Origin: a virus
Direction: 5' to 3' (one strand)
Virus record (IMG/VR): IMGVR_UViG_3300045972_000112
Location: 3,227-67,226 of that record
DNA: 64,000 nucleotides
Part shown: piece by piece, positions 1 through 64,000 of the stretch
Position numbering within the stretch: position 1 is the first letter of the stretch
Layout of the letters: every line of letters begins with the position of its first letter
Made by a program: the position numbers and the translations under genes
Notes under the pieces: generated by a model
The model's input: the letters and a program-made list of their open reading frames with translations, nothing else
The model's database searches: none
What the model was told of the DNA's origin: nothing

Positions 1-13
1 CACTGGAGTCACC

Positions 14-277
14 ATGTCCGACCACCTGCTCTTCACGCTCACCCCGAAGTCGGAGAACTCGTTCGTCCTCTCCGCCGAGTTCGAGGACGAGCCCGGTATC
101 CGTCTCGTCTTCGAGGTCGACGACGCGTCGATCATCGCGGACAACGCGATCCCGAAGATCTTCGACCACCTCGTCACCGACGCATACCTCCAGGCCGCGT
201 ACAGCACCCTGGAGCAGATGGACGCGCTCGTCGAGGAGATGGACGCGGACGCCGCACGGGAGGGAGCCTCCGTCTAG
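14..277 (+). CDS. hypothetical acidic protein
   Basis: ORF with GGAG RBS and GC3-rich codons. Confidence 0.75.
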   Translation: MSDHLLFTLTPKSENSFVLSAEFEDEPGIRLVFEVDDASIIADNAIPKIFDHLVTDAYLQAAYSTLEQMDALVEEMDADAAREGASV

Positions 278-320
278 TTCGGATAGTCTTCAAGGAAGCG
301 TTACCTAACAAGGAGACAAC

Positions 321-527
321 ATGTTCGCCGTAGCCAACCGCCCGCTCGTCAACTACTACACCCCGGTCCGTATCGGGAGCAAGGCGCTCGACGTGCGCGA
401 CCCCTACCAGCGCATCGGGACCGTGACCGAACAGAACGACGGCCAGGTCACGATCACCTTCGGACCCTCCGACTTCGTCGAGATCCCCGAGACGTACGCC
501 CGCATCATCCCGCTCGACAAGAACTGA
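321..527 (+). CDS. hypothetical protein
   Basis: AAGGAG RBS, typical codon usage. Confidence 0.75.
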   Translation: MFAVANRPLVNYYTPVRIGSKALDVRDPYQRIGTVTEQNDGQVTITFGPSDFVEIPETYARIIPLDKN

Positions 528-615
528 CACAGCAAGACGGTTGACGCTGTCGCTTCCGTGTGATTGAATCGGCAGCGTCCAACCGGAACCCCCGGTCCAC
601 GAATCTGGAGCAGAG

Positions 616-966
616 ATGACCACCACGCCAGAGCAAGACCAGTTCCCCGTCGTGCAGACGGCCCTTCATATCCACCCTGTCGACGGAGGATTCGTCGCCA
701 CCTTCTACGACATGGACAACGGCGACGCAATCGCCATCCAGGTCGTGGCCCCCGATCTGTCCCTCCTCGCGCATCCCGTGAGCGGCACGAAGGCTGACCT
801 CTTCGCCACCGCCGTCCTCTCGGAGCACGGTCTCGATCTTCTCCGCAACGGGATCGCGCGCCTCTACTCCGTCGAGCCCGACAGTGACGGAACCGAGGAG
901 CCGGAACTCTCCGACGAGGAGAAGGCCGTCATCCGGGCCCGCGAGATCCTCGGGGGGAAGGAATGA
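616..966 (+). CDS. hypothetical protein
   Basis: GGAG RBS; ATGA overlap with next gene. Confidence 0.75.
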   Translation: MTTTPEQDQFPVVQTALHIHPVDGGFVATFYDMDNGDAIAIQVVAPDLSLLAHPVSGTKADLFATAVLSEHGLDLLRNGIARLYSVEPDSDGTEEPELSDEEKAVIRAREILGGKE

Positions 967-1217
967 GCCTCAAGGTCTCCGTGCAGGTCCTCGCTGATGA
1001 GGCCCAGGACCGCTGCACCTTCGTCCTCAGCCCCGAGGGCAAGGAGGATCTCTGCTCCGTCTCGATCTCCTACCTGGGGATCTCCAAGGACGTCACCGTC
1101 GAGGAGGCCGCCCTACAGGAGGAGTTCCTCACCAGCATCCTCACCGAGCACAGCGGCCAGATCATCGACGCCGCACTCGACGAGATCATCGCCATCAAGA
1201 TCGGATCACAGGCATGA
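963..1217 (+). CDS. hypothetical protein
   Basis: ATGA-coupled to both neighbours. Confidence 0.75.
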   Translation: MSLKVSVQVLADEAQDRCTFVLSPEGKEDLCSVSISYLGISKDVTVEEAALQEEFLTSILTEHSGQIIDAALDEIIAIKIGSQA

Positions 1218-1477
1218 GCAACTACAAGTACGGCCCCACCAACCTTCATACGGGTGACTACTACCAGCAGGACTTCCCCACGATCACCGTGGAGACGCTG
1301 GTGGCGGTCGAGCCCAGCAACCGTCGCAACCTCCGAGCCTGGAAGCGTGAGCGGGCAGCCATCGCGAAGAAGGTCCACCGTCGCTCCGCGCGCGAGCACC
1401 TGGCACGACAGCGGGTCACCCCTGCCCTGTCGCGACGTCAGCGCATCCTCGTCGACCGGATCCTGGCCGAGGCCTGA
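1214..1477 (+). CDS. hypothetical basic protein
   Basis: ATGA-coupled ORF. Confidence 0.7.
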   Translation: MSNYKYGPTNLHTGDYYQQDFPTITVETLVAVEPSNRRNLRAWKRERAAIAKKVHRRSAREHLARQRVTPALSRRQRILVDRILAEA

Positions 1478-1478
1478 G

Positions 1479-1595
1479 ATGGATCCCCGCGACTTCGAGC
1501 CAGGGAAGGGGGAGAAGTGGGCTATCGCAATCTTCTTCGGCGCGTGGCTACTGGCCTACGCGACCGCAGTCGCGTGGAGCCTCTCCCGCCAGTAG
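1479..1595 (+). CDS. small membrane protein
   Basis: MDPRDFEPG...; single hydrophobic helix WAIAIFFGAWLLAYATAVAWSL. Confidence 0.55.
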   Translation: MDPRDFEPGKGEKWAIAIFFGAWLLAYATAVAWSLSRQ

Positions 1596-1813
1596 CCGAA
1601 GAGGCTGAGGAGCAGGGGATCGATACCCGAGGCATCCCGTCCCACGAATGCCTCAACTGCGGCAACAACTGCTTCAAGATCGTGGCCTGGTTCGAGGACT
1701 ACAAGATCGCTGGCTACACCACAAGCGGCTACTGCTACCTCTGCGGAGCACCAGTGACCGTACCCACCGAGATCGACGATCCATACTTCGTAAGGGACTG
1801 GGAATACTCATGA
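1574..1813 (+). CDS. zinc-binding protein (two CxxC pairs); start uncertain
   Basis: CLNC and CYLC motifs; ATGA overlap with next gene. Confidence 0.65.
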   Translation: MEPLPPVAEEAEEQGIDTRGIPSHECLNCGNNCFKIVAWFEDYKIAGYTTSGYCYLCGAPVTVPTEIDDPYFVRDWEYS

Positions 1814-2076
1814 CTGAGCAGATTCATACCGAGGACGACCCACAGGTCGTCGACCTCCTCCTGGAGACCCGCTACCTCCCCGACGAGCACGCGTTCATGT
1901 ACTCCTGGTCGGTCGAGGGTTACAGCGGCGCGCAGGCCGGATTCATCTTCACGAGCGACGACCCGGAGAGGGCCGCACTCCTCCTGCGGACCCTCTTCAC
2001 CCCTGAGGCCATCGCGTCGGTCAGGCAGGGAACCGAGGATCTCCTCGACAAGATGGACGCCGAGGCCGCGCAGTGA
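1810..2076 (+). CDS. hypothetical protein
   Basis: coupled ORF starting MTEQIHT. Confidence 0.7.
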   Translation: MTEQIHTEDDPQVVDLLLETRYLPDEHAFMYSWSVEGYSGAQAGFIFTSDDPERAALLLRTLFTPEAIASVRQGTEDLLDKMDAEAAQ

Positions 2077-2657
2077 CGGTTATCGTCGCGGCGAGGACCC
2101 TCGACCGTGGCGTCGTCGTCGCGGCAGACTCCGAGATCAGCGACGACTGGACCAAGCAGCGCGCCGCCACCCCGAAGATCTGGACCTCGTCCGGTGCCCT
2201 CTTCGGATTCTGCGGCGACCTGCGACCGGCCCAGGTGGTCAAGCATTTCGCGGAGTGGCCGGATCTCTGGCCTGGCGACGATGAGCCGCTGCTCGACGTG
2301 GAGAAGTTCCTCCTCAAGGAGATCTGGGGAGCCATCCAGTGGGCCTCGGAGAGCCACCACACGGTCAAGACGATCCTGGAGACCAACCTCCAGTCCGTCG
2401 ATGCCGACTTCATCGTGGCATGGGGGGACAACCTGGCAGCGGTCTACGGCAACGGCGAGGTCCTGATCCCCTTCAAGGGCTCTGTGGCCATCGGTAGCGG
2501 CTTCGTGCATGCCCAGGGCCATCTGGCCGACGAGGGTCCGTACGAGTACGAGGACGTCCTTGCTGCCGTCCGAAAGGCCAAGAACGGGGCGGTGGGAGTC
2601 GGGGGACCGATCTACGTCGCCAACACCATCGACCTGGAGATCGAGGAGGTCTCATGA
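2073..2657 (+). CDS. HslV/proteasome beta-subunit-like Ntn-hydrolase (Thr protease)
   Basis: N-terminal M-T, AADS, PKI, GFCGD, AIGSG pattern. Confidence 0.75.
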   Translation: MTVIVAARTLDRGVVVAADSEISDDWTKQRAATPKIWTSSGALFGFCGDLRPAQVVKHFAEWPDLWPGDDEPLLDVEKFLLKEIWGAIQWASESHHTVKTILETNLQSVDADFIVAWGDNLAAVYGNGEVLIPFKGSVAIGSGFVHAQGHLADEGPYEYEDVLAAVRKAKNGAVGVGGPIYVANTIDLEIEEVS

Positions 2658-2959
2658 AGCGCACGCCGTTCGTCAGCCGCAGGCGTCACAACGACGCCCT
2701 AGTTCGCGCCACCTACTGGCATTCGCATTACCAGAACTTGCTGACCAGAGTGGGAAGCCTGAGCGGGGAACTACATCAGCAGGACAAGAAGATCCGGGCC
2801 CTGGAACAGGAGAACGCTCTCCTGATAGAGGACAACCGGCGCTGGCGAGACCGTGCCCTGTCCTCCCTGGCTGACACCAAGGCCTTGTCGAAGACCCAGG
2901 TGCTCGGATCCATCTTCGCCCCAGACCGCTTCGACGTCTTCGGGCATGACGATCCGTGA
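2654..2959 (+). CDS. hypothetical coiled-coil protein
   Basis: ATGA-coupled, GAGGAGG RBS. Confidence 0.65.
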   Translation: MKRTPFVSRRRHNDALVRATYWHSHYQNLLTRVGSLSGELHQQDKKIRALEQENALLIEDNRRWRDRALSSLADTKALSKTQVLGSIFAPDRFDVFGHDDP

Positions 2960-3113
2960 CTGTCATACCCCCTCGATAGCGTTCTAGACCTGCAAGAAGC
3001 GATTCCTTGAGATAGTTCATCTTCCGTTCATCGGGGGAACTGGACAATCGATATAGAAACGCGCAAAGATCTGCAAACACACCAGAAGCAACAACGAACA
3101 TCAGGAGCCCCAC

Positions 3114-3383
3114 ATGAGCACTGGCAGCCTCTACCGCGAGCGAACCCTCATCAACGACGTCGACCTCGCTGGTGTTTCCGCCACGGTCGAGATCGACCAG
3201 GACGGGGACGTCTTCGCCAACGTCGTCATCGCCAGCAAGTACCAGCAGGTCGACCTCGACTTCTCCCCGATCCTCGGGAGCACGCCGGAGGAGGCCCTCG
3301 GGAACCTCATCACCTACCGCGACGCGCTCAACGAGTTCTTCGCGCTGGCCGAGGAAGCGCTCGCGGAGGTCATCAATGGCTGA
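3114..3383 (+). CDS. hypothetical protein
   Basis: AGGAG RBS, typical codons. Confidence 0.75.
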   Translation: MSTGSLYRERTLINDVDLAGVSATVEIDQDGDVFANVVIASKYQQVDLDFSPILGSTPEEALGNLITYRDALNEFFALAEEALAEVING

Positions 3384-3549
3384 GGAGCAGGAACTCCCCT
3401 TCATCACTCCGGCGCAGAAGGAGCACGTCATCGATGTGCTTCATACCAGGCGTGACAACGCCTACGCCGCCTTCGACGTACTGGGGTGGCACGAAGAGGC
3501 CCAACTGGGCTACGAGTACGCCATGGCGACGCTCAAGGACGTCCTGTGA
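3376..3549 (+). CDS. hypothetical protein
   Basis: GGAGG RBS, MAEEQEL start. Confidence 0.7.
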   Translation: MAEEQELPFITPAQKEHVIDVLHTRRDNAYAAFDVLGWHEEAQLGYEYAMATLKDVL

Positions 3550-3776
3550 GCACCGGGATCAACATCGACCCCACCGACCACGTCGAGGACCTGGAGCGGG
3601 TACGCAGGGTCCAGGAGTGGCACGGCTGGGTAGAGCACACGGAGATGGATACTGACGTTCTCATCTCGCAGTTTCTGGACATCCTCCGGGAGACGCTCAT
3701 CCGTCCCGTCGTTCCTGCCCCGGTGAAGGCCCTCGTGGACCGCATCCTCACGAAGTGGGACGGCGAAGATGAGTGA
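3546..3776 (+). CDS. hypothetical protein
   Basis: GTGA overlap with upstream stop. Confidence 0.65.
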   Translation: MSTGINIDPTDHVEDLERVRRVQEWHGWVEHTEMDTDVLISQFLDILRETLIRPVVPAPVKALVDRILTKWDGEDE

Positions 3777-4098
3777 CGTAACCGCCGTCGGAACGGACGA
3801 CCTGGACCCCGAGTTCGCGATCACCGGATCACTCATCGAGATCTGGGTGGATGACGACGACGACCCGCTCATCACGGTTCAGAGCCTCGATGACTCCGAT
3901 TCCATCAACTCGGATCTGGAGGAGAGCCTGGTTGAGGTCGATCACTTCGATGTCGCGCCGTTCCTCACCTTCACGCACTTCGACGGCGTCACCGATTACG
4001 TCCGAACCGATACCGTCTCGCGTGTTCGAGTCAGCCGGGTGACGCTAGTGGACCTCAACGCTCCGGAGTCATTCAGTGACGACAAGTCAGAAGACTGA
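3769..4098 (+). CDS. hypothetical acidic protein
   Basis: overlapping ORF in the same operon. Confidence 0.7.
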   Translation: MSDVTAVGTDDLDPEFAITGSLIEIWVDDDDDPLITVQSLDDSDSINSDLEESLVEVDHFDVAPFLTFTHFDGVTDYVRTDTVSRVRVSRVTLVDLNAPESFSDDKSED

Positions 4099-4208
4099 CG
4101 CACTCGGTTCATAGGACGTTCACCTGCTTGTCATCTAAGTCTCCGTATGGAAGTATCCGAGTAAAGCAACACTAGGTCGAAACTACTCAGATACAAGGAG
4201 GCATCGTC

Positions 4209-4571
4209 ATGAAGCAGGAATCCCGGTACTGCGACAGGCAGATCACCAAGGGAAAGTCCAAGCAGGAGTGCATGAAGCCGGTGACAGAGCCGACGCTCTT
4301 CGCGCTTCGAAGCACCGCTTACGAGGTGGATCTGTGTGAGCAGCATCTGGCGGAGTTCGAGGTTCTGCTAGCGGACTACATCAAGAACGCCACTCCCACT
4401 CGCGAGGTCCGTGCCACGACATTGAACGGTCGCGCGGTTATGCGCGGGAAGACAGGAACCTTCACCACCAAGGACGTCCGTATCTGGCTACAGAAGAACG
4501 GCTACGACGTCTCTGAGACCGGTCGAATCTCGAACGAACTGATCGAGGAGTACCGGAACAAGACCCGCTAA
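4209..4571 (+). CDS. lsr2: Lsr2-like DNA-bridging protein
   Basis: YEVDL motif and C-terminal VRIWLQKNGYDVSETGRISNELIEEY; AAGGAGG RBS. Confidence 0.85.
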   Translation: MKQESRYCDRQITKGKSKQECMKPVTEPTLFALRSTAYEVDLCEQHLAEFEVLLADYIKNATPTREVRATTLNGRAVMRGKTGTFTTKDVRIWLQKNGYDVSETGRISNELIEEYRNKTR

Positions 4572-4999
4572 CAGCAACCGGCGCAAGCGGAGCAGAGTGT
4601 TGCTGACTGCTTCACCACGAAGTGAATCATCCCGGTCTCGTCCATCATGGTTTCGAGGCCGGGATGTGTCATGAGTGCCCACCAGATGAGGTCCTGCGGG
4701 TCGGCACCGTCCGGTAGCGCGAACATTGTCTATCTCCCCGTTTCTTTGATCGATCTTGTCTGTTTCTTCGACGAGGGGAACGTATCACCTACCACGGACA
4801 CACGAAATCGGCTACCTAACGAAGTCGTGTGACGTGTAGCCTCTAGACATGACCTACGGAATGTTGTACAAGCACGAGGCCGGTAGCACCCGCCTCGGCT
4901 TCGTCGCGCCCGTATGGTCGAACCAGCCGATCCGCTAGGGCCGTCCTCAAACGAGTTGACGTAAGTCCCGGTGTTCACAGCAAGTTGGTAGACAATCCT

Positions 5000-5071
5000 G
5001 CGCCCTTGGTGTAACGGCAGCACAGTGGCTTCCAAACCCACTAGGTCCGAGTTCAAATCTTGGGGGGCGTG
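5000..5071 (+). tRNA. tRNA-Trp(CCA)
   Basis: cloverleaf; loop TT-CCA-AA; C-C mismatch at the base of the anticodon stem. Confidence 0.8.
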
Positions 5072-5096
5072 CTGAGGAACTGGTTCAGACAGTCGC

Positions 5097-5126
5097 TTGA
5101 CAGAAGCGATTCGACTCGGCTAAGTT
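5097..5126 (+). promoter_or_regulatory. sigma70/SigA-type promoter of the tRNA operon
   Basis: TTGACA-18 nt-TAAGTT. Confidence 0.75.
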
Positions 5127-5133
5127 CCTCTTC

Positions 5134-5183
5134 GTGGCCAGGAAGAGCGGCCACAACTTGATCCTTGAGAACTGAACAGGGTG
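5134..5183 (+). promoter_or_regulatory. rrn-type antitermination leader (boxB-like hairpin plus boxA)
   Basis: GTGGCC-AGGAAGAGC-GGCCAC hairpin then GATCCTTGAGAACTGAACAG, resembling actinobacterial rrn leader boxA. Confidence 0.65.
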
Positions 5184-5211
5184 TGAGACCTCGGGAGGAG
5201 ATCCCGAGTAT

Positions 5212-5286
5212 CTAGGTGTGGGGCAGTAGGTCAGCCCGCCTGGTTTGGATCCAGGAGTACCGCAGGTTCGAATCCTGCCACCTAGA
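5212..5286 (+). tRNA. tRNA-Pro(TGG)
   Basis: CTAGGTG/CACCTAG acceptor; CCTGG-TTTGGAT-CCAGG. Confidence 0.9.
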
Positions 5287-5390
5287 CGAGAGGCGCGGAG
5301 AGGGTTCGAATCCCTCCGTGGGCCCCGTTAGCCTTCGGGTGTAAGCGGGACAACCTGCGTGGTGTAACGGCAGCACACGTCTCGCTATAT
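5287..5390 (+). ncRNA. circularly permuted tRNA-like RNA (YrlA/Y RNA-like)
   Basis: order T-arm, loop-closed acceptor stem, D-arm; 5' GAGGCG pairs with 3' CGTCTC. Confidence 0.7.
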
Positions 5391-5464
5391 CGATCCCGTC
5401 CCGGCTTGGTGAAGGGTCCCGTCTGATACGCGGGTATTGCGAGGTTCAAATCCTCGGGGATCGA
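5391..5464 (+). tRNA. tRNA-Ile(GAT)
   Basis: CGATCCC/GGGATCG; CCCGT-CTGATAC-GCGGG. Confidence 0.85.
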
Positions 5465-5653
5465 CAGCCTGGCCACTCCCTCTTTCCGCGATCCTCTATA
5501 GGCGTGGGGGAGCACGTAGGCTCAAAGACGTGGGGTCATCAGTGGCCATAGGGCCCCACGTCAACATCACGGAACCATGTCCAGTAAGGCTGATGGCCTA
5601 AGCCGCCCGCTCGCGCGGGTGATCGCTGGTCTCGGAGGGTGGCTTGATCACCA

Positions 5654-5732
5654 CTACAGCGTCGGATCCTGATCAGGTCCGGCCACAACTCGGAGATCCG
5701 CGTGTTCGTCGGTTCGAATCCGGCACTGTGGC
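5654..5732 (+). ncRNA. tRNA-like domain with acceptor and T-arm but no canonical D or anticodon arm
   Basis: CTACAG/CTGTGG stem; GTCGG-TTCGAAT-CCGGC. Confidence 0.45.
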
Positions 5733-5827
5733 TGCTCCGACTGACCGAAGAACGAGGCGACAGAGCGCGCCTACCCCGCTAGGTCGGGGGTCGACGGGAG
5801 GCTCGTGGTTCCGCAATGCAAGTCAAT

Positions 5828-5901
5828 GGGGTTGTTGCCAAGTGGCCTAAGGCATCTGTCTTCCAAACAGATAATCGCGGGTTCGAATCCCGCCTGCCCC
5901 T
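5828..5901 (+). tRNA. tRNA-Gly(TCC)
   Basis: TCTGT-CTTCCAA-ACAGA; U discriminator. Confidence 0.9.
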
Positions 5902-5905
5902 CTCT

Positions 5906-5978
5906 GCCGTTGGAACTCTTTAGGAAGAGTGCCTGCCTTGTAAGCAGGATGCAGCAGGTTCGAATCCTGTCAGCGGCT
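5906..5978 (+). tRNA. tRNA-Thr(TGT)
   Basis: GCCGTTG/CAGCGGC; CCTGC-CTTGTAA-GCAGG. Confidence 0.9.
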
Positions 5979-6035
5979 CTGGGTGAAGCGAGTCCTAGCC
6001 TGTTGCGACGGGCCGCATATCTCGTGGATCCCTAT

Positions 6036-6109
6036 TGCTCTCTAGGGGAATTGGCAGACCCACCCGGCTCTGAACCGGGAGTGTCCAGGTTCGAGACCTG
6101 GGAGAGCAG
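6036..6109 (+). tRNA. tRNA-Gln(CTG)
   Basis: TGCTCTC/GAGAGCA; CCCGG-CTCTGAA-CCGGG. Confidence 0.9.
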
Positions 6110-6262
6110 CGTGAAGGTGCTGCACACCTTCATCCCGGCCCGAGCGGGACAAATCAACGGGAGTGCGCGGGTGCATCTTAGGGACTCGGATAACGGTAGC
6201 GCTGTCCTGGAATACAGCGTCGGCTGGGCGAGGGTGTGCAGACCGTCTCGCCCAGCCACCAC

Positions 6263-6334
6263 GTCCCCATGGGCTATGGGATAGGCCTTCTCCCTTTCAC
6301 GGAGACAGAGTGGGTTCGAGTCCCACTGGGGGTA
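6263..6334 (+). tRNA. tRNA-Glu(TTC)
   Basis: TCTCC-CTTTCAC-GGAGA; T-arm GTGGG-TTCGAGT-CCCAC. Confidence 0.85.
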
Positions 6335-6452
6335 CTAGATCGGAGCGCCTGATCCGCCCACTCTTTCGGTCGCGGATGAACGGGATTCCTCGGAAAGCGT
6401 CGGGTTCGAGCATGACCGGCGAGGCGGAAAGGATCCCTGGCCCGATCTTTAA

Positions 6453-6525
6453 GGGGTAGTAGCACAACTGGCAGTGCATCTGCTTTGCAAGCAGACGGTT
6501 CGGGGTTCGAGTCCCCGCTATTCCA
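6453..6525 (+). tRNA. tRNA-Ala(TGC)
   Basis: G3:U70 pair; TCTGC-TTTGCAA-GCAGA. Confidence 0.92.
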
Positions 6526-6575
6526 CGCAAGTAGTTCGGCACCTATACCCACCACGCGCACGAGGAGGTTCGACA

Positions 6576-6956
6576 GTGGCCTTGCAGCACAAGCATCTAC
6601 TGGTCCAGGGCAGGATCAACCAGCCCCTTACCGACGAGCGTGAGGCCGAGCGTTGGCTTCACTGGCTCGTTCAGCAGATCGATATGAAGGTCGTACTCTC
6701 GCCTCGCGCGTTCTACGTGCAGGCGGTCGGGAATCGCGGGATCACGGCGAGCGTCAATATCGAGACGTCGCATATCGCGTTTCATATCTGGGACGAGCAG
6801 GAGCCGCCGCTCATCCAGTTCGATCTCTACACCTGCGGCCCGCTCGACCACGAGCAGGTCATAGGACTGCTCAACCGCAAGTTGGACTTCGAGTCGATGC
6901 AGTACCTGGTGCTGGATCGCGAAGATGGATTCCAGGTCACGCACGTCAAGACCTGA
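6576..6956 (+). CDS. speD: S-adenosylmethionine decarboxylase proenzyme-like
   Basis: HKHLLV, GITASVNIETSHIAFHIW, QFDLYTCG motifs; GAGGAGG RBS before GTG. Confidence 0.85.
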   Translation: MALQHKHLLVQGRINQPLTDEREAERWLHWLVQQIDMKVVLSPRAFYVQAVGNRGITASVNIETSHIAFHIWDEQEPPLIQFDLYTCGPLDHEQVIGLLNRKLDFESMQYLVLDREDGFQVTHVKT

Positions 6957-6964
6957 GATCCTCC

Positions 6965-7039
6965 GTCCCCATGGAGGAATTGGGTAGACTCACCGCCCTC
7001 TCAAGGCGGGTCTTGCGGGTTCAAATCCCGCTGGGGATG
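6965..7039 (+). tRNA. tRNA-Glu(CTC)
   Basis: CCGCC-CTCTCAA-GGCGG. Confidence 0.9.
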
Positions 7040-7043
7040 CTCT

Positions 7044-7117
7044 GGTTTCATGGCGCAGTCAGGTAGCGCAGCCGGTTGTCAGCCGGAAGGTCGCGGGTTC
7101 AAGTCCCGCTGGAACCG
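7044..7117 (+). tRNA. tRNA-Asp(GTC)
   Basis: GGTTTCA/TGGAACC; loop TTGTCAG; G discriminator. Confidence 0.9.
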
Positions 7118-7190
7118 CTCGGTGTCTGGTGGGGTCGAGCCCGCCAGTGTTGGAGTTCATATGCCAACAGGGGAGGCCCGCACCTGCAAT

Positions 7191-7264
7191 GCCCCTCTAG
7201 TCCAACTGGCAGAGGCGTCCGGCTTAGATCCGGAATGTTGGGGGTTCGAATCCCTCGGGGGGCA
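7191..7264 (+). tRNA. tRNA-Leu(TAG), short variable loop
   Basis: TCCGG-CTTAGAT-CCGGA; 5-nt variable region. Confidence 0.85.
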
Positions 7265-7422
7265 CGGGAGTTTCTTGCTTCTCCTGCGGCGCGTCCGCGT
7301 CAAGAGCAAGTGGTGGGCCGTGTGGGAGACCGCACCCCCTGTGTTGGCACACTAGGCAGTGTCAGCGCGACACGGTGGGATCCGTGGCATCACAAAGAGA
7401 AACGAAGCGGATCCCACCGTTT

Positions 7423-7496
7423 GCCCGTCTAGTCCAATTGGCAGAGACGTCGGCTTCAAACCCCGAAGGTTCTCGGTTCGAATCCGAGGATGGGCA
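7423..7496 (+). tRNA. tRNA-Leu(CAA), short variable loop
   Basis: GCCCGTC/GATGGGC; TCGGC-TTCAAAC-CCCGA. Confidence 0.8.
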
Positions 7497-7498
7497 CT

Positions 7499-7573
7499 GT
7501 GACAGTAGTTCAGCGGTAGAACGCCCGACTGTGACTCGGGTCGTCGCGGGTTCAAATCCCGCCTGTCACCCCA
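7499..7573 (+). tRNA. tRNA-His(GTG), encoded CCA, no G-1
   Basis: CCCGA-CTGTGAC-TCGGG; C73-CCA; T at -1. Confidence 0.9.
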
Positions 7574-7644
7574 GGTCCTGTGGCTGAAAGGCTAGGCAGC
7601 GGGTTGCAACCCCGTCGATGTCGGTTCGATTCCGGCCAGGTCCT
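7574..7644 (+). tRNA. tRNA-Cys(GCA)
   Basis: GCGGG-TTGCAAC-CCCGT; U73. Confidence 0.88.
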
Positions 7645-7646
7645 CC

Positions 7647-7719
7647 CTCGGTGTAGTTCAATGGATGAACGAAGCGCTACGAACGCTTGCGTATGGGGGT
7701 TCGAGTCCCTTCACCGAGA
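7647..7719 (+). tRNA. tRNA-Arg(ACG)
   Basis: CTCGGTG/CACCGAG; AAGCG-CTACGAA-CGCTT. Confidence 0.9.
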
Positions 7720-7794
7720 CTGGGTACGTCCTCACCTCCCGGCGCTTCTGGGCCTGAACCCCAGCGAGTACCCAGTACGGGTTAACGAGGACAT

Positions 7795-7866
7795 GGGTTC
7801 CTGGCGTAAGCGGAAACGCACTGGTTTGAAGAACCAGGGTTGGAGGTTCGAGTCCTTCGGTTCCCA
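7795..7866 (+). tRNA. tRNA-Phe(GAA)
   Basis: CTGGT-TTGAAGA-ACCAG; two U-U mismatches in the acceptor stem. Confidence 0.8.
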
Positions 7867-7876
7867 CGCAAGATAG

Positions 7877-7949
7877 CGACGTGTGGCGCAATTGGCAGCG
7901 CAGATGGCCTACACCCATCCGGCTGGGGGTTCGAGTCCCTCCGCGTCGA
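7877..7949 (+). tRNA. tRNA-Val(TAC)
   Basis: GATGG-CCTACAC-CCATC (C at 33). Confidence 0.82.
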
Positions 7950-8101
7950 CTGCACCATCCACCCGCGCTCAGGTGAGCATGTAGCGCTAGGACTTCATCT
8001 GCCTAGCGGTGCGCGGGATGCACGGGCCCTGGCTGCGGGTGGCTAAGCCGGGGCCACACTTCCCAGTAAACTAGAGGCTGGACAAGCCCGGGAGATCAAC
8101 G

Positions 8102-8437
8102 ATGGCTCATAGCAACGCCCTCTACCAGCGCGACGTTCGACTCAAGTCGGTGGAGCGGGTGACTGTAGCCATCGCTGCGGTGGCGCTAGCGGCCACCTGC
8201 GCCCTAGTGGCTGGGATCGAGGCAAGCGCTCACCGAACGGTAGCCGCCCCGGTTCCTGGCCCGACCGTGTACGTCACAGAGACGGTAACGGTGACCCAAA
8301 CTCCAGTGCCTACCCCAAGCCCGCGTCATGCGATCAAGGCAGTAGCCGCGCCGAAGCCGTCACCAACACCGCACAAGGTGCTGTACACCCCAAAGACGAC
8401 CCCCAAGAAGCCGGTAGCGGCTAGCGGGGGCAGTTAA
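8102..8437 (+). CDS. secreted or membrane-anchored Pro/Thr-rich protein
   Basis: GGAG RBS; hydrophobic segment then PT/PK-rich linker. Confidence 0.65.
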   Translation: MAHSNALYQRDVRLKSVERVTVAIAAVALAATCALVAGIEASAHRTVAAPVPGPTVYVTETVTVTQTPVPTPSPRHAIKAVAAPKPSPTPHKVLYTPKTTPKKPVAASGGS

Positions 8438-8521
8438 TCCTCTGTCGCCTAACGGTATGGCACCTGGCTGTTAACCAGGCGTGGCGCAAGCCATGTACAG
8501 GTTCGAATCCTGTCGGAGGAG
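8438..8521 (+). tRNA. tRNA-Asn(GTT) with long variable arm
   Basis: TCCTCTG/CGGAGGA; CCTGG-CTGTTAA-CCAGG; V-arm CGTGGC-GCAA-GCCATG. Confidence 0.85.
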
Positions 8522-8533
8522 CGCAAGAACTAC

Positions 8534-8614
8534 GTGTCGGAGGCCCCAAGGTGGGGCTGGTGGCTGTAACCCACCCGCTTTCGAGCATGCTTGGTTCGAT
8601 TCCAAGTCGGCACA
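8534..8614 (+). tRNA. tRNA-Tyr(GTA)
   Basis: GGTGG-CTGTAAC-CCACC; V-arm GCT-TTCG-AGC. Confidence 0.88.
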
Positions 8615-8770
8615 CAACCTCTCAAACTGCCCGGTGATTCTGAGTCCGTGTTGGGGAATCGGGGCAAGTGGGAAGGCCAGGGTAGACCCGGCGTCCTTAT
8701 CTCTCGGGTGAGTCTGAGAAGGGGACGCTACGGACGAAACCGGGGATCCACGGACACCTCGGTCGTCTCA

Positions 8771-8842
8771 GCCGTGATAGTTCAACGGAAGAACGCCCGC
8801 CTCCTAAGCGGGTGGCTGGTGGTTCGAATCCACCTCATGGCA
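8771..8842 (+). tRNA. tRNA-Arg(CCT)
   Basis: CCCGC-CTCCTAA-GCGGG. Confidence 0.9.
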
Positions 8843-8943
8843 CGGGGTCTACGGCCACACTCCGACCCCTACTAAACGGTGTGGCGCTCTACCCTCCTCC
8901 TCCCGGCCACACTGGGCCCAAACTGTCGGGAGGGGGAGGTCCA

Positions 8944-9017
8944 GCCTCGCTAACTCAGTTGGTCAGAGTAGCGGACTCTTAATCCGCGAGTCGTTGGTTC
9001 GAATCCAACGCGGGGCA
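8944..9017 (+). tRNA. tRNA-Lys(CTT)
   Basis: GCGGA-CTCTTAA-TCCGC. Confidence 0.92.
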
Positions 9018-9029
9018 CGCAAGACCTAC

Positions 9030-9410
9030 GGGGTCGACAGGTTTCGACTTGTTGGAGACTCTTCTAGGAGCGACCGGACTTGGGCAGAGTCTTGAAACGG
9101 CCCGACGCAATACTCGGCAACATCGAGAAGGTCAACTTCCTCGGTGCAGTCCGTGACGCCAACCTCGTCACTGTCTGAACCTAGGTAACGGCCAAACCAG
9201 GGACCTAACAAGGCACCCGGGGTTCGGGTAGAACGACCTAGCAACAGAACCTACCCCCCACGCGCGAGGGCAGCGCGCTGACAGTGTCCGGAAAGACGGG
9301 CAGGACTGCTGGAGAGACAGATGAAACACGGACCTCGACGTCGAGGAATGGTCGTACGTCTTAGTCGTTAGTCAATACCAAGGACGGGGGTTCGATTCCC
9401 CCCGACTCCA
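9030..9410 (+). ncRNA. ssrA: tmRNA; tag ORF 9116-9178 GNIEKVNFLGAVRDANLVTV*
   Basis: 5' GGGGTCGACAGGTTTCGAC; 3' GACGGGGGTTCGATTCCCCCCGACTCCA; G3:U pair; ATACTC-G resume context. Confidence 0.9.
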
Positions 9411-9417
9411 AGAGCGC

Positions 9418-9903
9418 TTAGCCAGTAGCACTGAGCGTTGTTGGAGTCGCGTCAATGTCCCCGTACTTGGAAAGGATCTCGTTAGCCCAGGCAACCGCAT
9501 CCCTAGCGCGGATACCAGCGGGTTGCGGTCGAATCCATAGTTCTAGGTTCTCTAGGCGGTTGTCACCCTTTACGCCATTCATATGGTGAACGTTCTCTCC
9601 TTCTGAGAGAAACCTGCCTAGGTGATCCTCCATTACAAGTATGTGCTCGAAGACATATGGGCCTCCGCGAGGGTGCCCATCGATACGACGCATGACGTAC
9701 CCCTTCTTGTGTCGGGCGACACCGCCCTTCCAGTTCCCGTTTGCCGAGCCGGTGTAGTCGGTGCAGGCCCGACACTTCGGGGCTTCCTTAGCCTTTCTCT
9801 CTCCGCAGATGCACTCGTTGTACCTTACGGCGCGACAACGCGGGCAGTTGAGATGGCGGCTTGACGGGGAGAACTCTTCCTTGCATGATCTACAGGTACG
9901 CAT
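9418..9903 (-). CDS. HNH homing endonuclease
   Basis: N-terminal CxxC pairs; EHILVM...VHHMNGVKGDNRLENLELW. Confidence 0.9.
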   Translation of the reverse strand: MRTCRSCKEEFSPSSRHLNCPRCRAVRYNECICGERKAKEAPKCRACTDYTGSANGNWKGGVARHKKGYVMRRIDGHPRGGPYVFEHILVMEDHLGRFLSEGENVHHMNGVKGDNRLENLELWIRPQPAGIRARDAVAWANEILSKYGDIDATPTTLSATG

Positions 9904-9951
9904 GTGGAGAAGCGTATCGTAGAAGCAACAACTCTTGTCTTCTCCACGCAC

Positions 9952-10025
9952 TGCGGTGTGACTGGAGCGGTTCCAGCCCTGCCTCATAAGCAGAACAGAC
10001 GTCGGTTCGAATCCGACCACCGCTA
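9952..10025 (+). tRNA. tRNA-Met(CAT), initiator-like
   Basis: U1xU72 mismatch; loop CTCATAA. Confidence 0.82.
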
Positions 10026-10167
10026 CGCGTTCTTCCCGTGCTTTCCGGGCCACGTAGGCTTTGGTAAGCGTGAACCTCCGAACTAACCGGGTAAGGTTCG
10101 GACGCCAGAGAGCGGCCCGTCGGTGCCGTGAGTGTTCTCTCGTACGGCGAAGATCAGAAACCGACAT

Positions 10168-10251
10168 GGGAGGTCTAACATCGGTGGCGTGTCGCGGTCT
10201 TGAAAACCGTAGGTTGTAACAGACCTGGGGGTTCGAATCCCTCACCTCCCG
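10168..10251 (+). tRNA. tRNA-Ser(TGA)
   Basis: GCGGT-CTTGAAA-ACCGT; long V-arm; G73. Confidence 0.85.
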
Positions 10252-10300
10252 CGTACCCCCCATACTCGCCTCTGATTCAAGCGGTATGGGGGACAGATAC

Positions 10301-10384
10301 GGGCGGCGTCCGGCTGGACGAGGAGCACGATTGCTAGTCGTGTAGCAGGTAGAACTGCTGGGGGTTCGAGTCCCTCGCTGTCCG
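10301..10384 (+). tRNA. tRNA-Ser(GCT)
   Basis: CACGA-TTGCTAG-TCGTG; long V-arm; G73. Confidence 0.88.
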
Positions 10385-10423
10385 CGTTCTCACACCCTGT
10401 TCGGTCTCAGGGACACTTGTCTC

Positions 10424-10942
10424 ATGACAGAGACGCTTGAGGTCGGGGATCTGATCCTCCTTCATACGACCGACCCGTTTGCACGCGCGATTCAGGTCTT
10501 CACCCTGAGTCCGTACAACCATGTCGCGTGCTACATCGGTGAGGTCAAGGGAGTCCCGACGGCCATCGAGGCGCACCCCACGGGAATCACCGAGACCCCA
10601 GTATCCACCTGGGACCTCAGCGACCCGGCCAAGGCCCTCATCGTCAAGTTTCCGCTGACCGACGCGCAGCGCAAGAAGGCTGTCATATTCTGGTACACCC
10701 TGCTCGGGCTCAAGTACGGCTGGATCGACATCTTCGCGATGCTGTTCACCAGGCTTGGATTCAAGGCGAAGTGGCTTGTGAATCGCGCGAAGAGCGACAA
10801 GCGCTGGGTGTGCTCGCAGGTTGCGACCGGGGGATTCGCTGCGGCAGGATTCGAGATCCCGTTCGACCCAGCGCGGGAAGACTGGGCTGCCTCTCCGTCC
10901 GACATCGCGAACGCTTACCTTCTCTACAAGGCGGCGCTATGA
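10424..10942 (+). CDS. permuted papain-like NlpC/P60 (YiiX/YebB-type) amidase
   Basis: GDLIL, YNHVA, EAH, C-terminal VCSQV (His before Cys). Confidence 0.8.
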   Translation: MTETLEVGDLILLHTTDPFARAIQVFTLSPYNHVACYIGEVKGVPTAIEAHPTGITETPVSTWDLSDPAKALIVKFPLTDAQRKKAVIFWYTLLGLKYGWIDIFAMLFTRLGFKAKWLVNRAKSDKRWVCSQVATGGFAAAGFEIPFDPAREDWAASPSDIANAYLLYKAAL

Positions 10943-11082
10943 GCACCCTGAGCCCTGAGCAGTTCGGTGCGGTGGCCCCCGCTGCGAGCCAGACATGCCG
11001 TTGTGGGCACACCAAGGACACCCATAGCAGGCGCGTGTGCCAGGACGCGCACTGCGGCTGCGACCGATTCAAGTCCGCCTGA
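10939..11082 (+). CDS. small Cys/His zinc-finger protein
   Basis: CRCGHxxxxH...C...CGCDRF; ATGA overlap. Confidence 0.65.
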   Translation: MSTLSPEQFGAVAPAASQTCRCGHTKDTHSRRVCQDAHCGCDRFKSA

Positions 11083-11125
11083 CGGTAACTAGACAGGGAA
11101 GCGTTTCCCGGCTATCGTCACCCCT

Positions 11126-11254
11126 ATGACGCTTGACGAGTTCATCGAAGAGACGCTTCTTGGCTGGAAGCCGGAGCCGTGGCAGTTGCGGATCCTTCAT
11201 ACGGTCGCTTCTACCTCAGAATCACTCGAATTGAGTCAAAGGGCAGGGGCTTAA
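11126..11254 (+). CDS. small ORF overlapping the 3' end of the integrase, possibly truncated
   Basis: MTLDEFIEETLLGWKPEPWQLRILHT... Confidence 0.35.
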   Translation: MTLDEFIEETLLGWKPEPWQLRILHTVASTSESLELSQRAGA

Positions 11255-12551
11255 CCGCTCCGTAGCCCCCCTTTCCGATGGGAAGCACCAGGATCCGCTC
11301 GATCAGAGCCTCTGCGACGCTCCTACGGGACTCGAACGAACCTTCCAACCATACCTGGGCCAGTTCCGGGGACTCCTGACGCGTCAGAGCGCCCTGTTCG
11401 GCCCGTAGTGTCAGAAGTTTGTGCCGAATATCTGACATCAGTTCCAGTCCCTCGGCTCCCAGGGCCCCTGAGAGGACCTGCTCACGCGTCCTGGTGGCCA
11501 GATCCTCCAGCCTGGCGATCTCTGCGCCCAGATCGGGCCCTACGAGTTCCATGGAGGCCTCAGGAACGCGCTGGAGGGCCGCTAGGACGACCTGGTCCAC
11601 TGTGTCGTTGAGCCAGCGATAGTCCCTGGAGACCTTGTTGCAGCCCCCTCGACCGGCATCGCAGGCCCATCGGGCTCGATCCTTGGTCACCTGAGCCGCC
11701 ATCTTGGAGTCACAGAGCCCACAGACGACCAATCCGGCCAGAAGATGGACCTTCGGGGGCCTACCCCTCTTGGAGTACCCCCGGAGGACCTTCTGGAGGG
11801 CCCGGAAAGTGTCCTCGTCGATGAGTGGGACCATGTCTCCCCGACCTATCTCCTGGCCCTTGTAGGTCAGGATCCCGGCTGTGCGGGGGTTGGTGAGGAC
11901 CCTGCGGACCGCTGTGCGACTCGTGGGGGCTCCTATGTCTCTGCTACCCCAGTCGCGTAGTACGTCACCGACAGTGGCCCCGTCCAGGATCATCTGGGCA
12001 CCCTCTCGGACGGCCCGGGCCTGCGCCAGGTTGATCACCCGGTAGGAGCCGTCGTCCCACCCGAAGGCGGGATGTCCCCCCGAGGATGCCCCACCGTTCT
12101 CACGGCGCTGGGACAGTGCCCGCTCGACGCGCTCGGAGATCCGCTCGGCCTCCTGCTGCGCCACGGCTGCCTTGATATTGATGATCATGCGACCGCTGGC
12201 GGACTCGGTGTCGTCCCCCTCTGTGGTCATGAAGGGGATGGAACGCTCCTCGCGCCAGGACAGGAACTTGGCCATCTCGAAGACGCGCCTGGTGAGGCGG
12301 TCCATGTTGTAGACGATGATCCCGTCGAGACGTCCAGCCTCCGCGTCAGCCAGCAGACGGTCGTACTCGGGCCGGGGTGCCTTGGAGCGGGTCGAGGCGG
12401 AGACGTCGTTGTCGATGTAGGTCCCCGCGACGCCCCAGCCCTTGGACAGTGCCAGGGCCTGACAGTCCTCTATCTGGCGCTCGACGCCGAGGGCCTGACC
12501 AGTACGGTCCTTGGAGATCCGGGCGTAGATACCAGCCTGCTGTGGGGACAT
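11211..12551 (-). CDS. int: large serine recombinase (integrase)
   Basis: YARIS catalytic motif, DRLTR, recombinase domain, CGLC/C..GC zinc ribbon, coiled coil. Confidence 0.92.
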   Translation of the reverse strand: MSPQQAGIYARISKDRTGQALGVERQIEDCQALALSKGWGVAGTYIDNDVSASTRSKAPRPEYDRLLADAEAGRLDGIIVYNMDRLTRRVFEMAKFLSWREERSIPFMTTEGDDTESASGRMIINIKAAVAQQEAERISERVERALSQRRENGGASSGGHPAFGWDDGSYRVINLAQARAVREGAQMILDGATVGDVLRDWGSRDIGAPTSRTAVRRVLTNPRTAGILTYKGQEIGRGDMVPLIDEDTFRALQKVLRGYSKRGRPPKVHLLAGLVVCGLCDSKMAAQVTKDRARWACDAGRGGCNKVSRDYRWLNDTVDQVVLAALQRVPEASMELVGPDLGAEIARLEDLATRTREQVLSGALGAEGLELMSDIRHKLLTLRAEQGALTRQESPELAQVWLEGSFESRRSVAEALIERILVLPIGKGGYGAVKPLPFDSIRVILR

Positions 12552-12557
12552 ACCCGC

Positions 12558-12586
12558 AGGCTACGGCCTCATCAAATAGACCGCAA
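12558..12586 (-). promoter_or_regulatory. leaderless promoter of the integrase
   Basis: minus strand TTGCGG-17 nt-TAGCCT-6 nt-ATG; no RBS. Confidence 0.6.
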
Positions 12587-12605
12587 CGAAGGTAACGGTC
12601 TATTT
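12574..12605. repeat. inverted repeat, candidate attP
   Basis: AAATAGACCG-12 nt-CGGTCTATTT just upstream of int. Confidence 0.55.
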
Positions 12606-12861
12606 AGTAGGGGTATTCGGGCAGGTCAGGGGCCCCGAGGATCTTCCCTGTCCGCGCGAAGTGGATCCGGTCCTCGATGACGTCGTGGCCCATCCCCAGG
12701 AGGTCGAGGATCTCCCGGGCAGTGTCAAAGTCTGGGACGAGGACAGCCTCGCCGTGCCGGATCAGGTGCAGCGCCCTCTTGACAGTGGAGGGGCGCAGGT
12801 GGGATAGGGCAGGGCCCTCGCTCCCCACGAACAGTGTCGGGGTAACCCAGAAGGTCTTCAC
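12604..12861 (-). CDS. hypothetical protein
   Basis: GTGA overlap with the ParB-like gene stop. Confidence 0.65.
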   Translation of the reverse strand: MKTFWVTPTLFVGSEGPALSHLRPSTVKRALHLIRHGEAVLVPDFDTAREILDLLGMGHDVIEDRIHFARTGKILGAPDLPEYPY

Positions 12862-13310
12862 TTCCTCGGTGGTCCCCACGGTCCCTCCAACTGGATCGCA
12901 CGGAACTGCGACCCCTTGATGAGGGACGCGGTAGCCCGGTGGTGGCCGGACAGCAGCAGGTTGGTGCCGTCCTCTCGTGCGTACAGTACCGGCCTTCGGT
13001 TCCCCGCGTTGTTCTGATCGGCGTAGGTCGTTCCGGTCTCCTCGTAGTCGGGGTGCTCCAGGTAGTGCTGCACCGCCGAACGGGTGACGGAGGGCTGGGT
13101 CGCAGACAGTGTCTTGAGATCGACGTCCACCATCTGGTGACCCTGGGGATGAAGCAGCGCCGCGCGGACGACGTCCGGGTTGTAGTCCTGGCGGTCCCGG
13201 CGCTTGCCCGCCTGGGACCACGGAGCCGACGTGATGGGCGCTCCATCGGGGAAGAGCCGGTCAAGGCTTCCTGAGCCTGCTGCGCGCTCGCCGCGAGGTG
13301 TGAGTGACAT
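12858..13310 (-). CDS. ParB/Srx-like nuclease-domain protein
   Basis: LSATQPSV, PVL...LLLSGHHRATA. Confidence 0.75.
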   Translation of the reverse strand: MSLTPRGERAAGSGSLDRLFPDGAPITSAPWSQAGKRRDRQDYNPDVVRAALLHPQGHQMVDVDLKTLSATQPSVTRSAVQHYLEHPDYEETGTTYADQNNAGNRRPVLYAREDGTNLLLSGHHRATASLIKGSQFRAIQLEGPWGPPRK

Positions 13311-13397
13311 CGAATGCTCCGTATGACTAGACAGGGGTGTTGATACCCATGTTACGGTTTCCCAGAACCACCATCAAGAGTCGATTCGAGGAGCCGC

Positions 13398-14741
13398 ATG
13401 GCAACCCTGTCAGAGATCGCAGACGAATACCCCACCATCCGAGAGGTGCTCGAAGGACCACACCTTCATACCGAGGCCGTCACACGGCTTTCCGAACTTG
13501 GCGTCGAGACATCGGAGACGGCTGTCCGCCGATTCCGAGCCAAGATCAAGTGGGTTCGTCCTGAGCCAGAAGAGGACGAGACCCCCCTCAGGCCGACCGT
13601 TCGTGCCGACGAGGACCCCGATGGTCTGACCGTCTATCACGACAGTTGGCCCGTCCAGTTGGGTGAGGACTACGCCCCGCTGATCGAGTTCTTCGGCTAT
13701 GACCCCCAGCACTTCTACGTCGATGACAACGGCGTGAAGATGTCGAAGTGGCAGCAGTCCAAGGGGAACAAGAACGGCAGCCGCGACGTCATCTGGCTGT
13801 ACTCCTACAAGATCCGGCTCAAGCGGATCAAGGAGCCCATCACCGGGATCGAGGATCTCGACGAGGCCGTCAAGCGGATCAACAAGATCAAGCCGATCAA
13901 GCGAACGCTCGGGATCCCGATGGACCCGATCTTCTACGTCCACCAGCAGGGCGACGAGCAGATCGGTAAGAGCGAGGGCGGCGGGATCGCAGGCGTCACA
14001 AGGCGTATCGAGGACACGCTCCAGAGGACGTACGACAACCTCAAGGCAGAACTCAAGACGCACCCGAACATCGTGGGGATCCTGGACGTCGCCAACGGGG
14101 ACACGGTCGAGAACATCTTCGGCCACTACCCCAGCCAGCAGCGCACCACGGAGACGCTCCGCAAGCAGTTCCAGGCCGGTCGCAATCTCGACATCCAGCG
14201 AACCCGTGGCCTGGCCGAGTTTGGTCTTCCGATCACGAAGAAGTACGTGACCGACAACCACGGCGAGATGCGGCAGAGCATCGGGATGGCTCCCTTCACC
14301 TCGGAGTCGGACAACCTGGGGCTCATCCTCGCGGAGAGCGTGCGGGACGTCCTGACGGAGTCGAATCTCGCGGACCTGCTGACCTTCCTGATCCCGCACG
14401 ACGAGTGGTGGACCCTCCTTCCGGACGCGTTCGGTACGGGCCTCAACATCGCCACGGGTCACGGTCACAAGGCCAAGGGGACGACGGCGGCGTGGGTGAA
14501 GTCACAGCGCGACTACCTGCACTTCCACCACGGCTTCAAGGCTCACCTGGCCCTGCTCGGGCACAAGCACCACTTCTACCTGGAGGACATCTCCGGGACG
14601 ACGGTGATCCAGACCCCGAGCCTGGACGGTGGGTCCGACTACTTCACCGCTGGATACGGCAACACCTCCAAGAGCGGGGCAGTGGCCTACCTGGCTGGCC
14701 CGCAGTTCAACCAGTACTTCACGAACCTGGTGGTCCTATGA
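13398..14741 (+). CDS. calcineurin-like metallophosphoesterase / Mre11-like nuclease
   Basis: GDEQIG, GDTVEN, NHGE, GHGH, GHKHH. Confidence 0.8.
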   Translation: MATLSEIADEYPTIREVLEGPHLHTEAVTRLSELGVETSETAVRRFRAKIKWVRPEPEEDETPLRPTVRADEDPDGLTVYHDSWPVQLGEDYAPLIEFFGYDPQHFYVDDNGVKMSKWQQSKGNKNGSRDVIWLYSYKIRLKRIKEPITGIEDLDEAVKRINKIKPIKRTLGIPMDPIFYVHQQGDEQIGKSEGGGIAGVTRRIEDTLQRTYDNLKAELKTHPNIVGILDVANGDTVENIFGHYPSQQRTTETLRKQFQAGRNLDIQRTRGLAEFGLPITKKYVTDNHGEMRQSIGMAPFTSESDNLGLILAESVRDVLTESNLADLLTFLIPHDEWWTLLPDAFGTGLNIATGHGHKAKGTTAAWVKSQRDYLHFHHGFKAHLALLGHKHHFYLEDISGTTVIQTPSLDGGSDYFTAGYGNTSKSGAVAYLAGPQFNQYFTNLVVL

Positions 14742-15079
14742 GCAAGCGGACAGTTATCACGGAGAAGTTCGATACGCAGGGTCGTCTCATCGAGCGGAGG
14801 ACGGAGTCCATCGAGGACCGTCCTCCGCTTCCTCTTCCCGCACCTGGGCAGTGGCCCCTCTTCCCGAACACCCCGGCCTACCCCTCCTTCCCGACGACGA
14901 GTCCTTGGGACCGGTGGCCCAACAGCCCCATCACCTGGACAAGCACGGCGAGGCAGGGGAAGGACTACATGACGTTCAACGCGGATGACATCCGTGACCA
15001 CGTATACGACTGGCAGAACGACCATCACGAGGTTCTGGGAGACAACGTCATCCAGGGCCCGTGGACCCCCATCGCCTAG
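14738..15079 (+). CDS. hypothetical Pro-rich protein
   Basis: ATGA overlap. Confidence 0.6.
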   Translation: MSKRTVITEKFDTQGRLIERRTESIEDRPPLPLPAPGQWPLFPNTPAYPSFPTTSPWDRWPNSPITWTSTARQGKDYMTFNADDIRDHVYDWQNDHHEVLGDNVIQGPWTPIA

Positions 15080-15108
15080 ACACCAGAAACACAACCAGGA
15101 GCATTGAC

Positions 15109-15324
15109 ATGACTGACACAGAGACGTTCGAGACAGTGGCGGACGCCTACGCCAAGAAGGCAATCGACGAAGTAAACGCTGGGCACTTGCAGACGGCACA
15201 GGTGCTTTCCAACCTTGCCATCGCCTCCGCGATCAAGGCGGGATCCAAGGTCATCGGAGACGCCATCGAGAAGGCGTTCACGGCGAAGCCGACCGGCATC
15301 TACCATGGGGGCCGGTCGTGGTGA
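15109..15324 (+). CDS. hypothetical protein
   Basis: AGGAG RBS. Confidence 0.65.
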   Translation: MTDTETFETVADAYAKKAIDEVNAGHLQTAQVLSNLAIASAIKAGSKVIGDAIEKAFTAKPTGIYHGGRSW

Positions 15325-15737
15325 ACAACCAGAAGAAGGTCGCCAAGTTCCACAAGGCCTTCGGGCAGGAGAAGCCCACCGAAAGCCAGATTCCTAGTGC
15401 CCTCCAACTACGGATGAGCCTCATCCACGAGGAGTGGCGCGAAGTCGACGAGGCCCTGGCTAACCTGGCTGAGACGTACACCGAGGGACGTCCCTGGCGA
15501 CAGCGGATGCTGGAGGCTGCGGCTAAGGAACTGGCCGACCTCCTGTACGTCGCCTACGGCACGGCTGACGTGCTGGGGATCCCCCTGGACAAGGTCTTCG
15601 CTGAGGTCCACCGCTCGAACATGAGCAAGTTGGGCCAGGACGGCAAGCCGGTCGTGCGGGAGGACGGCAAGTTCCTCAAGGGCCCCAACTACCGCCCAGC
15701 GGACATCCGGGGTGTGCTCACGGGGGAGTGGCTGTGA
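15321..15737 (+). CDS. MazG-like / PRA-PH family NTP pyrophosphatase
   Basis: FHKAFG, LIHEEWRE, KELADLLYV, EVHRSNMSK, REDGKFLKG. Confidence 0.9.
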   Translation: MNNQKKVAKFHKAFGQEKPTESQIPSALQLRMSLIHEEWREVDEALANLAETYTEGRPWRQRMLEAAAKELADLLYVAYGTADVLGIPLDKVFAEVHRSNMSKLGQDGKPVVREDGKFLKGPNYRPADIRGVLTGEWL

Positions 15738-16054
15738 GCAAGGTCTCGTGGCTGCGTAAGGCCACGAGCAACGCGCCTCGCACACCTGATGGTCGCCGGA
15801 TCTTGGTCCTTGCTGGTAGTTTCCGAGAGGCTAACTACTACGCCAAGGAGGAGAAGTGGCCCCAGGGCTGGAAGTTCATATCGAACCCGCACGACCTGTA
15901 CGGGCATCGTCCCGAGAACGCTGTCCTGCTCCTTCGAGGACGCTACTTCGACCACCCCCTCTGGCCAGAACTCTGGGAGATCGTGCAGTGGCAGGGGCTC
16001 GACGACACGCCGGAGATCGAGCAGATGTCCTGGGAAGACCTGGAGGAGCAGTAG
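15734..16054 (+). CDS. hypothetical protein
   Basis: GTGA overlap. Confidence 0.65.
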   Translation: MSKVSWLRKATSNAPRTPDGRRILVLAGSFREANYYAKEEKWPQGWKFISNPHDLYGHRPENAVLLLRGRYFDHPLWPELWEIVQWQGLDDTPEIEQMSWEDLEEQ

Positions 16055-16159
16055 AATCGTCTCTTACCCCATACTTGCGCGCTTGTGATTGCAGGCGTAC
16101 GTTGTTGTCTAGTTGAAGCGATACACCACACCACAGACAACTGGGAGATGAGATGGGAA

Positions 16160-16369
16160 ATGGCTACCTACGGAGCAGACAAGGACACCGCGAAACTGAT
16201 CAAGGCCGCTGAGAAGGCTGGCTGGACAGTGACCCTGACCGGCAACAACCACCTCAAGTTCCTACCCCCTGCGAAGGATCAGCCGATTCTTATCGGGGCC
16301 CTCACGGGCTGTGGCCCAGGGCAGAAGATGCTGCGTCGCCAGTTGGCCAAGGCTGGCGTAACGGTATAG
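16160..16369 (+). CDS. HicA-like small RNase-fold protein
   Basis: LIKAAEKAGWTV..GNNHLKF...LRRQLAKAG. Confidence 0.6.
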   Translation: MATYGADKDTAKLIKAAEKAGWTVTLTGNNHLKFLPPAKDQPILIGALTGCGPGQKMLRRQLAKAGVTV

Positions 16370-16440
16370 GTCGTCAAGCCGTCCGCCCGGTACTCTTGTC
16401 GTAGTGCCTTCTCCTTCGACGTGTACCGGGCGGATTCTGT

Positions 16441-16848
16441 ATGTCAACGATTCTTGCGGATCTGGTGCTCGCCACTACTGGCTACGCGACACCTGACTGG
16501 GTCCGTGAGGTTGGGGACGTGGGAATTGTCTGCACCATGATCCTGGCAGCGGTCGGCGTAGTCACCGTGATCTACCGGCTTAGCCTCTCAGCCACCCACA
16601 AGAAGGACGAGAAGTTCGTCAAGAGGGTTGTCGAGATCGTGGACCCTCTCCTAGACGAGAAGTTCGAGAGGTACACGAAGCCGATTCAGCCGGAGTCCAA
16701 CGGAGGAAAGTCCCTCCCTGACGTCCACAAGAAGTTGAACTTCCTGCTAGAGGCGATGGGCTACGACCTGTCGGACGTTCCTGGTAGTGCGCTCGCGTTC
16801 GACGCGAACGTCAAGGCGCTTGAGGGTATCCCCGATGCCAGCACTTAA
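16441..16848 (+). CDS. membrane protein, possibly lysis-associated
   Basis: one TM helix followed by NGGKSLPDV. Confidence 0.6.
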   Translation: MSTILADLVLATTGYATPDWVREVGDVGIVCTMILAAVGVVTVIYRLSLSATHKKDEKFVKRVVEIVDPLLDEKFERYTKPIQPESNGGKSLPDVHKKLNFLLEAMGYDLSDVPGSALAFDANVKALEGIPDAST

Positions 16849-17005
16849 GCGACCCACTGGTCCCGGTGTAGAGCCCTGGGATCCTCCCTACTCCGCCGCG
16901 CTTAGCAACGTCTACGTTGGCGGTCTGCTGTCCCCGCTCCAGTTCGGAGACGGAGTCCTTCCGGGTATGGCGGTAGGATCGGATTCAGCAACAGGCGCTA
17001 GTTAG
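16835..17005 (+). CDS. hypothetical protein
   Basis: GAGG RBS; 56 aa. Confidence 0.45.
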   Translation: MPALKRPTGPGVEPWDPPYSAALSNVYVGGLLSPLQFGDGVLPGMAVGSDSATGAS

Positions 17006-17015
17006 GAATCGACTC

Positions 17016-17168
17016 ATGGCCGAACGGGTTATCGGATTCGTAGACCGGTGCGTCTATTTCGACGGCGAACACGTCAAGGCCGCAGTCAACTGCCCTCACC
17101 AGGAAGAGACCTGGGACCAGGAGGGCCCCTTCATCCCCGAAGGCTGGACAGTCCAGCAGATCTCCTAA
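17016..17168 (+). CDS. hypothetical 50-aa protein (not in ORF track)
   Basis: AGGA RBS; MAERVIGFVDRCVYFDG... Confidence 0.55.
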   Translation: MAERVIGFVDRCVYFDGEHVKAAVNCPHQEETWDQEGPFIPEGWTVQQIS

Positions 17169-17178
17169 GGACACAGAC

Positions 17179-17565
17179 ATGAGCGAGACACCCATCGAGG
17201 CATCGGTCGAAGAGGCAACGGGCGTGGTCCCGACCGCCGAGGCGGATGCCCAGGCGGCTGAGGCAGCCGCTAAGGCAGCAGAAGAGGCCGCGAAGGTCGC
17301 CGAGGCCAAGGCTGCCGCTGAGGCTGCCGCAGCAACTGTGGAGCCGGTCGTGGAGACGGGCCCTGCCGGTGACTGGGTCTCCCAGCATGGCGCGCAGCCG
17401 TTGCAGACCGAGGAGTTCAACCGCTACGTGGTCACGAAGGCCGAACTCCCTGACCCCGAGGCGCAGCGCGCATTCGGAATCGACCCCGAGGCCTGGCTCG
17501 CCAAGCAGAACTTCGTCGTGGTCGAGGACGAGGCCGCGAAGAAGGCATACCTCGGTCTCGCGTGA
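17179..17565 (+). CDS. Ala/Glu-rich hypothetical protein
   Basis: AAGGA RBS; typical codons. Confidence 0.75.
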   Translation: MSETPIEASVEEATGVVPTAEADAQAAEAAAKAAEEAAKVAEAKAAAEAAAATVEPVVETGPAGDWVSQHGAQPLQTEEFNRYVVTKAELPDPEAQRAFGIDPEAWLAKQNFVVVEDEAAKKAYLGLA

Positions 17566-17578
17566 ACGACGGCTGACG

Positions 17579-17618
17579 GAGCGGGCTACCTGCTGCTGGG
17601 CTCCCGGTAGCCCGCTTC
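17579..17618 (+). terminator. intergenic hairpin
   Basis: GAGCGGGCTACC...GGTAGCCCGCTT. Confidence 0.5.
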
Positions 17619-17636
17619 ACCATCTAGGAGGTACCC

Positions 17637-18170
17637 GTGGCCCCACGCCCACCGCGTAGGAATCCACAGCCACCGAACCGCAACCGTGGTCCGGCGCGTC
17701 GTGCTGTCGTCCCCACCTTCGGACAGATCCAGCAGAGCACCTCCAACGGTAGTGGTGCTTACGATGAGAGCGTCCTGGGGCAGGCCGCTCTGGGAACCGG
17801 TCGCCGTGAGACGCCGCAGCACGCTGTAGCCAAGGGTCTCGACTACTCGTCGGCCCCAGAGGCAATGACGGCTCGTCGCAACATGTCCTATGAGACAGCG
17901 CTCGCGATGCAGGACGCGCGAGAGGGCGACGACAGCCTTCTCCTCCCATACCAGCCGACCCCGTCCATCGACCCGCCTCGTCCTCGCACCCTGGCCGCAG
18001 GTTATGACGCGAAGACCAAGACGCTGCGTGTCCGATTCCGCGACGGCGTGGGATACGAGTACTACGACGTTCCCCCGTCGGTCTGGCGCAACTTCAAGCG
18101 CGTGAAGAGCCCGGGTCGCCTGATCAACCGGACCCTGAACAACTACCCCTACGCAAGGGCCTCCTGGTGA
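17637..18170 (+). CDS. KTSC-domain protein
   Basis: GYDAKTKTLRVRFRDG..YEYYDVP...SPGRLIN. Confidence 0.85.
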   Translation: MAPRPPRRNPQPPNRNRGPARRAVVPTFGQIQQSTSNGSGAYDESVLGQAALGTGRRETPQHAVAKGLDYSSAPEAMTARRNMSYETALAMQDAREGDDSLLLPYQPTPSIDPPRPRTLAAGYDAKTKTLRVRFRDGVGYEYYDVPPSVWRNFKRVKSPGRLINRTLNNYPYARASW

Positions 18171-18805
18171 GCATGGAGCCTGGTCCCCAGTTCCGGCTGC
18201 GTACCACCAGGGGTCGCTCCGGGAAGACCGCCGTGGCGGAGGTGGCTGTCAAGGGTGGCGAGCACGGGGACCAGTACGGCGTTGTGGCGGTGAGTCGACC
18301 TAGCACGCACTACTCCTACTCCGCTGACCCCAGCCAGCACAGCGGGCAGGGCCGTCTATTCAACGCGAGCCATAGCCCGGGTGACGTGGACGCCTTCTTC
18401 TCCAAGGGTGCCCGACACCTCTTCCCGACGGCAGTAGGTGCGGCGGTCAACGAGAGCAGGGCCCGAGGATGGGGGACCCCCGTCCCGAGCAGTAGCCTCT
18501 CGCAGTTCTCCGCGCACGTCGTGCAGCATCTGGTCAACAAGGGGATCGTCGAGAACCCCACTGGACAGGGCAACTTCGTCGAGCCCTCGAACTTCGAGAC
18601 CTGGGACGCGGGACACCGTGTGGCCCACGAGTCCTGGAAGTTGGCGGAGACAACGCAGGACAGCACCAGGAACCTTCATACCGGCGAGGTGGCCAACGGT
18701 CGCCAGACGATGCGCGATGCACTCCGTGCAGGGACACACTTCCCTGGGAAGTCGTCAAGCGTCATGAAGGGCAAGCAGTTCAAGCAGTTGGCAATCGACG
18801 ACTAA
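18167..18805 (+). CDS. hypothetical protein
   Basis: GTGA overlap; 212 aa. Confidence 0.7.
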   Translation: MSMEPGPQFRLRTTRGRSGKTAVAEVAVKGGEHGDQYGVVAVSRPSTHYSYSADPSQHSGQGRLFNASHSPGDVDAFFSKGARHLFPTAVGAAVNESRARGWGTPVPSSSLSQFSAHVVQHLVNKGIVENPTGQGNFVEPSNFETWDAGHRVAHESWKLAETTQDSTRNLHTGEVANGRQTMRDALRAGTHFPGKSSSVMKGKQFKQLAIDD

Positions 18806-18873
18806 CAATCCCCCAACCGTCAAGTCATAGGATCCGAGTACTAGACGCACAACTACTCGGGAAACGAACACAG

Positions 18874-19179
18874 ATGGCAGACACCCATGACCTCGGACCG
18901 TTCTTCGCTCATGCGATCCGTCTTGAGCACGATGCCCCTCTACACCATCGCGCCGTCACTAACGAGATCGACGAGCCCTTCCGGTACTCCGTCTCCCACG
19001 TCCTCCACCTCTGGCCAGGACGAGGACTCGTCTTCGGAAAGTGGCACCACACTGATCGCACGGAGGACGAGGCCCTCCTCGACGCTATTGGTCTCACCAC
19101 CCCCGACGGAACCTTCGGAGGACGAGAAGACGTCCTTCGAGCCCGACCCGACTGGTTCGGAGCCACCGCTAGTGAGTAA
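18874..19179 (+). CDS. hypothetical protein
   Basis: ORF in operon. Confidence 0.65.
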   Translation: MADTHDLGPFFAHAIRLEHDAPLHHRAVTNEIDEPFRYSVSHVLHLWPGRGLVFGKWHHTDRTEDEALLDAIGLTTPDGTFGGREDVLRARPDWFGATASE

Positions 19180-19315
19180 CCTCCGGATGCTCATGGCTCG
19201 CGTGGATTCCTCGGATCCCAAGGTTCGAGCCAGCGCTCGCCGCGTTGTGGCGCATAACGCACAGGACCTCGACGAGGAGTACCGCATCCTCGACATGCTG
19301 GATCTTCTGGCATGA
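19172..19315 (+). CDS. hypothetical protein
   Basis: GTG start after GGAG; ATGA overlap downstream. Confidence 0.55.
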   Translation: MSNLRMLMARVDSSDPKVRASARRVVAHNAQDLDEEYRILDMLDLLA

Positions 19316-19530
19316 GGCGTCGCGAGGACAAGCGCAGGACACTGGCCTACAAGAGGCTCAAGAAGTTGCCGACCACAGAGGTCCTCAACTGGGCGGACAG
19401 CACGGGGTCAGGGATCGTCAAGGCACTCGACGACTACCGACGGCTGGGCCAGGCGGTATCGCTGGAGGAAGCGAAGCAGGGACTCTGGGCCCTGATCGGA
19501 GTGGTGGACGCTCTCGAAGAGCGGGTCTAG
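19312..19530 (+). CDS. hypothetical protein
   Basis: ATGA overlap. Confidence 0.7.
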   Translation: MRRREDKRRTLAYKRLKKLPTTEVLNWADSTGSGIVKALDDYRRLGQAVSLEEAKQGLWALIGVVDALEERV

Positions 19531-19676
19531 CGGCGGGGGGAGAACAGCCACGCGAACAGGGACGTGAGCAGGACGCTGAGCAGTGCTCCCTCTGCCGCTT
19601 GCCTGTTGTTCTCCTGCTGTCTCTGCTGGAGACCCCGGACGTACCCGTCGATGTTGTTCAGTCCGTCGCCGCTCAT
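19527..19676 (-). CDS. small membrane protein
   Basis: TAATG coupling; C-terminal hydrophobic helix. Confidence 0.55.
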   Translation of the reverse strand: MSGDGLNNIDGYVRGLQQRQQENNRQAAEGALLSVLLTSLFAWLFSPRR

Positions 19677-19849
19677 TACTGCTCCCGAATTAGTGGTTCG
19701 GCCTTCCAGTGAAGGACGTTCGTCTTGTCCCACATGTGCCAGCGGAGGCCACAGTCGTGACACTGCCAGTACAGGCCGTTCTTGTCCACGATCCTGTGCC
19801 CACGGCAACGCTCGCAGAACGCAATCGTGTTGATCTTCTGGTCGCTCAT
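19676..19849 (-). CDS. zinc-ribbon microprotein (not in ORF track)
   Basis: AGGAGG RBS; CERC...CHDC. Confidence 0.65.
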   Translation of the reverse strand: MSDQKINTIAFCERCRGHRIVDKNGLYWQCHDCGLRWHMWDKTNVLHWKAEPLIREQ

Positions 19850-19933
19850 GATGACCTCCTCTCGTTCCTGCGAGGCTAGTTGATACCCGGTCCAGTGTCA
19901 AGCAGACCGCGTGAAGCGCTGCCAGCGAATGGC

Positions 19934-19962
19934 TTGACACACCAGGTCCGAGAGTGGACTAT
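19934..19962 (+). promoter_or_regulatory. putative promoter
   Basis: TTGACA-17 nt-GACTAT. Confidence 0.4.
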
Positions 19963-19987
19963 GTCTGTCAACACCACAGGAGGAACC

Positions 19988-20200
19988 ATGACCACCGAGC
20001 GCAAGATCTACCAGCGCATCCCGAGCCGTCCCGACATCGAGATTCATGTCTATTCGCGGACGGTCGAGGGTCAGATCTACTTCGACGTTCGCGAGTACGT
20101 GATCTCCAAGGACGAGTACGGGCGGGGGATCACCTTCCGCGCCGAGCAGTTCGATCCCATCTGGACAGGCCTTGAGGCCGCATGGAAGGACCTGCCATGA
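19988..20200 (+). CDS. PC4/YdbC-like ssDNA-binding protein
   Basis: YFDVREY...GRGITF; AGGAGG RBS. Confidence 0.75.
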   Translation: MTTERKIYQRIPSRPDIEIHVYSRTVEGQIYFDVREYVISKDEYGRGITFRAEQFDPIWTGLEAAWKDLP

Positions 20201-20835
20201 CCACCGCCCCCGGCACCGCCTGCGCCCGCGAGGGCTGCGGACACGACAAGGACGAGCACGTCGGCCTAGGACTCGGCGGTCGCGATTCGTGCTCAGAATG
20301 GTGCGGATGGTGCGGCTGCCCCGCATACCTCGCCCCCACCCCCTGCGCTGGATGCGGTCACGCGGTCGAGTACGCGGACGATGGCATGGTCATCGAGCCG
20401 TACCAGCCCGCCCCCACCCCGACCGCCGATGATCTGCCGGTGTCGGTGTTTCCGTCGCGCGCTGGCGAGGACACCGACGACCTGGCCGCTCCGTCGCTGG
20501 GTGAGCGGGACGACGCTGCGGATCAGTGGCGCGAACCACTGGCGCGTGAGGTCGAGCGTCTCCGCGCGGAGTTCGACGCGGAGAAGGACCGCGCCGACGC
20601 AGCGGAGGAGCGGGCCAGGACCGCCGAGGCCGAGGTCGAGCGGCTGCGGAAGCACGAACTCTGCGACGAGCGGTGGCGCACTGAGCGCGACGCTGCTCGT
20701 GCTGAGGTCAAGGCGCTGGGGGAGCGGATCGCACTAGCCATCGAAGCGGAATGTCTCACCGCGCGCCACGCAAACGGCATCGTCTGCCGCTACTGCCGCG
20801 GAGCCGCTCACATCGCAAGGGAGACGACACCATGA
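20197..20835 (+). CDS. Cys-rich and coiled-coil hypothetical protein
   Basis: several CxxC; AEVERLR repeats. Confidence 0.7.
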   Translation: MTTAPGTACAREGCGHDKDEHVGLGLGGRDSCSEWCGWCGCPAYLAPTPCAGCGHAVEYADDGMVIEPYQPAPTPTADDLPVSVFPSRAGEDTDDLAAPSLGERDDAADQWREPLAREVERLRAEFDAEKDRADAAEERARTAEAEVERLRKHELCDERWRTERDAARAEVKALGERIALAIEAECLTARHANGIVCRYCRGAAHIARETTP

Positions 20836-20927
20836 TCTGTCACTACTGCGGACGCTACGAGGGCTACCCCACCTGGGTTGTCATTGAGGTCTGGGTGTGC
20901 CGCTTCTGCATGGGGTTCGTGGCGTGA
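20832..20927 (+). CDS. 31-aa CxxC-CxxC microprotein
   Basis: AAGGGAG RBS; ATGA overlap; CHYC...CRFC. Confidence 0.55.
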   Translation: MICHYCGRYEGYPTWVVIEVWVCRFCMGFVA

Positions 20928-21055
20928 CCAAGTGTCAGTGCCTACTCGCCAATCACCTCCTGACGTCGACAGGGACGGGTGAACCCAACTGCCCGAACGT
21001 CGTGACGGACCCCAACCGCACGACCTGCGACGAGTGCTGGTGGTGTGTGCCGTGA
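20924..21055 (+). CDS. 43-aa Cys-rich microprotein
   Basis: GTGA overlaps at both ends. Confidence 0.5.
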   Translation: MTKCQCLLANHLLTSTGTGEPNCPNVVTDPNRTTCDECWWCVP

Positions 21056-21294
21056 CCCTCTACGAGGTCCGTTGCCGTGGCTGCATGGCGCTGCTCGGCG
21101 TCGCGACCACGCAGAAGTACACCGTCTACTGCGACGAGTTCTGCGCCAGCGAGCGAGCAGCCGTGGCTGAGGAGGAGCGGGACGCCTTCATCGTGTCTCG
21201 ATACTTCAACCCTGCCCACAAGGTAGCCAGTTCTACGCTAGGTGCGGAGTACGGGATCAGCCGTCAGAGGATCCATCAGATCGTCCACGGTTAA
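21052..21294 (+). CDS. Zn-finger plus HTH DNA-binding protein
   Basis: CRGC, CDEFC, LGAEYGISRQRIHQIV. Confidence 0.7.
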   Translation: MTLYEVRCRGCMALLGVATTQKYTVYCDEFCASERAAVAEEERDAFIVSRYFNPAHKVASSTLGAEYGISRQRIHQIVHG

Positions 21295-21355
21295 CAGAAA
21301 GGCTTACATAAGTCAATACCCTGGTTGCAACACGTAGAAGCAACCAGGGGTATTG

Positions 21356-22930
21356 ATGACCGCCGTAGCAGAAGAACTCGAACTCGAAGAGGACGAGTAC
21401 ACCGACGAGACCGACGAAGAGCGCCAGGCCAGGATCGACACCGACATCATCCTGGACGAGGTCTCCCAGGCGATGGTCGATAAGTTGGTCGACAAGATGC
21501 TGCTGGTGGTCGATGAGATCTCCGGTCACCCGCTCTACGGCTACCAGGTCCCCTTCGCGCGCCGCCTCATCGAGTCCCTGATCATCAACGACGGGGCCAC
21601 CCTCACCGCGCTCTTCTCCCGACAGTCCGGCAAGTCTGAGACCGTGGCCAACGTCGTGGCTGCGGTCATGATCATGTTCCCCAGGCTGGCCAAGGCATTC
21701 CCTGCGCTGCTTGGGAAGTACAAGGAGGGTGTCTGGGTTGGTGCCTTCGCTCCGGTCGAGGACCAGGCCGACACCCTATTCGGTCGCATCGTGGCCCGAC
21801 TCACCAGCGACCGGGCCCAGGAGGTCATGGCGGACCCCGAGATCGACGACAAGGTCGACGGGGGATCTCGCGTCATCACCCTCAAGAACAGCGGCTCCCT
21901 GGTCCGCAAGCAGACTGCCCACCCCCGCGCCACCATCGAGGGCCGCACCTATCACCTGATCCTCATCGACGAGTGCCAGGGTGCCGACGAGCGCGTCGTC
22001 AACAAGTCCATCGGACCGATGGGTGCCTCCACCAACGCGACCATGGTCTTCACAGGCACCCCGACGTATGAGGTCGGCGTCTTCTACAAGCAGATCCAGA
22101 TCAACAAGAGGCAGTCCACCAGGCGCGGCCAGCGAATGAACCACTTCGAGGCCGACTGGAAGGAGGTCTCCAAGTGGAACAAGAACTACGAGCGCTTCGT
22201 GAAGAAGGAGATGCTCCGTATCGGTGAGGACGCCGACGAGTTCAAGTTGTCCTACCGACTCATGTGGCTGCTCGACCGAGGCATGTTCGTCACGGGGGAG
22301 AGGCTCGATGATCTCGGGGACCTCTCCATGCAGACGATCCCCTCCTGGCACAAGACTCCAGTCGTGGTGGGCATCGACCCTGCCCGAAAGCAGGACTCCA
22401 CCATCGTGACGGTGGTCTGGGTCCACTGGGACAACCCTGACGAGTTCGGGTACTACGAGCACCGCATCCTCAACTGGCTCGACCTTTCCGGACTGGGCTG
22501 GGAGGAGCAGTACGCCCGCATCGTGGAGTTCCTCTCCAACTACAACGTCTTCGCCATCGGCGTGGACGCGGGCGGCGTGGGCGACGTCGTGATCGACCGT
22601 CTGCGTGTCCTCATGCCGCAGACCCCGATCCAGGAACTGGGAAGCCAGAGGCCCGACCAGTCCAAGCGCTGGAAGCACCTCATGGAGTTGATCGACCGAG
22701 GAAAGATCGGTTGGCCAGCCCACGCCAAGACTCGCCGAAACAAGACATGGCGTCGCTTCCGTCAGCAGATGGAGGACCTGGAGAAGAAGTTCGAGGGTCC
22801 CTACGTCCTGGCTGCTGCGCCGCGAGCCGCTGACGCACACGACGACTACGCCGACAGTCTGGCGATGGCCTGCGTACTCACCAAGGACTTCACGCTGCCC
22901 GAGATCGAGGTATCCCGAAGCCCTTGGTAG
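21356..22930 (+). CDS. terL: terminase large subunit
   Basis: SRQSGKS Walker A, LILIDE Walker B, TGTP, GIDPA, HDDYADS. Confidence 0.95.
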   Translation: MTAVAEELELEEDEYTDETDEERQARIDTDIILDEVSQAMVDKLVDKMLLVVDEISGHPLYGYQVPFARRLIESLIINDGATLTALFSRQSGKSETVANVVAAVMIMFPRLAKAFPALLGKYKEGVWVGAFAPVEDQADTLFGRIVARLTSDRAQEVMADPEIDDKVDGGSRVITLKNSGSLVRKQTAHPRATIEGRTYHLILIDECQGADERVVNKSIGPMGASTNATMVFTGTPTYEVGVFYKQIQINKRQSTRRGQRMNHFEADWKEVSKWNKNYERFVKKEMLRIGEDADEFKLSYRLMWLLDRGMFVTGERLDDLGDLSMQTIPSWHKTPVVVGIDPARKQDSTIVTVVWVHWDNPDEFGYYEHRILNWLDLSGLGWEEQYARIVEFLSNYNVFAIGVDAGGVGDVVIDRLRVLMPQTPIQELGSQRPDQSKRWKHLMELIDRGKIGWPAHAKTRRNKTWRRFRQQMEDLEKKFEGPYVLAAAPRAADAHDDYADSLAMACVLTKDFTLPEIEVSRSPW

Positions 22931-22976
22931 TTGCGGCTACCCTGGTGAAAGACAATCCGCATCAGGGAGACGCTTC

Positions 22977-23837
22977 ATGACGTATGCCGATCAGTTCGCC
23001 GCAGCGGGGTCCGCAGCCGGAGCAGTGGCTGACAAGGACGTCGCGGGGCTCAATGCCACCATCGCGGGGCTCAATGCCACCATCGCCTCATTGAGGGCAT
23101 CTGCTGTGCAGCCTCTGGCGGTCTCAGGATCACCGGTGGCTGGCAAGTCGTGGTCAAAGGTATGGGGTGACGAGTTCAACTACATCGGACCTGCCGACCC
23201 GACGAAGTGGAGCACGGGCCGATGGGCACCGACCACTACCGCAGACGAGCCCTGGAACCATGGCAAGGAGGGCGCTTACCTGGCGTCATCGCAGGTAAAG
23301 GCTGACGGTGCCAACCTCGTTATCGCGACGGGTAGTGGTGCTCCCAAGACGATCAACGGCGTTGTGTATCCGACAGCCTCCGGACTGATCCAGTCTGCTG
23401 GCCACTACTCCATGGTCCCTGGACAGTTCATCGAGGCGAACATCTACATCCCCACCGCCTACGGATGCTGGCCCGCGATGTGGCTCCTTCCGATGCCAGT
23501 CAACACCTGGCCACCGGAGATCGACATCTTGGAGATCGACACTCGAACCGGAAAGAGGCCTGCGTTCAACTATCACCCGCTCGCTGGCGGTCCGAGCGGT
23601 CCGGACTCCTACGGGGAAACGACCAGCAACTACCTCGGAGCCTTCCATGTCTATGGACTTCACTGGGGCACTGACGGAATTCTCACCCCGTATCTCGACG
23701 GGAAGCCTTACGCGGTTCGACAGTTGCCGGTCGATCCTCGTCCGCACTATCTGCTCATCAACCTGTCCACCTACGCGGGTACCCAGCCACCTGCGGGTAC
23801 TCAGATGAAGGTTGACTGGGTCCGGGCCTGGGCTTAA
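22977..23837 (+). CDS. glycoside hydrolase family 16
   Basis: WGDEFN, WPAMWL, WPPEIDILE catalytic motif, FHVYG, VDWVRAW. Confidence 0.88.
   Translation: MTYADQFAAAGSAAGAVADKDVAGLNATIAGLNATIASLRASAVQPLAVSGSPVAGKSWSKVWGDEFNYIGPADPTKWSTGRWAPTTTADEPWNHGKEGAYLASSQVKADGANLVIATGSGAPKTINGVVYPTASGLIQSAGHYSMVPGQFIEANIYIPTAYGCWPAMWLLPMPVNTWPPEIDILEIDTRTGKRPAFNYHPLAGGPSGPDSYGETTSNYLGAFHVYGLHWGTDGILTPYLDGKPYAVRQLPVDPRPHYLLINLSTYAGTQPPAGTQMKVDWVRAWA
23041..23085 (+). repeat. 21-bp tandem duplication (one heptad) in the GH16 gene
   Basis: TCGCGGGGCTCAATGCCACCA twice. Confidence 0.85.
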
Positions 23838-23895
23838 GCAACCCGGAACCGATTCACCCTATCCTTAGCAGGAAGACTTCACTCAAGGAGACATC

Positions 23896-24114
23896 ATGGG
23901 ACTTCCCACAGACTCTGCCTGGACGGTTCTCGTCGACCGAGTAACCCCGGCCTCGTACGGCCCGACCCCGCAGGTCGGTCAGGGCACAACTGCTCAGCGC
24001 CCCGCAGGGCTTCCGGCTGACGGTCGCTCCTTCCAGTTCTACGACACGACACTCGGCAAGCCGGTGTGGTTCAACGGAACTGTCTGGAAGGACGCCACCG
24101 GGGCGACCGTCTGA
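23896..24114 (+). CDS. small virion/fibre-like protein
   Basis: GTTAQRP...FYDTTLGKPVWFNGTVWKDATG. Confidence 0.75.
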   Translation: MGLPTDSAWTVLVDRVTPASYGPTPQVGQGTTAQRPAGLPADGRSFQFYDTTLGKPVWFNGTVWKDATGATV

Positions 24115-24151
24115 CCTCAAAGTCAACTCATGAACACGGACGGTTAGGCCA

Positions 24152-24481
24152 ATGGCGGGACACGCAAACCTGGTAATGGACGCGGGTGCTACCTTCCGGC
24201 GAACCATTGCGGTCCGTAGGAACGGTGTGGACTTCACCTTCTCTGGCCGCACCGTCACCCTGTCGTTCTTCCTTCCCGGGGGAACGCCCTCTTCTGTGTT
24301 CACCAGCCCGTCGTCACAAGTCACCGTGGCCAGTGACGGGCTCTCCTTCACGATGACGCTGGACCCCACGACGCTTGCGTCGCTTCCAGTTTCGGGTAAG
24401 TACTTGATCGAGGTGTCCTCAACAGGTGGCGACACTCTTCGAATCCTAGAAGGGTCCGTAACACAGCGGACGCGGGGGTGA
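24152..24481 (+). CDS. small fibre adaptor-like protein
   Basis: GATFRRT...RILEGSVT pattern. Confidence 0.6.
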   Translation: MAGHANLVMDAGATFRRTIAVRRNGVDFTFSGRTVTLSFFLPGGTPSSVFTSPSSQVTVASDGLSFTMTLDPTTLASLPVSGKYLIEVSSTGGDTLRILEGSVTQRTRG

Positions 24482-24487
24482 TCTCAG

Positions 24488-25765
24488 GTGTCTGACAACT
24501 GGGATCTCCTCATTGCGGCAGCCGGACCTGAGGGTCCTCCCGGTGCCGCCAGCACGGTGACCGGACCTACCGGATCGGTGGGACCCACCGGTCCTGCTGG
24601 CGCTACCGGCCCTACCGGCGCAGCCTCTAACGTAACCGGGCCTTCTGGGGCCACCGGTCCCGCAGGCTCTGCTGGTCCGACCGGACCAACCGGACCCACT
24701 GGTAGCGCGGGTTCTGCTGGACCGACTGGCCCCACTGGTGGTGCAGGTGCTGCTGGTCCTACCGGGCCTACCGGTAGCACTGGTTCCGCTGGATCCACGG
24801 GTCCTTCGGGACCCACTGGGCCCACAGGATCTACTGGTGCTGCGTCAACCGTCACGGGACCTACTGGTCCTGCTGGAACGCTAGGACCTACCGGGGCCAC
24901 CGGACCAACGGGCTCCACGGGCGCGGCCTCGACTGTCACGGGCCCCACTGGACCTGCCGGACCTACTGGTCCCACCGGATCTGCTGGCGCAGCCTCTAAC
25001 GTCACGGGACCAACCGGACCTGCTGGTAGTGCAGGCCCCACGGGTCCTACGGGTTCTGCTGGTGCGGCGTCCAACGTCACGGGTCCCACTGGTGCCGCAG
25101 GACCAACCGGCCCCACTGGGGCTGCCAGCACAGTTACTGGTCCCACGGGTGCTACTGGTCCCACAGGTGCTACCGGTCCAGCCTCGACGGTTACTGGACC
25201 CACTGGACCCGCCTCTACGGTTACCGGGCCGACTGGACCCACAGGTGCCACCGGAGCCGCGAGCACCGTAACCGGTCCCACCGGAGCAGCGGGCCCTACC
25301 GGACCCACGGGTTCGGCTGGTGCCGCTTCGACGGTCACAGGTCCTACTGGCGCGGCGGGTCCTACGGGTCCTACCGGTGCCGCTTCGACCGTCACCGGTC
25401 CTACCGGCGCGCTCGGACCTACTGGACCCACGGGTGCAACCGGAGCGGCCTCGACGGTCACCGGTCCTACCGGTCCGACAGGTCCTTCGGGTGGTGCGTC
25501 TGTCACGGAGATCGAGGTCGACTTCGGCTCCGGAGTACCCCGCTATGACGAGACCTTCGTCATCACGGACGCCGCTGTGAATCCTTCGAGCCGAATTCTG
25601 GTGTTCCCGTCAGGTAACACGGCAACGAATCGCGTGGGTAACGACCAGGAGTGGGACGGCATACTGGTTGCAGCGGTTGCTGGAAGCGGTTCGTTCACCC
25701 TTTCTTGCGTAGCGCAGCCAGGCCCGGTAGTGGGGGCCCGACGCTTCTTCTATCAGGTTCTCTGA
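24488..25765 (+). CDS. collagen-like (GPT repeat) fibre protein
   Basis: long Gly-X-Y run with GAASTVT interruptions. Confidence 0.9.
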
Positions 25766-25775
25766 GAGGTTCTCC

Positions 25776-27230
25776 ATGGCGGTTCTTGACACCGGTTCTA
25801 GCACAGCGGGTAAGGCGAACGTAACGGCAGACTACGAACTTGCCGTCGCGCTCCAGCGCACTGCTGCCAAGTCGGGTTTCGCTGTGGCTTCCTCTGAGGT
25901 TGACGCGGGATCAGTAAGCGGAAGCCGCGTGGTTCGCGCTGGCCTGACTTCGGCTAACCGCCGTCTTCTCGCCGCCACCGACCAGGTCATCTTCGACGAC
26001 TCCTTCTCCTCGACCTCTCAGAACACAACGCTGTGGCGCTCTGCCGTAACGACCTTCACACTGGGCCTGGCTTCCGGATACGTGGTCTTCAACAACTCCC
26101 TGGTCACTACTACCACCTCTAGCCAGGTCTACCAGACGTGGCGAACCTTCACGCTCGTGGGACAGCAGGTCATCGCGACGCAGATCCGCGCGATGATCAC
26201 GGCGGCTCCGCCGTCCAACTGGGTAGCCAACTTCGGATTCGCAGCAGCGAACGTCGCGTCGGCCCCGTACACCCCCTCGGACGGTGCCTACTTCCGAATC
26301 AACAGCATGGGGATCTACGGCGTCGTCAACTACAACGGTACGGAGACCGTGTCGGGACTCCTGCTGGCGGCTGCGGCCATCCCGGTCAACACCAACATCG
26401 GTTTCCGTGTCCTGGTCACCCAGTTCTCCACTGAGTTCTGGTACCAGGGAGGGTCCGGAGACTACATTCTCCTTGGAACCATCTCCACCCCGGCAGGTAA
26501 CGGGCAGCCCTACTCCGCTGGCTCGGTTCCGGTCACCCTCCAGTTGACCCAGCCGGGTGTCGCATCCGCTGCGGTCTCCATCAAGTTCTCGGACGTCACG
26601 GTATGGACCGGTGACAACTTCGCCAACAAGCCGTACAACCACGTCGCCGCGCTCCAGGGGCAGCACTCATCCCAGGGACAGAACGGTGGAACGCTTGGTA
26701 CCACTGCTCTCTACTCCAACAGCCTTGCTGCTGGTGCCGGTGCTGCTCTGACCAACACCACTGCCGCTGCCGGTTCGGGTCTCGGTGGTCAGTTCTCGGT
26801 TCAGCCGACGCTGGCTGCGGGTACTGACGGAGTTCTGACCTCGTACCAGAACCCCGCAGGTTCGGCCACAGCGCCTCCGCGCAATCTCGTGATCACAGGT
26901 CTCCGACTCCAGGGAACCGTCACAACCGCGCTGACTGGTGGACCCTGCATCTTCGCGATCTCCCTGGCGTACGGGCACACTGCGGTATCCCTGGCTACCG
27001 CTGAGGCGATCAACGCCAAGGCTCCGCGCCGTGTCCCGCTCGGAATCGATGCCGCCTACGTCGCTACCGCCGCAGTCGGCGTCACGGGAACAGCGCTCGA
27101 CTTCAAGTTCTCTACCCCCATTGTGGTGAATCCTGGTGAGTTCATCCAGGTAGTCCTCAAGAACCTCGGAACCGTCACGTCGGCTGGTGTCATCACCTAC
27201 CTCGTCGGGTTCGAGGGCTACTGGGACTGA
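25776..27230 (+). CDS. putative virion fibre/structural protein
   Basis: 484 aa, rich in A/T/G/S, beta-type composition. Confidence 0.7.
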   Translation: MAVLDTGSSTAGKANVTADYELAVALQRTAAKSGFAVASSEVDAGSVSGSRVVRAGLTSANRRLLAATDQVIFDDSFSSTSQNTTLWRSAVTTFTLGLASGYVVFNNSLVTTTTSSQVYQTWRTFTLVGQQVIATQIRAMITAAPPSNWVANFGFAAANVASAPYTPSDGAYFRINSMGIYGVVNYNGTETVSGLLLAAAAIPVNTNIGFRVLVTQFSTEFWYQGGSGDYILLGTISTPAGNGQPYSAGSVPVTLQLTQPGVASAAVSIKFSDVTVWTGDNFANKPYNHVAALQGQHSSQGQNGGTLGTTALYSNSLAAGAGAALTNTTAAAGSGLGGQFSVQPTLAAGTDGVLTSYQNPAGSATAPPRNLVITGLRLQGTVTTALTGGPCIFAISLAYGHTAVSLATAEAINAKAPRRVPLGIDAAYVATAAVGVTGTALDFKFSTPIVVNPGEFIQVVLKNLGTVTSAGVITYLVGFEGYWD

Positions 27231-27271
27231 CGGGTACTACCGACTCGGGAATCGTCACTAAGATTCGGTTC

Positions 27272-28312
27272 GTGAAGATCGCGGTATACACCATCGCCCT
27301 CAATGAGGCGAGTTACGTTCATACCTGGGCCGCTTCGGCAGCCGACGCGGACTACCGTTTGATCTTGGACACGGGCTCTACCGATGACACGGTTTCGCTC
27401 GCGCGAGCCGAGGGTGTCGACGTCTACACCGCGAAGATCGATCCATGGCGGTTCGACGAGGCCCGCAACGAGGCGCTGGATCTCCTGCCCACGGATATCG
27501 ACCTCTGCATCGCCCTCGATATGGACGAGGTCCTGCTTCCCGGTTGGCGCGAGGAACTGGAGAAGTTGCCACCCGAGGTGACGCGTCCGCGCTACGAGTA
27601 CACCTGGTCCTGGAACCCTGACGGCACACCAGGTCTCACCTACCACGGTGACAAGATTCACGCCCGGTACAAGGGATACCGCTGGAAGCACCCGGTGCAT
27701 GAGGTGCTGGTAAGCGACCAGGAGATTCAGGGATGGTGCGACCTCAAGATCCACCACTTCCCGGATCCCGCTAAGTCGCGTGGGCAGTACTTCCCGATGC
27801 TCGAACTCGCGGTGGCAGAGGATCCCGAGGACGACAGGAACGCGCACTACCTGGCTCGCGAGTACTACTACCACGGCATGTACGAGAAGGCTGCTGCTGA
27901 GTTCAAGCGGCACCTGTCCCTCCCCCGCGCCGTATGGAGCAGCGAGCGCGCGGAGTCCATGCGCTACCTCGCGACGTCGGAGCCCTGGCTGGCAGAGACC
28001 TGGCTGCTTCGCTCGTGCGCTGAGGACTCGTCGCGTCGTGAGCCCTGGATCGGACTGGCTGAACACTACCTGTCCCAGGAGGACTGGCCAGGCTGCTACC
28101 ACGCCGCGACTCGTGCCCTGTCCATCACCGAGCGCCCGACGACGTACATCAACCAGGCCGAGTCCTGGGGATGGAAGCCTCACGACCTCGCCGCGCTTGC
28201 TGCCCACTTCCTGGGAATGAAGCAGGAGGCAATCCGTCACGGGGAAGCAGCGGTGAACCTGAATCCCGATGACGATAGACTGAATGCGAATCTGGCCTTC
28301 TATACCGCTTGA
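27272..28312 (+). CDS. glycosyltransferase family 2 with TPR repeats
   Basis: IALNEA, LDTGSTDDT, FDEARN, LDMDE, VHE; C-terminal TPR-like helices. Confidence 0.9.
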   Translation: MKIAVYTIALNEASYVHTWAASAADADYRLILDTGSTDDTVSLARAEGVDVYTAKIDPWRFDEARNEALDLLPTDIDLCIALDMDEVLLPGWREELEKLPPEVTRPRYEYTWSWNPDGTPGLTYHGDKIHARYKGYRWKHPVHEVLVSDQEIQGWCDLKIHHFPDPAKSRGQYFPMLELAVAEDPEDDRNAHYLAREYYYHGMYEKAAAEFKRHLSLPRAVWSSERAESMRYLATSEPWLAETWLLRSCAEDSSRREPWIGLAEHYLSQEDWPGCYHAATRALSITERPTTYINQAESWGWKPHDLAALAAHFLGMKQEAIRHGEAAVNLNPDDDRLNANLAFYTA

Positions 28313-28320
28313 GGTAACTT

Positions 28321-31300
28321 GTGTCGACTCCTACAGTCTCTGACCGCTGGGTGGTCGAGTTTGACGGTGAAGAGACCTTCACTGTCGACATCGCCCCGGC
28401 TGGTGTAGGACCGACGGGTCCATCAGGTCCCACAGGAGCGCTAGGTCCCACGGGTCCCACCGGGCCGCGAGGTTTCGACTCTGTAGTTACCGGTCCAACA
28501 GGAAGCCAGGGACCCACGGGTCCCGTAGGTGCGACTGGCCCAACGGGTCCTACCGGAGCCGCCTCGACCGTCACCGGCCCTACTGGAGCCACCGGCCCTA
28601 CTGGACCCGCTGTCACCGGCCCCACAGGCGCAGCGAGCACTGTCACCGGCCCTACCGGACCGACTGGGGCCACGGGTGCCACCGGTCCTGCTGGTGCGGC
28701 CTCGACCGTTACAGGACCGACAGGAGCCCTCGGACCTACCGGTAACAGCGGGCCAGCCGGAACGACGGGACCTACCGGACCTACTGGTCCCCCTTCGACA
28801 GTTACCGGACCAACGGGTGCAACTGGACCGACCGGTCCGACGGGTGCCGCGTCGTTCATCACTGGACCTACGGGTGCCAGCGGAGCCACGGGTCCTACCG
28901 GTTTCATCGGACCGACCGGACCGACCGGACCTACCGGAGCGGCCAGCACAGTCACTGGTCCTACAGGATTCCAGGGACCTACTGGTCCAACGGGGCCCAC
29001 CGGAGCAACGGGCGCAGCCAGCAACGTCACAGGCCCCACTGGTCCCGTGGGGCCTACTGGTCCTACCGGCCCCATCGGTGCTGCCAGCACGGTCACGGGA
29101 CCTACCGGAGCGCTAGGTCCCACTGGACCGACTGGACCTACAGGCGCGGCGTCGACCGTAACCGGTCCTACTGGACCCGCTGGTTCCGGCCCTACCGGCC
29201 CTACTGGACCTACAGGTGCGGCTAGCACAGTCACGGGACCGACTGGACCAATGGGACCTACAGGCCCTGCCGGTGGCGGTGGTGGCGGAACGACTGGCCC
29301 TACCGGTCCCACGGGCCCCGCAGGTGCTGCCAGCACTGTCACCGGACCTACCGGAGCGCAGGGCCCTACTGGCCCTACCGGTGCTACTGGCGTGGCCTCG
29401 ACTGTCACAGGACCGACAGGTGCTCTAGGTCCTACTGGTCCGACAGGTGCTACCGGAGCGGCTTCGACCGTCACCGGTCCTACCGGCGCGCTTGGACCCA
29501 CCGGACCTACCGGACCTACTGGGGCCAACCCGGTTGGTGCCCTCCTCTCGGCCAATAACCTGTCCGATGTCGCAAGCGTGGCCACGGCTCAGACCAACTT
29601 GCAGGTCTACTCCAAGACCGCGTCTGACGCACGGTTCATGCCCCTGGTCGCTGTCGCGCCTCGCTTCCCTGCCGAGACGGCGTATGCCGCGTCCCTGTTG
29701 GCTGCGACTGTCGGTGTTACCGCATACTCCTGGATCAACAACGCGGGAATTGAGACCTACGAGAACGGGGACCCCGGTGTGGCCGCAGCGCCCACGGGAT
29801 TCATTGCCACATCCTCGACTCGAACATCAGCAAACCTGGTATGGGACCCGATCTTCAACGGTAATGCCGCGCTCACGTCGCTGATCGTCTCGTGGAACAA
29901 CGCTGCTACTGGGGCAATCGCAGGTGTTACCACCATCTCTACGGCTGCCACCAGTTACACCATCACGGGGCTGTCAGCAAACACCTCGTACACAGTCTCC
30001 CTAACTGCGCGCAACGCGTACGGGGACGCCGTGTCCACGGTCGCGCTGCCCGTCCAGATCCCTATTTCGACCATGCCGATCTCCCCAGCCAGCCTCACGC
30101 TCACCCCGGGTGGAAACCAGATCACGGCTTCCTGGGCCGTTCCGAGCGACACTGGCGGCGCGTCGGTAACCAACTACACCTACATCATCTCCGCTACAGA
30201 CGGCACCTACTCGGTAACAGGAACGACCTCCAGCACCTCCGTGGTTCTCACCGGCTTGGCCAAGAAGCCCTACGTCGTTTCCGTTCGCGCGAGCAATGCC
30301 TCGAACACGGGATGGGCCGAGGCGATTGCCACACCGACGCTGGCAAGCCTGGCTGGCGCTCCGACTGGCCTGACTCCCACCGCTGGAAACCGCCAGGTGG
30401 CACTGGCCTGGACCGCACCGGTCAGCACGGGTGGAGTCTCGCTGACCGACTACTTCGTAGAGTGGTCTACGGACGGCATCAACTTCACCGGGTCGGGCTA
30501 TGTCGGATCAGCGACAGCGGCGTACACCGTGACGAGCCTGATCTACGGAAACACCTACACCTTCCGGGTCTCCGCAGTTAACGGCATCGGAATTGGCTCT
30601 CCTTCAAGTACAACCACATCCACGCCTACCGCGTCGGCTCCGGCGACACCTTCGGCACCTACAGTCGCCGCTGGTAACGCCCAGGTAACCGTGCAGTATG
30701 TCCTCCCTGCGGACAACGGTGCCGCGATCACTGCCTTCAAGGTGGAGAAGTCGGACTCGACGTCGACCTACACCACCTGGACAACGGTGACGACTGCGGC
30801 TTCGACCTCAGGAAGTTACACCGCTACCGGACTCACCAACGGCTTGAGTTACAAGTTCCGCGTCTCTGCCATCAACCCGGTAGGGACGGGCTCGGCTTCG
30901 ACCGCCAGTTCCGTTGTGACGCCGATCAATATCCCAGCCACCGTGGTATTCGGGCTGGGCAGCGACGGTGCCAGCAACTCCTACCTAGTCGCTCCGAACA
31001 CCGGTTACACGACCTGGACCGGAAGCACCCCGACCGACACGACACTCAACGTGTGGTTGTACGGGCTTAACGTGCCGAGCGGTATGGCGTTCAACCCGTC
31101 CGGCGTCGGGGTGGTCAACTCCACTGGACAGATCGGTCGCAGCACCGACGGTGGGGCAACCTGGTCAGATGCCAATGGTGGAACACAGGTAGCCCCGCAG
31201 GCGACCTCTGTGACTGCGAAGGTCATGACTTGGGTCAATGGCTACTTCCTGATGGGTACCTCGGCTCGCAAGGTGAACTACTCCACGGACGGAAACACCT

Positions 31301-31887
31301 GGTCGCAGAACGCGCCTGGTGGTGTCGGAAACGTCAAGGCGTTCGCCTACGGAATCGGATCCGGTGCTGGTGGCCAGGCGCGATACATCCTTGTTGGTAC
31401 CGGTGCCAGCACCAGCGTGGCCGGGGCGGCGTACACCAACACAGACCCGTCAGGTACCTGGACCTGGTCCGGCTCCGTTACTGGAAACCCCTGGTACGGC
31501 GCGGCGTTTGGTAACGGAACCTTCGTCGCCGTCGGTGGTGCTTCTGGTGTGGCCCGATTCTCCACCTCTACGGAGGGAATCACCTGGGCCGACTCGACGA
31601 CCCCAGGATCCGTGTCCGCGCAGATGTGGGACGTCTGCTGGGGCGGAGGAAAGTTCGTGGCAGTCGGCAAGGGTGGCCTCATCGTCACGGCTCTCGACTC
31701 TGCACCGACATCCTGGACGAAGCAGACCTCCCCGGTCACGACGGACCTCAAGACCGTCATCTACGTCAACAGCAAGTTCTTCGCCAACACGGTCGACGGC
31801 AAGGTGATCGTGTCCAGCGACGGCGTGACCTGGAACTCCTACACGGCCACAAGCGCCACCGTCCTCTACTGCATCGCGGGGTACTGA
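28321..31887 (+). CDS. collagen, fibronectin type III and beta-propeller fibre protein
   Basis: GPT repeats; FN3 motifs ([18 protein letters not shown]); STDGxTW repeats. Confidence 0.9.
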
Positions 31888-31890
31888 GAA

Positions 31891-33231
31891 ATGACACAGC
31901 GAAAGATCACGGGCGACGCCACCGCTACTGGCAACGGTGCGGTCCGTCTCGCTGGTGACCTCCAGGGAAGTGCGGCCTCCCCCAAGGTGGCTCCCACTGG
32001 GACGCTCTCACTGCATACGCACAGCCACCTGCACAGCCCGGTAGGGGCGCTACTTCACACCAACAACGGGGCTCCGACGACGCTGTACCCGGCCAATGCG
32101 GATAGCACCATCGGTCACGGTGGCAACTACCTGATCACGCTGAATTCGAGTCTGACGTTCACGCTCTCGCCGCGATTCAACGACACCACTCGCGCGGGCA
32201 CAACGATGGACGCGCGCTACTACCGTGAGGCGACGCAGAAGTCTCTGGGGCTGGCTGACTTGGGTCTTCACGGATTCGAGGTCGGCGGTGACATCAATGT
32301 CACGTTCGTCCAGGACGACGTGGGCGGTTGGACTCCTACCATCGCCTCCGCACTGTCCCTGAACGCGACCTTCGCTCCCACTATGGGAAGCGGAACTGCG
32401 GGTCAGCACAAGACCGCAATCTTCCGATACATGGGGCCCTGGCTGGGATTCAAGACGATCTACGTCGACTCTTCCTGGACCACCTTCCCGTACACGATGG
32501 CACCGTCGTCCACTCGTTCTGGCAAGTATGTTCGAGCCATCCTGGGAAACAACTACGCGGCAAGGACGACGTCCTACACCGGAAACCTGGACGCGGTAGT
32601 GCTCAACACCCCCTTGCAGTACCGCAAGTGGTTGTACAACGCGGGCTGCACATTCGAGTTCAACACCCCCGACTCCAACGCGTACTCACAGATGCTTACC
32701 AGTGTCACGGGTTCGGCGTCTGTGAGCAGCGCTGTCGGTGTCACCCTCATGGATATCCCGCACAACCCAATCGCGATGATCTCTGGGTACTCCCAGTTCG
32801 CGGCTACCCACGAGACCGGTCACATCACCGACTACCTGTGGTTCCGTCAGGACGGAACTGGGGTCGGGTACGACGTCCAGAGCGACACCGTCCTAGCAGC
32901 GCTCTACGCGCAGGACTTCACGGACTGGAACGCCGCTGCCGGTCTTGGATCTCTGGTCTACAACAACGGGCAACTGGTGGGAACCAGCGACCAATCCAAG
33001 GACACCGTTGGCGCGCTCGGTTGGTCTGGGTCGTACGGCTACTTCGTGTCCAGCCGAAGGGAGTGGATCGCGGAACTGATCTCCACGTACATGGCCTACC
33101 GAATGGTCACGTACTACGGAGGAACCGGAACCTCGATCCCCGACAGCATGGATTCCTGCACCAACCCGTCACGTCGAACAGCGGTACTGGCACGACTGGA
33201 CACGCTGTTCTCGACCATCAATACCAACTAG
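31891..33231 (+). CDS. putative virion protein with C-terminal zincin (HExxH) domain
   Basis: LAGDLQG fibre-type N-terminus; HETGH...REWIAE. Confidence 0.65.
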   Translation: MTQRKITGDATATGNGAVRLAGDLQGSAASPKVAPTGTLSLHTHSHLHSPVGALLHTNNGAPTTLYPANADSTIGHGGNYLITLNSSLTFTLSPRFNDTTRAGTTMDARYYREATQKSLGLADLGLHGFEVGGDINVTFVQDDVGGWTPTIASALSLNATFAPTMGSGTAGQHKTAIFRYMGPWLGFKTIYVDSSWTTFPYTMAPSSTRSGKYVRAILGNNYAARTTSYTGNLDAVVLNTPLQYRKWLYNAGCTFEFNTPDSNAYSQMLTSVTGSASVSSAVGVTLMDIPHNPIAMISGYSQFAATHETGHITDYLWFRQDGTGVGYDVQSDTVLAALYAQDFTDWNAAAGLGSLVYNNGQLVGTSDQSKDTVGALGWSGSYGYFVSSRREWIAELISTYMAYRMVTYYGGTGTSIPDSMDSCTNPSRRTAVLARLDTLFSTINTN

Positions 33232-33300
33232 TTACCAGGACAAGCAGGCAGCGCCATACGCTTGTCAGTGAGTCTGCATCACCTTGAGGAAGGTCCCAAC

Positions 33301-33708
33301 ATGGCAGCACAGGACATCGCCCCGGCCCCGGGTTTCCCGGAGCGGGCAGACACGGTCTACGAGCGCAAGATCGCGCCGTCGATCCCAGGTAACCGTGGAC
33401 CTCTCCGCTTCGAAGAGGGCATCGCGACCGACACGGACGTCCCGAACGACTTCCAGAAGGGCATCCTCCAGGGCTACATCACCCCGGCTGGTCGCCCAAA
33501 CCACAACCAGAACGTCTTCGAGAAGTTCCCCGAGGAGACCATGAAGGAGCGGGCCCACGTCGGCTCCGCTGCCTGGGTCGAGGCTCCTACCTACCTCGGA
33601 GAGTTCGCGCACGGGTCGTTCAACGACTACGCGGCGCAGGTGTTCGAGCAGGTCGACCGCAGCGGCGGACGCTACGAGCGTCTCAACCCTGCCGAGATCG
33701 ACTCGTAG
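33301..33708 (+). CDS. putative structural protein
   Basis: GAGGAAGG RBS; strongly biased codons; RGPLRFEEGIATDTD. Confidence 0.75.
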   Translation: MAAQDIAPAPGFPERADTVYERKIAPSIPGNRGPLRFEEGIATDTDVPNDFQKGILQGYITPAGRPNHNQNVFEKFPEETMKERAHVGSAAWVEAPTYLGEFAHGSFNDYAAQVFEQVDRSGGRYERLNPAEIDS

Positions 33709-33720
33709 GTTCTCTGACTC

Positions 33721-33993
33721 ATGGTCGCGTTCCACGACCGGCGTAGCGCACACGTCGAATCTGTCGATGACGTACTCCCTGGCCTCCCCTTCAATCCCGG
33801 GGACACGCTAGGGAAGCACGTCATCGACGGTCGATACGTGGTGCGTGGGGAGAAGACCGAGACCGGACGAGAGTTCGTGGTCCATGAAGTCCTCCCTAAC
33901 GGTCGTGTGATTGAAGTGGATCGAACCGACCGTCGGTACAAGGCCAACAAGGCGACCGAGGGCCGAGCGCCCACGAGCGTCTACGACATCTGA
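33721..33993 (+). CDS. hypothetical protein
   Basis: ORF in late operon. Confidence 0.65.
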   Translation: MVAFHDRRSAHVESVDDVLPGLPFNPGDTLGKHVIDGRYVVRGEKTETGREFVVHEVLPNGRVIEVDRTDRRYKANKATEGRAPTSVYDI

Positions 33994-34013
33994 TAAGTGC
34001 TACGCTAAGTGCT

Positions 34014-34487
34014 ATGAATCAGTGCATTCGTAGAACCTGCGGGATCGAGTTCGACCACGAGCCGACAGTCTCAAAGCGCAGCGACTCAATCGTTCGCGGT
34101 GAGGTCTTCTGCTCGGTGAAGTGCAAGAATTATGAGGCGGAGTACCGGAAGCAGAAGATCCGGCGCGCTAAGGGCCTCGACACAATTAGCCGACGACGTC
34201 GTGACTTCCGTAAGAAGTACGGAATCACCCTCGAAGACTGGGACAAGATGTACACGGATCAGACTGGCAAGTGCGCCATCTGTGACGTCTCGTTCGACGG
34301 TCTCAAGGTGTGTGTGGATCACGACCACAAGACCGGCGCAGTACGCGGCCTTCTTTGCGTCGAGTGCAATCACGGACTAGGAAAGTTCAAGGACGACTCG
34401 TCTGTGCTGTTCGCAGCAGCGACGTACCTCCTTCGTGAGCCCCTTCATACGGGCGTTAGCACCCGGCTGGGGGTGATGAGCGAATGA
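34014..34487 (+). CDS. endonuclease VII-type HNH homing endonuclease
   Basis: KYGIT, CAIC, VDHDHKTGAVRGLLCVECNHGLG; leaderless TACGCT-7 nt-ATG. Confidence 0.9.
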   Translation: MNQCIRRTCGIEFDHEPTVSKRSDSIVRGEVFCSVKCKNYEAEYRKQKIRRAKGLDTISRRRRDFRKKYGITLEDWDKMYTDQTGKCAICDVSFDGLKVCVDHDHKTGAVRGLLCVECNHGLGKFKDDSSVLFAAATYLLREPLHTGVSTRLGVMSE

Positions 34488-36215
34488 GTGTTACCTTCGC
34501 ATCCCCCTCGATGCGCGCGGCGGCTAGCGACCTTACGGTTGCTATTTCCCCGCTAGGTTTGGTCGAACTCGCGGACGAAGAATTTGAAGTCCATGGGCCA
34601 CGACTGAACAGGTACGCTCAGAATTTACTGGGCGATGTACCTGGGACACCACTGGGCCTACCAGCGCGAGTTCGGAGAGCCGCAGATCACCTTCAACTAC
34701 GTGAAGGCGTTCGCTGACTGGATCAACAACTTCACCTTCTCCCGTGGCTGCAACTTCACCACCGCCAAGCAGTACCAGCACATCGTCCCTTCCCTCTACA
34801 AGAGGATCTGGGAGATCGACAACGACAAGACCAACCTTCTCTGGGAGATGGGAAACCAGGGTGGTGTCGGTGGCGACTGCTTCGCGAAGGTCGCGTACGA
34901 GCCTGAGTGGACGGACTCGGTAGGACTTACCCACCCTGGCCGCGTCCGCATCCTCCCGCTGAACTCGGCGTTCTGCTTCCCCGAGTGGCACCCCCACGAC
35001 CGCTCGCGCCTACTCCGATTCAAGTTGAAGTACCGATTCTGGGGCACCAGCACCGAGGGAACGCGACAGGTCTACACGTACACCGAGATCATCACCGAGC
35101 AGTGGATCGAGGAGTACGTCAACGACGAACTCATCGACGGTCGACCCAACCCGCTGGGCGAGATCCCCATCGTTCATATCCCGAACATCCCCGTGTCCGG
35201 ATCCCCCTGGGGTCTCTCGGATATCGGGGACATCATCTCGTTGAACCGTGAGTACAACGAGAAGGCCACCGACATCTCGGACATCATCAACTACCACGCG
35301 TCCCCGGTCACGATCATCACGGGCGCGAAGGCCTCGAACCTTGAGAAGGGTGCGAAGAAGGTCTGGGGCGGTCTCCCCAAGGACGCCAACGTCTTCAACC
35401 TGGAGAACGGCGTTAACCTCGCCGGTCCCTTGGAGTACCTGGAGACGATCAAGCGCTCCATGCACGAACTGACTGGCGTCCCCGAGACGGCTCTTGGACA
35501 GGTCCAGCCCATCTCCAATACCTCAGGTGTCGCGCTCGCGATCATGTACCAGCCTGCGATGCAGCGCTACAACATGAAGAAGTTGACCTACACCAAGGGA
35601 ATCAAGGAGATCAACCGCCTGGCCCTCAAGACGCTCTTCATCTTCGAGCCGGACTCGGTCTACTACGACCCGAATACCGAGGGGATCCTTGAGGACCCCC
35701 AGACGCAGCCGATGGAGATCGACCCTGAGGACCCGCTGGTCTACCAGCACGAGGTCGAGTGGGTACCTCCGCTTCCTGTCGATGCCCTGATCAAGTTGCA
35801 GGAGATCCAGCAGAAGATGCTGCTGGGCATCGAGTCTCGCCGTGGTGCTCTTCGTGACCTGGGTAACGCCTTCCCGGACGAGAAGATGCAGGAGATCTTC
35901 GAGGAGAAGATGCGGGACGCCAACGACGACGGCGCGATGCGTCTCCTCCAGGCGCAGATCGACTCCACGATCACGGCCCTAACTGGTGTGGTACCAGAGG
36001 GATCCGAGCAGCCTGGCACGACACAGACCGACGCGGATGGTCAGCCGATCCAGCCTGTTGGCGGGCCCGGTGCCGTCAGCGCGCCACCAGTTGACCCAGC
36101 GAACGCCGCAGTCGGTGCGGACCAGCACTACGAACTCATGAACCAGTTGGTCACCCAGGCGTACGGCACGAAGTTGGGCGTTCGTCGCCCTGCCCTGCCA
36201 GAGACAAGTGACTGA
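34484..36215 (+). CDS. portal protein, interrupted by a +1 frame change near 34625
   Basis: MSVTFASPS...RLNRYAQN continues as YWAMYLGHHW in the next frame; GEIPIVH, SGVAL motifs; lies before scaffold and capsid. Confidence 0.85.
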
Positions 36216-36320
36216 TTACAACTGCTTGACGAACCCGTGGAAGCATTGGGTCCGTTGAAGAGAATGCACTCGCATTCGGGGTACTAATCCGGAGAATCAC
36301 ATCCATCCGTGGAGAGAACT

Positions 36321-37184
36321 ATGACTAAGCGACACAGTGGGCCGTCCCTCGCCCCGAAGACCCTGCTCGGCTTCCGCAAGAACGGGATGCCGATCTACAA
36401 CCTCGCTGGTGGGTCCGAGCCCGCCGTCGAGCCTGAGACCATCACGATCCCCGCCCCCCCTGCTCCGGCTGTGAACCCTGACAAGGTCTTCACCCCCGAG
36501 CAGGTTGCCGCCGCCATCGAGAAGGCGCGCAAGGAGGAGAAGGACAAGGTCTACAACCGCCTTGAGTCCCTTGAAGAGGGCTGGAAGAAGGCACAGTCCG
36601 ACCTCGAAGCCGCGCAGTCTGCCAAGCAGGCCGAGATCGACGCAGCCGCAGCGGCTGCACGCGAGGCAGCAGAGGCCGAGGCACGCAAGCGTTTCGAAGA
36701 GTCGGACGCCAAGACGCTCCTCGCTGAGGCCCAGAAGACCTGGGAGCAGAAGTTCTCAGAGATCGAGGCTGCACGCGAGGCAGAGAAGGCACTCTTCGCC
36801 AAGGAGCGTGAGTTCAACGAACTCGCTGACTTCACCCGCAGCAAGGTTCAGGCTGCGCTAGACAACAACGAAATCGCTCCGCAACTGGCCGCATTCGTCT
36901 CAGGTAACACTCCTGCCGAAGTCGAGGCTAGCCTGGAGTTTGTAAAGGCGAAGTCGGAGGAGATTGCTGAGGCAATCGTCTCGACTACGAAGCAGGCAAG
37001 GGCGCAGCAGCGCGGCGTTTCCTCATCGGGTTACGCGCCAGTTGGCCCCACGGACACCAACCCGGGCACGGTCACGTTCACACCTGACCAGTTGAAGAAC
37101 ATGTCGATGCAGGATTTCGCAAAGTACCGGGGCAGCCTCCTGGGAGCCGCAGGCACTCAGAACAACCGAGGTCTCTTCGGCTGA
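36321..37184 (+). CDS. scaffolding protein
   Basis: coiled coil between portal and capsid genes. Confidence 0.8.
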   Translation: MTKRHSGPSLAPKTLLGFRKNGMPIYNLAGGSEPAVEPETITIPAPPAPAVNPDKVFTPEQVAAAIEKARKEEKDKVYNRLESLEEGWKKAQSDLEAAQSAKQAEIDAAAAAAREAAEAEARKRFEESDAKTLLAEAQKTWEQKFSEIEAAREAEKALFAKEREFNELADFTRSKVQAALDNNEIAPQLAAFVSGNTPAEVEASLEFVKAKSEEIAEAIVSTTKQARAQQRGVSSSGYAPVGPTDTNPGTVTFTPDQLKNMSMQDFAKYRGSLLGAAGTQNNRGLFG

Positions 37185-37222
37185 CACACGTCAGTCCGAA
37201 CTACTAACGTAAGGGAACTTCC

Positions 37223-38260
37223 ATGGCTTCTGTAATCACAGGAACCCCGAACATCTCCGGTTCGCCTACCGGCTACGCGGGCGGCTCGTCTTCCCTCGGC
37301 TACGCGATCCAGACCATCTGGTCGAAGGAGATCCTGTTCCAGGCGATGCCGATCCTTCGCTTCGAGCAGTTCGCGGTCAAGAAGACGGAACTGGGTGTGC
37401 AGCCCGGTCTCCAGATCAACTTCATGCGGTACAACAACCTCGGTGCCGCGAGCACCCTCGTTGAAGGTGTCCGCCTGACGACCAACGCGCTGACCTCCAC
37501 TCAGTTCACCATCACGGTTGCTGAGCAGGGCTACGCCATCGCGGTCTCCGAACTGCTTCTGAACGCGTCCTTCGACGACGTCATGGCTTCGGGCTCGCGT
37601 CTCCTGGGCCGTAACATGGCGCAGTTCCTCGACACGCAGGCGCGTGACACGCTCTACGGTGCCACCTCTGTCCTCTACGGCTACTACCGTGACCCGGCTG
37701 CGGCCATCACGAGCCTGTCGCCGTACGACCAGGGTGCTGTCGCCTCCGCTCGTACCGGCCTTCTCGGCGCGCACAACCTGACCCCCGCTGTGGTCAAGGA
37801 CGCGGTCGAGACCCTGGCCACCAAGAACGTCCCGCGTCTGGGCGAGACCTACGTCGCGTTCGTTCATCCCCACCAGTCGCGCAAGTTGCGCGACAACCCG
37901 GAGTTCATCGAGGTCACGAAGTACGCGGCCCCCGGTAACTTCCTACTCGGAGAGATCGGTCGCCTCAACGACGTCGTCTTCATCGAGACGACTCAGGTGA
38001 AGCGCACGATCCTCGGTGCGGGTACGGGTTACACCTCCGACACCGCTGGTTCCGGTGGAACGCAGGGTAACGGTATCGCTGACCGTTACGACGCCCTGTT
38101 CATCGGTGACAACGCGTTCGGTCACGCGATCTCCCTCCCTGTCGAACTGCGCGACGGCGGTATCCTCGACTTCGGTCGTGAGCACGCCCTCGCCTGGTAC
38201 GCCATCTGGGGCCTCGGTCTGATCACGGACATCTCGGTCGTCCGCGCAGAGACCAACTGA
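37223..38260 (+). CDS. major capsid protein (N4 gp56-like)
   Basis: VHPHQ, GEIGRL, DFGREH; highly biased codons. Confidence 0.9.
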   Translation: MASVITGTPNISGSPTGYAGGSSSLGYAIQTIWSKEILFQAMPILRFEQFAVKKTELGVQPGLQINFMRYNNLGAASTLVEGVRLTTNALTSTQFTITVAEQGYAIAVSELLLNASFDDVMASGSRLLGRNMAQFLDTQARDTLYGATSVLYGYYRDPAAAITSLSPYDQGAVASARTGLLGAHNLTPAVVKDAVETLATKNVPRLGETYVAFVHPHQSRKLRDNPEFIEVTKYAAPGNFLLGEIGRLNDVVFIETTQVKRTILGAGTGYTSDTAGSGGTQGNGIADRYDALFIGDNAFGHAISLPVELRDGGILDFGREHALAWYAIWGLGLITDISVVRAETN

Positions 38261-38280
38261 CCTAGTCAGCAGCACGTCAG

Positions 38281-38318
38281 GAAGCGGGGTCGGGAGTTAC
38301 CTCCTGGCCCCGCTTCTT
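38281..38318 (+). terminator. terminator-like hairpin after the capsid gene
   Basis: GAAGCGGGGTCGGGAG-TTAC-CTCCTGGCCCCGCTTC. Confidence 0.7.
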
Positions 38319-38372
38319 CGCTAGCGTTCAGTGCAAGAACAGTCGAGTCACTAAGAAACCTCGGAGAATCCC

Positions 38373-38759
38373 ATGGCAGCACCGCGTAAGCGTCCCGGTG
38401 ACTTCACCGGACGCGAGACAGAGCGTCTTGAGACGCAGGTCAAGCAGGACAAGGCGGACCGTGAGGCGGAACTCAGCCTCATCACCGCTAAGAAGAAGCG
38501 CCGCCGTACCGGCGTAGTCGATCTCTCCCAGAGCACCATTCCGGTGTTCGAGGAAGAGGAGTACGACGAGGAAGAGGACGACGTCGAGTACGTCGAGAGC
38601 CCCGACGCGACACGCGTGATCACGATGGCCGCGACGCTGGAGCAGTTCACGTTCGGCGTAGGCAACACGTACGAACTCCTGGAAGAGGGACAGCAGTACC
38701 GCCTCCCCAAGGCAGTTGCTGATCACCTCCACCGCCAGGGTTACGTCTGGGGTCGTTGA
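38373..38759 (+). CDS. hypothetical virion-associated protein
   Basis: GGAG RBS; position. Confidence 0.7.
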   Translation: MAAPRKRPGDFTGRETERLETQVKQDKADREAELSLITAKKKRRRTGVVDLSQSTIPVFEEEEYDEEEDDVEYVESPDATRVITMAATLEQFTFGVGNTYELLEEGQQYRLPKAVADHLHRQGYVWGR

Positions 38760-38779
38760 CCCCGAAGGGAGCACCACCA

Positions 38780-39061
38780 GTGTCCGATCCGACCGTGGGA
38801 TCCCAGTTCACACTCACCCTTCCGGGAGGGCTAGGCCGCGACGTCTACGCCCTCCCCGAGGGTCTGACGGTTACCGTCGAAGAGGTAGTGGAGCCACTCA
38901 CATCCGGCGTAGCCGTCGTGAACGAGCCGACCGTGCTGGTCTCCTACTCGCACCCCGCGTGCAGCCTGAACGATCTCGGTGATCTAGTTCCCACCGATAT
39001 CACGCGGCACACTGCCTTCGCGCTGTCCGAGTTCAACAACCTCTTCACAGCGGTGGCATGA
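38780..39061 (+). CDS. hypothetical protein
   Basis: GGAG RBS, GTG start. Confidence 0.65.
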   Translation: MSDPTVGSQFTLTLPGGLGRDVYALPEGLTVTVEEVVEPLTSGVAVVNEPTVLVSYSHPACSLNDLGDLVPTDITRHTAFALSEFNNLFTAVA

Positions 39062-39513
39062 TGTCTGGATTCCTGAGCACCTATTCCGTCCAGATCGGCC
39101 TGGAGTTCATGTACGGCAAGGCGATTGCCTACACGTCAACGTCCAACCGCTACGTGATGCTCCTGACGGCTGCCCCCGCGAGCCACAACAGCCCGCTAAG
39201 TTCTCTGACTGAACTATCAGCGCCGGGATACGCACGCCAGGCAGTGACTCCTTCGGGATGGACGACGACCGTTCCTACTGCGGACTTCACTCAGCCGACG
39301 TACGAAAGCAACGCGGGAACCCTCGTCTATGGCCCCTTCACAGCGACAACGGGATCTGGGTCCGCCCCGGCCACCTGGGCCGCAGTAGTCGATGTCCTGA
39401 CGGGCACGAGCGGGCACGTCTACGGCTTCTACCTTCTCGACGTACCGGCTACTGCCGCGCAGAGCGAGACGCTTGCCTTCGCCCCCAACACCCTAGTCAT
39501 GGGGCTGGTCTGA
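39058..39513 (+). CDS. putative virion structural protein
   Basis: ELSAPGYARQAVT motif. Confidence 0.65.
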   Translation: MMSGFLSTYSVQIGLEFMYGKAIAYTSTSNRYVMLLTAAPASHNSPLSSLTELSAPGYARQAVTPSGWTTTVPTADFTQPTYESNAGTLVYGPFTATTGSGSAPATWAAVVDVLTGTSGHVYGFYLLDVPATAAQSETLAFAPNTLVMGLV

Positions 39514-39516
39514 CGG

Positions 39517-40320
39517 ATGGCCACGACGCAGGGACTGATCGACCGTGTTCGACTAGAACTCGGTGATACAGGCAACCCTGTGCGCGACTCCTTCCTCTCG
39601 GACGGGGTGCAGGTCGAGTACTTCCTCTCCGCGCAGAACGTCCGGGGATCCTCGCTGGTGGTGAACCTTGTCGGCAATGGAGTGTCTACTCCCACGATAT
39701 CTTTCACGCTCGACGAGGCGCTGGGTCTTCTCACCCTCGATACCACGCCGACGGAGGAACTGACGGTCCAGGTTTCGGGGACGACCTACGGGATGTTCTC
39801 CGACGCAGAGTTGGCGCAGTACGTCAATGACGCCTTCATCCAGCACACCGAGGGACGCCACATCCAGACGAGGTACCGCACGTCTGACGGCTTCATCCGG
39901 TACAACGATGACCCCATGACGGTCGCCACCCTCCCGGAGATCGAAGAGAAGTTGGTGGCGATGCTGGCCACCATCGAGTGCCTTTGGACGCTGTCCACAG
40001 ATACATCCACAGACGTGGACATCCAGACCGCCGAGGGAACCTTCGTACCCCGGTCTCAGCGCTTCATCCAGATCCGCCAGCAGATCGAGAGCATGACGGA
40101 GTACTACACCCGTCTGTGCCAGCAGTTGAACGTCGGCCTCTTCCGCATCGAGGTCAGCACCCTGCGCCGCGTCAGCAAGACGACCGGTCGCCTGGTGCCC
40201 GTCTTCCGTCCTCGCGAGTACGACGACTACGCACTGCCGCAGCGAATCCTGCCGGAGATCGACGAGCGCGGCGAGGATGAGTCGGGAATCCCGAGCCCTG
40301 CCTACGGGATGTACTGGTGA
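39517..40320 (+). CDS. head-to-tail adaptor-like protein
   Basis: DRVRLELGD...FSDAEL; position. Confidence 0.7.
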   Translation: MATTQGLIDRVRLELGDTGNPVRDSFLSDGVQVEYFLSAQNVRGSSLVVNLVGNGVSTPTISFTLDEALGLLTLDTTPTEELTVQVSGTTYGMFSDAELAQYVNDAFIQHTEGRHIQTRYRTSDGFIRYNDDPMTVATLPEIEEKLVAMLATIECLWTLSTDTSTDVDIQTAEGTFVPRSQRFIQIRQQIESMTEYYTRLCQQLNVGLFRIEVSTLRRVSKTTGRLVPVFRPREYDDYALPQRILPEIDERGEDESGIPSPAYGMYW

Positions 40321-40832
40321 GCGGGAACCGTCTCGACTACAAGATCGGTCGCTTCACCCGCGACTACGAGACCACAGATATCAAGGACGGACTGCACGGC
40401 TGGGAGTACACGACCGGCGACTTCATCGACTGGTACCGCTTCGAGTCCGACAGCGCCGAGGTGGATGACGTCTACGACGAGGGAACCGGGATCGGGAAGA
40501 TCTACCGTGGTCCTATCCGAGTACCTGTGATCCGGCTGGTCCACAGTGAAGGCTCGAAGGACGACAGCGACGTCGGTCGCTACTACAACGACGACTTCAC
40601 GGCCACCCTCCAGGTACGCGCGCTTGAGCGGCTGGGTTTCGACGGCGTGGACATCAATACCTTCGCGTTCGCCGCAGATCGTGTGGCCTACGACCAGAAG
40701 TTGTTCCGGGTCATGGACCTCCGCGTCATGGGTCAGATGAACCACCGAGACATCATCGTGGCCCTCACGGCCACCCAGTTGCGCCCGGACGAGATCGTCA
40801 ACGACCCGCAGTTCATGCAGTTCACTCTCTGA
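40317..40832 (+). CDS. head closure/neck protein
   Basis: position; coupling. Confidence 0.55.
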   Translation: MSGNRLDYKIGRFTRDYETTDIKDGLHGWEYTTGDFIDWYRFESDSAEVDDVYDEGTGIGKIYRGPIRVPVIRLVHSEGSKDDSDVGRYYNDDFTATLQVRALERLGFDGVDINTFAFAADRVAYDQKLFRVMDLRVMGQMNHRDIIVALTATQLRPDEIVNDPQFMQFTL

Positions 40833-40899
40833 GTCGATTCCCTGTCATCCTGGTAAGGCGAAAGACAACTGCCCATACTGGATAGACAAGCGAGGCGAC

Positions 40900-41070
40900 A
40901 TGCCTACTTCTACGCGTGCCCAGGCACCCGTTGACCTTGTTGCGATCCAGTCGTTCATCCAGGGCATTCAGGCGGGCCAGGCCAGGCAGAAGAACGACGG
41001 TCTCAAGACCCTGATGGTCGGTCTCGGTGCGGGTGCAGCCGCCACAATCATCAGCCAGCGACGTCGCTGA
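40900..41070 (+). CDS. 56-aa protein with hydrophobic C-terminus (not in ORF track)
   Basis: GAGG RBS; TGATG coupling. Confidence 0.55.
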   Translation: MPTSTRAQAPVDLVAIQSFIQGIQAGQARQKNDGLKTLMVGLGAGAAATIISQRRR

Positions 41071-41687
41071 TGTCCTACATCATCAACGAGGACCGGGCCC
41101 TCAAGAAGAAGTTGTCCGGCATCGTCGTGCAGGACGCCAACGCGTATGTCCCGGGCCGACCGATCAAGGTTCGCTACCGGCTCCCCGAGAACGAGATCGC
41201 GGAGATGGTCTTCCCGAGCATCATCATCGAGCACGCGGGGATCACCAAGGAATCGGACCGCGAGCATCGTGGCTTCATCCAGATTCCTTATGCACCCGAG
41301 GGCTATCCCCTATGGGACGGGGACCAGGCAGACATCTCCCTGTCCCCTTACTGGAGCGACTTCCCGATCCCTGTGGGGCTCGACTACCAGATCACGGTAT
41401 ACGCCAGGAAGTTCTCCCACGTCGAGCAGATCATGTCGACGCTGGTCACCTTTGACTACCTACCCTTCCGATTCGGTTACCTGGCGATTCCGGAAGACGG
41501 AACAGTTCGACGTCTCGACGTCCTGGGAAGCACCGACATCCAGTCGGACAAGGACCAGGAAGGGAAGCGCATCTTCCGTATCGTCTATTCTGTAAGGGTC
41601 TCCTCGGAACTTCTGATGTCTCAGATCCAGACGTTCCACGAGGCGCTGACGGTGGACGTGAATCTCGACCTAACGTCGTGGTCGTAA
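41070..41687 (+). CDS. tail terminator/neck protein
   Basis: immediately upstream of sheath; FPSI, LDYQITVY. Confidence 0.6.
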   Translation: MSYIINEDRALKKKLSGIVVQDANAYVPGRPIKVRYRLPENEIAEMVFPSIIIEHAGITKESDREHRGFIQIPYAPEGYPLWDGDQADISLSPYWSDFPIPVGLDYQITVYARKFSHVEQIMSTLVTFDYLPFRFGYLAIPEDGTVRRLDVLGSTDIQSDKDQEGKRIFRIVYSVRVSSELLMSQIQTFHEALTVDVNLDLTSWS

Positions 41688-41721
41688 TGCCGCAGTTCAC
41701 AACCAAGTTCTAGGAGATCGC

Positions 41722-43266
41722 ATGGCTTACAAGCGTCCGGGTGTCTTCGTGCAGGAGAGCCTGACCCCGTTCAGTTCTGCGCCTGATGTTGCTGGTGAGG
41801 CGGTTGCGGCGTTCGTTGGTACCCACAACCAGGGTCCCACCACGCCCACTCTCATCACTTCGTGGGCCCAGTGGCTCGCGATCTTCGGTGCATACGGCAA
41901 CGGCTTCGGTAGCGGTACCGACTACCTGCCGTTCGCGGTGTACCAGTACTTCAACAACGGAGGCCACCAGGCCTACGTCGTACGCACGGTACCGTCCGAC
42001 GCGGTAGCCGCGAGCGTAACCATCAAGGACCGCGCGGGTACTCCGGTCAACCTGTTCAAGGTCGCGGCCAACTGGGCGGGGGCTGCCTCCAACCAGATCT
42101 TCGTGGACATCACGGACACCGGCACGACGGGCCGCTTCAACCTCACCCTCCACTTCGGCGGTGCTGGGGACGCGTACATCGTCGAGCGCTTCGTCGACCT
42201 GTCGCTGAACCCGACCGACTCCCGCTACGCGCCGGGAATCATCAACTCCCCAGTGACTGGATCCAACTACGTGACCGTCACGTCGCTGCTGTCCGCTACA
42301 TGGACAGCCATCAATGGAACCCCTGCGCTGTCCGCTGGGGTGGCCCTCACGAGCGGTGCCGACGGTGCTGCGGCGGTAGACTACGTGGCTGCTGCCAGGA
42401 CGCTGGAGTCTGTCACAGGGATCATCAACCTGAACCTCCCTGGCGTCACCGACCAGGCCACGATCAACAGCGTCATCACCTGGTTGACTGCGCTTCCGGC
42501 GCTCAACGTCTTCCTGGTGATCGACACTCCTGCCGCAAGTTCCACGGAGTCCGCGTCAGTGACCGCCTACCAGGCCTTCGGATCCGGTGGCTCTACCTCC
42601 TACACCGCGACCTCCTACGCAGCGGTGTACGGACCATGGCTCCTTGTGGACGACCCGCAGTCGACAACCCCGGGCGCGATCCGCAAGTTGCCTGCCGGTG
42701 GCGCGGTGCTGGGTCGCTACGCCTACACCGACTCCTCTCGTGGTGTGCAGAAGTCTCCGGCTGGTCTGGCCACAGGCGCGCTCGCGGGTGTGCTCGGGGT
42801 CGACCAGACCTTCACGCTCGCGAACCAGGACATTCTGGCTGTCGCGAACGTCAACCTGATCAAGCCGGTTCCTGGATCTGGTTACACGATCTGGGGTGAC
42901 CGTACCCTCAAGAACGGAACGGCTGACGCCTACGTTCCGGTGCGCCGCACGCTCCAGTACATCGAGAAGACGCTTCGCGACCTGACCCGCTTCGCGGTAT
43001 TCGAGCCCAACTCAGACACGCTTTGGGGTCAGATCGAGGCCGGGGTATCGCAGTTCCTCCAGGCACAGTGGCAGATCGGAATGCTCGCGGGAGCCTCCCT
43101 GGAGCAGGCCTTCTTCGTCATCTGCGACTCCTCGAACAACACCCCGAGCACCGTGGCTGCTGGCCAGGTCAACGTCCAGGTTGGTGTGGCTCTCCTGAGC
43201 CCTGCCGAGTTCATCGTCATCAACATCGGCCAGTACGACGGCGGATCTACCGCCAGTGAGTCCTGA
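41722..43266 (+). CDS. tail sheath protein
   Basis: RPGVFVQE, KSPAG, IWGDRTL, YVPVRR, FEPN, PAEFIVI. Confidence 0.95.
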   Translation: MAYKRPGVFVQESLTPFSSAPDVAGEAVAAFVGTHNQGPTTPTLITSWAQWLAIFGAYGNGFGSGTDYLPFAVYQYFNNGGHQAYVVRTVPSDAVAASVTIKDRAGTPVNLFKVAANWAGAASNQIFVDITDTGTTGRFNLTLHFGGAGDAYIVERFVDLSLNPTDSRYAPGIINSPVTGSNYVTVTSLLSATWTAINGTPALSAGVALTSGADGAAAVDYVAAARTLESVTGIINLNLPGVTDQATINSVITWLTALPALNVFLVIDTPAASSTESASVTAYQAFGSGGSTSYTATSYAAVYGPWLLVDDPQSTTPGAIRKLPAGGAVLGRYAYTDSSRGVQKSPAGLATGALAGVLGVDQTFTLANQDILAVANVNLIKPVPGSGYTIWGDRTLKNGTADAYVPVRRTLQYIEKTLRDLTRFAVFEPNSDTLWGQIEAGVSQFLQAQWQIGMLAGASLEQAFFVICDSSNNTPSTVAAGQVNVQVGVALLSPAEFIVINIGQYDGGSTASES

Positions 43267-43280
43267 GAGGACCTGACTAC

Positions 43281-43838
43281 ATGGGTACCACGACAGTCAC
43301 GCAGAAGGCCTCTATCGGGCATATCGCTACTGACCCGCTGAGGAACTTCAAGTTCATCGTGCGGATCAACCACAACTCCAAGTTGGCCGTGCTTGGCTTC
43401 ATGTCAGTGTCTGGATTCAACATCAGCACTGAGGTGATCCCTTACCGCCAGGGTGGCTACAACACGACGACGCAGAAGATGCCGGGTCAGTCCGACTTCG
43501 CACCGATCACGATGGCCAACGGTCTCGCTGTCGGCAACGACGCACAGTTCGCGTGGATGAAGGAACTCTTCACCGTGCAGCAGGGCTCCGGCGCTGGCGC
43601 ACCTGGCCACGACTTCCGCTCGACGGTAGACGTCTTCGTCCTCGATCATCCGGTGACCACTCCTGTGGTCCCCGTGAAGGCTGCCTTCCGTGTCTACAAC
43701 GCATGGCCCACCTCGGTCGCGTTCTCTGACCTGGATGCTGGAGCCAACGCGATCATCGTGCAGCAGTTGACGCTGGCGCACGAGGGCTTCGACTTCAAGG
43801 TCGCCGCGAAGGTCGGGACGTCAGGCGTCACCTTCTAA
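43281..43838 (+). CDS. tail tube protein (T4 gp19-like)
   Basis: DPLRNFKF, YRQGG, KMPG, NAWP, LAHEG. Confidence 0.93.
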   Translation: MGTTTVTQKASIGHIATDPLRNFKFIVRINHNSKLAVLGFMSVSGFNISTEVIPYRQGGYNTTTQKMPGQSDFAPITMANGLAVGNDAQFAWMKELFTVQQGSGAGAPGHDFRSTVDVFVLDHPVTTPVVPVKAAFRVYNAWPTSVAFSDLDAGANAIIVQQLTLAHEGFDFKVAAKVGTSGVTF

Positions 43839-43892
43839 GCACTTCCCGATAGACTTCACCCGGACACAACTCGTGACAACAGAAGGATCCCA

Positions 43893-44759
43893 ATGACCTC
43901 GGCATACGACCATCTCAACTTCGACGACGTTGAGGCTCCAGTCCTCAAGGCAGTCGAGGGTGACGCCGCTACGATCAACGCCTCGATCCAGGCTGTCCTT
44001 GGTGACGTGGGGGAGCGTCCTGTAGTCGACTTCCCCTCGGACACCGAGGTTCTGCTGCCCGGTGGGCTTCTCCGTGACGGAGTGACCTTCCGCGAGGCCG
44101 AGGTTCGGGAACTTACTGGTGAGGACGAAGAGGCGCTGTCACGCGCGCAGGGGAACAACCTCCGCTTCGTCGGGACACTGCTGCGTCAGGGTGTCGTCTC
44201 CATCGGCGGCGACCGGGTGACCAACGAGGTCCTCAAGGAACTCCTGATCGGTGACCGCGACGCCCTCGTCCTGGGGATCCGTCGCGCCACGTTCGGGAAC
44301 GACCTGGACTTCAAGGACCTGATCTGCCCAGGCTGCAACGCGAAGTTGGACGTCACCGTTCATCTCGACGAGGTTCCGATCCGCAAGTTGGATAACCCGC
44401 TGATCCGAGAGTTCACCGTGGAACTGTCGCGTGGTGCTAGCGCAGTGGTTCGCCTGCCGAACGGTGGGGACCAGGAAGCCATCTTCGCGGACCCGGAACT
44501 GACATCGGCAGAGCAGAACACGATCCTGCTGTCCCGCGTCGTGCAGACGATCACCGACCGAACCGGTCGCGAGACCAAGGTACGCAACAACCCGCTGCCG
44601 GTTCGCTCGCTGGGAGTCGCGGATCGCAAGAGGATCCTGACCTTCCTTGACGAACACGTACCCGGGCCCGCCTACAATGAAGTTACCTTCAAGCACGAGG
44701 AGTGCGGGAAGGAGACGCCGCTGTCTTTGACAGTAGGCGATCTGTTTCTCGATCTCTAG
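43893..44759 (+). CDS. tail assembly chaperone / baseplate hub assembly protein
   Basis: RELTGEDEE, GDRD, CPGC; between tube and tape measure. Confidence 0.8.
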   Translation: MTSAYDHLNFDDVEAPVLKAVEGDAATINASIQAVLGDVGERPVVDFPSDTEVLLPGGLLRDGVTFREAEVRELTGEDEEALSRAQGNNLRFVGTLLRQGVVSIGGDRVTNEVLKELLIGDRDALVLGIRRATFGNDLDFKDLICPGCNAKLDVTVHLDEVPIRKLDNPLIREFTVELSRGASAVVRLPNGGDQEAIFADPELTSAEQNTILLSRVVQTITDRTGRETKVRNNPLPVRSLGVADRKRILTFLDEHVPGPAYNEVTFKHEECGKETPLSLTVGDLFLDL

Positions 44760-44916
44760 GTACGACCACCTGTACTCCGATTACGAAGCACTTTCTGAGG
44801 CGCATCCCGGCTGGAGCCTACGTGACATTCGCCGGTTGTCAGTACGTGAACGACGGCACTGGGTTGCCCTGTTCGAACACGCACTCGCTCTAGCACGGAA
44901 GCGCATCAATGGCTAA
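44746..44916 (+). CDS. +1-frame extension of the tail chaperone
   Basis: start-less frame FSISRYDHLYSDYEALSEAHPGWSLRDIRRLSVRERRHW. Confidence 0.65.
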   Translation, partial: FSISRYDHLYSDYEALSEAHPGWSLRDIRRLSVRERRHWVALFEHALALARKRING

Positions 44917-47900
44917 CGAAGAAGCCTCTGTAGGCGGACGTCTCCTGGGAACCTCTAAGGTCCAGGAGGCTATTGACGCGCTTGCAACCACCATCAATAC
45001 CCTCACCCACTCACTCCAGGGAATCAAGCCCGGGATGCAGTCGGTGGGAGGGTTGCTCAAGTCTGGATGGAACTCTGCGTCCAACTGGAGTGGTGGCAAC
45101 AACGGCGGTGGGTTCACCTTCGGTGGCGTCCCAGCAGGACGCCACCAGATGCCCGCAGCCGGTGGTGGTGGTGGTAGCACTCCCGTAGGCCATCACCAGA
45201 TGCCTGCATCACAGAGCCCGCTCGGTAACGGCGGTGTCGTTCGTGCATCCGCTGCGGCGGGTCTAGGCGCGGGATTCCAGGCCCTGTCGGCCTACGGAAA
45301 CCGTACCCTTCCTGACGTCGCGCAGATCGATGCCTGGGGCAACTACGCGTCTATCTCATCTGGTGGTAACTACGGCTCGGGGTACCGCCAGGCCATCGGT
45401 ATGTCCTACATGCCGAACGGTGGGGCTCGGTCATCATCCCTGGGTGCCCTGGACACGGCGCAGGGTAACTTCTCCATCGCTGCCGCGTCCGGCCAGGTAC
45501 CTACCTCCGCTACCTTCGGGCAGTACCAGAACGCTGTAGGCGGATACGCCTACGGAAACCCCGGACTCGGCTACGGGGGTGCCGGTGCTGCGTGGCGTCA
45601 GCAGGTCAGCCCGCAGTCCTTCTACGCCCTTCGTGGCTACGGCATCAGCGTGCTGGGACAGGGTGGGGCCAGGGCCACTCCAGCACAGATCGCCAACCAG
45701 ATCTTCCAGCGCACCTTCCAGGGCCGCTCGCAGGTCTCCAGTGCCACGCTGAACGCCGCGCTTGGTGACGGCGGATCCCTGAGTCGAAACCTGAGCCAGA
45801 TTGCCTCTTCGGCGGGCTGGGACCAGAACACTGTCGACTCTGTGACGACGTACCTTCGACAGCAGAACAACTTCACCAGCCAGTCCGGGCAGTCCGCCAC
45901 GCAGTACCAGTCACTCCTGTCTAAGGCTGGCAACGGAGACTCAGGGGCCCAGTCGACGCTATCCAAGTACGGCGTGGGCGCGGACGCTGCTAGCCAGTTG
46001 CGTAACCTCAACGCGATCCGAACCGCACGTACTGCTGACATCACACCTGACTTCGTTGCGGGACTGACGTCGTCCACCCAGTTGCTGGGTCAGTTCTCCC
46101 AGGCCCTGACCAGCGCCATCAATGCGATCCCCGGTGGCACGGCTGCGCTTGGTGGTGGTGGTGCTGCGCTCTCACAGATCCAGGGCGCTGTTGGTGGCAT
46201 GAGTGGGATCGGTGGATCCCTGCTAAGCAGTTACACCACGGCCAAGATTCTGTCTAAGGCCATGGGGTACGGCGGTGCGGGTGGGGCTGCTGGAAAGCAC
46301 GCCATTGGAGCAGCCGCGCGTACCGGGGCTACGGACGTTCTCGCATCCGGGGGTGGCAGGGCCCTGTCCACCATCCCTATCGTGGGGACAGTGGCAGCGG
46401 GCGCTGCTCTAGCCACGCAGACGAGCGGGTACGGGAAGGCCTCGGCAGCGGACAAGATTGGTGCGTTCAGCAACTCCGCCACTGCCGCTGGTATCGGCTG
46501 GAGCAACCTGGGAGCCGCTTGGCAGGGCTTGCAGTCCGGTGGCCTCTCTGGTGCCTGGAATGCCGTCATGGGAGGTTCTACGCTGACCGAGGCTGGAGCA
46601 ACAGGTACTCCCGGAGCCCCAGCAGGTACCGGGGGCGGCGGAGGTGGCTCGGTAGGCAAGAAGTACCCGCACACTGGTGCTGGTGTCGTGCAGGCGGCTC
46701 TGAGCGTCCTGGGAACCCCTTACTCGAAGACGGGTTCAAGCCCTGGCAAGGGGTTCGGATGCGCCACCCTGACGTCCTGGGCATACCGCCAGGTCGGTGT
46801 CACCATCCACCCGTCGCTGTCGGCTGAGCAGTTCAAGCAGGGACGACCGGTCGACCGCGCGTCATTGCAGCAGGGTGACCTGGTCTTCTTCTACTACGCC
46901 AATGGGGTTAACACCCAGAACGCTGTCAACCACGTCGGAATCTTCTACCAGAACGGTCGCATGATCCACGCGCCTCATACCGGATCCGTGGTGCAGGTGG
47001 CTCCCATCGACTGGGCGAACTTCAAGGGCGCGCGACGCTACATCGGTGCTGGTGGTTCCACCTCTCCGACAAGTTCCAACGTCGGCGCGAACTCGAACGG
47101 CTCCAACTCCCTGACGACAGCGGACGCTGGGCAGCCCCCGTTCTCCGCATCGATCTCCGGATCGGTGAACGAGATCGACGCGTTCAGTTCCATCGTGGGT
47201 GGCAAGGGGAGGGCCTCCGCGTCTGGCTGGTCTCCGTCGGGTGGCGGTGGTGCCGGAGCCTTCGGTAGCGCCACGAACAACTTCACCACGGCTGGAACAG
47301 GAGCCAGCGGTGGAGGCGGAGCGGCTCCTGCCGGAGTTACCGCCTGGGCCAAGAGCCTTCTCTCCAAGATGGCGATGCCGACTACCGGCTCGAACATCAC
47401 TGCGGTGTCTCGCTGGGCCCAGCAGGAGGGTGGCAACTGGCACAACTCGGCGCACTACAACCCCCTGAACACGACGCAGCGCGAGCCGGGGTCAACCTCC
47501 ATGAACGGTGTTGGAGTCCAGTCGTACACGTCCTGGGCTCAGGGGTTCGCGGCCACAATCCAGACCCTGAACAACGGTCGCTACGGTGGGATCCTCAGCG
47601 CGCTCAAGGCGGGCAACAACCCGTCTGCCGTCTACGGTGCCATCGTTCACTCTCCGTGGGGTACGAAGAACCTTCCGGGGTACGCGAAGGGCTCCTTCAA
47701 TATCCCTGAGGACCACATCGCGCAGGTACACAAGCGCGAGATGATCCTCCCTGCTGACATCGCGGATGCCGTTCGCGGTGCGATGGGACAGAAGGGCGGG
47801 GGACGCGGAGGAATCACCTTCGAGAACGGGGCCATCCGGGTCAGCCTGCCAGCCGGGGCACAGATCAACGACCAGACAGCCAACTCGTTCGCGAACCAGG

Positions 47901-47956
47901 TAGGTACCGCAGTGGCCAAGCAGGTCGAAGAAGTCATGGTAAGGAGGGGTCTCTGA
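44909..47956 (+). CDS. tape measure protein with NlpC/P60 and lysozyme-like domains
   Basis: G/A/S-rich; GTPY...GCATLTSWAY...GDLVFF...HVGIF; WAQQEGG...YNPLNTT. Confidence 0.85.
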   Translation: MANEEASVGGRLLGTSKVQEAIDALATTINTLTHSLQGIKPGMQSVGGLLKSGWNSASNWSGGNNGGGFTFGGVPAGRHQMPAAGGGGGSTPVGHHQMPASQSPLGNGGVVRASAAAGLGAGFQALSAYGNRTLPDVAQIDAWGNYASISSGGNYGSGYRQAIGMSYMPNGGARSSSLGALDTAQGNFSIAAASGQVPTSATFGQYQNAVGGYAYGNPGLGYGGAGAAWRQQVSPQSFYALRGYGISVLGQGGARATPAQIANQIFQRTFQGRSQVSSATLNAALGDGGSLSRNLSQIASSAGWDQNTVDSVTTYLRQQNNFTSQSGQSATQYQSLLSKAGNGDSGAQSTLSKYGVGADAASQLRNLNAIRTARTADITPDFVAGLTSSTQLLGQFSQALTSAINAIPGGTAALGGGGAALSQIQGAVGGMSGIGGSLLSSYTTAKILSKAMGYGGAGGAAGKHAIGAAARTGATDVLASGGGRALSTIPIVGTVAAGAALATQTSGYGKASAADKIGAFSNSATAAGIGWSNLGAAWQGLQSGGLSGAWNAVMGGSTLTEAGATGTPGAPAGTGGGGGGSVGKKYPHTGAGVVQAALSVLGTPYSKTGSSPGKGFGCATLTSWAYRQVGVTIHPSLSAEQFKQGRPVDRASLQQGDLVFFYYANGVNTQNAVNHVGIFYQNGRMIHAPHTGSVVQVAPIDWANFKGARRYIGAGGSTSPTSSNVGANSNGSNSLTTADAGQPPFSASISGSVNEIDAFSSIVGGKGRASASGWSPSGGGGAGAFGSATNNFTTAGTGASGGGGAAPAGVTAWAKSLLSKMAMPTTGSNITAVSRWAQQEGGNWHNSAHYNPLNTTQREPGSTSMNGVGVQSYTSWAQGFAATIQTLNNGRYGGILSALKAGNNPSAVYGAIVHSPWGTKNLPGYAKGSFNIPEDHIAQVHKREMILPADIADAVRGAMGQKGGGRGGITFENGAIRVSLPAGAQINDQTANSFANQVGTAVAKQVEEVMVRRGL

Positions 47957-48783
47957 TGGCTGTAACGGCTACTCGCGTTACGACGGCCAAGAAGACCAAG
48001 GGTCACGCAGTCCGCAAGGTGACCCCATCAAAGACGATCTGGAATCCCAAGTTCGACCCGAGGATTCTGACTCACCCGGACTTCGCACTCCCAGGAGTCA
48101 AGAACGGCAACGTCATCAACCGAGGCGCGATCATCGGCGCGGACAACAAGTATGGGATCAACTTCCTCTACAACCCGAGTGTCTACTCGCTGTCGCACGC
48201 CATCGATTCCAGCAACCCGATCATTCCCCAGATCGACCGCAACGTAGCGGACACGGGGTCCTACTTCGGAGACACTGGTACGACGCTGACCTTCGATCTC
48301 CTGTTCGACAGGACCTATGAACTCTGGGACAGCAGCATCAAGGGAAAGAAGCCTGCTGGTATCTACGGAACCGCCGTGGACGTCTTCGCGATCTACCAGT
48401 TGACCGGAGTGGCAACCAACATCGACTGGAGCACAGCAACGCAGTACGACGCTGCGGTCGCGCTGAACAAGGCCACTGCGGCGGCTCCGATCACGGCACC
48501 CATCCAGCCGAACCCTTGCACGGTCTACTTCGGAGGGGTGACAGCCCAGCAGTACTACGGCTTCATCTCCGGGTTGGCCGTCAACCACATCCACTTCGCG
48601 TCGAACATGGTGCCAATGCGAACAACCGTGTCGATCAGCATGAACATCCTTCCTGCAACGACATCATTCACGACGGCTCCAGTGGCTTCCCCGGCTTCAA
48701 CAGGAACTGCTTGGAAGGGTGGCGGTGGGGGATCCTTCGCGAACCCAGGGAAGACCTCCGGCTTTCGAGCAGGAGGTGCCTGA
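47956..48783 (+). CDS. tail tube initiator-like protein
   Basis: FLYNPS, LLFDRT, MVPMR. Confidence 0.7.
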   Translation: MAVTATRVTTAKKTKGHAVRKVTPSKTIWNPKFDPRILTHPDFALPGVKNGNVINRGAIIGADNKYGINFLYNPSVYSLSHAIDSSNPIIPQIDRNVADTGSYFGDTGTTLTFDLLFDRTYELWDSSIKGKKPAGIYGTAVDVFAIYQLTGVATNIDWSTATQYDAAVALNKATAAAPITAPIQPNPCTVYFGGVTAQQYYGFISGLAVNHIHFASNMVPMRTTVSISMNILPATTSFTTAPVASPASTGTAWKGGGGGSFANPGKTSGFRAGGA

Positions 48784-49061
48784 TGGCCATCATCAGTGGC
48801 TCTCGATACCAGAGCACAGAGATCACCCAGGCCCCTGGACGTGGTGGCGTTGTCACCTCCGTGCTGTCTCACTCGGAGGCGTTCGACCGACAGTACGCCT
48901 TCACGCTCTACCAGTGGACCCAGGACGACCGACCCGATCTAGTGGCTGCCGGGTTCTACGGCAACGACCAGTTGTGGTGGCAGATCGCTAGGGCCAACCC
49001 GGAGATCCTCGACTGGAACTCGGTACCGATGGGAACGATCATCAGGGTCCCCAATGCGTAA
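48783..49061 (+). CDS. LysM/tail X-like baseplate protein
   Basis: DRPDLVAAGFYG...WWQIARANP...GTIIRVP. Confidence 0.8.
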   Translation: MAIISGSRYQSTEITQAPGRGGVVTSVLSHSEAFDRQYAFTLYQWTQDDRPDLVAAGFYGNDQLWWQIARANPEILDWNSVPMGTIIRVPNA

Positions 49062-50235
49062 CAACGTAGCGGTGTCACTGTGGGTCAACGATGACTACGT
49101 GACAAGCCGACTCTCGGCTATCGAGATCACACAGGAGGACGGGCTCCACGAGGTCGCGAAGATCGATGTCCTCTACACGGTGAAGCAGGGACTCCTCGCG
49201 CAGGTGACCACCACCTCGGACCTACAGGACCGATGGGCGGAGGAGTCTCGCGTTCGCCTCGAATACGGTGCCCATTCGCTGCTCTCGGAGTTCTTCGGGT
49301 ACGTCATCGGTAGTGCCATCATCCCCACGGAGCAGCCCGTTCGGCAGTCGAGCGCAGCCACCACCTACTGCGTCCGGTACACCTGTCTGGGGATGTCCTA
49401 TCCGATGCAGAACCAGAAGTACCGGGAGTGGCGGAACCAGTCGTACTCCTCAATCGCTCGCGCCATCGCGAAGGAGCATGGCCTGCATGCTGCCGTGGAC
49501 CTGGCGACGACGCAGATCCCCTACCGGATGCAGAACGGTCAGTCGGACTTCCGGTTCCTGGCCGACCTCGCTGACGAGATCGGGTACCGCTTCGTGGTGC
49601 ATCAGGGTGTTCTGTACTTCCGAAACGTCTTCGACGCCTTCCTCGACGCGCAGAAGGGGATCGTCCCGTCGTTCTACCAGAACAACACCCCGGGAAACCG
49701 TGGGCCGCTACGAGAGTTCCGGCTGACTCAGGGAACCACCCTCCCCACTGGTGGACGACTTACCTCCCAGCAGGCCCACGTCATCGCCAACGGCACGGTG
49801 GTACCCGTGACGGCTACACGCAGCACCGGCTCCGGAATCGCGGCCAAGTTCACGCAGGTGGTCGCAGACAGGGCCTTCACGGGATACGGGCAGGCCACAG
49901 CGCGCGTCGTCGGCGCTGCCAACACGAACGCACAGTGGGTAACCGCAGACCTTGTCGTGGACGGGGACTCCCGAGTATTCCCAGGAAGCGTGGTCAACAT
50001 CTTCGGGACGTCACTACCGACTGGTACGTCCGGATTGTGGATGGTACGAAAGGCTGTCCATAGGATTCATATGGGTGCCAACCCGACGACAACCACGTAC
50101 TTCTGTGACCTCTCGGTAGGTCGTGACGACGTGGATACGCTGACGCACTACCCAGCAGCGCTCACGTCGAAGACGTCCCAGCCCGTCACGGTCTACTCCA
50201 CGAACAACCAGTGGTTCTCAGTTGGTGCCTCATGA
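49054..50235 (+). CDS. baseplate hub (late control D-like)
   Basis: IARAIAKEHGL, QSDFRFL..LA. Confidence 0.8.
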   Translation: MRNNVAVSLWVNDDYVTSRLSAIEITQEDGLHEVAKIDVLYTVKQGLLAQVTTTSDLQDRWAEESRVRLEYGAHSLLSEFFGYVIGSAIIPTEQPVRQSSAATTYCVRYTCLGMSYPMQNQKYREWRNQSYSSIARAIAKEHGLHAAVDLATTQIPYRMQNGQSDFRFLADLADEIGYRFVVHQGVLYFRNVFDAFLDAQKGIVPSFYQNNTPGNRGPLREFRLTQGTTLPTGGRLTSQQAHVIANGTVVPVTATRSTGSGIAAKFTQVVADRAFTGYGQATARVVGAANTNAQWVTADLVVDGDSRVFPGSVVNIFGTSLPTGTSGLWMVRKAVHRIHMGANPTTTTYFCDLSVGRDDVDTLTHYPAALTSKTSQPVTVYSTNNQWFSVGAS

Positions 50236-50471
50236 TCCCGGCACAGGGTATCTACGAGTCCATTGCAGTGGACGTCAGCGACCCAACCGGTCAGGGCAGG
50301 ATCCGGGTGCAGGCTCCCCAGGCTCTAGGTACCGCTCGCTCCAACTGGGCCAGGCCAGCATTCCTCGGTGGGTACGCACCCAAGATCGGGTCCAAGGTCT
50401 TCATCGCGTTTCTCGGAGGAGACCCGAACTCTCCAGTGTACTTTCCAAACCTGGCTGCTGGACTGGGATGA
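50232..50471 (+). CDS. baseplate spike gp5 OB-fold protein
   Basis: DPTGQGRIRV...WARP...FLGGDPNSPV. Confidence 0.85.
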   Translation: MIPAQGIYESIAVDVSDPTGQGRIRVQAPQALGTARSNWARPAFLGGYAPKIGSKVFIAFLGGDPNSPVYFPNLAAGLG

Positions 50472-50478
50472 TGTTGAC

Positions 50479-50898
50479 ATGAGTGTTCAGATGACGATTC
50501 CCTTTGCGCTTGGTGCCGATGGCGGCATCAGCGTGGAGTCGAACGCCGACGTGCAGATTCATCAGCGCGTCCTGGCGCTGGCGCAGATCGACGCGGGAAC
50601 TCGACCGATGCTGACGTCTCTTGGAGTACCTCTCCATGGACTCCTGTTCGAGTCGATCACTGACCCGGTGGTGCAGCAGACAGCACAGGCCGTGAAGGAC
50701 CTGATCACGGCGTACGAGCCAGGTGTCATCGTCATGGGGGTAACGCCGACGGTCAGCCCCAGCGACCCAACCACGATCAACGTGACGGTCTCGTACGACC
50801 GACGAGATGCACAGAACTCTGACGCTTCGGCGCAGGCCAACAGCAATACCGTCGTCATCTCGGCAGGCGGAACTGTCACGGAGGTTATCCGAGGATGA
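50479..50898 (+). CDS. baseplate wedge gp25/W-like protein
   Basis: GTRPM...G...LLFE, YEP. Confidence 0.8.
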   Translation: MSVQMTIPFALGADGGISVESNADVQIHQRVLALAQIDAGTRPMLTSLGVPLHGLLFESITDPVVQQTAQAVKDLITAYEPGVIVMGVTPTVSPSDPTTINVTVSYDRRDAQNSDASAQANSNTVVISAGGTVTEVIRG

Positions 50899-52391
50899 CG
50901 AACATCGACTACACCAGCAAGGACTTCGCGGGATTCAAGCAGTCCCTGCTCGACTACGCAGCCGTCAACTTCCCGGAGTGGACCGGTCGCTCCGAGGCTG
51001 ACTTCGGTGTACTCCTGGTCGAACTGTTCGCATACCTCGGAGACATCCTGTCCTTCTACGGAGACCGTGCTGCCGACGAGGCCTTCCTGGCTACAGCGAC
51101 GCAGCGAAGGTCTGTCATCAACCTGGCCCTGATGCTGGGCTACACGCCTGCTGAGGCCACGGCTGCCACAGGATCAGTCAACCTGATCACGTCCACAGGA
51201 TCACCTGCCGTTTCGGTGCCCGCTGGCACGGCGATCATGACTCCGTACCAGGCATCGGTAGACGGGCCCATCTTCTTCGAGACGACGGCAGACGTCACCG
51301 TCGCTGGATCAGGTGGCATCTCAGCAGTAACAGTGATCGAGGGACTTACCCAGGGAAGCACCACGATCACCGTGAACTCCTCCCCCTACAAGGTAGAGAT
51401 CCCGGGATCCTCAGACGGAACTTCGTCACAGGTGTTCGTGCTTAGGGGAAGCCCGGTTATCTCAGGCTCGGTGAACGTCTTCACTGACGCCAGCCTGTCG
51501 TCGAGCAGTTCCCCATACGAGCAGTGGAATATCGTCAACACGCTGGTTGAGTCCGGGCCCAGTTCCCGCGACGTCCTACTCAGTGCCACGTCCACTGGTG
51601 TCACCTACCTAACCTTCGGTGACGGCACTAACGGCTTCGTTCCCCCCATCGGTACCCAGGTCTACGTGAACTACCGGGTGGGTGGCGGTGTCTACGGAAA
51701 CGTCTCTGGCGGTGGTGCTTTCGATTTCGTGGAGACCGTCACTGGCGTAAGCGTCGGATCCTCTACAGACATGTCCGGTGGCGCTGACGCGGAGAGCATC
51801 GAGAGCATCCGCCGTAACGCCCCGCGCGCCTTCCGAACCATCGACCGAGCAGTGTCACTACAGGACTACGAGGACCTCGCAGTCCGCGTCGGTGGGCTGG
51901 CTGACGCCAACGCCGTGGCTGGATCCGGGAACGCCGTCACAGTCTTCATCATCGGAACGGGTGGCAACGTCTCCTCGACTGCCACTCGGAATGCAGTCTC
52001 GCGCTACCTGTCGACGCGCATTGCAGCCGGTACAACCGTCCTAGTGAACGCAGCAACCACCGTCGGGATCAGCGTAGGCAACGGCACCTACCCAGTGCAG
52101 GTGACGGCGCTTCCCTCGTACTCCAACGCGACTGTCAAGGCTGCGGTCATCGCAGCGATCACCAACCTGATGCTTCCTGACAACTGGACCATTGGTGCCG
52201 TGGTCCCGCTTAGCCTCGTGCTCAAGACGATCCAGGACGTCCCCGGCGTGGCGTATGCATCCATCCCGGTCTTCTACCGTGCAGGAACCACACCCTCGCC
52301 GGGATCTGTGCAGACCGACATCATCATGGCCGTGTCTGAGTTCCCGTACCTGAACAACACCAGCGTCACAGTTACTGGCGGAGTCGGATGA
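50895..52391 (+). CDS. baseplate J-like wedge protein
   Basis: DYTSKDF, EAFLATA, FGDG, GGADAES, RAVSLQDYE. Confidence 0.9.
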   Translation: MTNIDYTSKDFAGFKQSLLDYAAVNFPEWTGRSEADFGVLLVELFAYLGDILSFYGDRAADEAFLATATQRRSVINLALMLGYTPAEATAATGSVNLITSTGSPAVSVPAGTAIMTPYQASVDGPIFFETTADVTVAGSGGISAVTVIEGLTQGSTTITVNSSPYKVEIPGSSDGTSSQVFVLRGSPVISGSVNVFTDASLSSSSSPYEQWNIVNTLVESGPSSRDVLLSATSTGVTYLTFGDGTNGFVPPIGTQVYVNYRVGGGVYGNVSGGGAFDFVETVTGVSVGSSTDMSGGADAESIESIRRNAPRAFRTIDRAVSLQDYEDLAVRVGGLADANAVAGSGNAVTVFIIGTGGNVSSTATRNAVSRYLSTRIAAGTTVLVNAATTVGISVGNGTYPVQVTALPSYSNATVKAAVIAAITNLMLPDNWTIGAVVPLSLVLKTIQDVPGVAYASIPVFYRAGTTPSPGSVQTDIIMAVSEFPYLNNTSVTVTGGVG

Positions 52392-54451
52392 ACGCCCTGA
52401 CCGCGTCGCAGGTCGACTACGGTCGAGTTGACCTCACCTGGGACACCCCGGGCATCCCCTTCAACAAGATCCGCGTGGTCAAGGACAACAAGGGCTGGAC
52501 TCATAGCCCTACCAGCGGAACAGTTCTCCTGGAATCCTCGATCCCCACGAACTCCGCATCGGACACGAAGGTCATCCCGGGTGAGGTCGGCTACTACACA
52601 CTATGGGTGGCTGCGTACCCGCCCGCCTGGGATGGATCCTCGTACTCCGAGGGGGCCCTGGTCCTGTACAACGGGGTCGTCTACCGCTGCCGCAGCAAGA
52701 CCCTGGACTCCTCGGGCGTCACCCCCACCGACGCCTCGCGCGTCTTCGAGGTATGGACTGGTGACCTCAACTGGGTCATCGCTGGGCAGGCCTCCCTGCT
52801 GGCCACCGAGGACTTCGGATACCGCAGCCAGGTTTACGGCCTGATCCCAGACCCCTACCTTCCCGAGGACGACAGCCTAGAGAGGTTCGTCGGTGGATTC
52901 GGGTTCGGGTTCGACCAGATCCGTTCTCAGTACGGTCTTCTCGTTGACGTCAACAACGTCGACCGTCAGCACTCTGCCTGGACCAGGAACGCTGCCAGTC
53001 AGTACGGCGTGAAGCACCCGAACGTCAGCGACGTGCTGCTGCGTAACCAGTTGGCTCGCCAGGTGTCCCTGCTATCCACCGACGGGACCTGGCCTGGTTT
53101 CCTCGACAGGATGCGTGCCTCTACCGGGCACAAGTTCAGCCTCCAGGGGACCGCCACGGAGTTGCTGCCGAACTCTGACGTCCGAGACTTCGGACGGTCC
53201 TACATCCCCAACTACAAGTCGGGGTACCCGTACAAGATCGGTGACCAGGTCGTCGCGGTCTACGGCGGAAACTTCCTGGTGTTCCAGGCGCAGGTGAACC
53301 TTCCCATCACTGCTCCCGACACGATTGGTGGAACCACCACCAGTGACTGGCTCAAGGTAACCAACCAGACCTCCAGCAGGCTGAACAACGCGCTGACCGG
53401 AGGTGTCGGGGTATGGGAGACCCTAGCCTCCACGTCTCCTAACAACGCCTGGTTGACCATGAAGCAGGGCGCGACAATCTCCGGCGCGGTGGGATTCAAC
53501 TACCTATCAGCAGCCAACTCCTCAGGAACCATGGAGACCGTCTTCGGACTGCGTGCGCTCACGATCAACGGAGTGACGCAGGGCCCTGCACTACTGGCCA
53601 ACGCAGCGAAGTCTGCTGCCTACCTTCCTGAGGTCCTTCCCTGGGTCAGCACGTACGGCTACGCCGTGGGGGACCAGGTTGTCTACGGTGGACTGCTGTT
53701 CCAGGCCCTGACAGCCAGCACCGGGGTACGTCCTCCGGACTCGAACAAGAGCACCACTGCCTGGTCCTGCAAGGGAACCTCCAGGAAGTCATACACGGCC
53801 TATGGGACGCTCTGGACATCCTCAAGCACGGATGTCTCAGCCAACATGGGTGTCGACGTCGTGGACGCCAATGGGTACCTCATGGGTCCCACCGGAGCCA
53901 CGTACGCCAGGTATACCTACGACCAGATCCTCGACGGCTTCACCACCGATAACACCGGGGGTCTAACTTCCGTTGGCTCCTACACCTGGGCCGCGCTTCC
54001 GGGGACGGCTTCCACCTACTCGCAGGGACACAGTTACGCGTACGTGGATCCTAACTACTCCCAGCCGACCATCCGTGGTGCCTCCTTCGATGCGCCGTCT
54101 GCTGATGGGCAGGTCTTCCTGACCTTCGGACTGTCTCCCGCTACCGGTACCAACGGTCTGCTGTTCCGAGGAAACTCTGGCCTCACGCAGTACCTGGTAG
54201 CCACACGCACGGCGCTGATCTCCTACAGCAGTGGTTCGATCACGACCCTTGCGACGTACTCGCAGAGCGTCGGGGACGGCGACAGGATCCAGGTCGCATA
54301 CACCGGGCTTAACATCGTCGTCAGCGCGTACAAGGCACAGACCGACGCGGCCTACGCTGGACCGTCACTGATCACGCTGTGCTCCTACACGCTCGGGTCC
54401 GGCGCGGTGGGTTCCTCGGGAACGAAGATCGGACTCTACGAGCATGCTTAG
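52388..54451 (+). CDS. baseplate/tail protein
   Basis: follows baseplate J; carbohydrate-binding-like repeats (YKIGDQVV, YAVGDQVVY). Confidence 0.7.
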   Translation: MNALTASQVDYGRVDLTWDTPGIPFNKIRVVKDNKGWTHSPTSGTVLLESSIPTNSASDTKVIPGEVGYYTLWVAAYPPAWDGSSYSEGALVLYNGVVYRCRSKTLDSSGVTPTDASRVFEVWTGDLNWVIAGQASLLATEDFGYRSQVYGLIPDPYLPEDDSLERFVGGFGFGFDQIRSQYGLLVDVNNVDRQHSAWTRNAASQYGVKHPNVSDVLLRNQLARQVSLLSTDGTWPGFLDRMRASTGHKFSLQGTATELLPNSDVRDFGRSYIPNYKSGYPYKIGDQVVAVYGGNFLVFQAQVNLPITAPDTIGGTTTSDWLKVTNQTSSRLNNALTGGVGVWETLASTSPNNAWLTMKQGATISGAVGFNYLSAANSSGTMETVFGLRALTINGVTQGPALLANAAKSAAYLPEVLPWVSTYGYAVGDQVVYGGLLFQALTASTGVRPPDSNKSTTAWSCKGTSRKSYTAYGTLWTSSSTDVSANMGVDVVDANGYLMGPTGATYARYTYDQILDGFTTDNTGGLTSVGSYTWAALPGTASTYSQGHSYAYVDPNYSQPTIRGASFDAPSADGQVFLTFGLSPATGTNGLLFRGNSGLTQYLVATRTALISYSSGSITTLATYSQSVGDGDRIQVAYTGLNIVVSAYKAQTDAAYAGPSLITLCSYTLGSGAVGSSGTKIGLYEHA

Positions 54452-54460
54452 GACTGAGTG

Positions 54461-55732
54461 ATGGCCGCACTATCGAGCACGGGGTACGCGCGTGGCAGCG
54501 GCTTCGCGTCGATCTTCCGGTACTCCGGAAGGAATCTGGCGAGTCTCGGGCTCGCCGCGTCCTCTGCCAGCGCGGCGCTGACGCGGTACCGACCAGCGGG
54601 TGGTGTCACGGACTTCGGGTGGGCCCCTCCAGGTGCTCCCGACCCCGCGATGCTCGGCGTGACGGTGACGGGCGGGCACACCGCGTACAGCACCGCCTCC
54701 AACGTCGCAGCCAACTCTCCGTACACCGAGGTCACCTTCCCTGAGGAGTACCGTCGCCCGGACGGTCAGATCCTCTGGAAGCGCGGGGACTACGCAGCCA
54801 TCGTGGCCGAGTTTGACTACGTCCCCAACGGATACGTCGTGAGTGGGACGAACTTTAGCCTGCGACCGTACTCCGCTACCGACCCCGGAAACGTCATCCA
54901 CGTAGAGCCGGACCGCTTCAACTTCGTCCCCGACTCCGGCTTCAATGACCAGGGCGTAGTCGCTGCCACTACCTCACTGGGGTTCGGGTACTCAGCCAGC
55001 ACTGGTGGTGGCTCCTCGAACGTGGCAACGGCAACAACCTACGCGAAGAGCAGCACGTTCGGGCTTCGGTACACACAGGTGACCACGACCAGCATCGGTA
55101 CGGACTACGTGCCGCTGACCGAGGGCGTGAAGATCACAGGACTACTGCCTCACGCAGGACAGTGGAACATCCTCAGCGCCTGGGTTCGCCACGTATCCAA
55201 CGTCCCAACGGCGGGTGTCTACATCGAGGTCAGCGTAACCCCGGTGGGTGGCACCGCTGTGGTCACCCGGGGATCCAGCACCGCGAAGCCTGATGACACC
55301 TATGTGGCTGCTGATGGGACTATCTGGAACAGGATCAGCGTCCCGTTCTTCGTACCCAACGGTGACTACAGCAGCGGAACCGCTGTCTTCGCGACAATCG
55401 GGCTGCGGCACATCACGCTGACAGCGGGCGTGATGCCCGTGTTCGACGTCGATGAGATCCTCGGGGAGCGCGGAGTCACCCTTCGCCCCTACTTCGGTCT
55501 CGACAAGAACGCGGACCCGGACGGATCTGGTGCCCTAGCCAGCGACTACTTCCGCGCTGCCAGCACCTCGACCTACTGCGCCTACCTGGAGCACCGCACA
55601 GAGACGATCTCCAACCTGTCGCGGAACATCTCCCAGGAACTGCCCTGGTTCTCGACGGCTTCCTTCACGTATGTCGGTTACCCAAGCGACATCATCAATG
55701 CGACTCCGGTGACTGGTACGTTCGTGCTGTGA
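54461..55732 (+). CDS. minor tail protein
   Basis: position; beta-rich composition. Confidence 0.6.
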   Translation: MAALSSTGYARGSGFASIFRYSGRNLASLGLAASSASAALTRYRPAGGVTDFGWAPPGAPDPAMLGVTVTGGHTAYSTASNVAANSPYTEVTFPEEYRRPDGQILWKRGDYAAIVAEFDYVPNGYVVSGTNFSLRPYSATDPGNVIHVEPDRFNFVPDSGFNDQGVVAATTSLGFGYSASTGGGSSNVATATTYAKSSTFGLRYTQVTTTSIGTDYVPLTEGVKITGLLPHAGQWNILSAWVRHVSNVPTAGVYIEVSVTPVGGTAVVTRGSSTAKPDDTYVAADGTIWNRISVPFFVPNGDYSSGTAVFATIGLRHITLTAGVMPVFDVDEILGERGVTLRPYFGLDKNADPDGSGALASDYFRAASTSTYCAYLEHRTETISNLSRNISQELPWFSTASFTYVGYPSDIINATPVTGTFVL

Positions 55733-56022
55733 TCCTCCACCTGGTGCTCTGCTCCCTGGCCGTCTTCTGGCTCTGGGAGGTCCTGCTGTCCTGGGTACCG
55801 GTCACCTCCGCGCTACGCGCCTTCCTGGTGGCTGGTCTGGGCTACTGGGCCTACGCCTACTGGCCGGACTCGGTCCTCGCTGCGCTCAGCATCGCGACAG
55901 CCGTAGGTCTGCTGCACCGGTACGCCGTCGGGGGAGACCCTGACCTCGTGGAACTCCGACTCCCGAGGCGTTCGAAGTCGTACCCGCCTGGTGTAGGCAA
56001 CCGGATTCCGGATCTCCCCTAA
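55729..56022 (+). CDS. membrane protein (possible holin)
   Basis: three hydrophobic segments and charged C-terminus. Confidence 0.6.
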   Translation: MILHLVLCSLAVFWLWEVLLSWVPVTSALRAFLVAGLGYWAYAYWPDSVLAALSIATAVGLLHRYAVGGDPDLVELRLPRRSKSYPPGVGNRIPDLP

Positions 56023-56117
56023 TTCGGGAAACCGAAGAAGCGATTAAGTCAGTCGCTTGCGGTAGGCTCTGGGTCGGCGGGAGGTCCGCCATTCCACCCA
56101 CCCATGGGAGCACCACT

Positions 56118-57221
56118 TTGAGTACCTCATCCATCGCGCTCGCGTTCGCGGGCCCTGGCGCGGTCACCCAGGACAACGTCCGTGACCTTCTGAACGACTT
56201 CCTCGGCTTCGAGGGGGAGGACGCCGACGGCTTCCCGGTCCCCCCGGAGGATCGGGAGATCACCCTCATCATCGCCCTCACGGGTGACGAGGAGGAGGGC
56301 GACGGGATCCAGGAGGTCGTCGACTACACCGAGTACACCGACTGGCCCTTCATCGCCGTCGTCCCCAAGGGCGTCAAGATCAAGGACGCCAACGAGGTCG
56401 TCGAGGCGACAGCCACCTTCGGGATTCATGCCACCCTCCTCAACGCGCTCTCCGAGGCTGACGCCGACGAGAAGTACGTCGTGGCCCTCTGGGGCGAGGA
56501 GGAGATCACCGAGGATGACCCACGTGAGACCCTGCTCGATCTGGCCACGGCTGCCGGGTTCACCGTCAAGGATCTGACCGCAGGACTCGACGACGTCGTG
56601 TTCGATACCAGCAGCGACGAGCCCGTCGAGCCGGACCCTGAGCCCGAGCCGGAGGCCCCGAAGACCCGGGGGCGTCGAGGCAAGAAGGTCGAGCCCCTGG
56701 AGGAGGTCGAGGAGCCCCTCACCGAGGCCGCTGCCGAGCCCGCAGGTGACACCCTTGAGGAGCAGGTGGCCCGTGCCGCCAAGCCCGCCAAGAAGGCTCA
56801 GGTCGTCTCGGAGTCCTTCGACCTGACCGGCACGCTCGCGGTCCTCCAGAAGGTCTACACGCCGCTCCGGCTGGCCGACGAGATGCGTGCGGCTGCCAGC
56901 CTCACCGAGATCCAGTACGGGCCTCTCACAGCGCTCGTGAAGGGCGAGATCGACCGCCTCGCGGGACTGGCCACGGAGTTCGTGGAGGTCCCGGAGGAGC
57001 CCGCACAGCCCCAGGTGGAGGCACCTGCTGCCGAGGAGCCCAAGCGTCGCGTCGGTCGTCCCCGCAAGGACCCGGACTCCGAGGACATGGTGACCCTCAT
57101 CGACTACGAGGACGGCACGTTCAGCGTCGCGGGTCGAGGTCGTCCCCGCAAGGACGAGGTCCGCAAGCAGGTCACGAAGGCCGAGTTCGAGGCACTCAAG
57201 AAGGCCGGGAAGATCGAGTAG
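56118..57221 (+). CDS. acidic protein with AT-hook-like motifs
   Basis: GGAG RBS, TTG start; GRPRK twice. Confidence 0.75.
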   Translation: MSTSSIALAFAGPGAVTQDNVRDLLNDFLGFEGEDADGFPVPPEDREITLIIALTGDEEEGDGIQEVVDYTEYTDWPFIAVVPKGVKIKDANEVVEATATFGIHATLLNALSEADADEKYVVALWGEEEITEDDPRETLLDLATAAGFTVKDLTAGLDDVVFDTSSDEPVEPDPEPEPEAPKTRGRRGKKVEPLEEVEEPLTEAAAEPAGDTLEEQVARAAKPAKKAQVVSESFDLTGTLAVLQKVYTPLRLADEMRAAASLTEIQYGPLTALVKGEIDRLAGLATEFVEVPEEPAQPQVEAPAAEEPKRRVGRPRKDPDSEDMVTLIDYEDGTFSVAGRGRPRKDEVRKQVTKAEFEALKKAGKIE

Positions 57222-57229
57222 CAAGTAGC

Positions 57230-57279
57230 GAGGGCCCCTCCCCCCGGGACCGAAGTCAACCAGCCGGGGAGGGGCCCTC
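57230..57279 (+). terminator. intergenic hairpin
   Basis: GAGGGCCCCTCCCC...GGGGAGGGGCCCTC. Confidence 0.55.
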
Positions 57280-57363
57280 ACCGGCTACCGAGGCCCACCA
57301 CAAACCTCTCGAACCGGCGCAACGCAAGAGTACTACAGGAATCAACTCACCACTAAGCGGGAC

Positions 57364-58314
57364 ATGATGCTTGAAGCAGACGTTATCCGGATCGAGCGGA
57401 GCAACCCCTCGGTCTCCATCCCTATCGCCACACTCCAGGACGGAAGGCTCTCCTTCCGGGCCCGAGGAGTGCTCGTCTTCCTGCTCTCCCAGCCCTCTGT
57501 GGAGGTCTCCACAGCCGACCTCTGGGCCTTCTCTCCGGAAGGTATGGGGGAGGGTCGGGACAAGATCCGGGAGGCTCTGAACGAGTTGAAGGAGGCTGGT
57601 TACCTGACCCAGACGAGGGAGTCCAGGCCCGACGAGCGTGGCGTCAAGAAGTGGTTCACGATATCGACAGTGTCCGATACGCGGATTGACTCCCGAGCCC
57701 TGACTCCGGATACCGAATATTCAGGGGGTTCTGGGAATTCTCCCGAGCCCTGGACGTCCAGGGCCTCTACTAACCAGTTACTAGTAACAAGTACTGGTAG
57801 TCCAATCAGCCATCCTTCGGATGAACGATTGACGGGCGTGACCGCCCGACGGGAGTCTCGACTGAGTCGACGTGAGCGTGCCCTACTCGAACAGCGGGAG
57901 CAGGACGCACAGGACCCGTCGAAGTTCATCGACCCGGACGAGCACGAGGACCCGGACCCAGTCGACATCGAGGCTCGGCGCGAGGAGATCACCCGGCGTC
58001 GCCGGACCCGGAGCGTGGGACCGGCTGAGAACCTGGCCCGCTCGTTCGAGTCACAGGCGGTCGAGACCAAGGTCCCCGGCCCGTTCAACCGGGCGGCACT
58101 GGCGAGCCAGATCGCGTCCTGGCGTCGCAGCGGTGTCAGCGACGACGTGATCAGGACCATGATCGAGATCTACTGGAGCCCGGGCTTCCGGCGCAGCGAG
58201 TCCGTCCCCGCCTGGCAGGACTTCCTGGCCCAGCGAGGAGCCCTCACCGACCAGGGTTCTCGGGCAGCCGAGATCATCGAGCAGGATAGCCGACCCGACA
58301 CGTACTGGGCATGA
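57364..58314 (+). CDS. replication initiator (N-terminal wHTH)
   Basis: LSFRARGVLVFLLS...ALNELKEAGYL; upstream of DnaC/DnaB. Confidence 0.75.
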   Translation: MMLEADVIRIERSNPSVSIPIATLQDGRLSFRARGVLVFLLSQPSVEVSTADLWAFSPEGMGEGRDKIREALNELKEAGYLTQTRESRPDERGVKKWFTISTVSDTRIDSRALTPDTEYSGGSGNSPEPWTSRASTNQLLVTSTGSPISHPSDERLTGVTARRESRLSRRERALLEQREQDAQDPSKFIDPDEHEDPDPVDIEARREEITRRRRTRSVGPAENLARSFESQAVETKVPGPFNRAALASQIASWRRSGVSDDVIRTMIEIYWSPGFRRSESVPAWQDFLAQRGALTDQGSRAAEIIEQDSRPDTYWA

Positions 58315-58380
58315 GCCCGGGAGTCGTGATACGGTTCCCAACTGTCACCACACAGAAGCGCTTCACCACGAGGAGAGACC

Positions 58381-58659
58381 ATGGCATTCGAGTTCGATGA
58401 GCGGGACAAGCAGGACATCGAGACCACGATCTTCACGGCCATCGGTGCCGCCAGCACCTGCTGGGAGTCCTTGTGGGAGGCCGGGGTGTTCGATAGCGAC
58501 CGCGCCAAGGAGATCGGGGACGCACTTCATACCGAGTTCCAGGCCTACGTCCGTCAGCACGAGGTCGCTGCCCGACAGGCCATGGAGCAGGCCACCCACT
58601 ACCGCGCCCTGTGGGAGATGGAGAAGGCCTCTCACCTGCCGACTGCGAGCCGGGTATGA
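58381..58659 (+). CDS. hypothetical protein
   Basis: AGGAG RBS. Confidence 0.7.
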   Translation: MAFEFDERDKQDIETTIFTAIGAASTCWESLWEAGVFDSDRAKEIGDALHTEFQAYVRQHEVAARQAMEQATHYRALWEMEKASHLPTASRV

Positions 58660-59297
58660 CCACCGATCCCCGCGTCGACCTGCTCCGGTACCGGGAGTTC
58701 CAACTCCCCACGAAGTACTACCGGGCCCCGGATGGGTACCACCTCTCGCCCAAGGCGAAGGGCTTCGTGCTCAACCTGCACGACCGACTGGTGACGCCCA
58801 GCCGACCTCTCGACAAGTGGCCGGTCGACCCGTCCACTGTGGGCAAGGGCGTCGTATGGGTGGGTCCTCCTGGTCGTGGCAAGACCACCGAGGCGGTGGA
58901 GACCCTCAAGTCGGTCTACCACACCTACTCGATCCCGGTCTTCTTCGTCGCGTTCGCTGACTACATCAGCCTTCGCAAGGAGCAGTGGGGCATCGAGGAC
59001 CGTCCCGAGATGGCCGAGCGCTGGTCGGAGATCCAGACCATCCGAGACAAGGTTCTCGGTTCCCCGGTCCTCCTGCTCGACGACGTCGGCAAGGAGCACG
59101 ACGGTCGCTCGCGTTTCGCGGCGGCGGAGTTGGACTCCCTGCTGCGCGAGAGGCACCGCGCTGCCCGACCCACCCTTCTCACCACCAATCTTCCTCGGAA
59201 CGAGTGGGGCAGGGCCTACAACCCATCCATGGGCTCGTTCGTCAATGAGGCCTTCGACTGGATCATCATGAACGGAAAGGACCACCGCAGTGAGTGA
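58656..59297 (+). CDS. dnaC: DnaC/IstB-like helicase loader
   Basis: GPPGRGKT, LLLDDVGKE, TTN. Confidence 0.88.
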   Translation: MTTDPRVDLLRYREFQLPTKYYRAPDGYHLSPKAKGFVLNLHDRLVTPSRPLDKWPVDPSTVGKGVVWVGPPGRGKTTEAVETLKSVYHTYSIPVFFVAFADYISLRKEQWGIEDRPEMAERWSEIQTIRDKVLGSPVLLLDDVGKEHDGRSRFAAAELDSLLRERHRAARPTLLTTNLPRNEWGRAYNPSMGSFVNEAFDWIIMNGKDHRSE

Positions 59298-59553
59298 CCG
59301 CCAGCACGTTCGCTTCCATACCGGGTTCTCTGCCACGGAACTCCCGGTGATCGACATCGACACCGCCATCGAGCATGCAGTTCGCCGCGTCGTAAGCCAG
59401 ATGGCTGAACTGGGATTCTCTCCCGTCATGTTCCAGCACCCCGAGGTCGAGTTCAGGCCGTACGCCGAGAACCATTCCTACGCCTACCTGGTATCCCTGG
59501 TGGGTTACTCGAATCATGGCAGGCTCGCACTCAGGGAGCCGATCCACGTATGA
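59290..59553 (+). CDS. hypothetical protein
   Basis: overlapping ORF in operon. Confidence 0.6.
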   Translation: MSDRQHVRFHTGFSATELPVIDIDTAIEHAVRRVVSQMAELGFSPVMFQHPEVEFRPYAENHSYAYLVSLVGYSNHGRLALREPIHV

Positions 59554-59999
59554 GGGGCGGGGACATCAGCGCAACCGTGAGTCCCCGTTTCGTCGTCGTG
59601 TTCGAGGACCTGCTCGGCTTCCCTCCGAAGGAGCCGGTTCATACCAGGACCCGTCTGGGTCGCAAGGTGGATCACTCGAACGACGCACGCTACTGGGAGA
59701 TCAACGACCAACTGGCGCGCAGCATCTGGGACGTGGTGTCCCGCTACGACTACAGCGTGGACGTCGTGACCTTCATCGACCCCGAGTTCGCTGACCAGAT
59801 CCGCGAGCGACTGGACGACGAGCGCCTTCCCGTGGGACGGGTCTGGTTCGAGCAGCCACACCAGTTGGCTCGACGACTCGCCTACTCACCTGACATCGCT
59901 GGTGTCTTCTTCGCCAGCCCCGAGTACCGCTTCACCTTCGGTAGCAAGGGCTACCCGGTTGACGTCGCGTCCTCCAACCTGATGGGAGCCCTGCGCTAG
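59550..59999 (+). CDS. hypothetical protein
   Basis: ATGA overlap; abuts dnaB. Confidence 0.7.
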   Translation: MRGGDISATVSPRFVVVFEDLLGFPPKEPVHTRTRLGRKVDHSNDARYWEINDQLARSIWDVVSRYDYSVDVVTFIDPEFADQIRERLDDERLPVGRVWFEQPHQLARRLAYSPDIAGVFFASPEYRFTFGSKGYPVDVASSNLMGALR

Positions 60000-61265
60000 A
60001 TGGACATCGACCGCCTCTTGGTATCCCGCATCATCCAGGACCAGTCGCTCACGGCTGTCGCTGAGGCTGCGATCACCCCGAAGTTCTTCCGGGACGCGGA
60101 GTCCCGCTCCGTCTTCAAGGCGATCCTCGCGCATCACACGAAGCATGGTGCTGTGCCCAGCCTCGGAGCCATCCGACTGGACCACCCCACCTACAACTTC
60201 GTGAAGTGCTCGGACCCGATGTCCTTCCTGATCGACGAGATCCGGGAGAGGCACAAGTTCGCGCTGCTCGAAGACGCGCTGGCGGAGGCAGCCGATACCT
60301 TCAACGAGGCCTCGTCCTCAGAGATCATGAACATCCTCCAGTCGGCCCTCAACAACGTGCATGCGGATGCACCGAGCACCCGCGACACCGACATCACGCT
60401 GACCGGCATGGAGCGACTGGCCCGATACCTGGAGCGCAAGGAGAACCCGGACAGCATGCTCGGGATCCCCACCGGGTTCAGCACCATCGACAAGGCAACC
60501 CAGGGGATCCAGAAGGAGCAACTCATCACCCTGGTGGGTCCTCCGAAGGCTGGCAAGACGACCCTCATGCTGCTGGTCGCCATCGCCGCGTGGCTCCAGG
60601 GATACAAGCCGCTGTTCTTCACGTTCGAGATGAGCACCGACGAACTGACCGAGCGACTCGACGCGTTCCGGTCCGGCATCAGCGCCTCCCGGCTCCGCAA
60701 CGCCACCTTCACGAAGGAGGAGGAGGCACGCCTGGCCAAGCATCTTCGCGCCATCGATGCCATGCACTCCTTCATCATGTCGGCGGACTCCGCTAACGCC
60801 ACGACCCTGTCTGGCATCGCCGCGAAGATCGATCAGTACAAGCCCGACATCGTCTTCGTCGATGGTGTCTACCTCCTCCAGGACGAGAACGGGGAGAAGG
60901 CTGGGTCACCCCAGGCCCTCACCAACCTGACTCGTGGCTTCAAGCGGATGGCTCAGAACCGGAGCATCCCGGTGGTAATCAGCAGCCAGGTGCTGGAGTG
61001 GAAGATGGACCGCAAGAAGGGCATCACCTCCAACAGCATCGGTTACTCCTCCTCGTTCGCGCAGGACTCCGACACGATCATCGGTGTCGAGAAGACCGAC
61101 GACGACAACATCCAGAAGTTGAAGATCGTCCTGGCCCGACACAGCCCATCACTGGAGACGTACGTGATGTGGAACTGGGAGAACGGGACCTTCGAGGAAC
61201 TGGACAGCGACCCCTTCATCGGCGCGGAGGGTGGTGGCTGGGATGGCGAAGGCTCGCGTTTCTAA
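60000..61265 (+). CDS. dnaB: DnaB-like replicative helicase
   Basis: GIPTGF, GPPKAGKT, FEMS, VFVDG, SQ, QDSD. Confidence 0.93.
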   Translation: MDIDRLLVSRIIQDQSLTAVAEAAITPKFFRDAESRSVFKAILAHHTKHGAVPSLGAIRLDHPTYNFVKCSDPMSFLIDEIRERHKFALLEDALAEAADTFNEASSSEIMNILQSALNNVHADAPSTRDTDITLTGMERLARYLERKENPDSMLGIPTGFSTIDKATQGIQKEQLITLVGPPKAGKTTLMLLVAIAAWLQGYKPLFFTFEMSTDELTERLDAFRSGISASRLRNATFTKEEEARLAKHLRAIDAMHSFIMSADSANATTLSGIAAKIDQYKPDIVFVDGVYLLQDENGEKAGSPQALTNLTRGFKRMAQNRSIPVVISSQVLEWKMDRKKGITSNSIGYSSSFAQDSDTIIGVEKTDDDNIQKLKIVLARHSPSLETYVMWNWENGTFEELDSDPFIGAEGGGWDGEGSRF

Positions 61266-62229
61266 CTGGGACCACTTCGGAACACCGGTACCCGGCGACG
61301 TCTACCGATGCCTGGAGGAGATGGGCGTCGAGATCATCCGCGAGGTTCAGGGCGAGGTGCTGGGCAGGTGCCCGATGCACTTCGCGCGTACCGGCAAGGA
61401 GGACGCGCACCCATCCTGGTCCGTCAACGTCGACAGCGGTGTCTTCAACTGCTTCTCGTGCGGCTACAAGGGACCCTTCGTTCTGCTCGTGCAGGATGTC
61501 CTCGACGTGGACCGGGCCGAGGCCGTCGCGTGGGTTCGTGAGCGCGGTGGTATCGAGCGCGTCCGCAAGATGTTCCGGGAGGACAAGGGACTCAAGGTCA
61601 TCGACACCACGGAGCAGATCAACGAGGCCAGCCTCGCACTCTTCATCGACCCTCCGCAGTGGGCCCTCGACGACCGCGACCTGCTGCTCGAATCCGTGCA
61701 TCTGTACGGGGTCTCCTGGGACGACCGCAACGAGCGCTGGATCCTCCCTATCCGTGACCCTGACACCGACGTCCTCATGGGGTGGCAGGAGAAGGGCAAG
61801 GACTGGTTCAAGAACTTCCCCTACGGAGTTCCGAAGTCCAACACCCTGTTCGGAAGCCGCGCGTTCGGTGACGCAGACTTCGCCATCGTCGTGGAGTCAC
61901 CACTCGATGCGTTGCGGATTCATACCGCTGGCTTCGACGGAGCCGTGTCCACCTATGGTGCTGCGGTCTCCCACAAGCAGATCCAGATCCTCAAGGGACT
62001 CACCGACGAGATCGTGTTCGCGCTGGACAACCCCTGGATCGACAAGGCCGGGAAGAAGTCCATGGAGTCGCTGGCTCAGTCGCTGCGGGGGAGTGGGCTA
62101 CGCGTCCGCTTCTTCGACTACGCGGGCAGCGACGCCAAGGATCCCGGCGAGATGGAGGACGACGAGATCGCGTGGGGAATCGAGCACGCCATCCCGCTGC
62201 ACCTGGTGGGTGTGACCCTTGCTAACTAG
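61243..62229 (+). CDS. DNA primase (zinc finger plus TOPRIM)
   Basis: CPMH...CFSC; VESPLDA; LDN; KDPGEM. Confidence 0.9.
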   Translation: MAKARVSNWDHFGTPVPGDVYRCLEEMGVEIIREVQGEVLGRCPMHFARTGKEDAHPSWSVNVDSGVFNCFSCGYKGPFVLLVQDVLDVDRAEAVAWVRERGGIERVRKMFREDKGLKVIDTTEQINEASLALFIDPPQWALDDRDLLLESVHLYGVSWDDRNERWILPIRDPDTDVLMGWQEKGKDWFKNFPYGVPKSNTLFGSRAFGDADFAIVVESPLDALRIHTAGFDGAVSTYGAAVSHKQIQILKGLTDEIVFALDNPWIDKAGKKSMESLAQSLRGSGLRVRFFDYAGSDAKDPGEMEDDEIAWGIEHAIPLHLVGVTLAN

Positions 62230-63868
62230 CACCCTGCATCCGTATCAGGAGGAGGCGTTCGAGCGTGCGCTTGAGCGCGGCTCCATGCTGATCGCGTACG
62301 AGATGGGGCTAGGTAAGACGGTCATCGCGCTGGCGCTGGCTGAGGAACTGCTGGGAACCGGAGAGGCGACCTGCGTCGTCTTCGTCGTGCTGGCGTCCCT
62401 CAAGTACCAGATGGCGCAGGAGATCGCGAAGCACACCGACGTCGACACCCAGGCCATCACGGTCTCACTCGACGGGGAGAAGCAGCAGATCCATATCCCG
62501 ACCCGGGAATGGTGCGTCGTCATCGACGGCAGCCCGGAGAAGCGCGCCGAGCAGTACGCCTACATCACCAAGAACCGTCCCGACTATGTCGTAATGTCCT
62601 ACGAGAACGTGGTAAACGACTGGTCCTACGTCCGCAAGATCAAGCAGGAGGTCACGGTCCTCGACGAGATCACCGCGATCAAGACCTTCCGTGCAGCCAG
62701 GACCCGAAAGGTCAAGCGACTCAAGAGCCCCTACCGGTACGGCATGACCGGGACACCCATCGAGAACGGAAAGCCCGAGGAGATCTTCTCGGAGATGCAG
62801 TGGGTCGACGAGGACGTGCTCGGAAGGTTCGATCTGTTCGACAAGTCCTTCATCGTCCGCAACCACTTCGGCGGCGTGCAGAAGTACAAGAACCTCCCGC
62901 TGCTGCACAAGAAGTTGTCCGATGTCATGGTCCGCAAGCGGAGGCTGGACCCCGACGTCGCTCCCTATCTTCCCGACGTGGACGAGAAGAACGCCAGCGT
63001 CGTGCTGGACGCCAAGACCATGAAGGCCTACCGGTATATCAGTACGGATCTACTGCTGGCACTGGCCGAGGCTAAGCCTCAGGGTGGGGAGTTCGATCTC
63101 TTCGCGCACTACCACGGCGACGGATCCTTCGACAACAACTCTGCCCAGGGCAAGATCATGTCCCGGATGCAGGCCCTCGACATGCTGCTCGACCACCCCC
63201 ACATCATCGTGGCCTCCGCCAAGACGTTCGAGGAGAGCGAGAGGCTGCGGGCCCAGGGTGTGCAGCGCGCCAACTGGGACGGCTCCGCGTACGCCTATGA
63301 GGTATGGAAGTCGGGGATCCTCGATGGACTGGACGACAGCCCCAAGTTGGACTGGCTCGCCGAGACCGTCGAGGAGATCCTCGACTCCCACCCGGACAAC
63401 AAGATCCTTGTCTTCTCCTACTTCCGGGAGATGCTCAGCATCATCCAGCGCGAACTTCCTGACGGCGTGGCGGTCCAGTACCACGGCCAGATGAGCAGCG
63501 GTGAGAAGGCTGCGGCGAAGGCGAAGTTCACCAGCGACCCCGAGTGCCGGGTCTTCCTGTCCTCGCACGCCGGGGCCCTGGGTACCGACATGTACATGGC
63601 CAACTACCTGATCAACTACGACCTCGCCTGGTCGAGCGGGAAGCAGGACCAGATCAACGCCCGCCACGTCCGGGCCTCCTCGAAGTTCGAGCAGGTCTAC
63701 ATCGTCAACCCCATCACGAAGGGGACCACCGAGGCCCGCAAGTACTCCATGCTGGCGCTCAAGCGACGCATCGGATCTGCCATCACCGACAACGTGGGGG
63801 CGGACGACATGGGACGCATCGAGAACGACCTCACCACCCTGACTGAGTACCTCCAGGCAGTGAAGTGA
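62219..63868 (+). CDS. SNF2-family helicase
   Basis: YQEE, EMGLGKT, VLDE, TGTPIEN, Q..AR..R. Confidence 0.9.
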   Translation: MLTSTLHPYQEEAFERALERGSMLIAYEMGLGKTVIALALAEELLGTGEATCVVFVVLASLKYQMAQEIAKHTDVDTQAITVSLDGEKQQIHIPTREWCVVIDGSPEKRAEQYAYITKNRPDYVVMSYENVVNDWSYVRKIKQEVTVLDEITAIKTFRAARTRKVKRLKSPYRYGMTGTPIENGKPEEIFSEMQWVDEDVLGRFDLFDKSFIVRNHFGGVQKYKNLPLLHKKLSDVMVRKRRLDPDVAPYLPDVDEKNASVVLDAKTMKAYRYISTDLLLALAEAKPQGGEFDLFAHYHGDGSFDNNSAQGKIMSRMQALDMLLDHPHIIVASAKTFEESERLRAQGVQRANWDGSAYAYEVWKSGILDGLDDSPKLDWLAETVEEILDSHPDNKILVFSYFREMLSIIQRELPDGVAVQYHGQMSSGEKAAAKAKFTSDPECRVFLSSHAGALGTDMYMANYLINYDLAWSSGKQDQINARHVRASSKFEQVYIVNPITKGTTEARKYSMLALKRRIGSAITDNVGADDMGRIENDLTTLTEYLQAVK

Positions 63869-63877
63869 CACAGAGAG

Positions 63878-63906
63878 TTGATACTGTCAGTCGCCTCGTG
63901 TAGAGT
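63878..63906 (+). promoter_or_regulatory. SigA-type promoter
   Basis: TTGATA-17 nt-TAGAGT. Confidence 0.6.
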
Positions 63907-63938
63907 TCGGGGCACCACAACAGGCAAGGAGAGCCACC

Positions 63939-64000
63939 ATGGCACGAACCATCACCCGCACCACGAAGGAGACCCCCATCAAGGTCGATCTCGTCGTGAA
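63939..64000 (+). CDS. partial ORF, truncated by the window end
   Basis: AAGGAG RBS; MARTITRTTKETPIKVDLVV. Confidence 0.6.
   Translation, partial: MARTITRTTKETPIKVDLVV

Follow-up and report, generated by a model that had tools for sequence, protein, structure and literature searches.

An in-frame TTCATAC word followed by a predicted hairpin as a possible ribosome-read signal in a temperate phage lineage

The heptamer TTCATAC, which recurs inside the genes of the 64,000-nt window (i.e., the whole stretch analysed, positions 3,227 to 67,226 of virus record IMGVR_UViG_3300045972_000112), is a selected, oriented, nucleotide-level signal that is carried by codon choice. Together with the hairpin predicted to follow it, this word suggests a hitherto undescribed gene-control signal that is read by the ribosome, and a literature search revealed no description of such a word. 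The observation underlying the original prediction was confirmed and proved stronger than first reported.

All twelve start positions initially given for TTCATAC were correct, and no reverse copies exist: the word occurs 12 times on the + strand and 0 times on the − strand, both in the window and in the whole 67,226-bp record. Since nearly all genes of the window lie on the + strand, this strand bias is by itself weak evidence. Dinucleotide shuffles of the window (n = 100) yielded a mean of 1.75 copies and at most 5, with 12 or more in 0 of the 100. Each of the 12 copies reads as xTT-CAT-ACS (Leu/Ile/Val-His-Thr), the single codon phase that had been proposed; with genes and start codons called by a crude custom caller, 11 lie inside called + genes, while the twelfth (at 11196) lies in a 42-codon ORF (11126-11254) in the identical phase. 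The first base of the resulting form, (C/A/G)TT-CAT-AC(C/G), varies, whereas the TTC is invariant. The codons involved are indeed rare in the window, with CTT making up 10% of Leu, ATT 6% of Ile, GTT 10% of Val, and CAT 24% of His codons.

The enrichment survived a codon-shuffled null, as 300 within-gene synonymous shuffles gave 0.70 in-frame copies (largest value 4) against 11 observed (P 3e-10) and ranked TTCATAC first among all in-frame 7-mers of the window. The observed 11 also exceeds the dicodon-style expectation derived from the word's own codon pairs (21 x 14 / 78 = 3.8). Moreover, 11 of the 14 [LIVF]-H-T tripeptides in the called proteome of the window are encoded by xTT-CAT-ACS, and the other two phases are empty, with the word present in 0/32 x-S-Y and 0/7 F-I-[LPHQR] tripeptides.

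The same word is found in a related prophage of Streptomyces sp. NPDC002088, the terminase of which is 75% identical to that of the window phage. This prophage has 39 copies of CTTCATACY on the main coding strand and one further copy, in sense, in a leftward gene, where the word thus still tracks the coding strand. All 40 copies are in frame as Leu-His-Thr (35 in called + genes, four in mini-ORFs, and one in the leftward gene). CTT-CAT-ACC was observed 32 times against 0.016 expected (P 7e-94), CTT and CAT account for 6% of Leu and 11% of His codons, respectively, and CTT-CAT-ACY encodes 36 of the 38 LHT tripeptides. The word occurs in the alternative phase in 1 of 55 x-S-Y-type tripeptides. 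The idea that the signal is written through synonymous codons holds in part: codon choice is set at the nucleotide level, but the LHT tripeptide itself is enriched about 10-fold in the prophage (38 vs. 3.9 expected). Because homologues show LRT, LQA, LHE, LRA, or SRA at these positions, LHT has arisen by substitution and not by insertion. Conservation extends to this prophage, but the word was not found in more distant relatives, including ones with matching gene order, in the lytic-looking BRock-group relatives, or in phage GiJojo. As it is missing even where the gene order is shared, the word would have a lineage-specific function and require a lineage-specific partner.

That the word is functionless, i.e., a by-product of codon-pair bias, of heavy restriction-site avoidance or of chance among 16,384 7-mers, is extremely unlikely and was rejected. 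Codon choice in the window is certainly bent by avoidance, with AGCT occurring 0 times against 211 expected, Leu after xAG being TTG or TTA in 46/46 cases, and CGATCG, CGGCCG, CTCGAG, GGCGCC, GCCGGC, CTGCAG, GTGCAC, TGCGCA, and CTTCAG/CTGAAG all at 0. Plain Markov nulls, furthermore, do not rank the word as the top 7-mer: under low-order models of all 7-mers it comes only 8th to 29th, the top being occupied by tRNA words and AGCT-avoidance words. However, the other possible encodings are not among the avoided words (CCACAC has 14 copies on each strand, CACAC 46 on + and 35 on −), and two rare codons are always picked jointly where a single change would break a site. Besides AGCT-avoidance words, TTCATAC and words overlapping it are the sole strong in-frame outliers. 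The NPDC002088 prophage, finally, keeps AGCT (10-20 per 10 kb) and CTTCAG, yet has the 39 copies and the above enrichment.

Many copies in the window lie near gene starts, as had been noted, with 8 of 12 in the first 30 codons, which hold 13.5% of all codons (P 3e-5). CTT-CAT-ACG (L-H-T) is located, on the + strand like all sites, at 1244..1252 (codon 11 of 87, called gene 1214-1477), 10460..10468 (codon 13 of 172, the C92-peptidase-like gene 10424-10942, which is the first gene past the tRNA array), 11195..11203 (codon 24 of the 42-codon ORF, which converges on the integrase gene), and 34443..34451 (codon 144 of 157, endonuclease VII gene 34014-34487, with the stop 12 codons on). CTT-CAT-ACC (L-H-T) lies at 3439..3447 (codon 22 of 57, called gene 3376-3549), 13464..13472 (codon 23 of 447, exonuclease-like gene 13398-14741), 18674..18682 (codon 170 of 212, gene 18167-18805), and 58525..58533 (codon 49 of 92, gene 58381-58659, preceding a DnaC-like loader gene). 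GTT-CAT-ACC (V-H-T) is found at 27317..27325 (codon 16 of 346, glycosyltransferase/TPR-like gene 27272-28312) and 59637..59645 (codon 30 of 149, gene 59550-59999), and ATT-CAT-ACC (I-H-T) at 1822..1830 (codon 5 of 88, gene 1810-2076, with the start ATG ACT GAG CAG directly upstream) and 61918..61926 (codon 230 of 332, DnaG-type primase gene 61231-62229, with H here vs. F or Y in homologues). The site at 3439..3447 has an in-frame GTG directly upstream and AAGGAG 12 nt ahead of that GTG, and may thus be codon 2. The reported scarcity in capsid and tail genes was borne out, TTCATAC being absent from the virion block 34635-57221 (7301 of 18042 codons).

Sites lie just past Shine-Dalgarno (SD)-supported start codons in 6/12 cases in the window (vs. 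568/4000 controls, P 0.004) and in 18/39 cases in the NPDC002088 prophage (vs. 689/4000 controls, P 3e-5). The four prophage copies outside called genes each have a mini-ORF of their own, 9 to about 24 codons long, namely MRLHTWAAV, MPIRLHTYGFYGAAE, MNNRLHTSAEAANASA, and VQRDLL..LHT... These mini-ORFs adjoin the start of the next gene, and all end in a stop codon that in three of the four overlaps the ATG of that gene. Nevertheless, 16/39 prophage sites have no SD-supported start and no stop close by, so that a role at gene junctions cannot account for every copy.

In the NPDC002088 prophage, the 45 nt downstream of the sites have a predicted fold of -17.1 kcal/mol against -12.4 for controls (P 4e-9), while no difference from controls was seen upstream. 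The best predicted hairpin starts -3 to +3 nt from the end of the 9-mer in 25/39 sites, with a modal offset of +2 where control offsets are flat; these hairpins come from thermodynamic prediction and have no backing from covariation. They are GC-rich and vary in sequence and loops between sites, the word is predicted to pair less than AT-matched controls do, and at junction sites the predicted hairpin encloses or adjoins the start of the next gene. The downstream signal is weaker in the window (-13.6 vs. -11.15 for controls, P 0.026), where + strand hairpins are predicted at 1834..1851 (7 bp, GACGACC/GGTCGTC, beginning 3 nt past the 9-mer at 1822-1830, on thermodynamic grounds only), 3448..3463 (6 bp, AGGCGT/ACGCCT, abutting the 9-mer at 3439..3447), 13474..13490 (7 bp, 1 nt past 13464..13472), and 59648..59661 (5 bp, GACCC/GGGTC, 2 nt past 59637..59645).

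The preferred, though still tentative, explanation is that word and hairpin form a translated cis-element in which the rare-codon triplet serves as a ribosome pause or gate. Such a signal would be active only upon translation and would comprise a three-codon word with rare, U-ending Leu/Ile/Val and His codons ((C/A/G)TT-CAT-AC(C/G) in the window, CTT-CAT-AC(C/T) in the NPDC002088 prophage) and a GC-rich stem-loop that usually begins no more than about 2 nt further on. If xUU occupies the P site and CAU the A site, the start of the stem-loop would lie 5 nt past the A-site codon, near the mRNA entrance, and slower decoding would be expected as both codons are decoded via G:U wobble. A ribosome held there could exert control at the adjacent gene boundary, either on initiation of the same gene or by unmasking the start of the next one. 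The word would then set apart a group of genes, most of them non-virion, in this temperate lineage, and the tRNA-His of the phage, or some other factor specific to the lineage, may take part.

To our knowledge, no single 9-12 nt word is known to act as a pause site. Moreover, CTC and CAC share their tRNAs with CTT and CAT, yet they are never used at the word. This speaks against a pause and implies that recognition is of nucleotides or wobble pairs and not of tRNA identity. A protein or RNA binding the word would explain this exclusion more simply than a pause, and the flank preferences of the prophage sites (G at -1 in 28/39, T or G at +9) also look like those of a binding site.

One such possibility, which we consider rather unlikely, is an oriented protein-binding site on dsDNA, at which a prophage repressor or silencer would block transcription one way from many asymmetric positions and keep lytic genes silent in the lysogen. 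In line with this, both word-bearing genomes are temperate or carry integrases while the lytic-looking BRock group lacks the word, the flanks stretch the word to about 11-12 bp, and candidate binders exist in an Lsr2-like protein common only to the two motif-bearing genomes and in a WhiJ/BldB-like pair encoded by the NPDC002088 prophage. The obvious precedent is that of the cluster A mycobacteriophage stoperators, which are bound as dsDNA by the immunity repressor in promoters and short intergenic spaces, and number 26 in TipsytheTRex, with an orientation that correlates with transcription direction (PMC9283540, PMC6550527). The stoperators of L5 and TipsytheTRex resemble the word, with its 39-40 transcription-oriented copies, in being short, asymmetric, transcription-oriented, and present in some tens of copies in temperate actinophages (PMC9283540, PMC6550527). 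The word differs in lying inside ORFs instead of in promoters and short intergenic spaces, in a single frame and ahead of a predicted hairpin, while the sequences are unrelated and the word has no known binding protein. In principle a dsDNA site is frameless, yet 52/52 copies share one frame, and opportunities to write the word synonymously in another frame are not taken. Intergenic copies are enclosed in mini-ORFs, and a hairpin of variable sequence beside the word would have no role in such a model.

Somewhat improbable as well is a reader at the RNA level, i.e., an endoribonuclease or RNA-binding protein recognising the single-stranded word beside the stem-loop. A cut in the word would split the start of a gene from its body or create a hairpin-protected 5′ end, whereby polycistronic phage mRNAs would be processed or shut off; T4 RegB acts comparably at GGAG. 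The sense-strand restriction of the word, its predicted unpaired state directly ahead of a stable predicted hairpin and its clustering at gene boundaries would fit, as would the RNA-handling proteins of the NPDC002088 prophage (two RNA ligases, PNKP, RlaP, and a ProQ-C-like protein). However, a ribosome-independent reader leaves the frame-lock and the mini-ORFs unexplained, and neither Pfam nor PHROGs revealed a RelE-type or other sequence-specific RNase among the proteins scanned. Nucleases of the RelE family are ribosome-dependent and cut in the A site; if the nuclease were RelE-like, frame-lock would be expected and this reading would merge with the pause or gate. The initial prediction of an oriented signal stands, whereas the mechanisms put forward for it (repressor roadblock, primase or recombination site, RNase site) fit poorly and rank below a translated signal, because none needs a reading frame and all must face the frame-lock (12/12 and 40/40), the mini-ORFs, and the hairpin.

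Recoding, either by programmed +1 frameshifting or by a special reading of the His codon, appears very unlikely. In this scenario, the G34 peptidyl-tRNA would slip from xUU to UUC, with the A site slowed by the rare CAU and the event stimulated by the hairpin; the Ty1 (CUU-AGG-C) and prfB (CUU-UGA-C) sites operate in this mode. Like these in-frame heptamers, some of which have a stimulatory element, the word would place CUU in the P site before a poorly decoded codon: its core xTT-C-AT-A has the exact form of a +1-slippery P-site codon, the base that varies in the window (C/A/G) is the first and never one of the TTC, structure is predicted 5 nt past the A-site codon, and the prophage tRNA-His has an odd 14-nt variable arm. 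Unlike in Ty1 and prfB, there is no evident trans-frame ORF or defined other-frame product, with +1 and -1 stops lying at scattered distances (for the +1 frame, 10 to 153 codons at the 12 window sites; 7 to 465 codons in the NPDC002088 prophage). The copy number differs too, at 40 per genome where the known sites number one per gene in need of it. The coding signal of the normal frame persists past every site, the +1-frame A-site codon would be ATA, among the rarest, the tRNA-His of the window phage is ordinary, and forty frameshift sites, with helicase, primase, polymerase, and RNR among the genes hit, would for the most part yield wasted product. Bacterial SECIS elements, which combine UGA with an adjacent hairpin inside an ORF, likewise share with the word an in-frame codon and an immediate stem-loop within coding sequence; unlike SECIS, the word has no UGA and its hairpin loops are unconserved, and the proteins scanned included no SelB-like factor.

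For a translated pause or gate, a close layout is offered by the erm/cat leaders and his/trp attenuators, in which a short ORF with critical codons precedes a stem-loop over the next RBS or start and opening of that structure depends on how far the ribosome has moved along the leader. The four mini-ORFs and several gene-end copies match this layout, but the word is mostly found inside long genes, is one fixed word that is reused, and has no known inducer or sensed tRNA. In bldA/TTA control in Streptomyces, a rare codon in ORFs could make translation dependent on a particular tRNA. There, too, a rare codon marks a gene set, and both word-bearing phages carry tRNA-His; that of the window phage, tRNA-His(GTG) at 7499..7573 (+), may be a trans-acting partner and is one of five tRNAs also retained by the NPDC002088 prophage. 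In contrast, bldA needs one codon and neither context nor hairpin, whereas the word fixes 9-12 nt, and GiJojo, which has tRNA-His but no word, argues against this partner.

Among the start-associated sequences (SAS/ESAS) of cluster K mycobacteriophages, the SAS is 13 bp long and present in 11-19 copies, about half of which have an adjacent inverted repeat; its function is unknown, with a role in translation initiation having been suggested (PMC3203893). SAS/ESAS and the word are both short asymmetric repeats, mostly in one orientation and tied to the starts of a subset of genes, but SAS precedes the start codon and includes the SD core AGGAG, while the word is translated and follows the start or sits at any other point of the ORF; moreover, the SAS inverted repeat is upstream and conserved in sequence, the hairpin of the word downstream and variable (PMC3203893).

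Finally, a weaker variant, TTCATAT, occurs 7 times on the + and once on the − strand of the window, and 4 of the 5 copies in called genes are in the phase of TTCATAC, against 0.21 expected. Such variants, all on the + strand, are CTT-CAT-ATC (L-H-I) at 664..672 (codon 17 of 116, gene 616-966), TTT-CAT-ATC (F-H-I) at 6780..6788 (AdoMet-decarboxylase-like gene 6576-6956), ATT-CAT-ATG (I-H-M) at 50065..50073 (baseplate-hub-like gene 49054-50235), and GTT-CAT-ATC (V-H-I) at 35172..35180 in the portal gene, where the same residues are kept in GiJojo with the codons GTC CAC ATC.

The word TTCATAC starts on the plus strand of the window at positions 1245, 1823, 3440, 10461, 11196, 13465, 18675, 27318, 34444, 58526, 59638 and 61919, and has no copy on the minus strand. 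Dinucleotide shuffles of the window averaged 1.75 copies and never exceeded 5, in line with the one to two chance copies that the original prediction had allowed for. Moreover, the codon phase that all copies were claimed to share was recovered with genes and start codons from a simple codon-usage caller made for this analysis: the 11 copies located in called genes read xTT-CAT-ACS (i.e., Leu/Ile/Val-His-Thr), and the 12th does likewise within a 42-codon ORF. The codons involved are indeed otherwise rare, as the called proteome holds just 14 Leu/Ile/Val/Phe-His-Thr tripeptides, 11 of which use them. Against a codon-shuffled null (300 synonymous shuffles within genes), 11 copies in that phase compare with 0.70 expected, making this the strongest of all in-frame 7-mers. 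The clustering early in genes and the scarcity in capsid and tail genes that had been proposed were also found, with 8 of the 12 copies falling within the first 30 codons (P 3e-5) and none in the virion block, which has 40% of the codons. That a word with such counts should have no function is a reading to which we give next to no credence.

When words reflecting the absence of AGCT (see below) were removed, the only remaining in-frame outliers were words overlapping TTCATAC, followed by the weaker variant TTCATAT (4 vs. 0.21 expected). In terms of codon pairs, xTT-CAT occurred 21 times in the window vs. 6 times for xTT-CAC, or 15 vs. 1 when the next base was A. The other two phases of TTCATAC were never used in the window, despite 32 x-S-Y and 7 F-I-x tripeptides that could be converted synonymously, and TCA, at 7.6% of the Ser codons, is not rarer than CTT. 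A search for a longer consensus around the window sites made only a C at –1 stand out, and the idea that the word mimics an anticodon loop closed by a stem was dropped as its flanks were unpaired by eye. The other strong triplet outlier of the window consists of the CCT-ACC-GGA triplets of a 1188-codon gene (28321–31887) encoding collagen-like Gly-Pro-Thr repeats, four fibronectin type III domains and a DUF6242 end.

The window belongs to an actinobacterial phage with a contractile tail, which encodes sheath, tube and baseplate proteins next to an Lsr2-like protein, a DnaB, a primase of the DnaG type and an SNF2 helicase. Its source record is 67,226 bp long (CheckV completeness 68%), the GC content of the window is ca. 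62%, and the plus strand holds 76 of the 80 called genes, the exceptions including a leftward block at 11211–13310 with a serine integrase. The motif-bearing 42-codon ORF (11126–11254), which may be a remnant or a genuine small gene, runs into the 3′ end of this leftward integrase gene (11211–12551). The major capsid protein shares 76% identity with its counterparts in the Streptomyces phages BRock, GiJojo, pSt2308, LuckySocke and Alone3, and it is only such kinship to relatives that points to Streptomyces as the host. The stretch turned up in two pond-metagenome DNA runs, one of which could be its source, and in no RNA run among those listed; both DNA runs contained near-identical contigs, and thus no variation at the sites. 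A tRNA array at 5000–10385 comprises 24 tRNAs and a tmRNA (9030–9411; Rfam, 65.9 bits), with an S-adenosylmethionine-decarboxylase-like gene (6576–6956) sitting within it. The caller left 1.3 kb (24482–25775) free of genes between an LtfC-like gene and one of 484 codons, although a long plus-strand ORF (24488–25765) is present there with a GC content by codon position of 0.66/0.83/0.52, peaking at position 2; an antisense ORF is likewise atypical.

The window is also purged of restriction-type words to an extreme degree, with no AGCT (vs. 211 expected), no CGATCG, CGGCCG, CTCGAG, GGCGCC, GCCGGC, CTGCAG, GTGCAC or TGCGCA, no copies of the non-palindromic pair CTTCAG/CTGAAG, and a single copy each of CCGCGG and CACGTG. 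AGCT is equally missing from two distant contigs (G001, 124 kb with a GC content of 45%, and G002, 103 kb), while the first 100 kb of GiJojo contain 438 copies. This purge bends codon choice, all 46 Leu codons after xAG being TTG or TTA. The word was considered as a by-product of restriction avoidance. However, one change is enough to destroy a site, yet two rare codons were always chosen together, and the usual encodings of the tripeptide are not built of avoided words. Indeed, the alternative encodings are present in the window (CCACAC 14 times on the plus and 14 times on the minus strand, CACAC 46 and 35 times, and TCCACAC twice on the minus strand), and avoidance was rejected as the cause.

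A terminase scan of genome contigs revealed a second carrier on a 203-kb contig of Streptomyces sp. NPDC002088, whose terminase is 75% identical to that of the window. Since the block at ca. 78–183 kb of this contig has a GC content of 63–67% (vs. 70–71% in its flanks), is syntenic with 19.9–64 kb of the window and contains integrases, it was identified as a prophage. TTCATAC occurs 39 times on its main coding strand (Markov expectation 1.1 to 3.4), always as CTTCATAC (34 times CTTCATACC and 5 times CTTCATACT). The entire 10.7-Mb NPDC002088 genome contains 181 copies with both strands counted. All 35 copies in called genes of the prophage are in frame as Leu-His-Thr. One more CTTCATAC lies on the other strand, inside a leftward gene of 53 codons next to the integrases, again in sense orientation and in frame, and the sole remaining reverse-strand TTCATAC of the prophage, GTTCATAC within a rightward gene, is taken as chance. 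Codon frequencies predict 0.016 copies of CTT-CAT-ACC vs. the 32 observed (P 7e-94). The tripeptide itself is enriched as well (38 vs. 3.9 expected) and is written CTT-CAT-ACY in 36 of the 38 cases, while TCA-TAC serves in just 1 of 55 x-S-Y tripeptides. The replication, nucleotide-metabolism and lysis block carries 22 sites in 30.9 kb, the right end 11 in 20.8 kb and the virion block 6 in 26.9 kb. Flanked on both sides by motif-dense blocks, a 19.9-kb stretch of small genes without assigned function (G005:C18 142300–162200, on the prophage contig) is free of the motif and may represent a different expression class.

Homologues have LRT, LQA, LHE, LRA or SRA at the prophage sites in alignments without gaps, indicating that the word arises by point substitution rather than insertion. 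In the window, the tripeptide is likewise not matched at homologous positions of relatives, the primase reading RIHTAG vs. RIFTAG or RLYTAG, while the portal VHI is kept in GiJojo but encoded there as GTC CAC ATC instead of GTT CAT ATC; both synonymous and amino-acid changes thus made the word. Moreover, its placement can differ between orthologues (in one primase it precedes and in the other it follows the TOPRIM glutamate), so that the selected feature seems to be its presence in a gene or region and not the exact residue.

Window and prophage taken together, 52 of 52 copies are inside ORFs and in one frame, with otherwise untranslated copies being enclosed in phage mini-ORFs. Hand estimates from the prophage codon counts give a neutral expectation of ca. 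0.08, 0.02 and 0.006 copies in phases 0, 1 and 2, and by these estimates neutral codon statistics hold no preference for the frame used. Since readers of double-stranded DNA or free RNA are blind to frame, the ribosome is the simplest frame-aware reader, and the word is exactly three codons long. This bears on the possibility of a DNA roadblock akin to the stoperators of cluster A mycobacteriophages, which are bound by the immunity repressor of the phage; for the word, Pfam offers candidate DNA binders (i.e., the Lsr2-like protein and a WhiJ-like HTH protein). As described in two reports (PMC9283540, PMC6550527), stoperators share with the word their copy number, asymmetry and an orientation tied to transcription, but sit in promoters or short intergenic spaces without relation to the reading frame. 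As the word is always within ORFs and in frame, we hold such a roadblock to be unlikely.

At the 39 plus-strand copies of the prophage, position –1 is G in 28, positions –3 and –2 are C-rich, and T or G is found at +9. Four copies fall between called genes, each in frame within a small ORF: MRLHTWAAV*, which overlaps the next start in TAATG; MPIRLHTYGFYGAAE; MNNRLHTSAEAANASA, which is preceded by AGGAG and overlaps in TGATG; and an ORF of 24–29 codons ending in TGATG. A start with an SD-like sequence was located at most 15 codons before 18 of the 39 sites (vs. 689 of 4000 control codons, P 3e-5), as was the case for 6 of the 12 window sites (vs. 568 of 4000, P 0.004). Sites at most 25 codons from a stop were mildly enriched (10 of 39 vs. 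517 of 4000, P 0.03). The start-associated sequences (SAS/ESAS) of cluster K phages, which likewise have no assigned function, show a comparable link to translation starts but are placed immediately 5′ of the start codon and contain the SD core AGGAG (PMC3203893); the word differs in lying 1–14 codons 3′ of starts or deep in ORFs, and in having no SD core.

Furthermore, the 45 nt 3′ of the prophage 9-mer are predicted to fold at –17.1 kcal/mol vs. –12.4 kcal/mol in controls (P 4e-9; P 4e-11 against AT-matched controls), while no difference from controls is seen in the 45 nt 5′ of it. The hairpins, which are energy predictions, are also positioned: at 25 of the 39 sites, the offset of the best single one from the end of the 9-mer lies between –3 and +3 nt (mode +2), vs. 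a flat distribution of control offsets. At gene ends and mini-ORFs, the predicted hairpin encloses or abuts the start codon of the next gene at several junctions. The window showed a weaker trend (–13.6 vs. –11.15, P 0.026), with clear hairpins at four sites. As the predicted stems vary in sequence from site to site, they were built in place from the coding sequence.

Under the tRNA complements typical of such hosts, xUU and CAU are readable only by G:U wobble. Given the +2 mode, the stem-loop would stand 5 nt past the A-site codon when xUU occupies the P site and CAU the A site, roughly at the ribosomal mRNA entrance and helicase. We therefore favor, albeit tentatively and at somewhat less than even probability, a translated cis-element of rare-codon triplet and hairpin that acts as a programmed ribosome pause or gate. 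The pause would mostly be placed just 3′ of starts or just 5′ of the next gene's start, where a paused ribosome might limit initiation or, alternatively, unfold the structure that covers the following start. The latter would resemble leader-peptide attenuation, in which a stalled ribosome opens a stem-loop that sequesters the ribosome-binding site or start of the next gene. The likeness extends to a short ORF 5′ of or overlapping the next start at 4 mini-ORFs of the 39 plus-strand sites, and 10 of the 39 sites (mini-ORFs included) have an in-frame stop within 25 codons, but the internal sites are without such a short-ORF layout. A bacterial SECIS element likewise pairs a codon with a hairpin, but there the codon is an in-frame UGA, the loop of the hairpin is conserved and the SelB factor takes part; the word has no UGA, and its hairpin loops vary.

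The heptamer form and, given the invariant xTT-C, a slippery P-site codon are features shared with +1 frameshift sites, and a G34 tRNA pairs with UUC as well as or better than with xUU. Nevertheless, +1 frameshifting or other special decoding seems quite improbable, as the word has no defined trans-frame ORF or product, distances to +1 and –1 stops follow no pattern, and the normal frame remains the coding frame. What speaks most seriously against a pause is the resemblance to a binding site for protein or RNA, seen in the strict nucleotide specificity (CTC and CAC are never used) and in the preferred flanking bases. An RNA processing or protein-operator site beside a protective hairpin is a further rival that we regard as unlikely, too, and it would merge with the pause reading if the nuclease were ribosome-dependent. 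Among the proteins scanned, Pfam and PHROGs revealed no RelE-type nuclease, SelB-like factor or phage RNA polymerase. A complementary trans-RNA found no support within the ca. two-thirds of the genome covered by the 67-kb record, as GTATGAA is absent from its plus strand and 6-mer complements fall in ordinary places.

Of the genomes compared, two carry the motif, i.e., the window phage and the NPDC002088 prophage. No enrichment was found in GiJojo, BRock, pSt2308, LuckySocke or distant metagenomic contigs, and a scan of viral contigs returned only distant ones, all without the motif. Close relatives for a conservation test were found neither by megablast against phages nor by a metagenome-contig scan with DnaB. 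A related terminase (60–67% identical) is present in seven further Streptomyces genomes out of 401 searched; the four prophage stretches fetched from these (G183, G156, G140 and G049) hold 0–2 copies each, both strands counted, and no codon-triplet outlier equivalent to the motif. Five other Streptomyces genomes contain 8–28 unclustered copies of CTTCATACY each. Listings of the mostly open-access literature on phages and Streptomyces gave only primers or unrelated papers for TTCATAC, CTTCATACC and GGTATGAAG, and, within the same scope, no description of a conserved Streptomyces-phage motif with rare codon and hairpin.

More speculatively, and with about one chance in three by our reckoning, a lineage of temperate Streptomyces-type myophages may have scattered CUU-CAU-ACY plus stem-loop as a ribosome-read word through which one lineage-specific factor switches the translation of some forty genes. 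Mini-ORFs would then have been built as carriers of the word where no gene was at hand, and ribosomes would pause, be cut or slip at it. The factor might be the supply of phage tRNA-His, a ribosome-dependent nuclease or a small protein common to the two phages. For the favored pause reading, too, candidate partners are the tRNA-His of both phages, although GiJojo also has one, and a few small proteins common only to the two motif genomes, namely the orthologues of window genes 16148–16369, 19312–19530, 19934–20200, 21034–21294, 33721–33993 and 55729–56022. Repeated control words in phage genomes have so far been described as DNA sites at which repressors or polymerases act. If true, coding sequence would contain a genome-wide translational regulon, i.e., the translational counterpart of stoperators, and this would constitute a new mode of regulation in which a hairpin-paired word needs translation in one frame and rewrites amino acids of essential genes. 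The NPDC002088 prophage offers a testable system, with a sequenced strain, 40 sites, mini-ORFs as natural reporters and motif-free relatives as controls. In-frame scans for codon-triplet outliers, moreover, can catch signals that intergenic motif searches miss.

Finally, the prophage tRNA-His(GTG) (L061 2645–2729, i.e., G005:C18 172645–172729) has a variable arm of ca. 14 nt, which is unusual for tRNA-His, although a possible G-1 and a C73 are present; the tRNA-His of the window is of ordinary length. No host tRNA-His was found in the NPDC002088 genome by a short sequence pattern or by BLAST with the phage tRNA. To the left of the prophage, in host DNA (L055 9526–9614, i.e., G005:C18 59526–59614), ARAGORN predicted a tRNA-Ala of 89 nt (anticodon AGC). 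Inside the prophage tRNA cluster, directly 5′ of a LysM-NlpC/P60 cell-wall hydrolase gene, lies a c-di-AMP riboswitch (RF00379, 59.8 bits vs. a gathering score of 38; L061 1513–1654, i.e., G005:C18 171513–171654). An RNA-repair set of RlaP, a T4 Rnl1-type RNA ligase and PNKP is encoded at G005:C18 165152–169081, and a second RNA ligase, a ProQ-C-like protein and a SpoVS-like protein are encoded elsewhere in the prophage.

What the first reader, a model, noticed from the sequence alone, without database searches (positions are those of the whole stretch)
5287..10300. tRNA-punctuated array of self-contained structured RNAs (best candidate new system)
Seen: some tRNAs are 0-4 nt apart, but about a dozen spacers are 50-360 nt, non-coding and fold locally, often closed end to end: 5287-5390, 5465-5827, 5979-6035, 6110-6262 (GGCTGGGCGAG/CTCGCCCAGCC), 6335-6452 (AGATCGG/CCGATCT), 7118-7190, 7265-7422 (ACGGTGGGATCCG/CGGATCCCACCGT), 7720-7794 (CTGGGTAC/GTACCCAG), 7950-8060, 8615-8770, 8843-8943, 10026-10167, 10252-10300. 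GGCCACA(A)CT recurs at 5149, 5681, 8052, 8853 and 8905. Known: RNase P and RNase Z cut at tRNA ends, so spacers are released as discrete RNAs; phages use RNA decoys against type III toxin-antitoxin and CRISPR systems. Inference: the tRNA cluster doubles as an expression cassette for a set of different small RNAs (decoys, antitoxin mimics, scaffolds).
Basis: partly seen in the sequence, partly recalled or inferred. Interest (0 to 1): 0.85.

Follow-up and report, generated by a model that had tools for sequence, protein, structure and literature searches.

The report
Phage tRNA array with structured spacers
The gaps between this phage's tRNA genes are a mixed bag: one holds a back-to-front tRNA look-alike of a known kind, several end in a strong hairpin just before the next tRNA, and the rest look like ordinary spacer, so there is no sign of a new system of a dozen small RNAs.

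Summary
The tRNA coordinates, spacer lengths, quoted inverted repeats and the GGCCACA copies are all real. The window is an actinophage contig related to Streptomyces phage BRock. It carries 24 tRNAs covering all 20 amino acids, plus a tmRNA.

As a set, the 13 spacers fold better than shuffles: mean z -1.87 against -0.32 for 65 control windows (p 9e-5). Five of the 13 do not. Closure end to end is at chance, 6 of 13 seen against 4.3 expected. The excess structure lies in the last 50 nt before the next tRNA.

The spacers hit no Rfam family at E<=10 and hold no tandem repeats. They have no homologue in relatives, and no RNA data exist.

One spacer, 5287-5390, is a circularly permuted tRNA mimic. 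It has the tRNA-like module of YrlA-type Y RNAs but no Ro-binding handle, and six other sequences support it by covariation.

Relatives do carry YrlA-like and manA-like RNAs in their tRNA arrays, so the general idea is already known.

Verdict: a heterogeneous transcribed-spacer set, with one new variant of a known ncRNA. The decoy or antitoxin reading has no support.

The parts
5000..10385 (+). tRNA/tmRNA array: 24 tRNAs covering all 20 amino acids, plus a tmRNA at 9030-9410
   Evidence: ARAGORN. Rfam finds 20 RF00005 hits, 3 hits by the tRNA-Sec model and tmRNA at 65.9 bits.
5097..5126 (+). Sigma-70-like promoter consensus (TTGACA, 18 nt, TAAGTT) in the Trp_Pro spacer, overlapped by a 6+6 palindrome
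   Evidence: Pattern search gives 2 matches in the window against 0.5 expected, and this is the only one on the + strand. It is a consensus match only; function is inferred.
5171..5194 (+). Left arm of a long-range inverted repeat that brackets tRNA-Pro to tRNA-Ser2
   Evidence: the repeat finder pair I1: 24 nt, 88% complementary, 15 nt perfect. In a duplex scan, windows holding the trailer rank 2nd and 4th of 3183.
10382..10405 (+). Right arm of the same inverted repeat; its perfect core begins 3 nt after the last tRNA
5287..5390 (+). Circularly permuted tRNA-like RNA. Closing stem 5291-5295/5378-5382; 4-nt variable loop; T-arm 5300-5316; acceptor-like stem 5317-5322/5354-5359 closed by a 29-nt insert; D-arm 5362-5376. 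It has no anticodon loop and no Ro-binding handle.
   Evidence: 20 of 21 proposed pairs form. The D-arm is 18 of 18 identical to that of tRNA-Trp. Covariation across 7 sequences: 88% of cells paired against 65% in shuffles, 0 of 500 shuffles as high. A Y-RNA model built without the window hits 5291-5382 at 18.6 bits, over model positions 42-112.
5527..5562 (+). 11-bp hairpin inside the 362-nt Ile_Gly spacer
   Evidence: z -4.12, with 0 of 200 shuffles as stable.
5653..5732 (+). Degenerate tRNA-like element: good T-arm, 6-bp acceptor stem, anticodon-like arm, poor D-arm
   Evidence: 19.0 bits with the tRNA-Sec model, E 0.4, below threshold. T-arm shown.
6222..6258 (+). Hairpin ending 4 nt before tRNA-Glu(ttc)
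   Evidence: z -3.93; perfect 11-nt arms.
7372..7420 (+). Hairpin with a 13-14 bp stem, ending 2 nt before tRNA-Leu(caa)
   Evidence: z -5.58, with 0 of 200 shuffles as stable; perfect 13-nt arms.
8893..8939 (+). Hairpin ending 4 nt before tRNA-Lys
   Evidence: z -3.19.
10257..10292 (+). Hairpin ending 8 nt before tRNA-Ser(gct)
   Evidence: z -4.10, with 0 of 200 shuffles as stable.
6576..6956 (+). Protein gene inside the array: S-adenosylmethionine decarboxylase-like, 126 aa
   Evidence: Pfam PF02675, E 3.9e-13; PHROG 3125.
8102..8437 (+). 111-aa ORF of no known family inside the array. The region 7951-8101 is its upstream leader.
   Evidence: ORF list; no Pfam or PHROG hit.
9418..9903 (-). 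HNH endonuclease gene, antisense to the array, between the tmRNA and tRNA-Met
   Evidence: Pfam PF13392, E 1.3e-9; PHROG 20891, E 1e-33.

Best explanation
This is a phage tRNA-tmRNA operon whose long gaps are transcribed spacers of several different kinds. It is not one system.

(1) The Trp_Pro gap carries a promoter-like site and the operon leader.

(2) The Pro_Ile gap is a real small-RNA gene. It encodes a circularly permuted tRNA mimic with the same module as YrlA-type Y RNAs, but cut down to that module alone. Cleavage by RNase Z at the end of tRNA-Pro and by RNase P at the start of tRNA-Ile would release it as an RNA of about 100 nt.

(3) The Ile_Gly gap is composite: a strong hairpin plus a decayed tRNA-like element.

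(4) In four further gaps (Gln_Glu1, Leu1_Leu2, Arg2_Lys, Ser1_Ser2), nearly all the excess structure is one strong hairpin that ends 2-8 nt before the next tRNA. I read these as cis-acting processing or stability elements. After RNase P cleavage the hairpin becomes the 3' end of the upstream fragment and would block 3' exonucleases.

(5) Five gaps are no more structured than shuffled sequence and are plain spacer.

Shown here: the anatomy, the folding statistics, the position of the structure and the covariation of the mimic. Inferred: transcription as one unit, cleavage by RNase P and RNase Z, and what the hairpins do.
For: - Folding of the set and of each spacer.
- The structure lies 3'-proximal. 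In the 9 spacers of 100 nt or more, mean z is -1.86 for the last 50 nt and -0.29 for the first 50 nt (Wilcoxon p 0.012).
- The same trend appears in 22 spacers of Alone3, BRock and Atuin: -1.35 against -0.30, p 0.036.
- Five discrete hairpins have z of -3.2 or lower, and four of them abut a tRNA 5' end.
- No promoter-like site lies between these hairpins and the next tRNA, and terminator-like sites are at chance: 5 found, 5.0 expected.
- The mimic has a register-exact permuted cloverleaf. Covariation across 7 sequences from phage or metagenome tRNA arrays gives 13 of 19 pairs changed on both sides, score 0.619 against 0.198, with 0 of 500 shuffles as high; slid controls pair 40-63% of cells against 88%.
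- A model made only from 13 Y RNAs of other phages covers the whole module at 5291-5382.
- In two other phage contigs the homologous element also abuts a tRNA end.
- tRNA fragments in spacers.
- Only one strong sigma-70-like site lies on the + strand, at 5097-5126.
Against: - No RNA data exist, so transcription, processing and stability are all unshown.
- The 3'-proximal test rests on 9 spacers. The relatives' set is not independent, because Alone3 and BRock are homologous, and it includes gaps with annotated small CDS.
- The permuted cloverleaf is not the minimum-energy fold: -35.0 against -44.8 kcal/mol.
- 6 of 7 acceptor pairs occur by chance in 5.8% of 552 cross-pairings of this array's own tRNAs.
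- True tRNA-tRNA junctions score as high as the mimic with the Y-RNA models.
- The seven aligned sequences were picked with a pattern that fixes the T-loop and D-arm, so only the closing and acceptor helices carry information. In those two helices 77% of cells pair.
- One homologue, L090, has no convincing acceptor-like stem.
- A hairpin 2-3 nt before the cleavage site might hinder RNase P rather than help. This is my own knowledge of leader recognition by RNase P and was not tested.
Confidence: 0.55

Rival explanations
1. Most of the dozen spacers are distinct trans-acting small RNAs (decoys against type III toxin-antitoxin or CRISPR systems, antitoxin mimics, scaffolds), and the tRNA array serves as their expression and processing cassette.
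For: - The set folds better than controls, and more so on the + strand than on its complement in 4 spacers.
- Strong hairpins would give stable 3' ends.
- Relatives place bona fide structured RNAs in tRNA spacers.
- One spacer here is such an RNA.
- Spacer-derived regulatory RNAs are known in E. coli: the 3' external transcribed spacer of leuZ (PMC8383071, passage read).
Against: - Five of 13 spacers fold like shuffles.
- Closure is at chance.
- There are no tandem repeats.
- No Rfam match at E<=10.
- No sequence or translated similarity to 86 loci of relatives.
- The excess structure is a single terminal hairpin in most cases, not a complex fold.
- The shared motif is borderline.
Confidence: 0.17
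2. Neutral debris. The spacers are remains of decayed or recombined tRNA genes and of the gain and loss of array segments. Their hairpins and the permuted element are by-products with no function.
For: - tRNA fragments lie in 2 of 13 spacers.
- Two spacers that follow tRNA-Arg genes share a 25-nt stretch at 76% identity, which suggests duplication.
- Array order differs completely from relatives.
- Spacers are not conserved in relatives.
- Tandem copies of one tRNA give the same cross-complementarity by descent: junctions with 7 of 7 pairs were seen.
Against: - Debris does not explain why structure gathers just before the next tRNA, here and in relatives.
- It does not explain hairpins with z of -4 to -5.6.
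- For the mimic, the same boundaries recur in three sequence-divergent lineages with compensatory changes: it starts at the 3' strand and ends at the 5' strand of the anticodon-stem equivalent. The lineages are the window, L088/L090 and L119.
Confidence: 0.15
3. The strong hairpins are factor-independent terminators or pause sites of the U-tract-less kind proposed for actinobacteria. They would split the array into several transcription units or tune read-through.
For: - Similar GC-rich long-stem hairpins without a clear T-run stand right after protein genes in this phage, for example after the capsid gene at 38281-38316 and at 57230-57279.
- Three of the 8 hairpin-type inverted repeats of the window (arms of at least 11 nt, loop of at least 4) lie in the array.
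Against: - The hairpins end 2-8 nt before a tRNA with no room for a promoter, so full termination would silence the next tRNA.
- The terminator scan is at chance, and none of its + strand sites lies in a spacer.
- An rrn-like antitermination leader was proposed by another note on this window. I did not test it.
Confidence: 0.1

Closest known systems
YrlA-type bacterial and phage Y RNAs (Rfam RF02553; Chen et al. 2014, PMC4201824, passages read)
   Same: The 5287-5390 element has the same permuted tRNA-like module: variable region, T-arm, acceptor-like stem-loop, D-arm, all closed by a stem where the anticodon stem would be. Like Y RNAs in mycobacteriophages and in this phage's relatives, it lies among tRNA genes.
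   Different: - It has no Ro-binding handle. tRNA genes abut it 4 and 8 nt beyond the closing stem.
- Rfam YrlA does not hit it at E<=10.
- HMMs of the 5' and 3' handle parts do not hit the flanking spacers.
- No TROVE gene lies in the 67-kb record, nor in two complete phage records that carry the homologous element.
GOLLD and ROOL RNAs within tRNA arrays of bacteria and prophages (PMC12990946, passages read; Morgado et al. 2020, seen only in that paper's reference list)
   Same: They are structured non-coding RNAs embedded in tRNA arrays, including those of actinobacteria, and some hold a tRNA inside them.
   Different: Those RNAs are several hundred nucleotides long and ornate (size recalled, not checked). 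No Rfam hit to them appeared here, and the longest spacer is 362 nt.
3' external transcribed spacer of the glyW-cysT-leuZ pre-tRNA, an sRNA sponge in E. coli (Lalaouna et al. 2015, as described in PMC8383071, passage read)
   Same: It is a spacer released during tRNA maturation that has a function of its own.
   Different: That spacer acts by base-pairing with known sRNAs. No target or partner is known or testable here.
Stable RNAs 'species 1 and 2' of the phage T4 tRNA gene cluster (recalled; one search found no paper on them in the library)
   Same: They are small stable RNAs co-transcribed and co-processed with phage tRNAs, of unknown function.
   Different: The comparison rests on recall only. 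No sequence or structure comparison was made.
manA RNA motif (Rfam RF01745; Weinberg et al. 2010, PMC2864571, passages read)
   Same: In the relative Alone3, a manA-like RNA fills the gap between two tRNA-Lys genes (47.8 bits, E 7e-10). It is conserved in four other Streptomyces phages.
   Different: It is not present in the window. In the paper the motif is described in 5' UTRs of marine bacteria and cyanophages, not in tRNA arrays.

Membership tests
YrlA / Y RNA (RF02553) | tRNA-like module in permuted order: T-arm, acceptor-like stem-loop, D-arm, closed by a stem | tested here: met
   For 5287-5390, 20 of 21 pairs form in the exact tRNA register. Covariation is shown. Model R3, built from 13 Y RNAs of other phages, covers its positions 42-112.
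YrlA / Y RNA (RF02553) | Ro60-binding helix formed by the 5' and 3' ends (the conserved handle) | tested here: not met
   tRNA genes start 4 and 8 nt beyond the closing stem. Rfam YrlA gives no hit at E<=10. Models R1 and R3 never align their handle positions. nhmmer with the handle halves finds nothing in the neighbouring spacers.
YrlA / Y RNA (RF02553) | Encoded near a Ro60 (TROVE) gene | tested here: inconclusive
   PF05731 does not match the 67-kb record, but the record is estimated to be 68% complete. Two complete records with the homologous element also lack it. A host-encoded Ro60 cannot be checked.
YrlA / Y RNA (RF02553) | Binds Ro60 and tethers it to an effector | not testable with these tools
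   Needs pull-down or binding assays.
Type III toxin-antitoxin antitoxin RNA (ToxI-like) or a phage mimic of it | Tandem direct repeats of a short unit | tested here: not met
   Tandem Repeats Finder returns 0 rows at 4800-10600, minimum score 30. The direct-repeat families found are tRNA arms.
GOLLD, ROOL, manA and other curated RNAs seen in tRNA arrays | Match to the Rfam covariance model | tested here: not met
   No such hit at E<=1 over 4500-11000, nor at E<=10 over 5280-5830, 5975-8105 and 8610-10430.
Canonical tRNA (for the two tRNA-like elements in spacers) | Complete cloverleaf with an anticodon loop, in normal order | tested here: not met
   ARAGORN calls neither element. 5653-5732 scores 19 bits, E 0.4, with a tRNA-Sec model. 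5287-5390 has no anticodon loop.
Intrinsic terminators | GC-rich hairpin followed by a T-run | tested here: not met
   5 sites found against 5.0 expected. The only + strand site lies inside tRNA-Glu at 7025-7038.
Spacer-derived regulatory RNA (3'ETS-leuZ type) | Released spacer is stable and base-pairs with a partner RNA | not testable with these tools
   No RNA run holds the sequence, and the host is unknown.

The most novel reading that the evidence does not exclude
The 5287-5390 element and its relatives in other phage contigs form an undescribed class of handle-less, Ro-independent tRNA mimics. tRNA-processing enzymes cut them out of tRNA operons. They are sealed at the acceptor end and open where the anticodon loop would be. 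They would act as uncleavable decoys for host proteins that grip the tRNA body, such as anticodon nucleases of anti-phage defence, or tRNA-modifying or processing enzymes. In the same operon, the leader hairpins and a leader-trailer helix (5171-5194 with 10382-10405) would organise processing of a 5-kb tRNA precursor, much as the flanking stems do in rRNA operons.
Probability: 0.2. Interest if true: 0.75.

Novelty: new variant of a known kind. Interest (0 to 1): 0.42.

Why it matters
If the handle-less mimic is functional, the tRNA-like module of Y RNAs can work without Ro60. That would give a simple, testable object for asking what that module binds, which the 2014 YrlA paper leaves open (PMC4201824, passage read). 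The finding that spacer structure sits just upstream of each tRNA, here and in relatives, points to a rule for how long phage tRNA precursors are built and protected. For the scan, the practical lesson is that spacers which fold are not enough. Five of 13 spacers here fold like shuffles, and end-to-end closure is at chance.

Tried and rejected
- **Homologues for covariation of the spacers: none found.** Megablast and blastn against 50,697 phage records hit only tRNAs. An AdoMetDC-based scan of viral contigs gave one locus with no tRNAs. An integrase-based scan gave none. The C92-like neighbouring protein has no relative in the 5.8-billion-protein search, only itself. Five complete viral records sharing the capsid gave no DNA match. 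blastn of the spacers against all 83 loci held at that point hit only the AdoMetDC coding part.
- **Sequencing runs.** No RNA holder is listed. Contigs of two DNA runs from pond metagenomes were laid on the array. The second run holds pieces identical to the window, so it offers no variation to use.
- **Trp_Pro spacer as the 5' handle of a Y RNA split by tRNA-Pro.** An alignment looked suggestive. nhmmer with handle HMMs built from 6 Y RNAs gave no hit there, nor after tRNA-Ile, at E<=50. Rejected.
- **BRock-type full Y RNA in the window.** Models R1 and R3 find only tRNA-tRNA junctions, T-arms and the module at 5291-5382. Rejected.
- **GGCCACA as a shared loop motif.** It lies in different structural contexts, and its family-wise P is about 0.05. 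Not established.
- **End-to-end closure.** At chance.
- **Coding relics in spacers.** No support.
- **boxA-like antitermination element after the promoter.** This was a lead from another note on this window. One paper passage I read gives no sequence. Not tested.
- **Supplementary files of papers** were not opened. The YrlA lists in the supplements of PMC4201824 might already include handle-less forms.

Full report
**What the region is.** The window is part of a 67-kb IMG/VR virus record estimated to be 68% complete. It encodes a myovirus-type structural module, an Lsr2-like protein and a large serine recombinase. Its major capsid protein is 76% identical to those of Streptomyces phages BRock, Alone3, LuckySocke, GiJojo and pSt2308.

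ARAGORN finds 24 tRNAs on the + strand between 5000 and 10385, with at least one for each of the 20 amino acids, and a tmRNA at 9030-9410. Rfam confirms the tmRNA and 23 of the 24 tRNAs. tRNA-Ile at 5391-5465 is not listed under the tRNA model. Three gaps hold protein genes: an AdoMetDC-like ORF at 6576-6956, a 111-aa ORF at 8102-8437, and an HNH endonuclease on the opposite strand at 9418-9903.

**Check of the observation.** The spacer coordinates and lengths are right. So are the quoted inverted repeats and the five GGCCACA sites.

Folding was compared with dinucleotide shuffles.
- Three spacers have z below -3.7: Trp_Pro, Leu1_Leu2 and Ser1_Ser2.
- Five lie between -1.75 and -2.4.
- Five lie between -0.1 and -0.9.

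Sixty-five length-matched control windows from the rest of the window give a mean z of -0.32 (sd 0.92, minimum -2.64). The 13 spacers give a mean of -1.87 (Mann-Whitney p 9e-5). The set is therefore more structured than background, but not every member is.

"Closed end to end" does not hold. Six of 13 minimum-energy folds have a helix spanning at least 85% of the spacer, against 4.33 expected from shuffles (P 0.26).

GGCCACA is the commonest 7-mer of the spacers, but the chance that some 7-mer reaches five copies in shuffled spacers is about 0.05. The copies also lie in different structural contexts.

I found no sign of coding. None of 7 spacer ORFs matched a PHROG family. No translated match to 86 loci of relatives scored better than E 0.005.

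**Where the structure is.** In the nine spacers of 100 nt or more, the first 50 nt fold like shuffles (mean z -0.29). The last 50 nt, just before the next tRNA, do not (mean z -1.86; Wilcoxon p 0.012).

Five discrete hairpins have z between -3.2 and -5.6. Four of them end 2-8 nt before a tRNA 5' end: 6222-6258, 7372-7420, 8893-8939 and 10257-10292. The fifth, 5527-5562, is internal.

The same bias appears in 22 gaps of 100-400 nt in the arrays of Alone3, BRock and Atuin: -1.35 against -0.30, p 0.036. Two cautions apply. Alone3 and BRock are homologous, and I did not drop gaps that hold annotated small genes.

The hairpins lack T-runs, and the terminator scan is at chance. Similar hairpins follow protein genes elsewhere in this phage, so a terminator or pause role remains a rival. 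It is weakened because no promoter could fit between a hairpin and the next tRNA.

**The one spacer that can be named.** The Pro_Ile gap (5287-5390) contains, in order:
- a perfect T-arm;
- a 7-nt strand, a 29-nt insert, and a strand that pairs with the first at 6 of 7 positions;
- a D-arm identical over 18 nt to that of tRNA-Trp.

All of this is enclosed by a 5-bp stem in exactly the register of an anticodon stem. The variable loop is 4 nt, the acceptor-to-D connector is 2 nt, and 1 nt stands at position 26. This is the topology of the tRNA-like module of YrlA Y RNAs (PMC4201824, passages read).

A pattern made of the T-loop and the D-arm found 4 viral and 55 metagenome loci. After merging identical sequences, 34 were ordinary tRNA-tRNA junctions, 7 were mixed and 9 were orphans in which ARAGORN calls neither arm as part of a tRNA.

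Seven orphans, the window among them, were aligned. On that alignment the permuted cloverleaf pairs 88% of cells against 65% in shuffles (0 of 500 as high). Thirteen of 19 pairs change on both sides. The slid controls pair 40-63%. The closing stem is 5 of 5 in the window, L088, L090 and L119, with different sequences in three lineages.

In L088 the element starts 2 nt after a tRNA-like gene. In L090 it ends 6 nt before tRNA-Glu, much as in the window.

A model built only from 13 Y RNAs of other phages hits 5291-5382 across its whole tRNA-like module, at 18.6 bits with a rough E of 0.001.

Several cautions apply.
- True tRNA junctions score as high.
- The cloverleaf is 10 kcal/mol above the minimum-energy fold.
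- 6 of 7 acceptor pairs arise in 5.8% of cross-pairings among this array's tRNAs.
- L090 lacks a clear acceptor-like stem.

The element has no room for the Ro-binding handle. Rfam YrlA does not hit it, and handle HMMs do not hit the neighbouring spacers. No TROVE gene lies in this record or in the two complete records that carry the homologue. Each of the three genomes has one copy. I therefore file it as working like the YrlA module but not as a YrlA family member.

**Other parts.**
- The Ile_Gly gap holds a degenerate tRNA-like element at 5653-5732, at 19 bits and below threshold.
- The Trp_Pro gap holds the only strong sigma-70-like consensus on the + strand of the array, at 5097-5126.
- A 24-nt inverted repeat, 21 of 24 complementary with 15 perfect, pairs 5171-5194 with 10382-10405. 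It brackets tRNA-Pro to the last tRNA. In a duplex scan of 3183 windows, those holding the trailer rank 2nd and 4th. This could be a leader-trailer processing helix of the rRNA-operon kind (recalled analogy), or a DNA-level site. It was not tested.

**What relatives show.** The arrays of the BRock-like phages are rearranged beyond alignment with this one. Even so, their unannotated tRNA spacers contain conserved structured RNAs.
- A YrlA-like RNA lies next to a Ro-like gene. Sixteen of its 42 pairs show compensatory change across five phages.
- A manA-like RNA lies between two tRNA-Lys genes.
- Contig L091 has three Y RNAs in tandem in its array, and a TROVE gene.

Structured RNAs in tRNA arrays are also in print for GOLLD and ROOL (PMC12990946, passages read).

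**Decoy and antitoxin reading.** The array has no tandem repeats. The spacers match no Rfam family at E<=1 or E<=10. No RNA data exist. Nothing tested here supports that reading, and it cannot be excluded for the few strongly folded spacers.

**Earlier notes of this scan.** I read these after my own analysis. They describe the same permuted mimic, the promoter, the long-armed tRNA-Asn and two possible pseudoknots on this window. They also describe permuted tRNA mimics in other phage tRNA arrays. They are unchecked AI notes. I tested the mimic and the promoter pattern myself. I did not test the pseudoknots or the antitermination idea.

**Verdict.** This is a heterogeneous set of transcribed spacers in a phage tRNA operon. 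It holds one new, handle-less variant of a known tRNA-mimic RNA and a recurring leader hairpin before tRNAs. I put 0.55 on this reading, 0.17 on the multi-sRNA cassette, 0.15 on neutral debris and 0.10 on terminators.

Noticed in passing
window 8438-8521: tRNA-Asn(GTT) is 84-85 nt long and has a long variable arm, a feature normally limited to Ser, Leu and Tyr tRNAs in bacteria (recalled). Another phage contig (L089:4095-4182) has an 88-nt tRNA-Asn(GTT).
   Followed up: no
window 5171-5194 and 10382-10405: A 24-nt inverted repeat (21 of 24, 15 perfect) brackets the array from tRNA-Pro to the last tRNA, just downstream of the promoter-like site. It could be a leader-trailer helix or a DNA-level site.
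   Followed up: partly
window 6576-6956: An S-adenosylmethionine decarboxylase-like gene with a good ribosome-binding site sits inside the tRNA array. Its only relative in viral contigs is 50% identical and has no tRNAs nearby.
   Followed up: partly
window 9403-9449 and 9418-9903: An HNH endonuclease gene lies antisense inside the array. A 19-nt-arm hairpin overlaps both the tmRNA 3' end and the end of the HNH gene. ARAGORN's second 'tmRNA*' call at 9321-9786 overlaps both and is probably spurious.
   Followed up: no
window 5391-5465: tRNA-Ile(GAT) is called by ARAGORN but is not listed by the Rfam tRNA model at E<=1. It scores 20.6 bits with the tRNA-Sec model.
   Followed up: no
window 7735-7759 and 8899-8923: The spacers after the two tRNA-Arg genes share a 25-nt stretch at 76% identity. 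This suggests that a tRNA and its trailing spacer were duplicated together.
   Followed up: partly
L083:4114-4346 (Streptomyces phage Alone3): A manA-like RNA (RF01745, 47.8 bits, E 7e-10, below the gathering score of 55.2) fills the unannotated gap between tRNA-Lys(ctt) and tRNA-Lys(ttt). The gap is conserved in LuckySocke, pSt2308, Wakanda and GiJojo.
   Followed up: partly
L083:1913-2064 (Alone3) and L085:669-821 (GiJojo): A second Y-RNA-like hit (about 70 bits with model R1) overlaps a gene annotated as tRNA-Ser(gct) in Alone3 and as tRNA-Arg(cct) in GiJojo. The 74-nt 'tRNA' may be part of a Y RNA.
   Followed up: no
L091:7595-8099: A 153-kb phage contig with a TROVE gene carries three YrlA-like RNAs in tandem within its tRNA array (98, 74 and 46 bits).
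   Followed up: partly
The GGCCACA copy at 8905 has only a short palindromic GGCC partner. Significance is borderline.
   Followed up: partly
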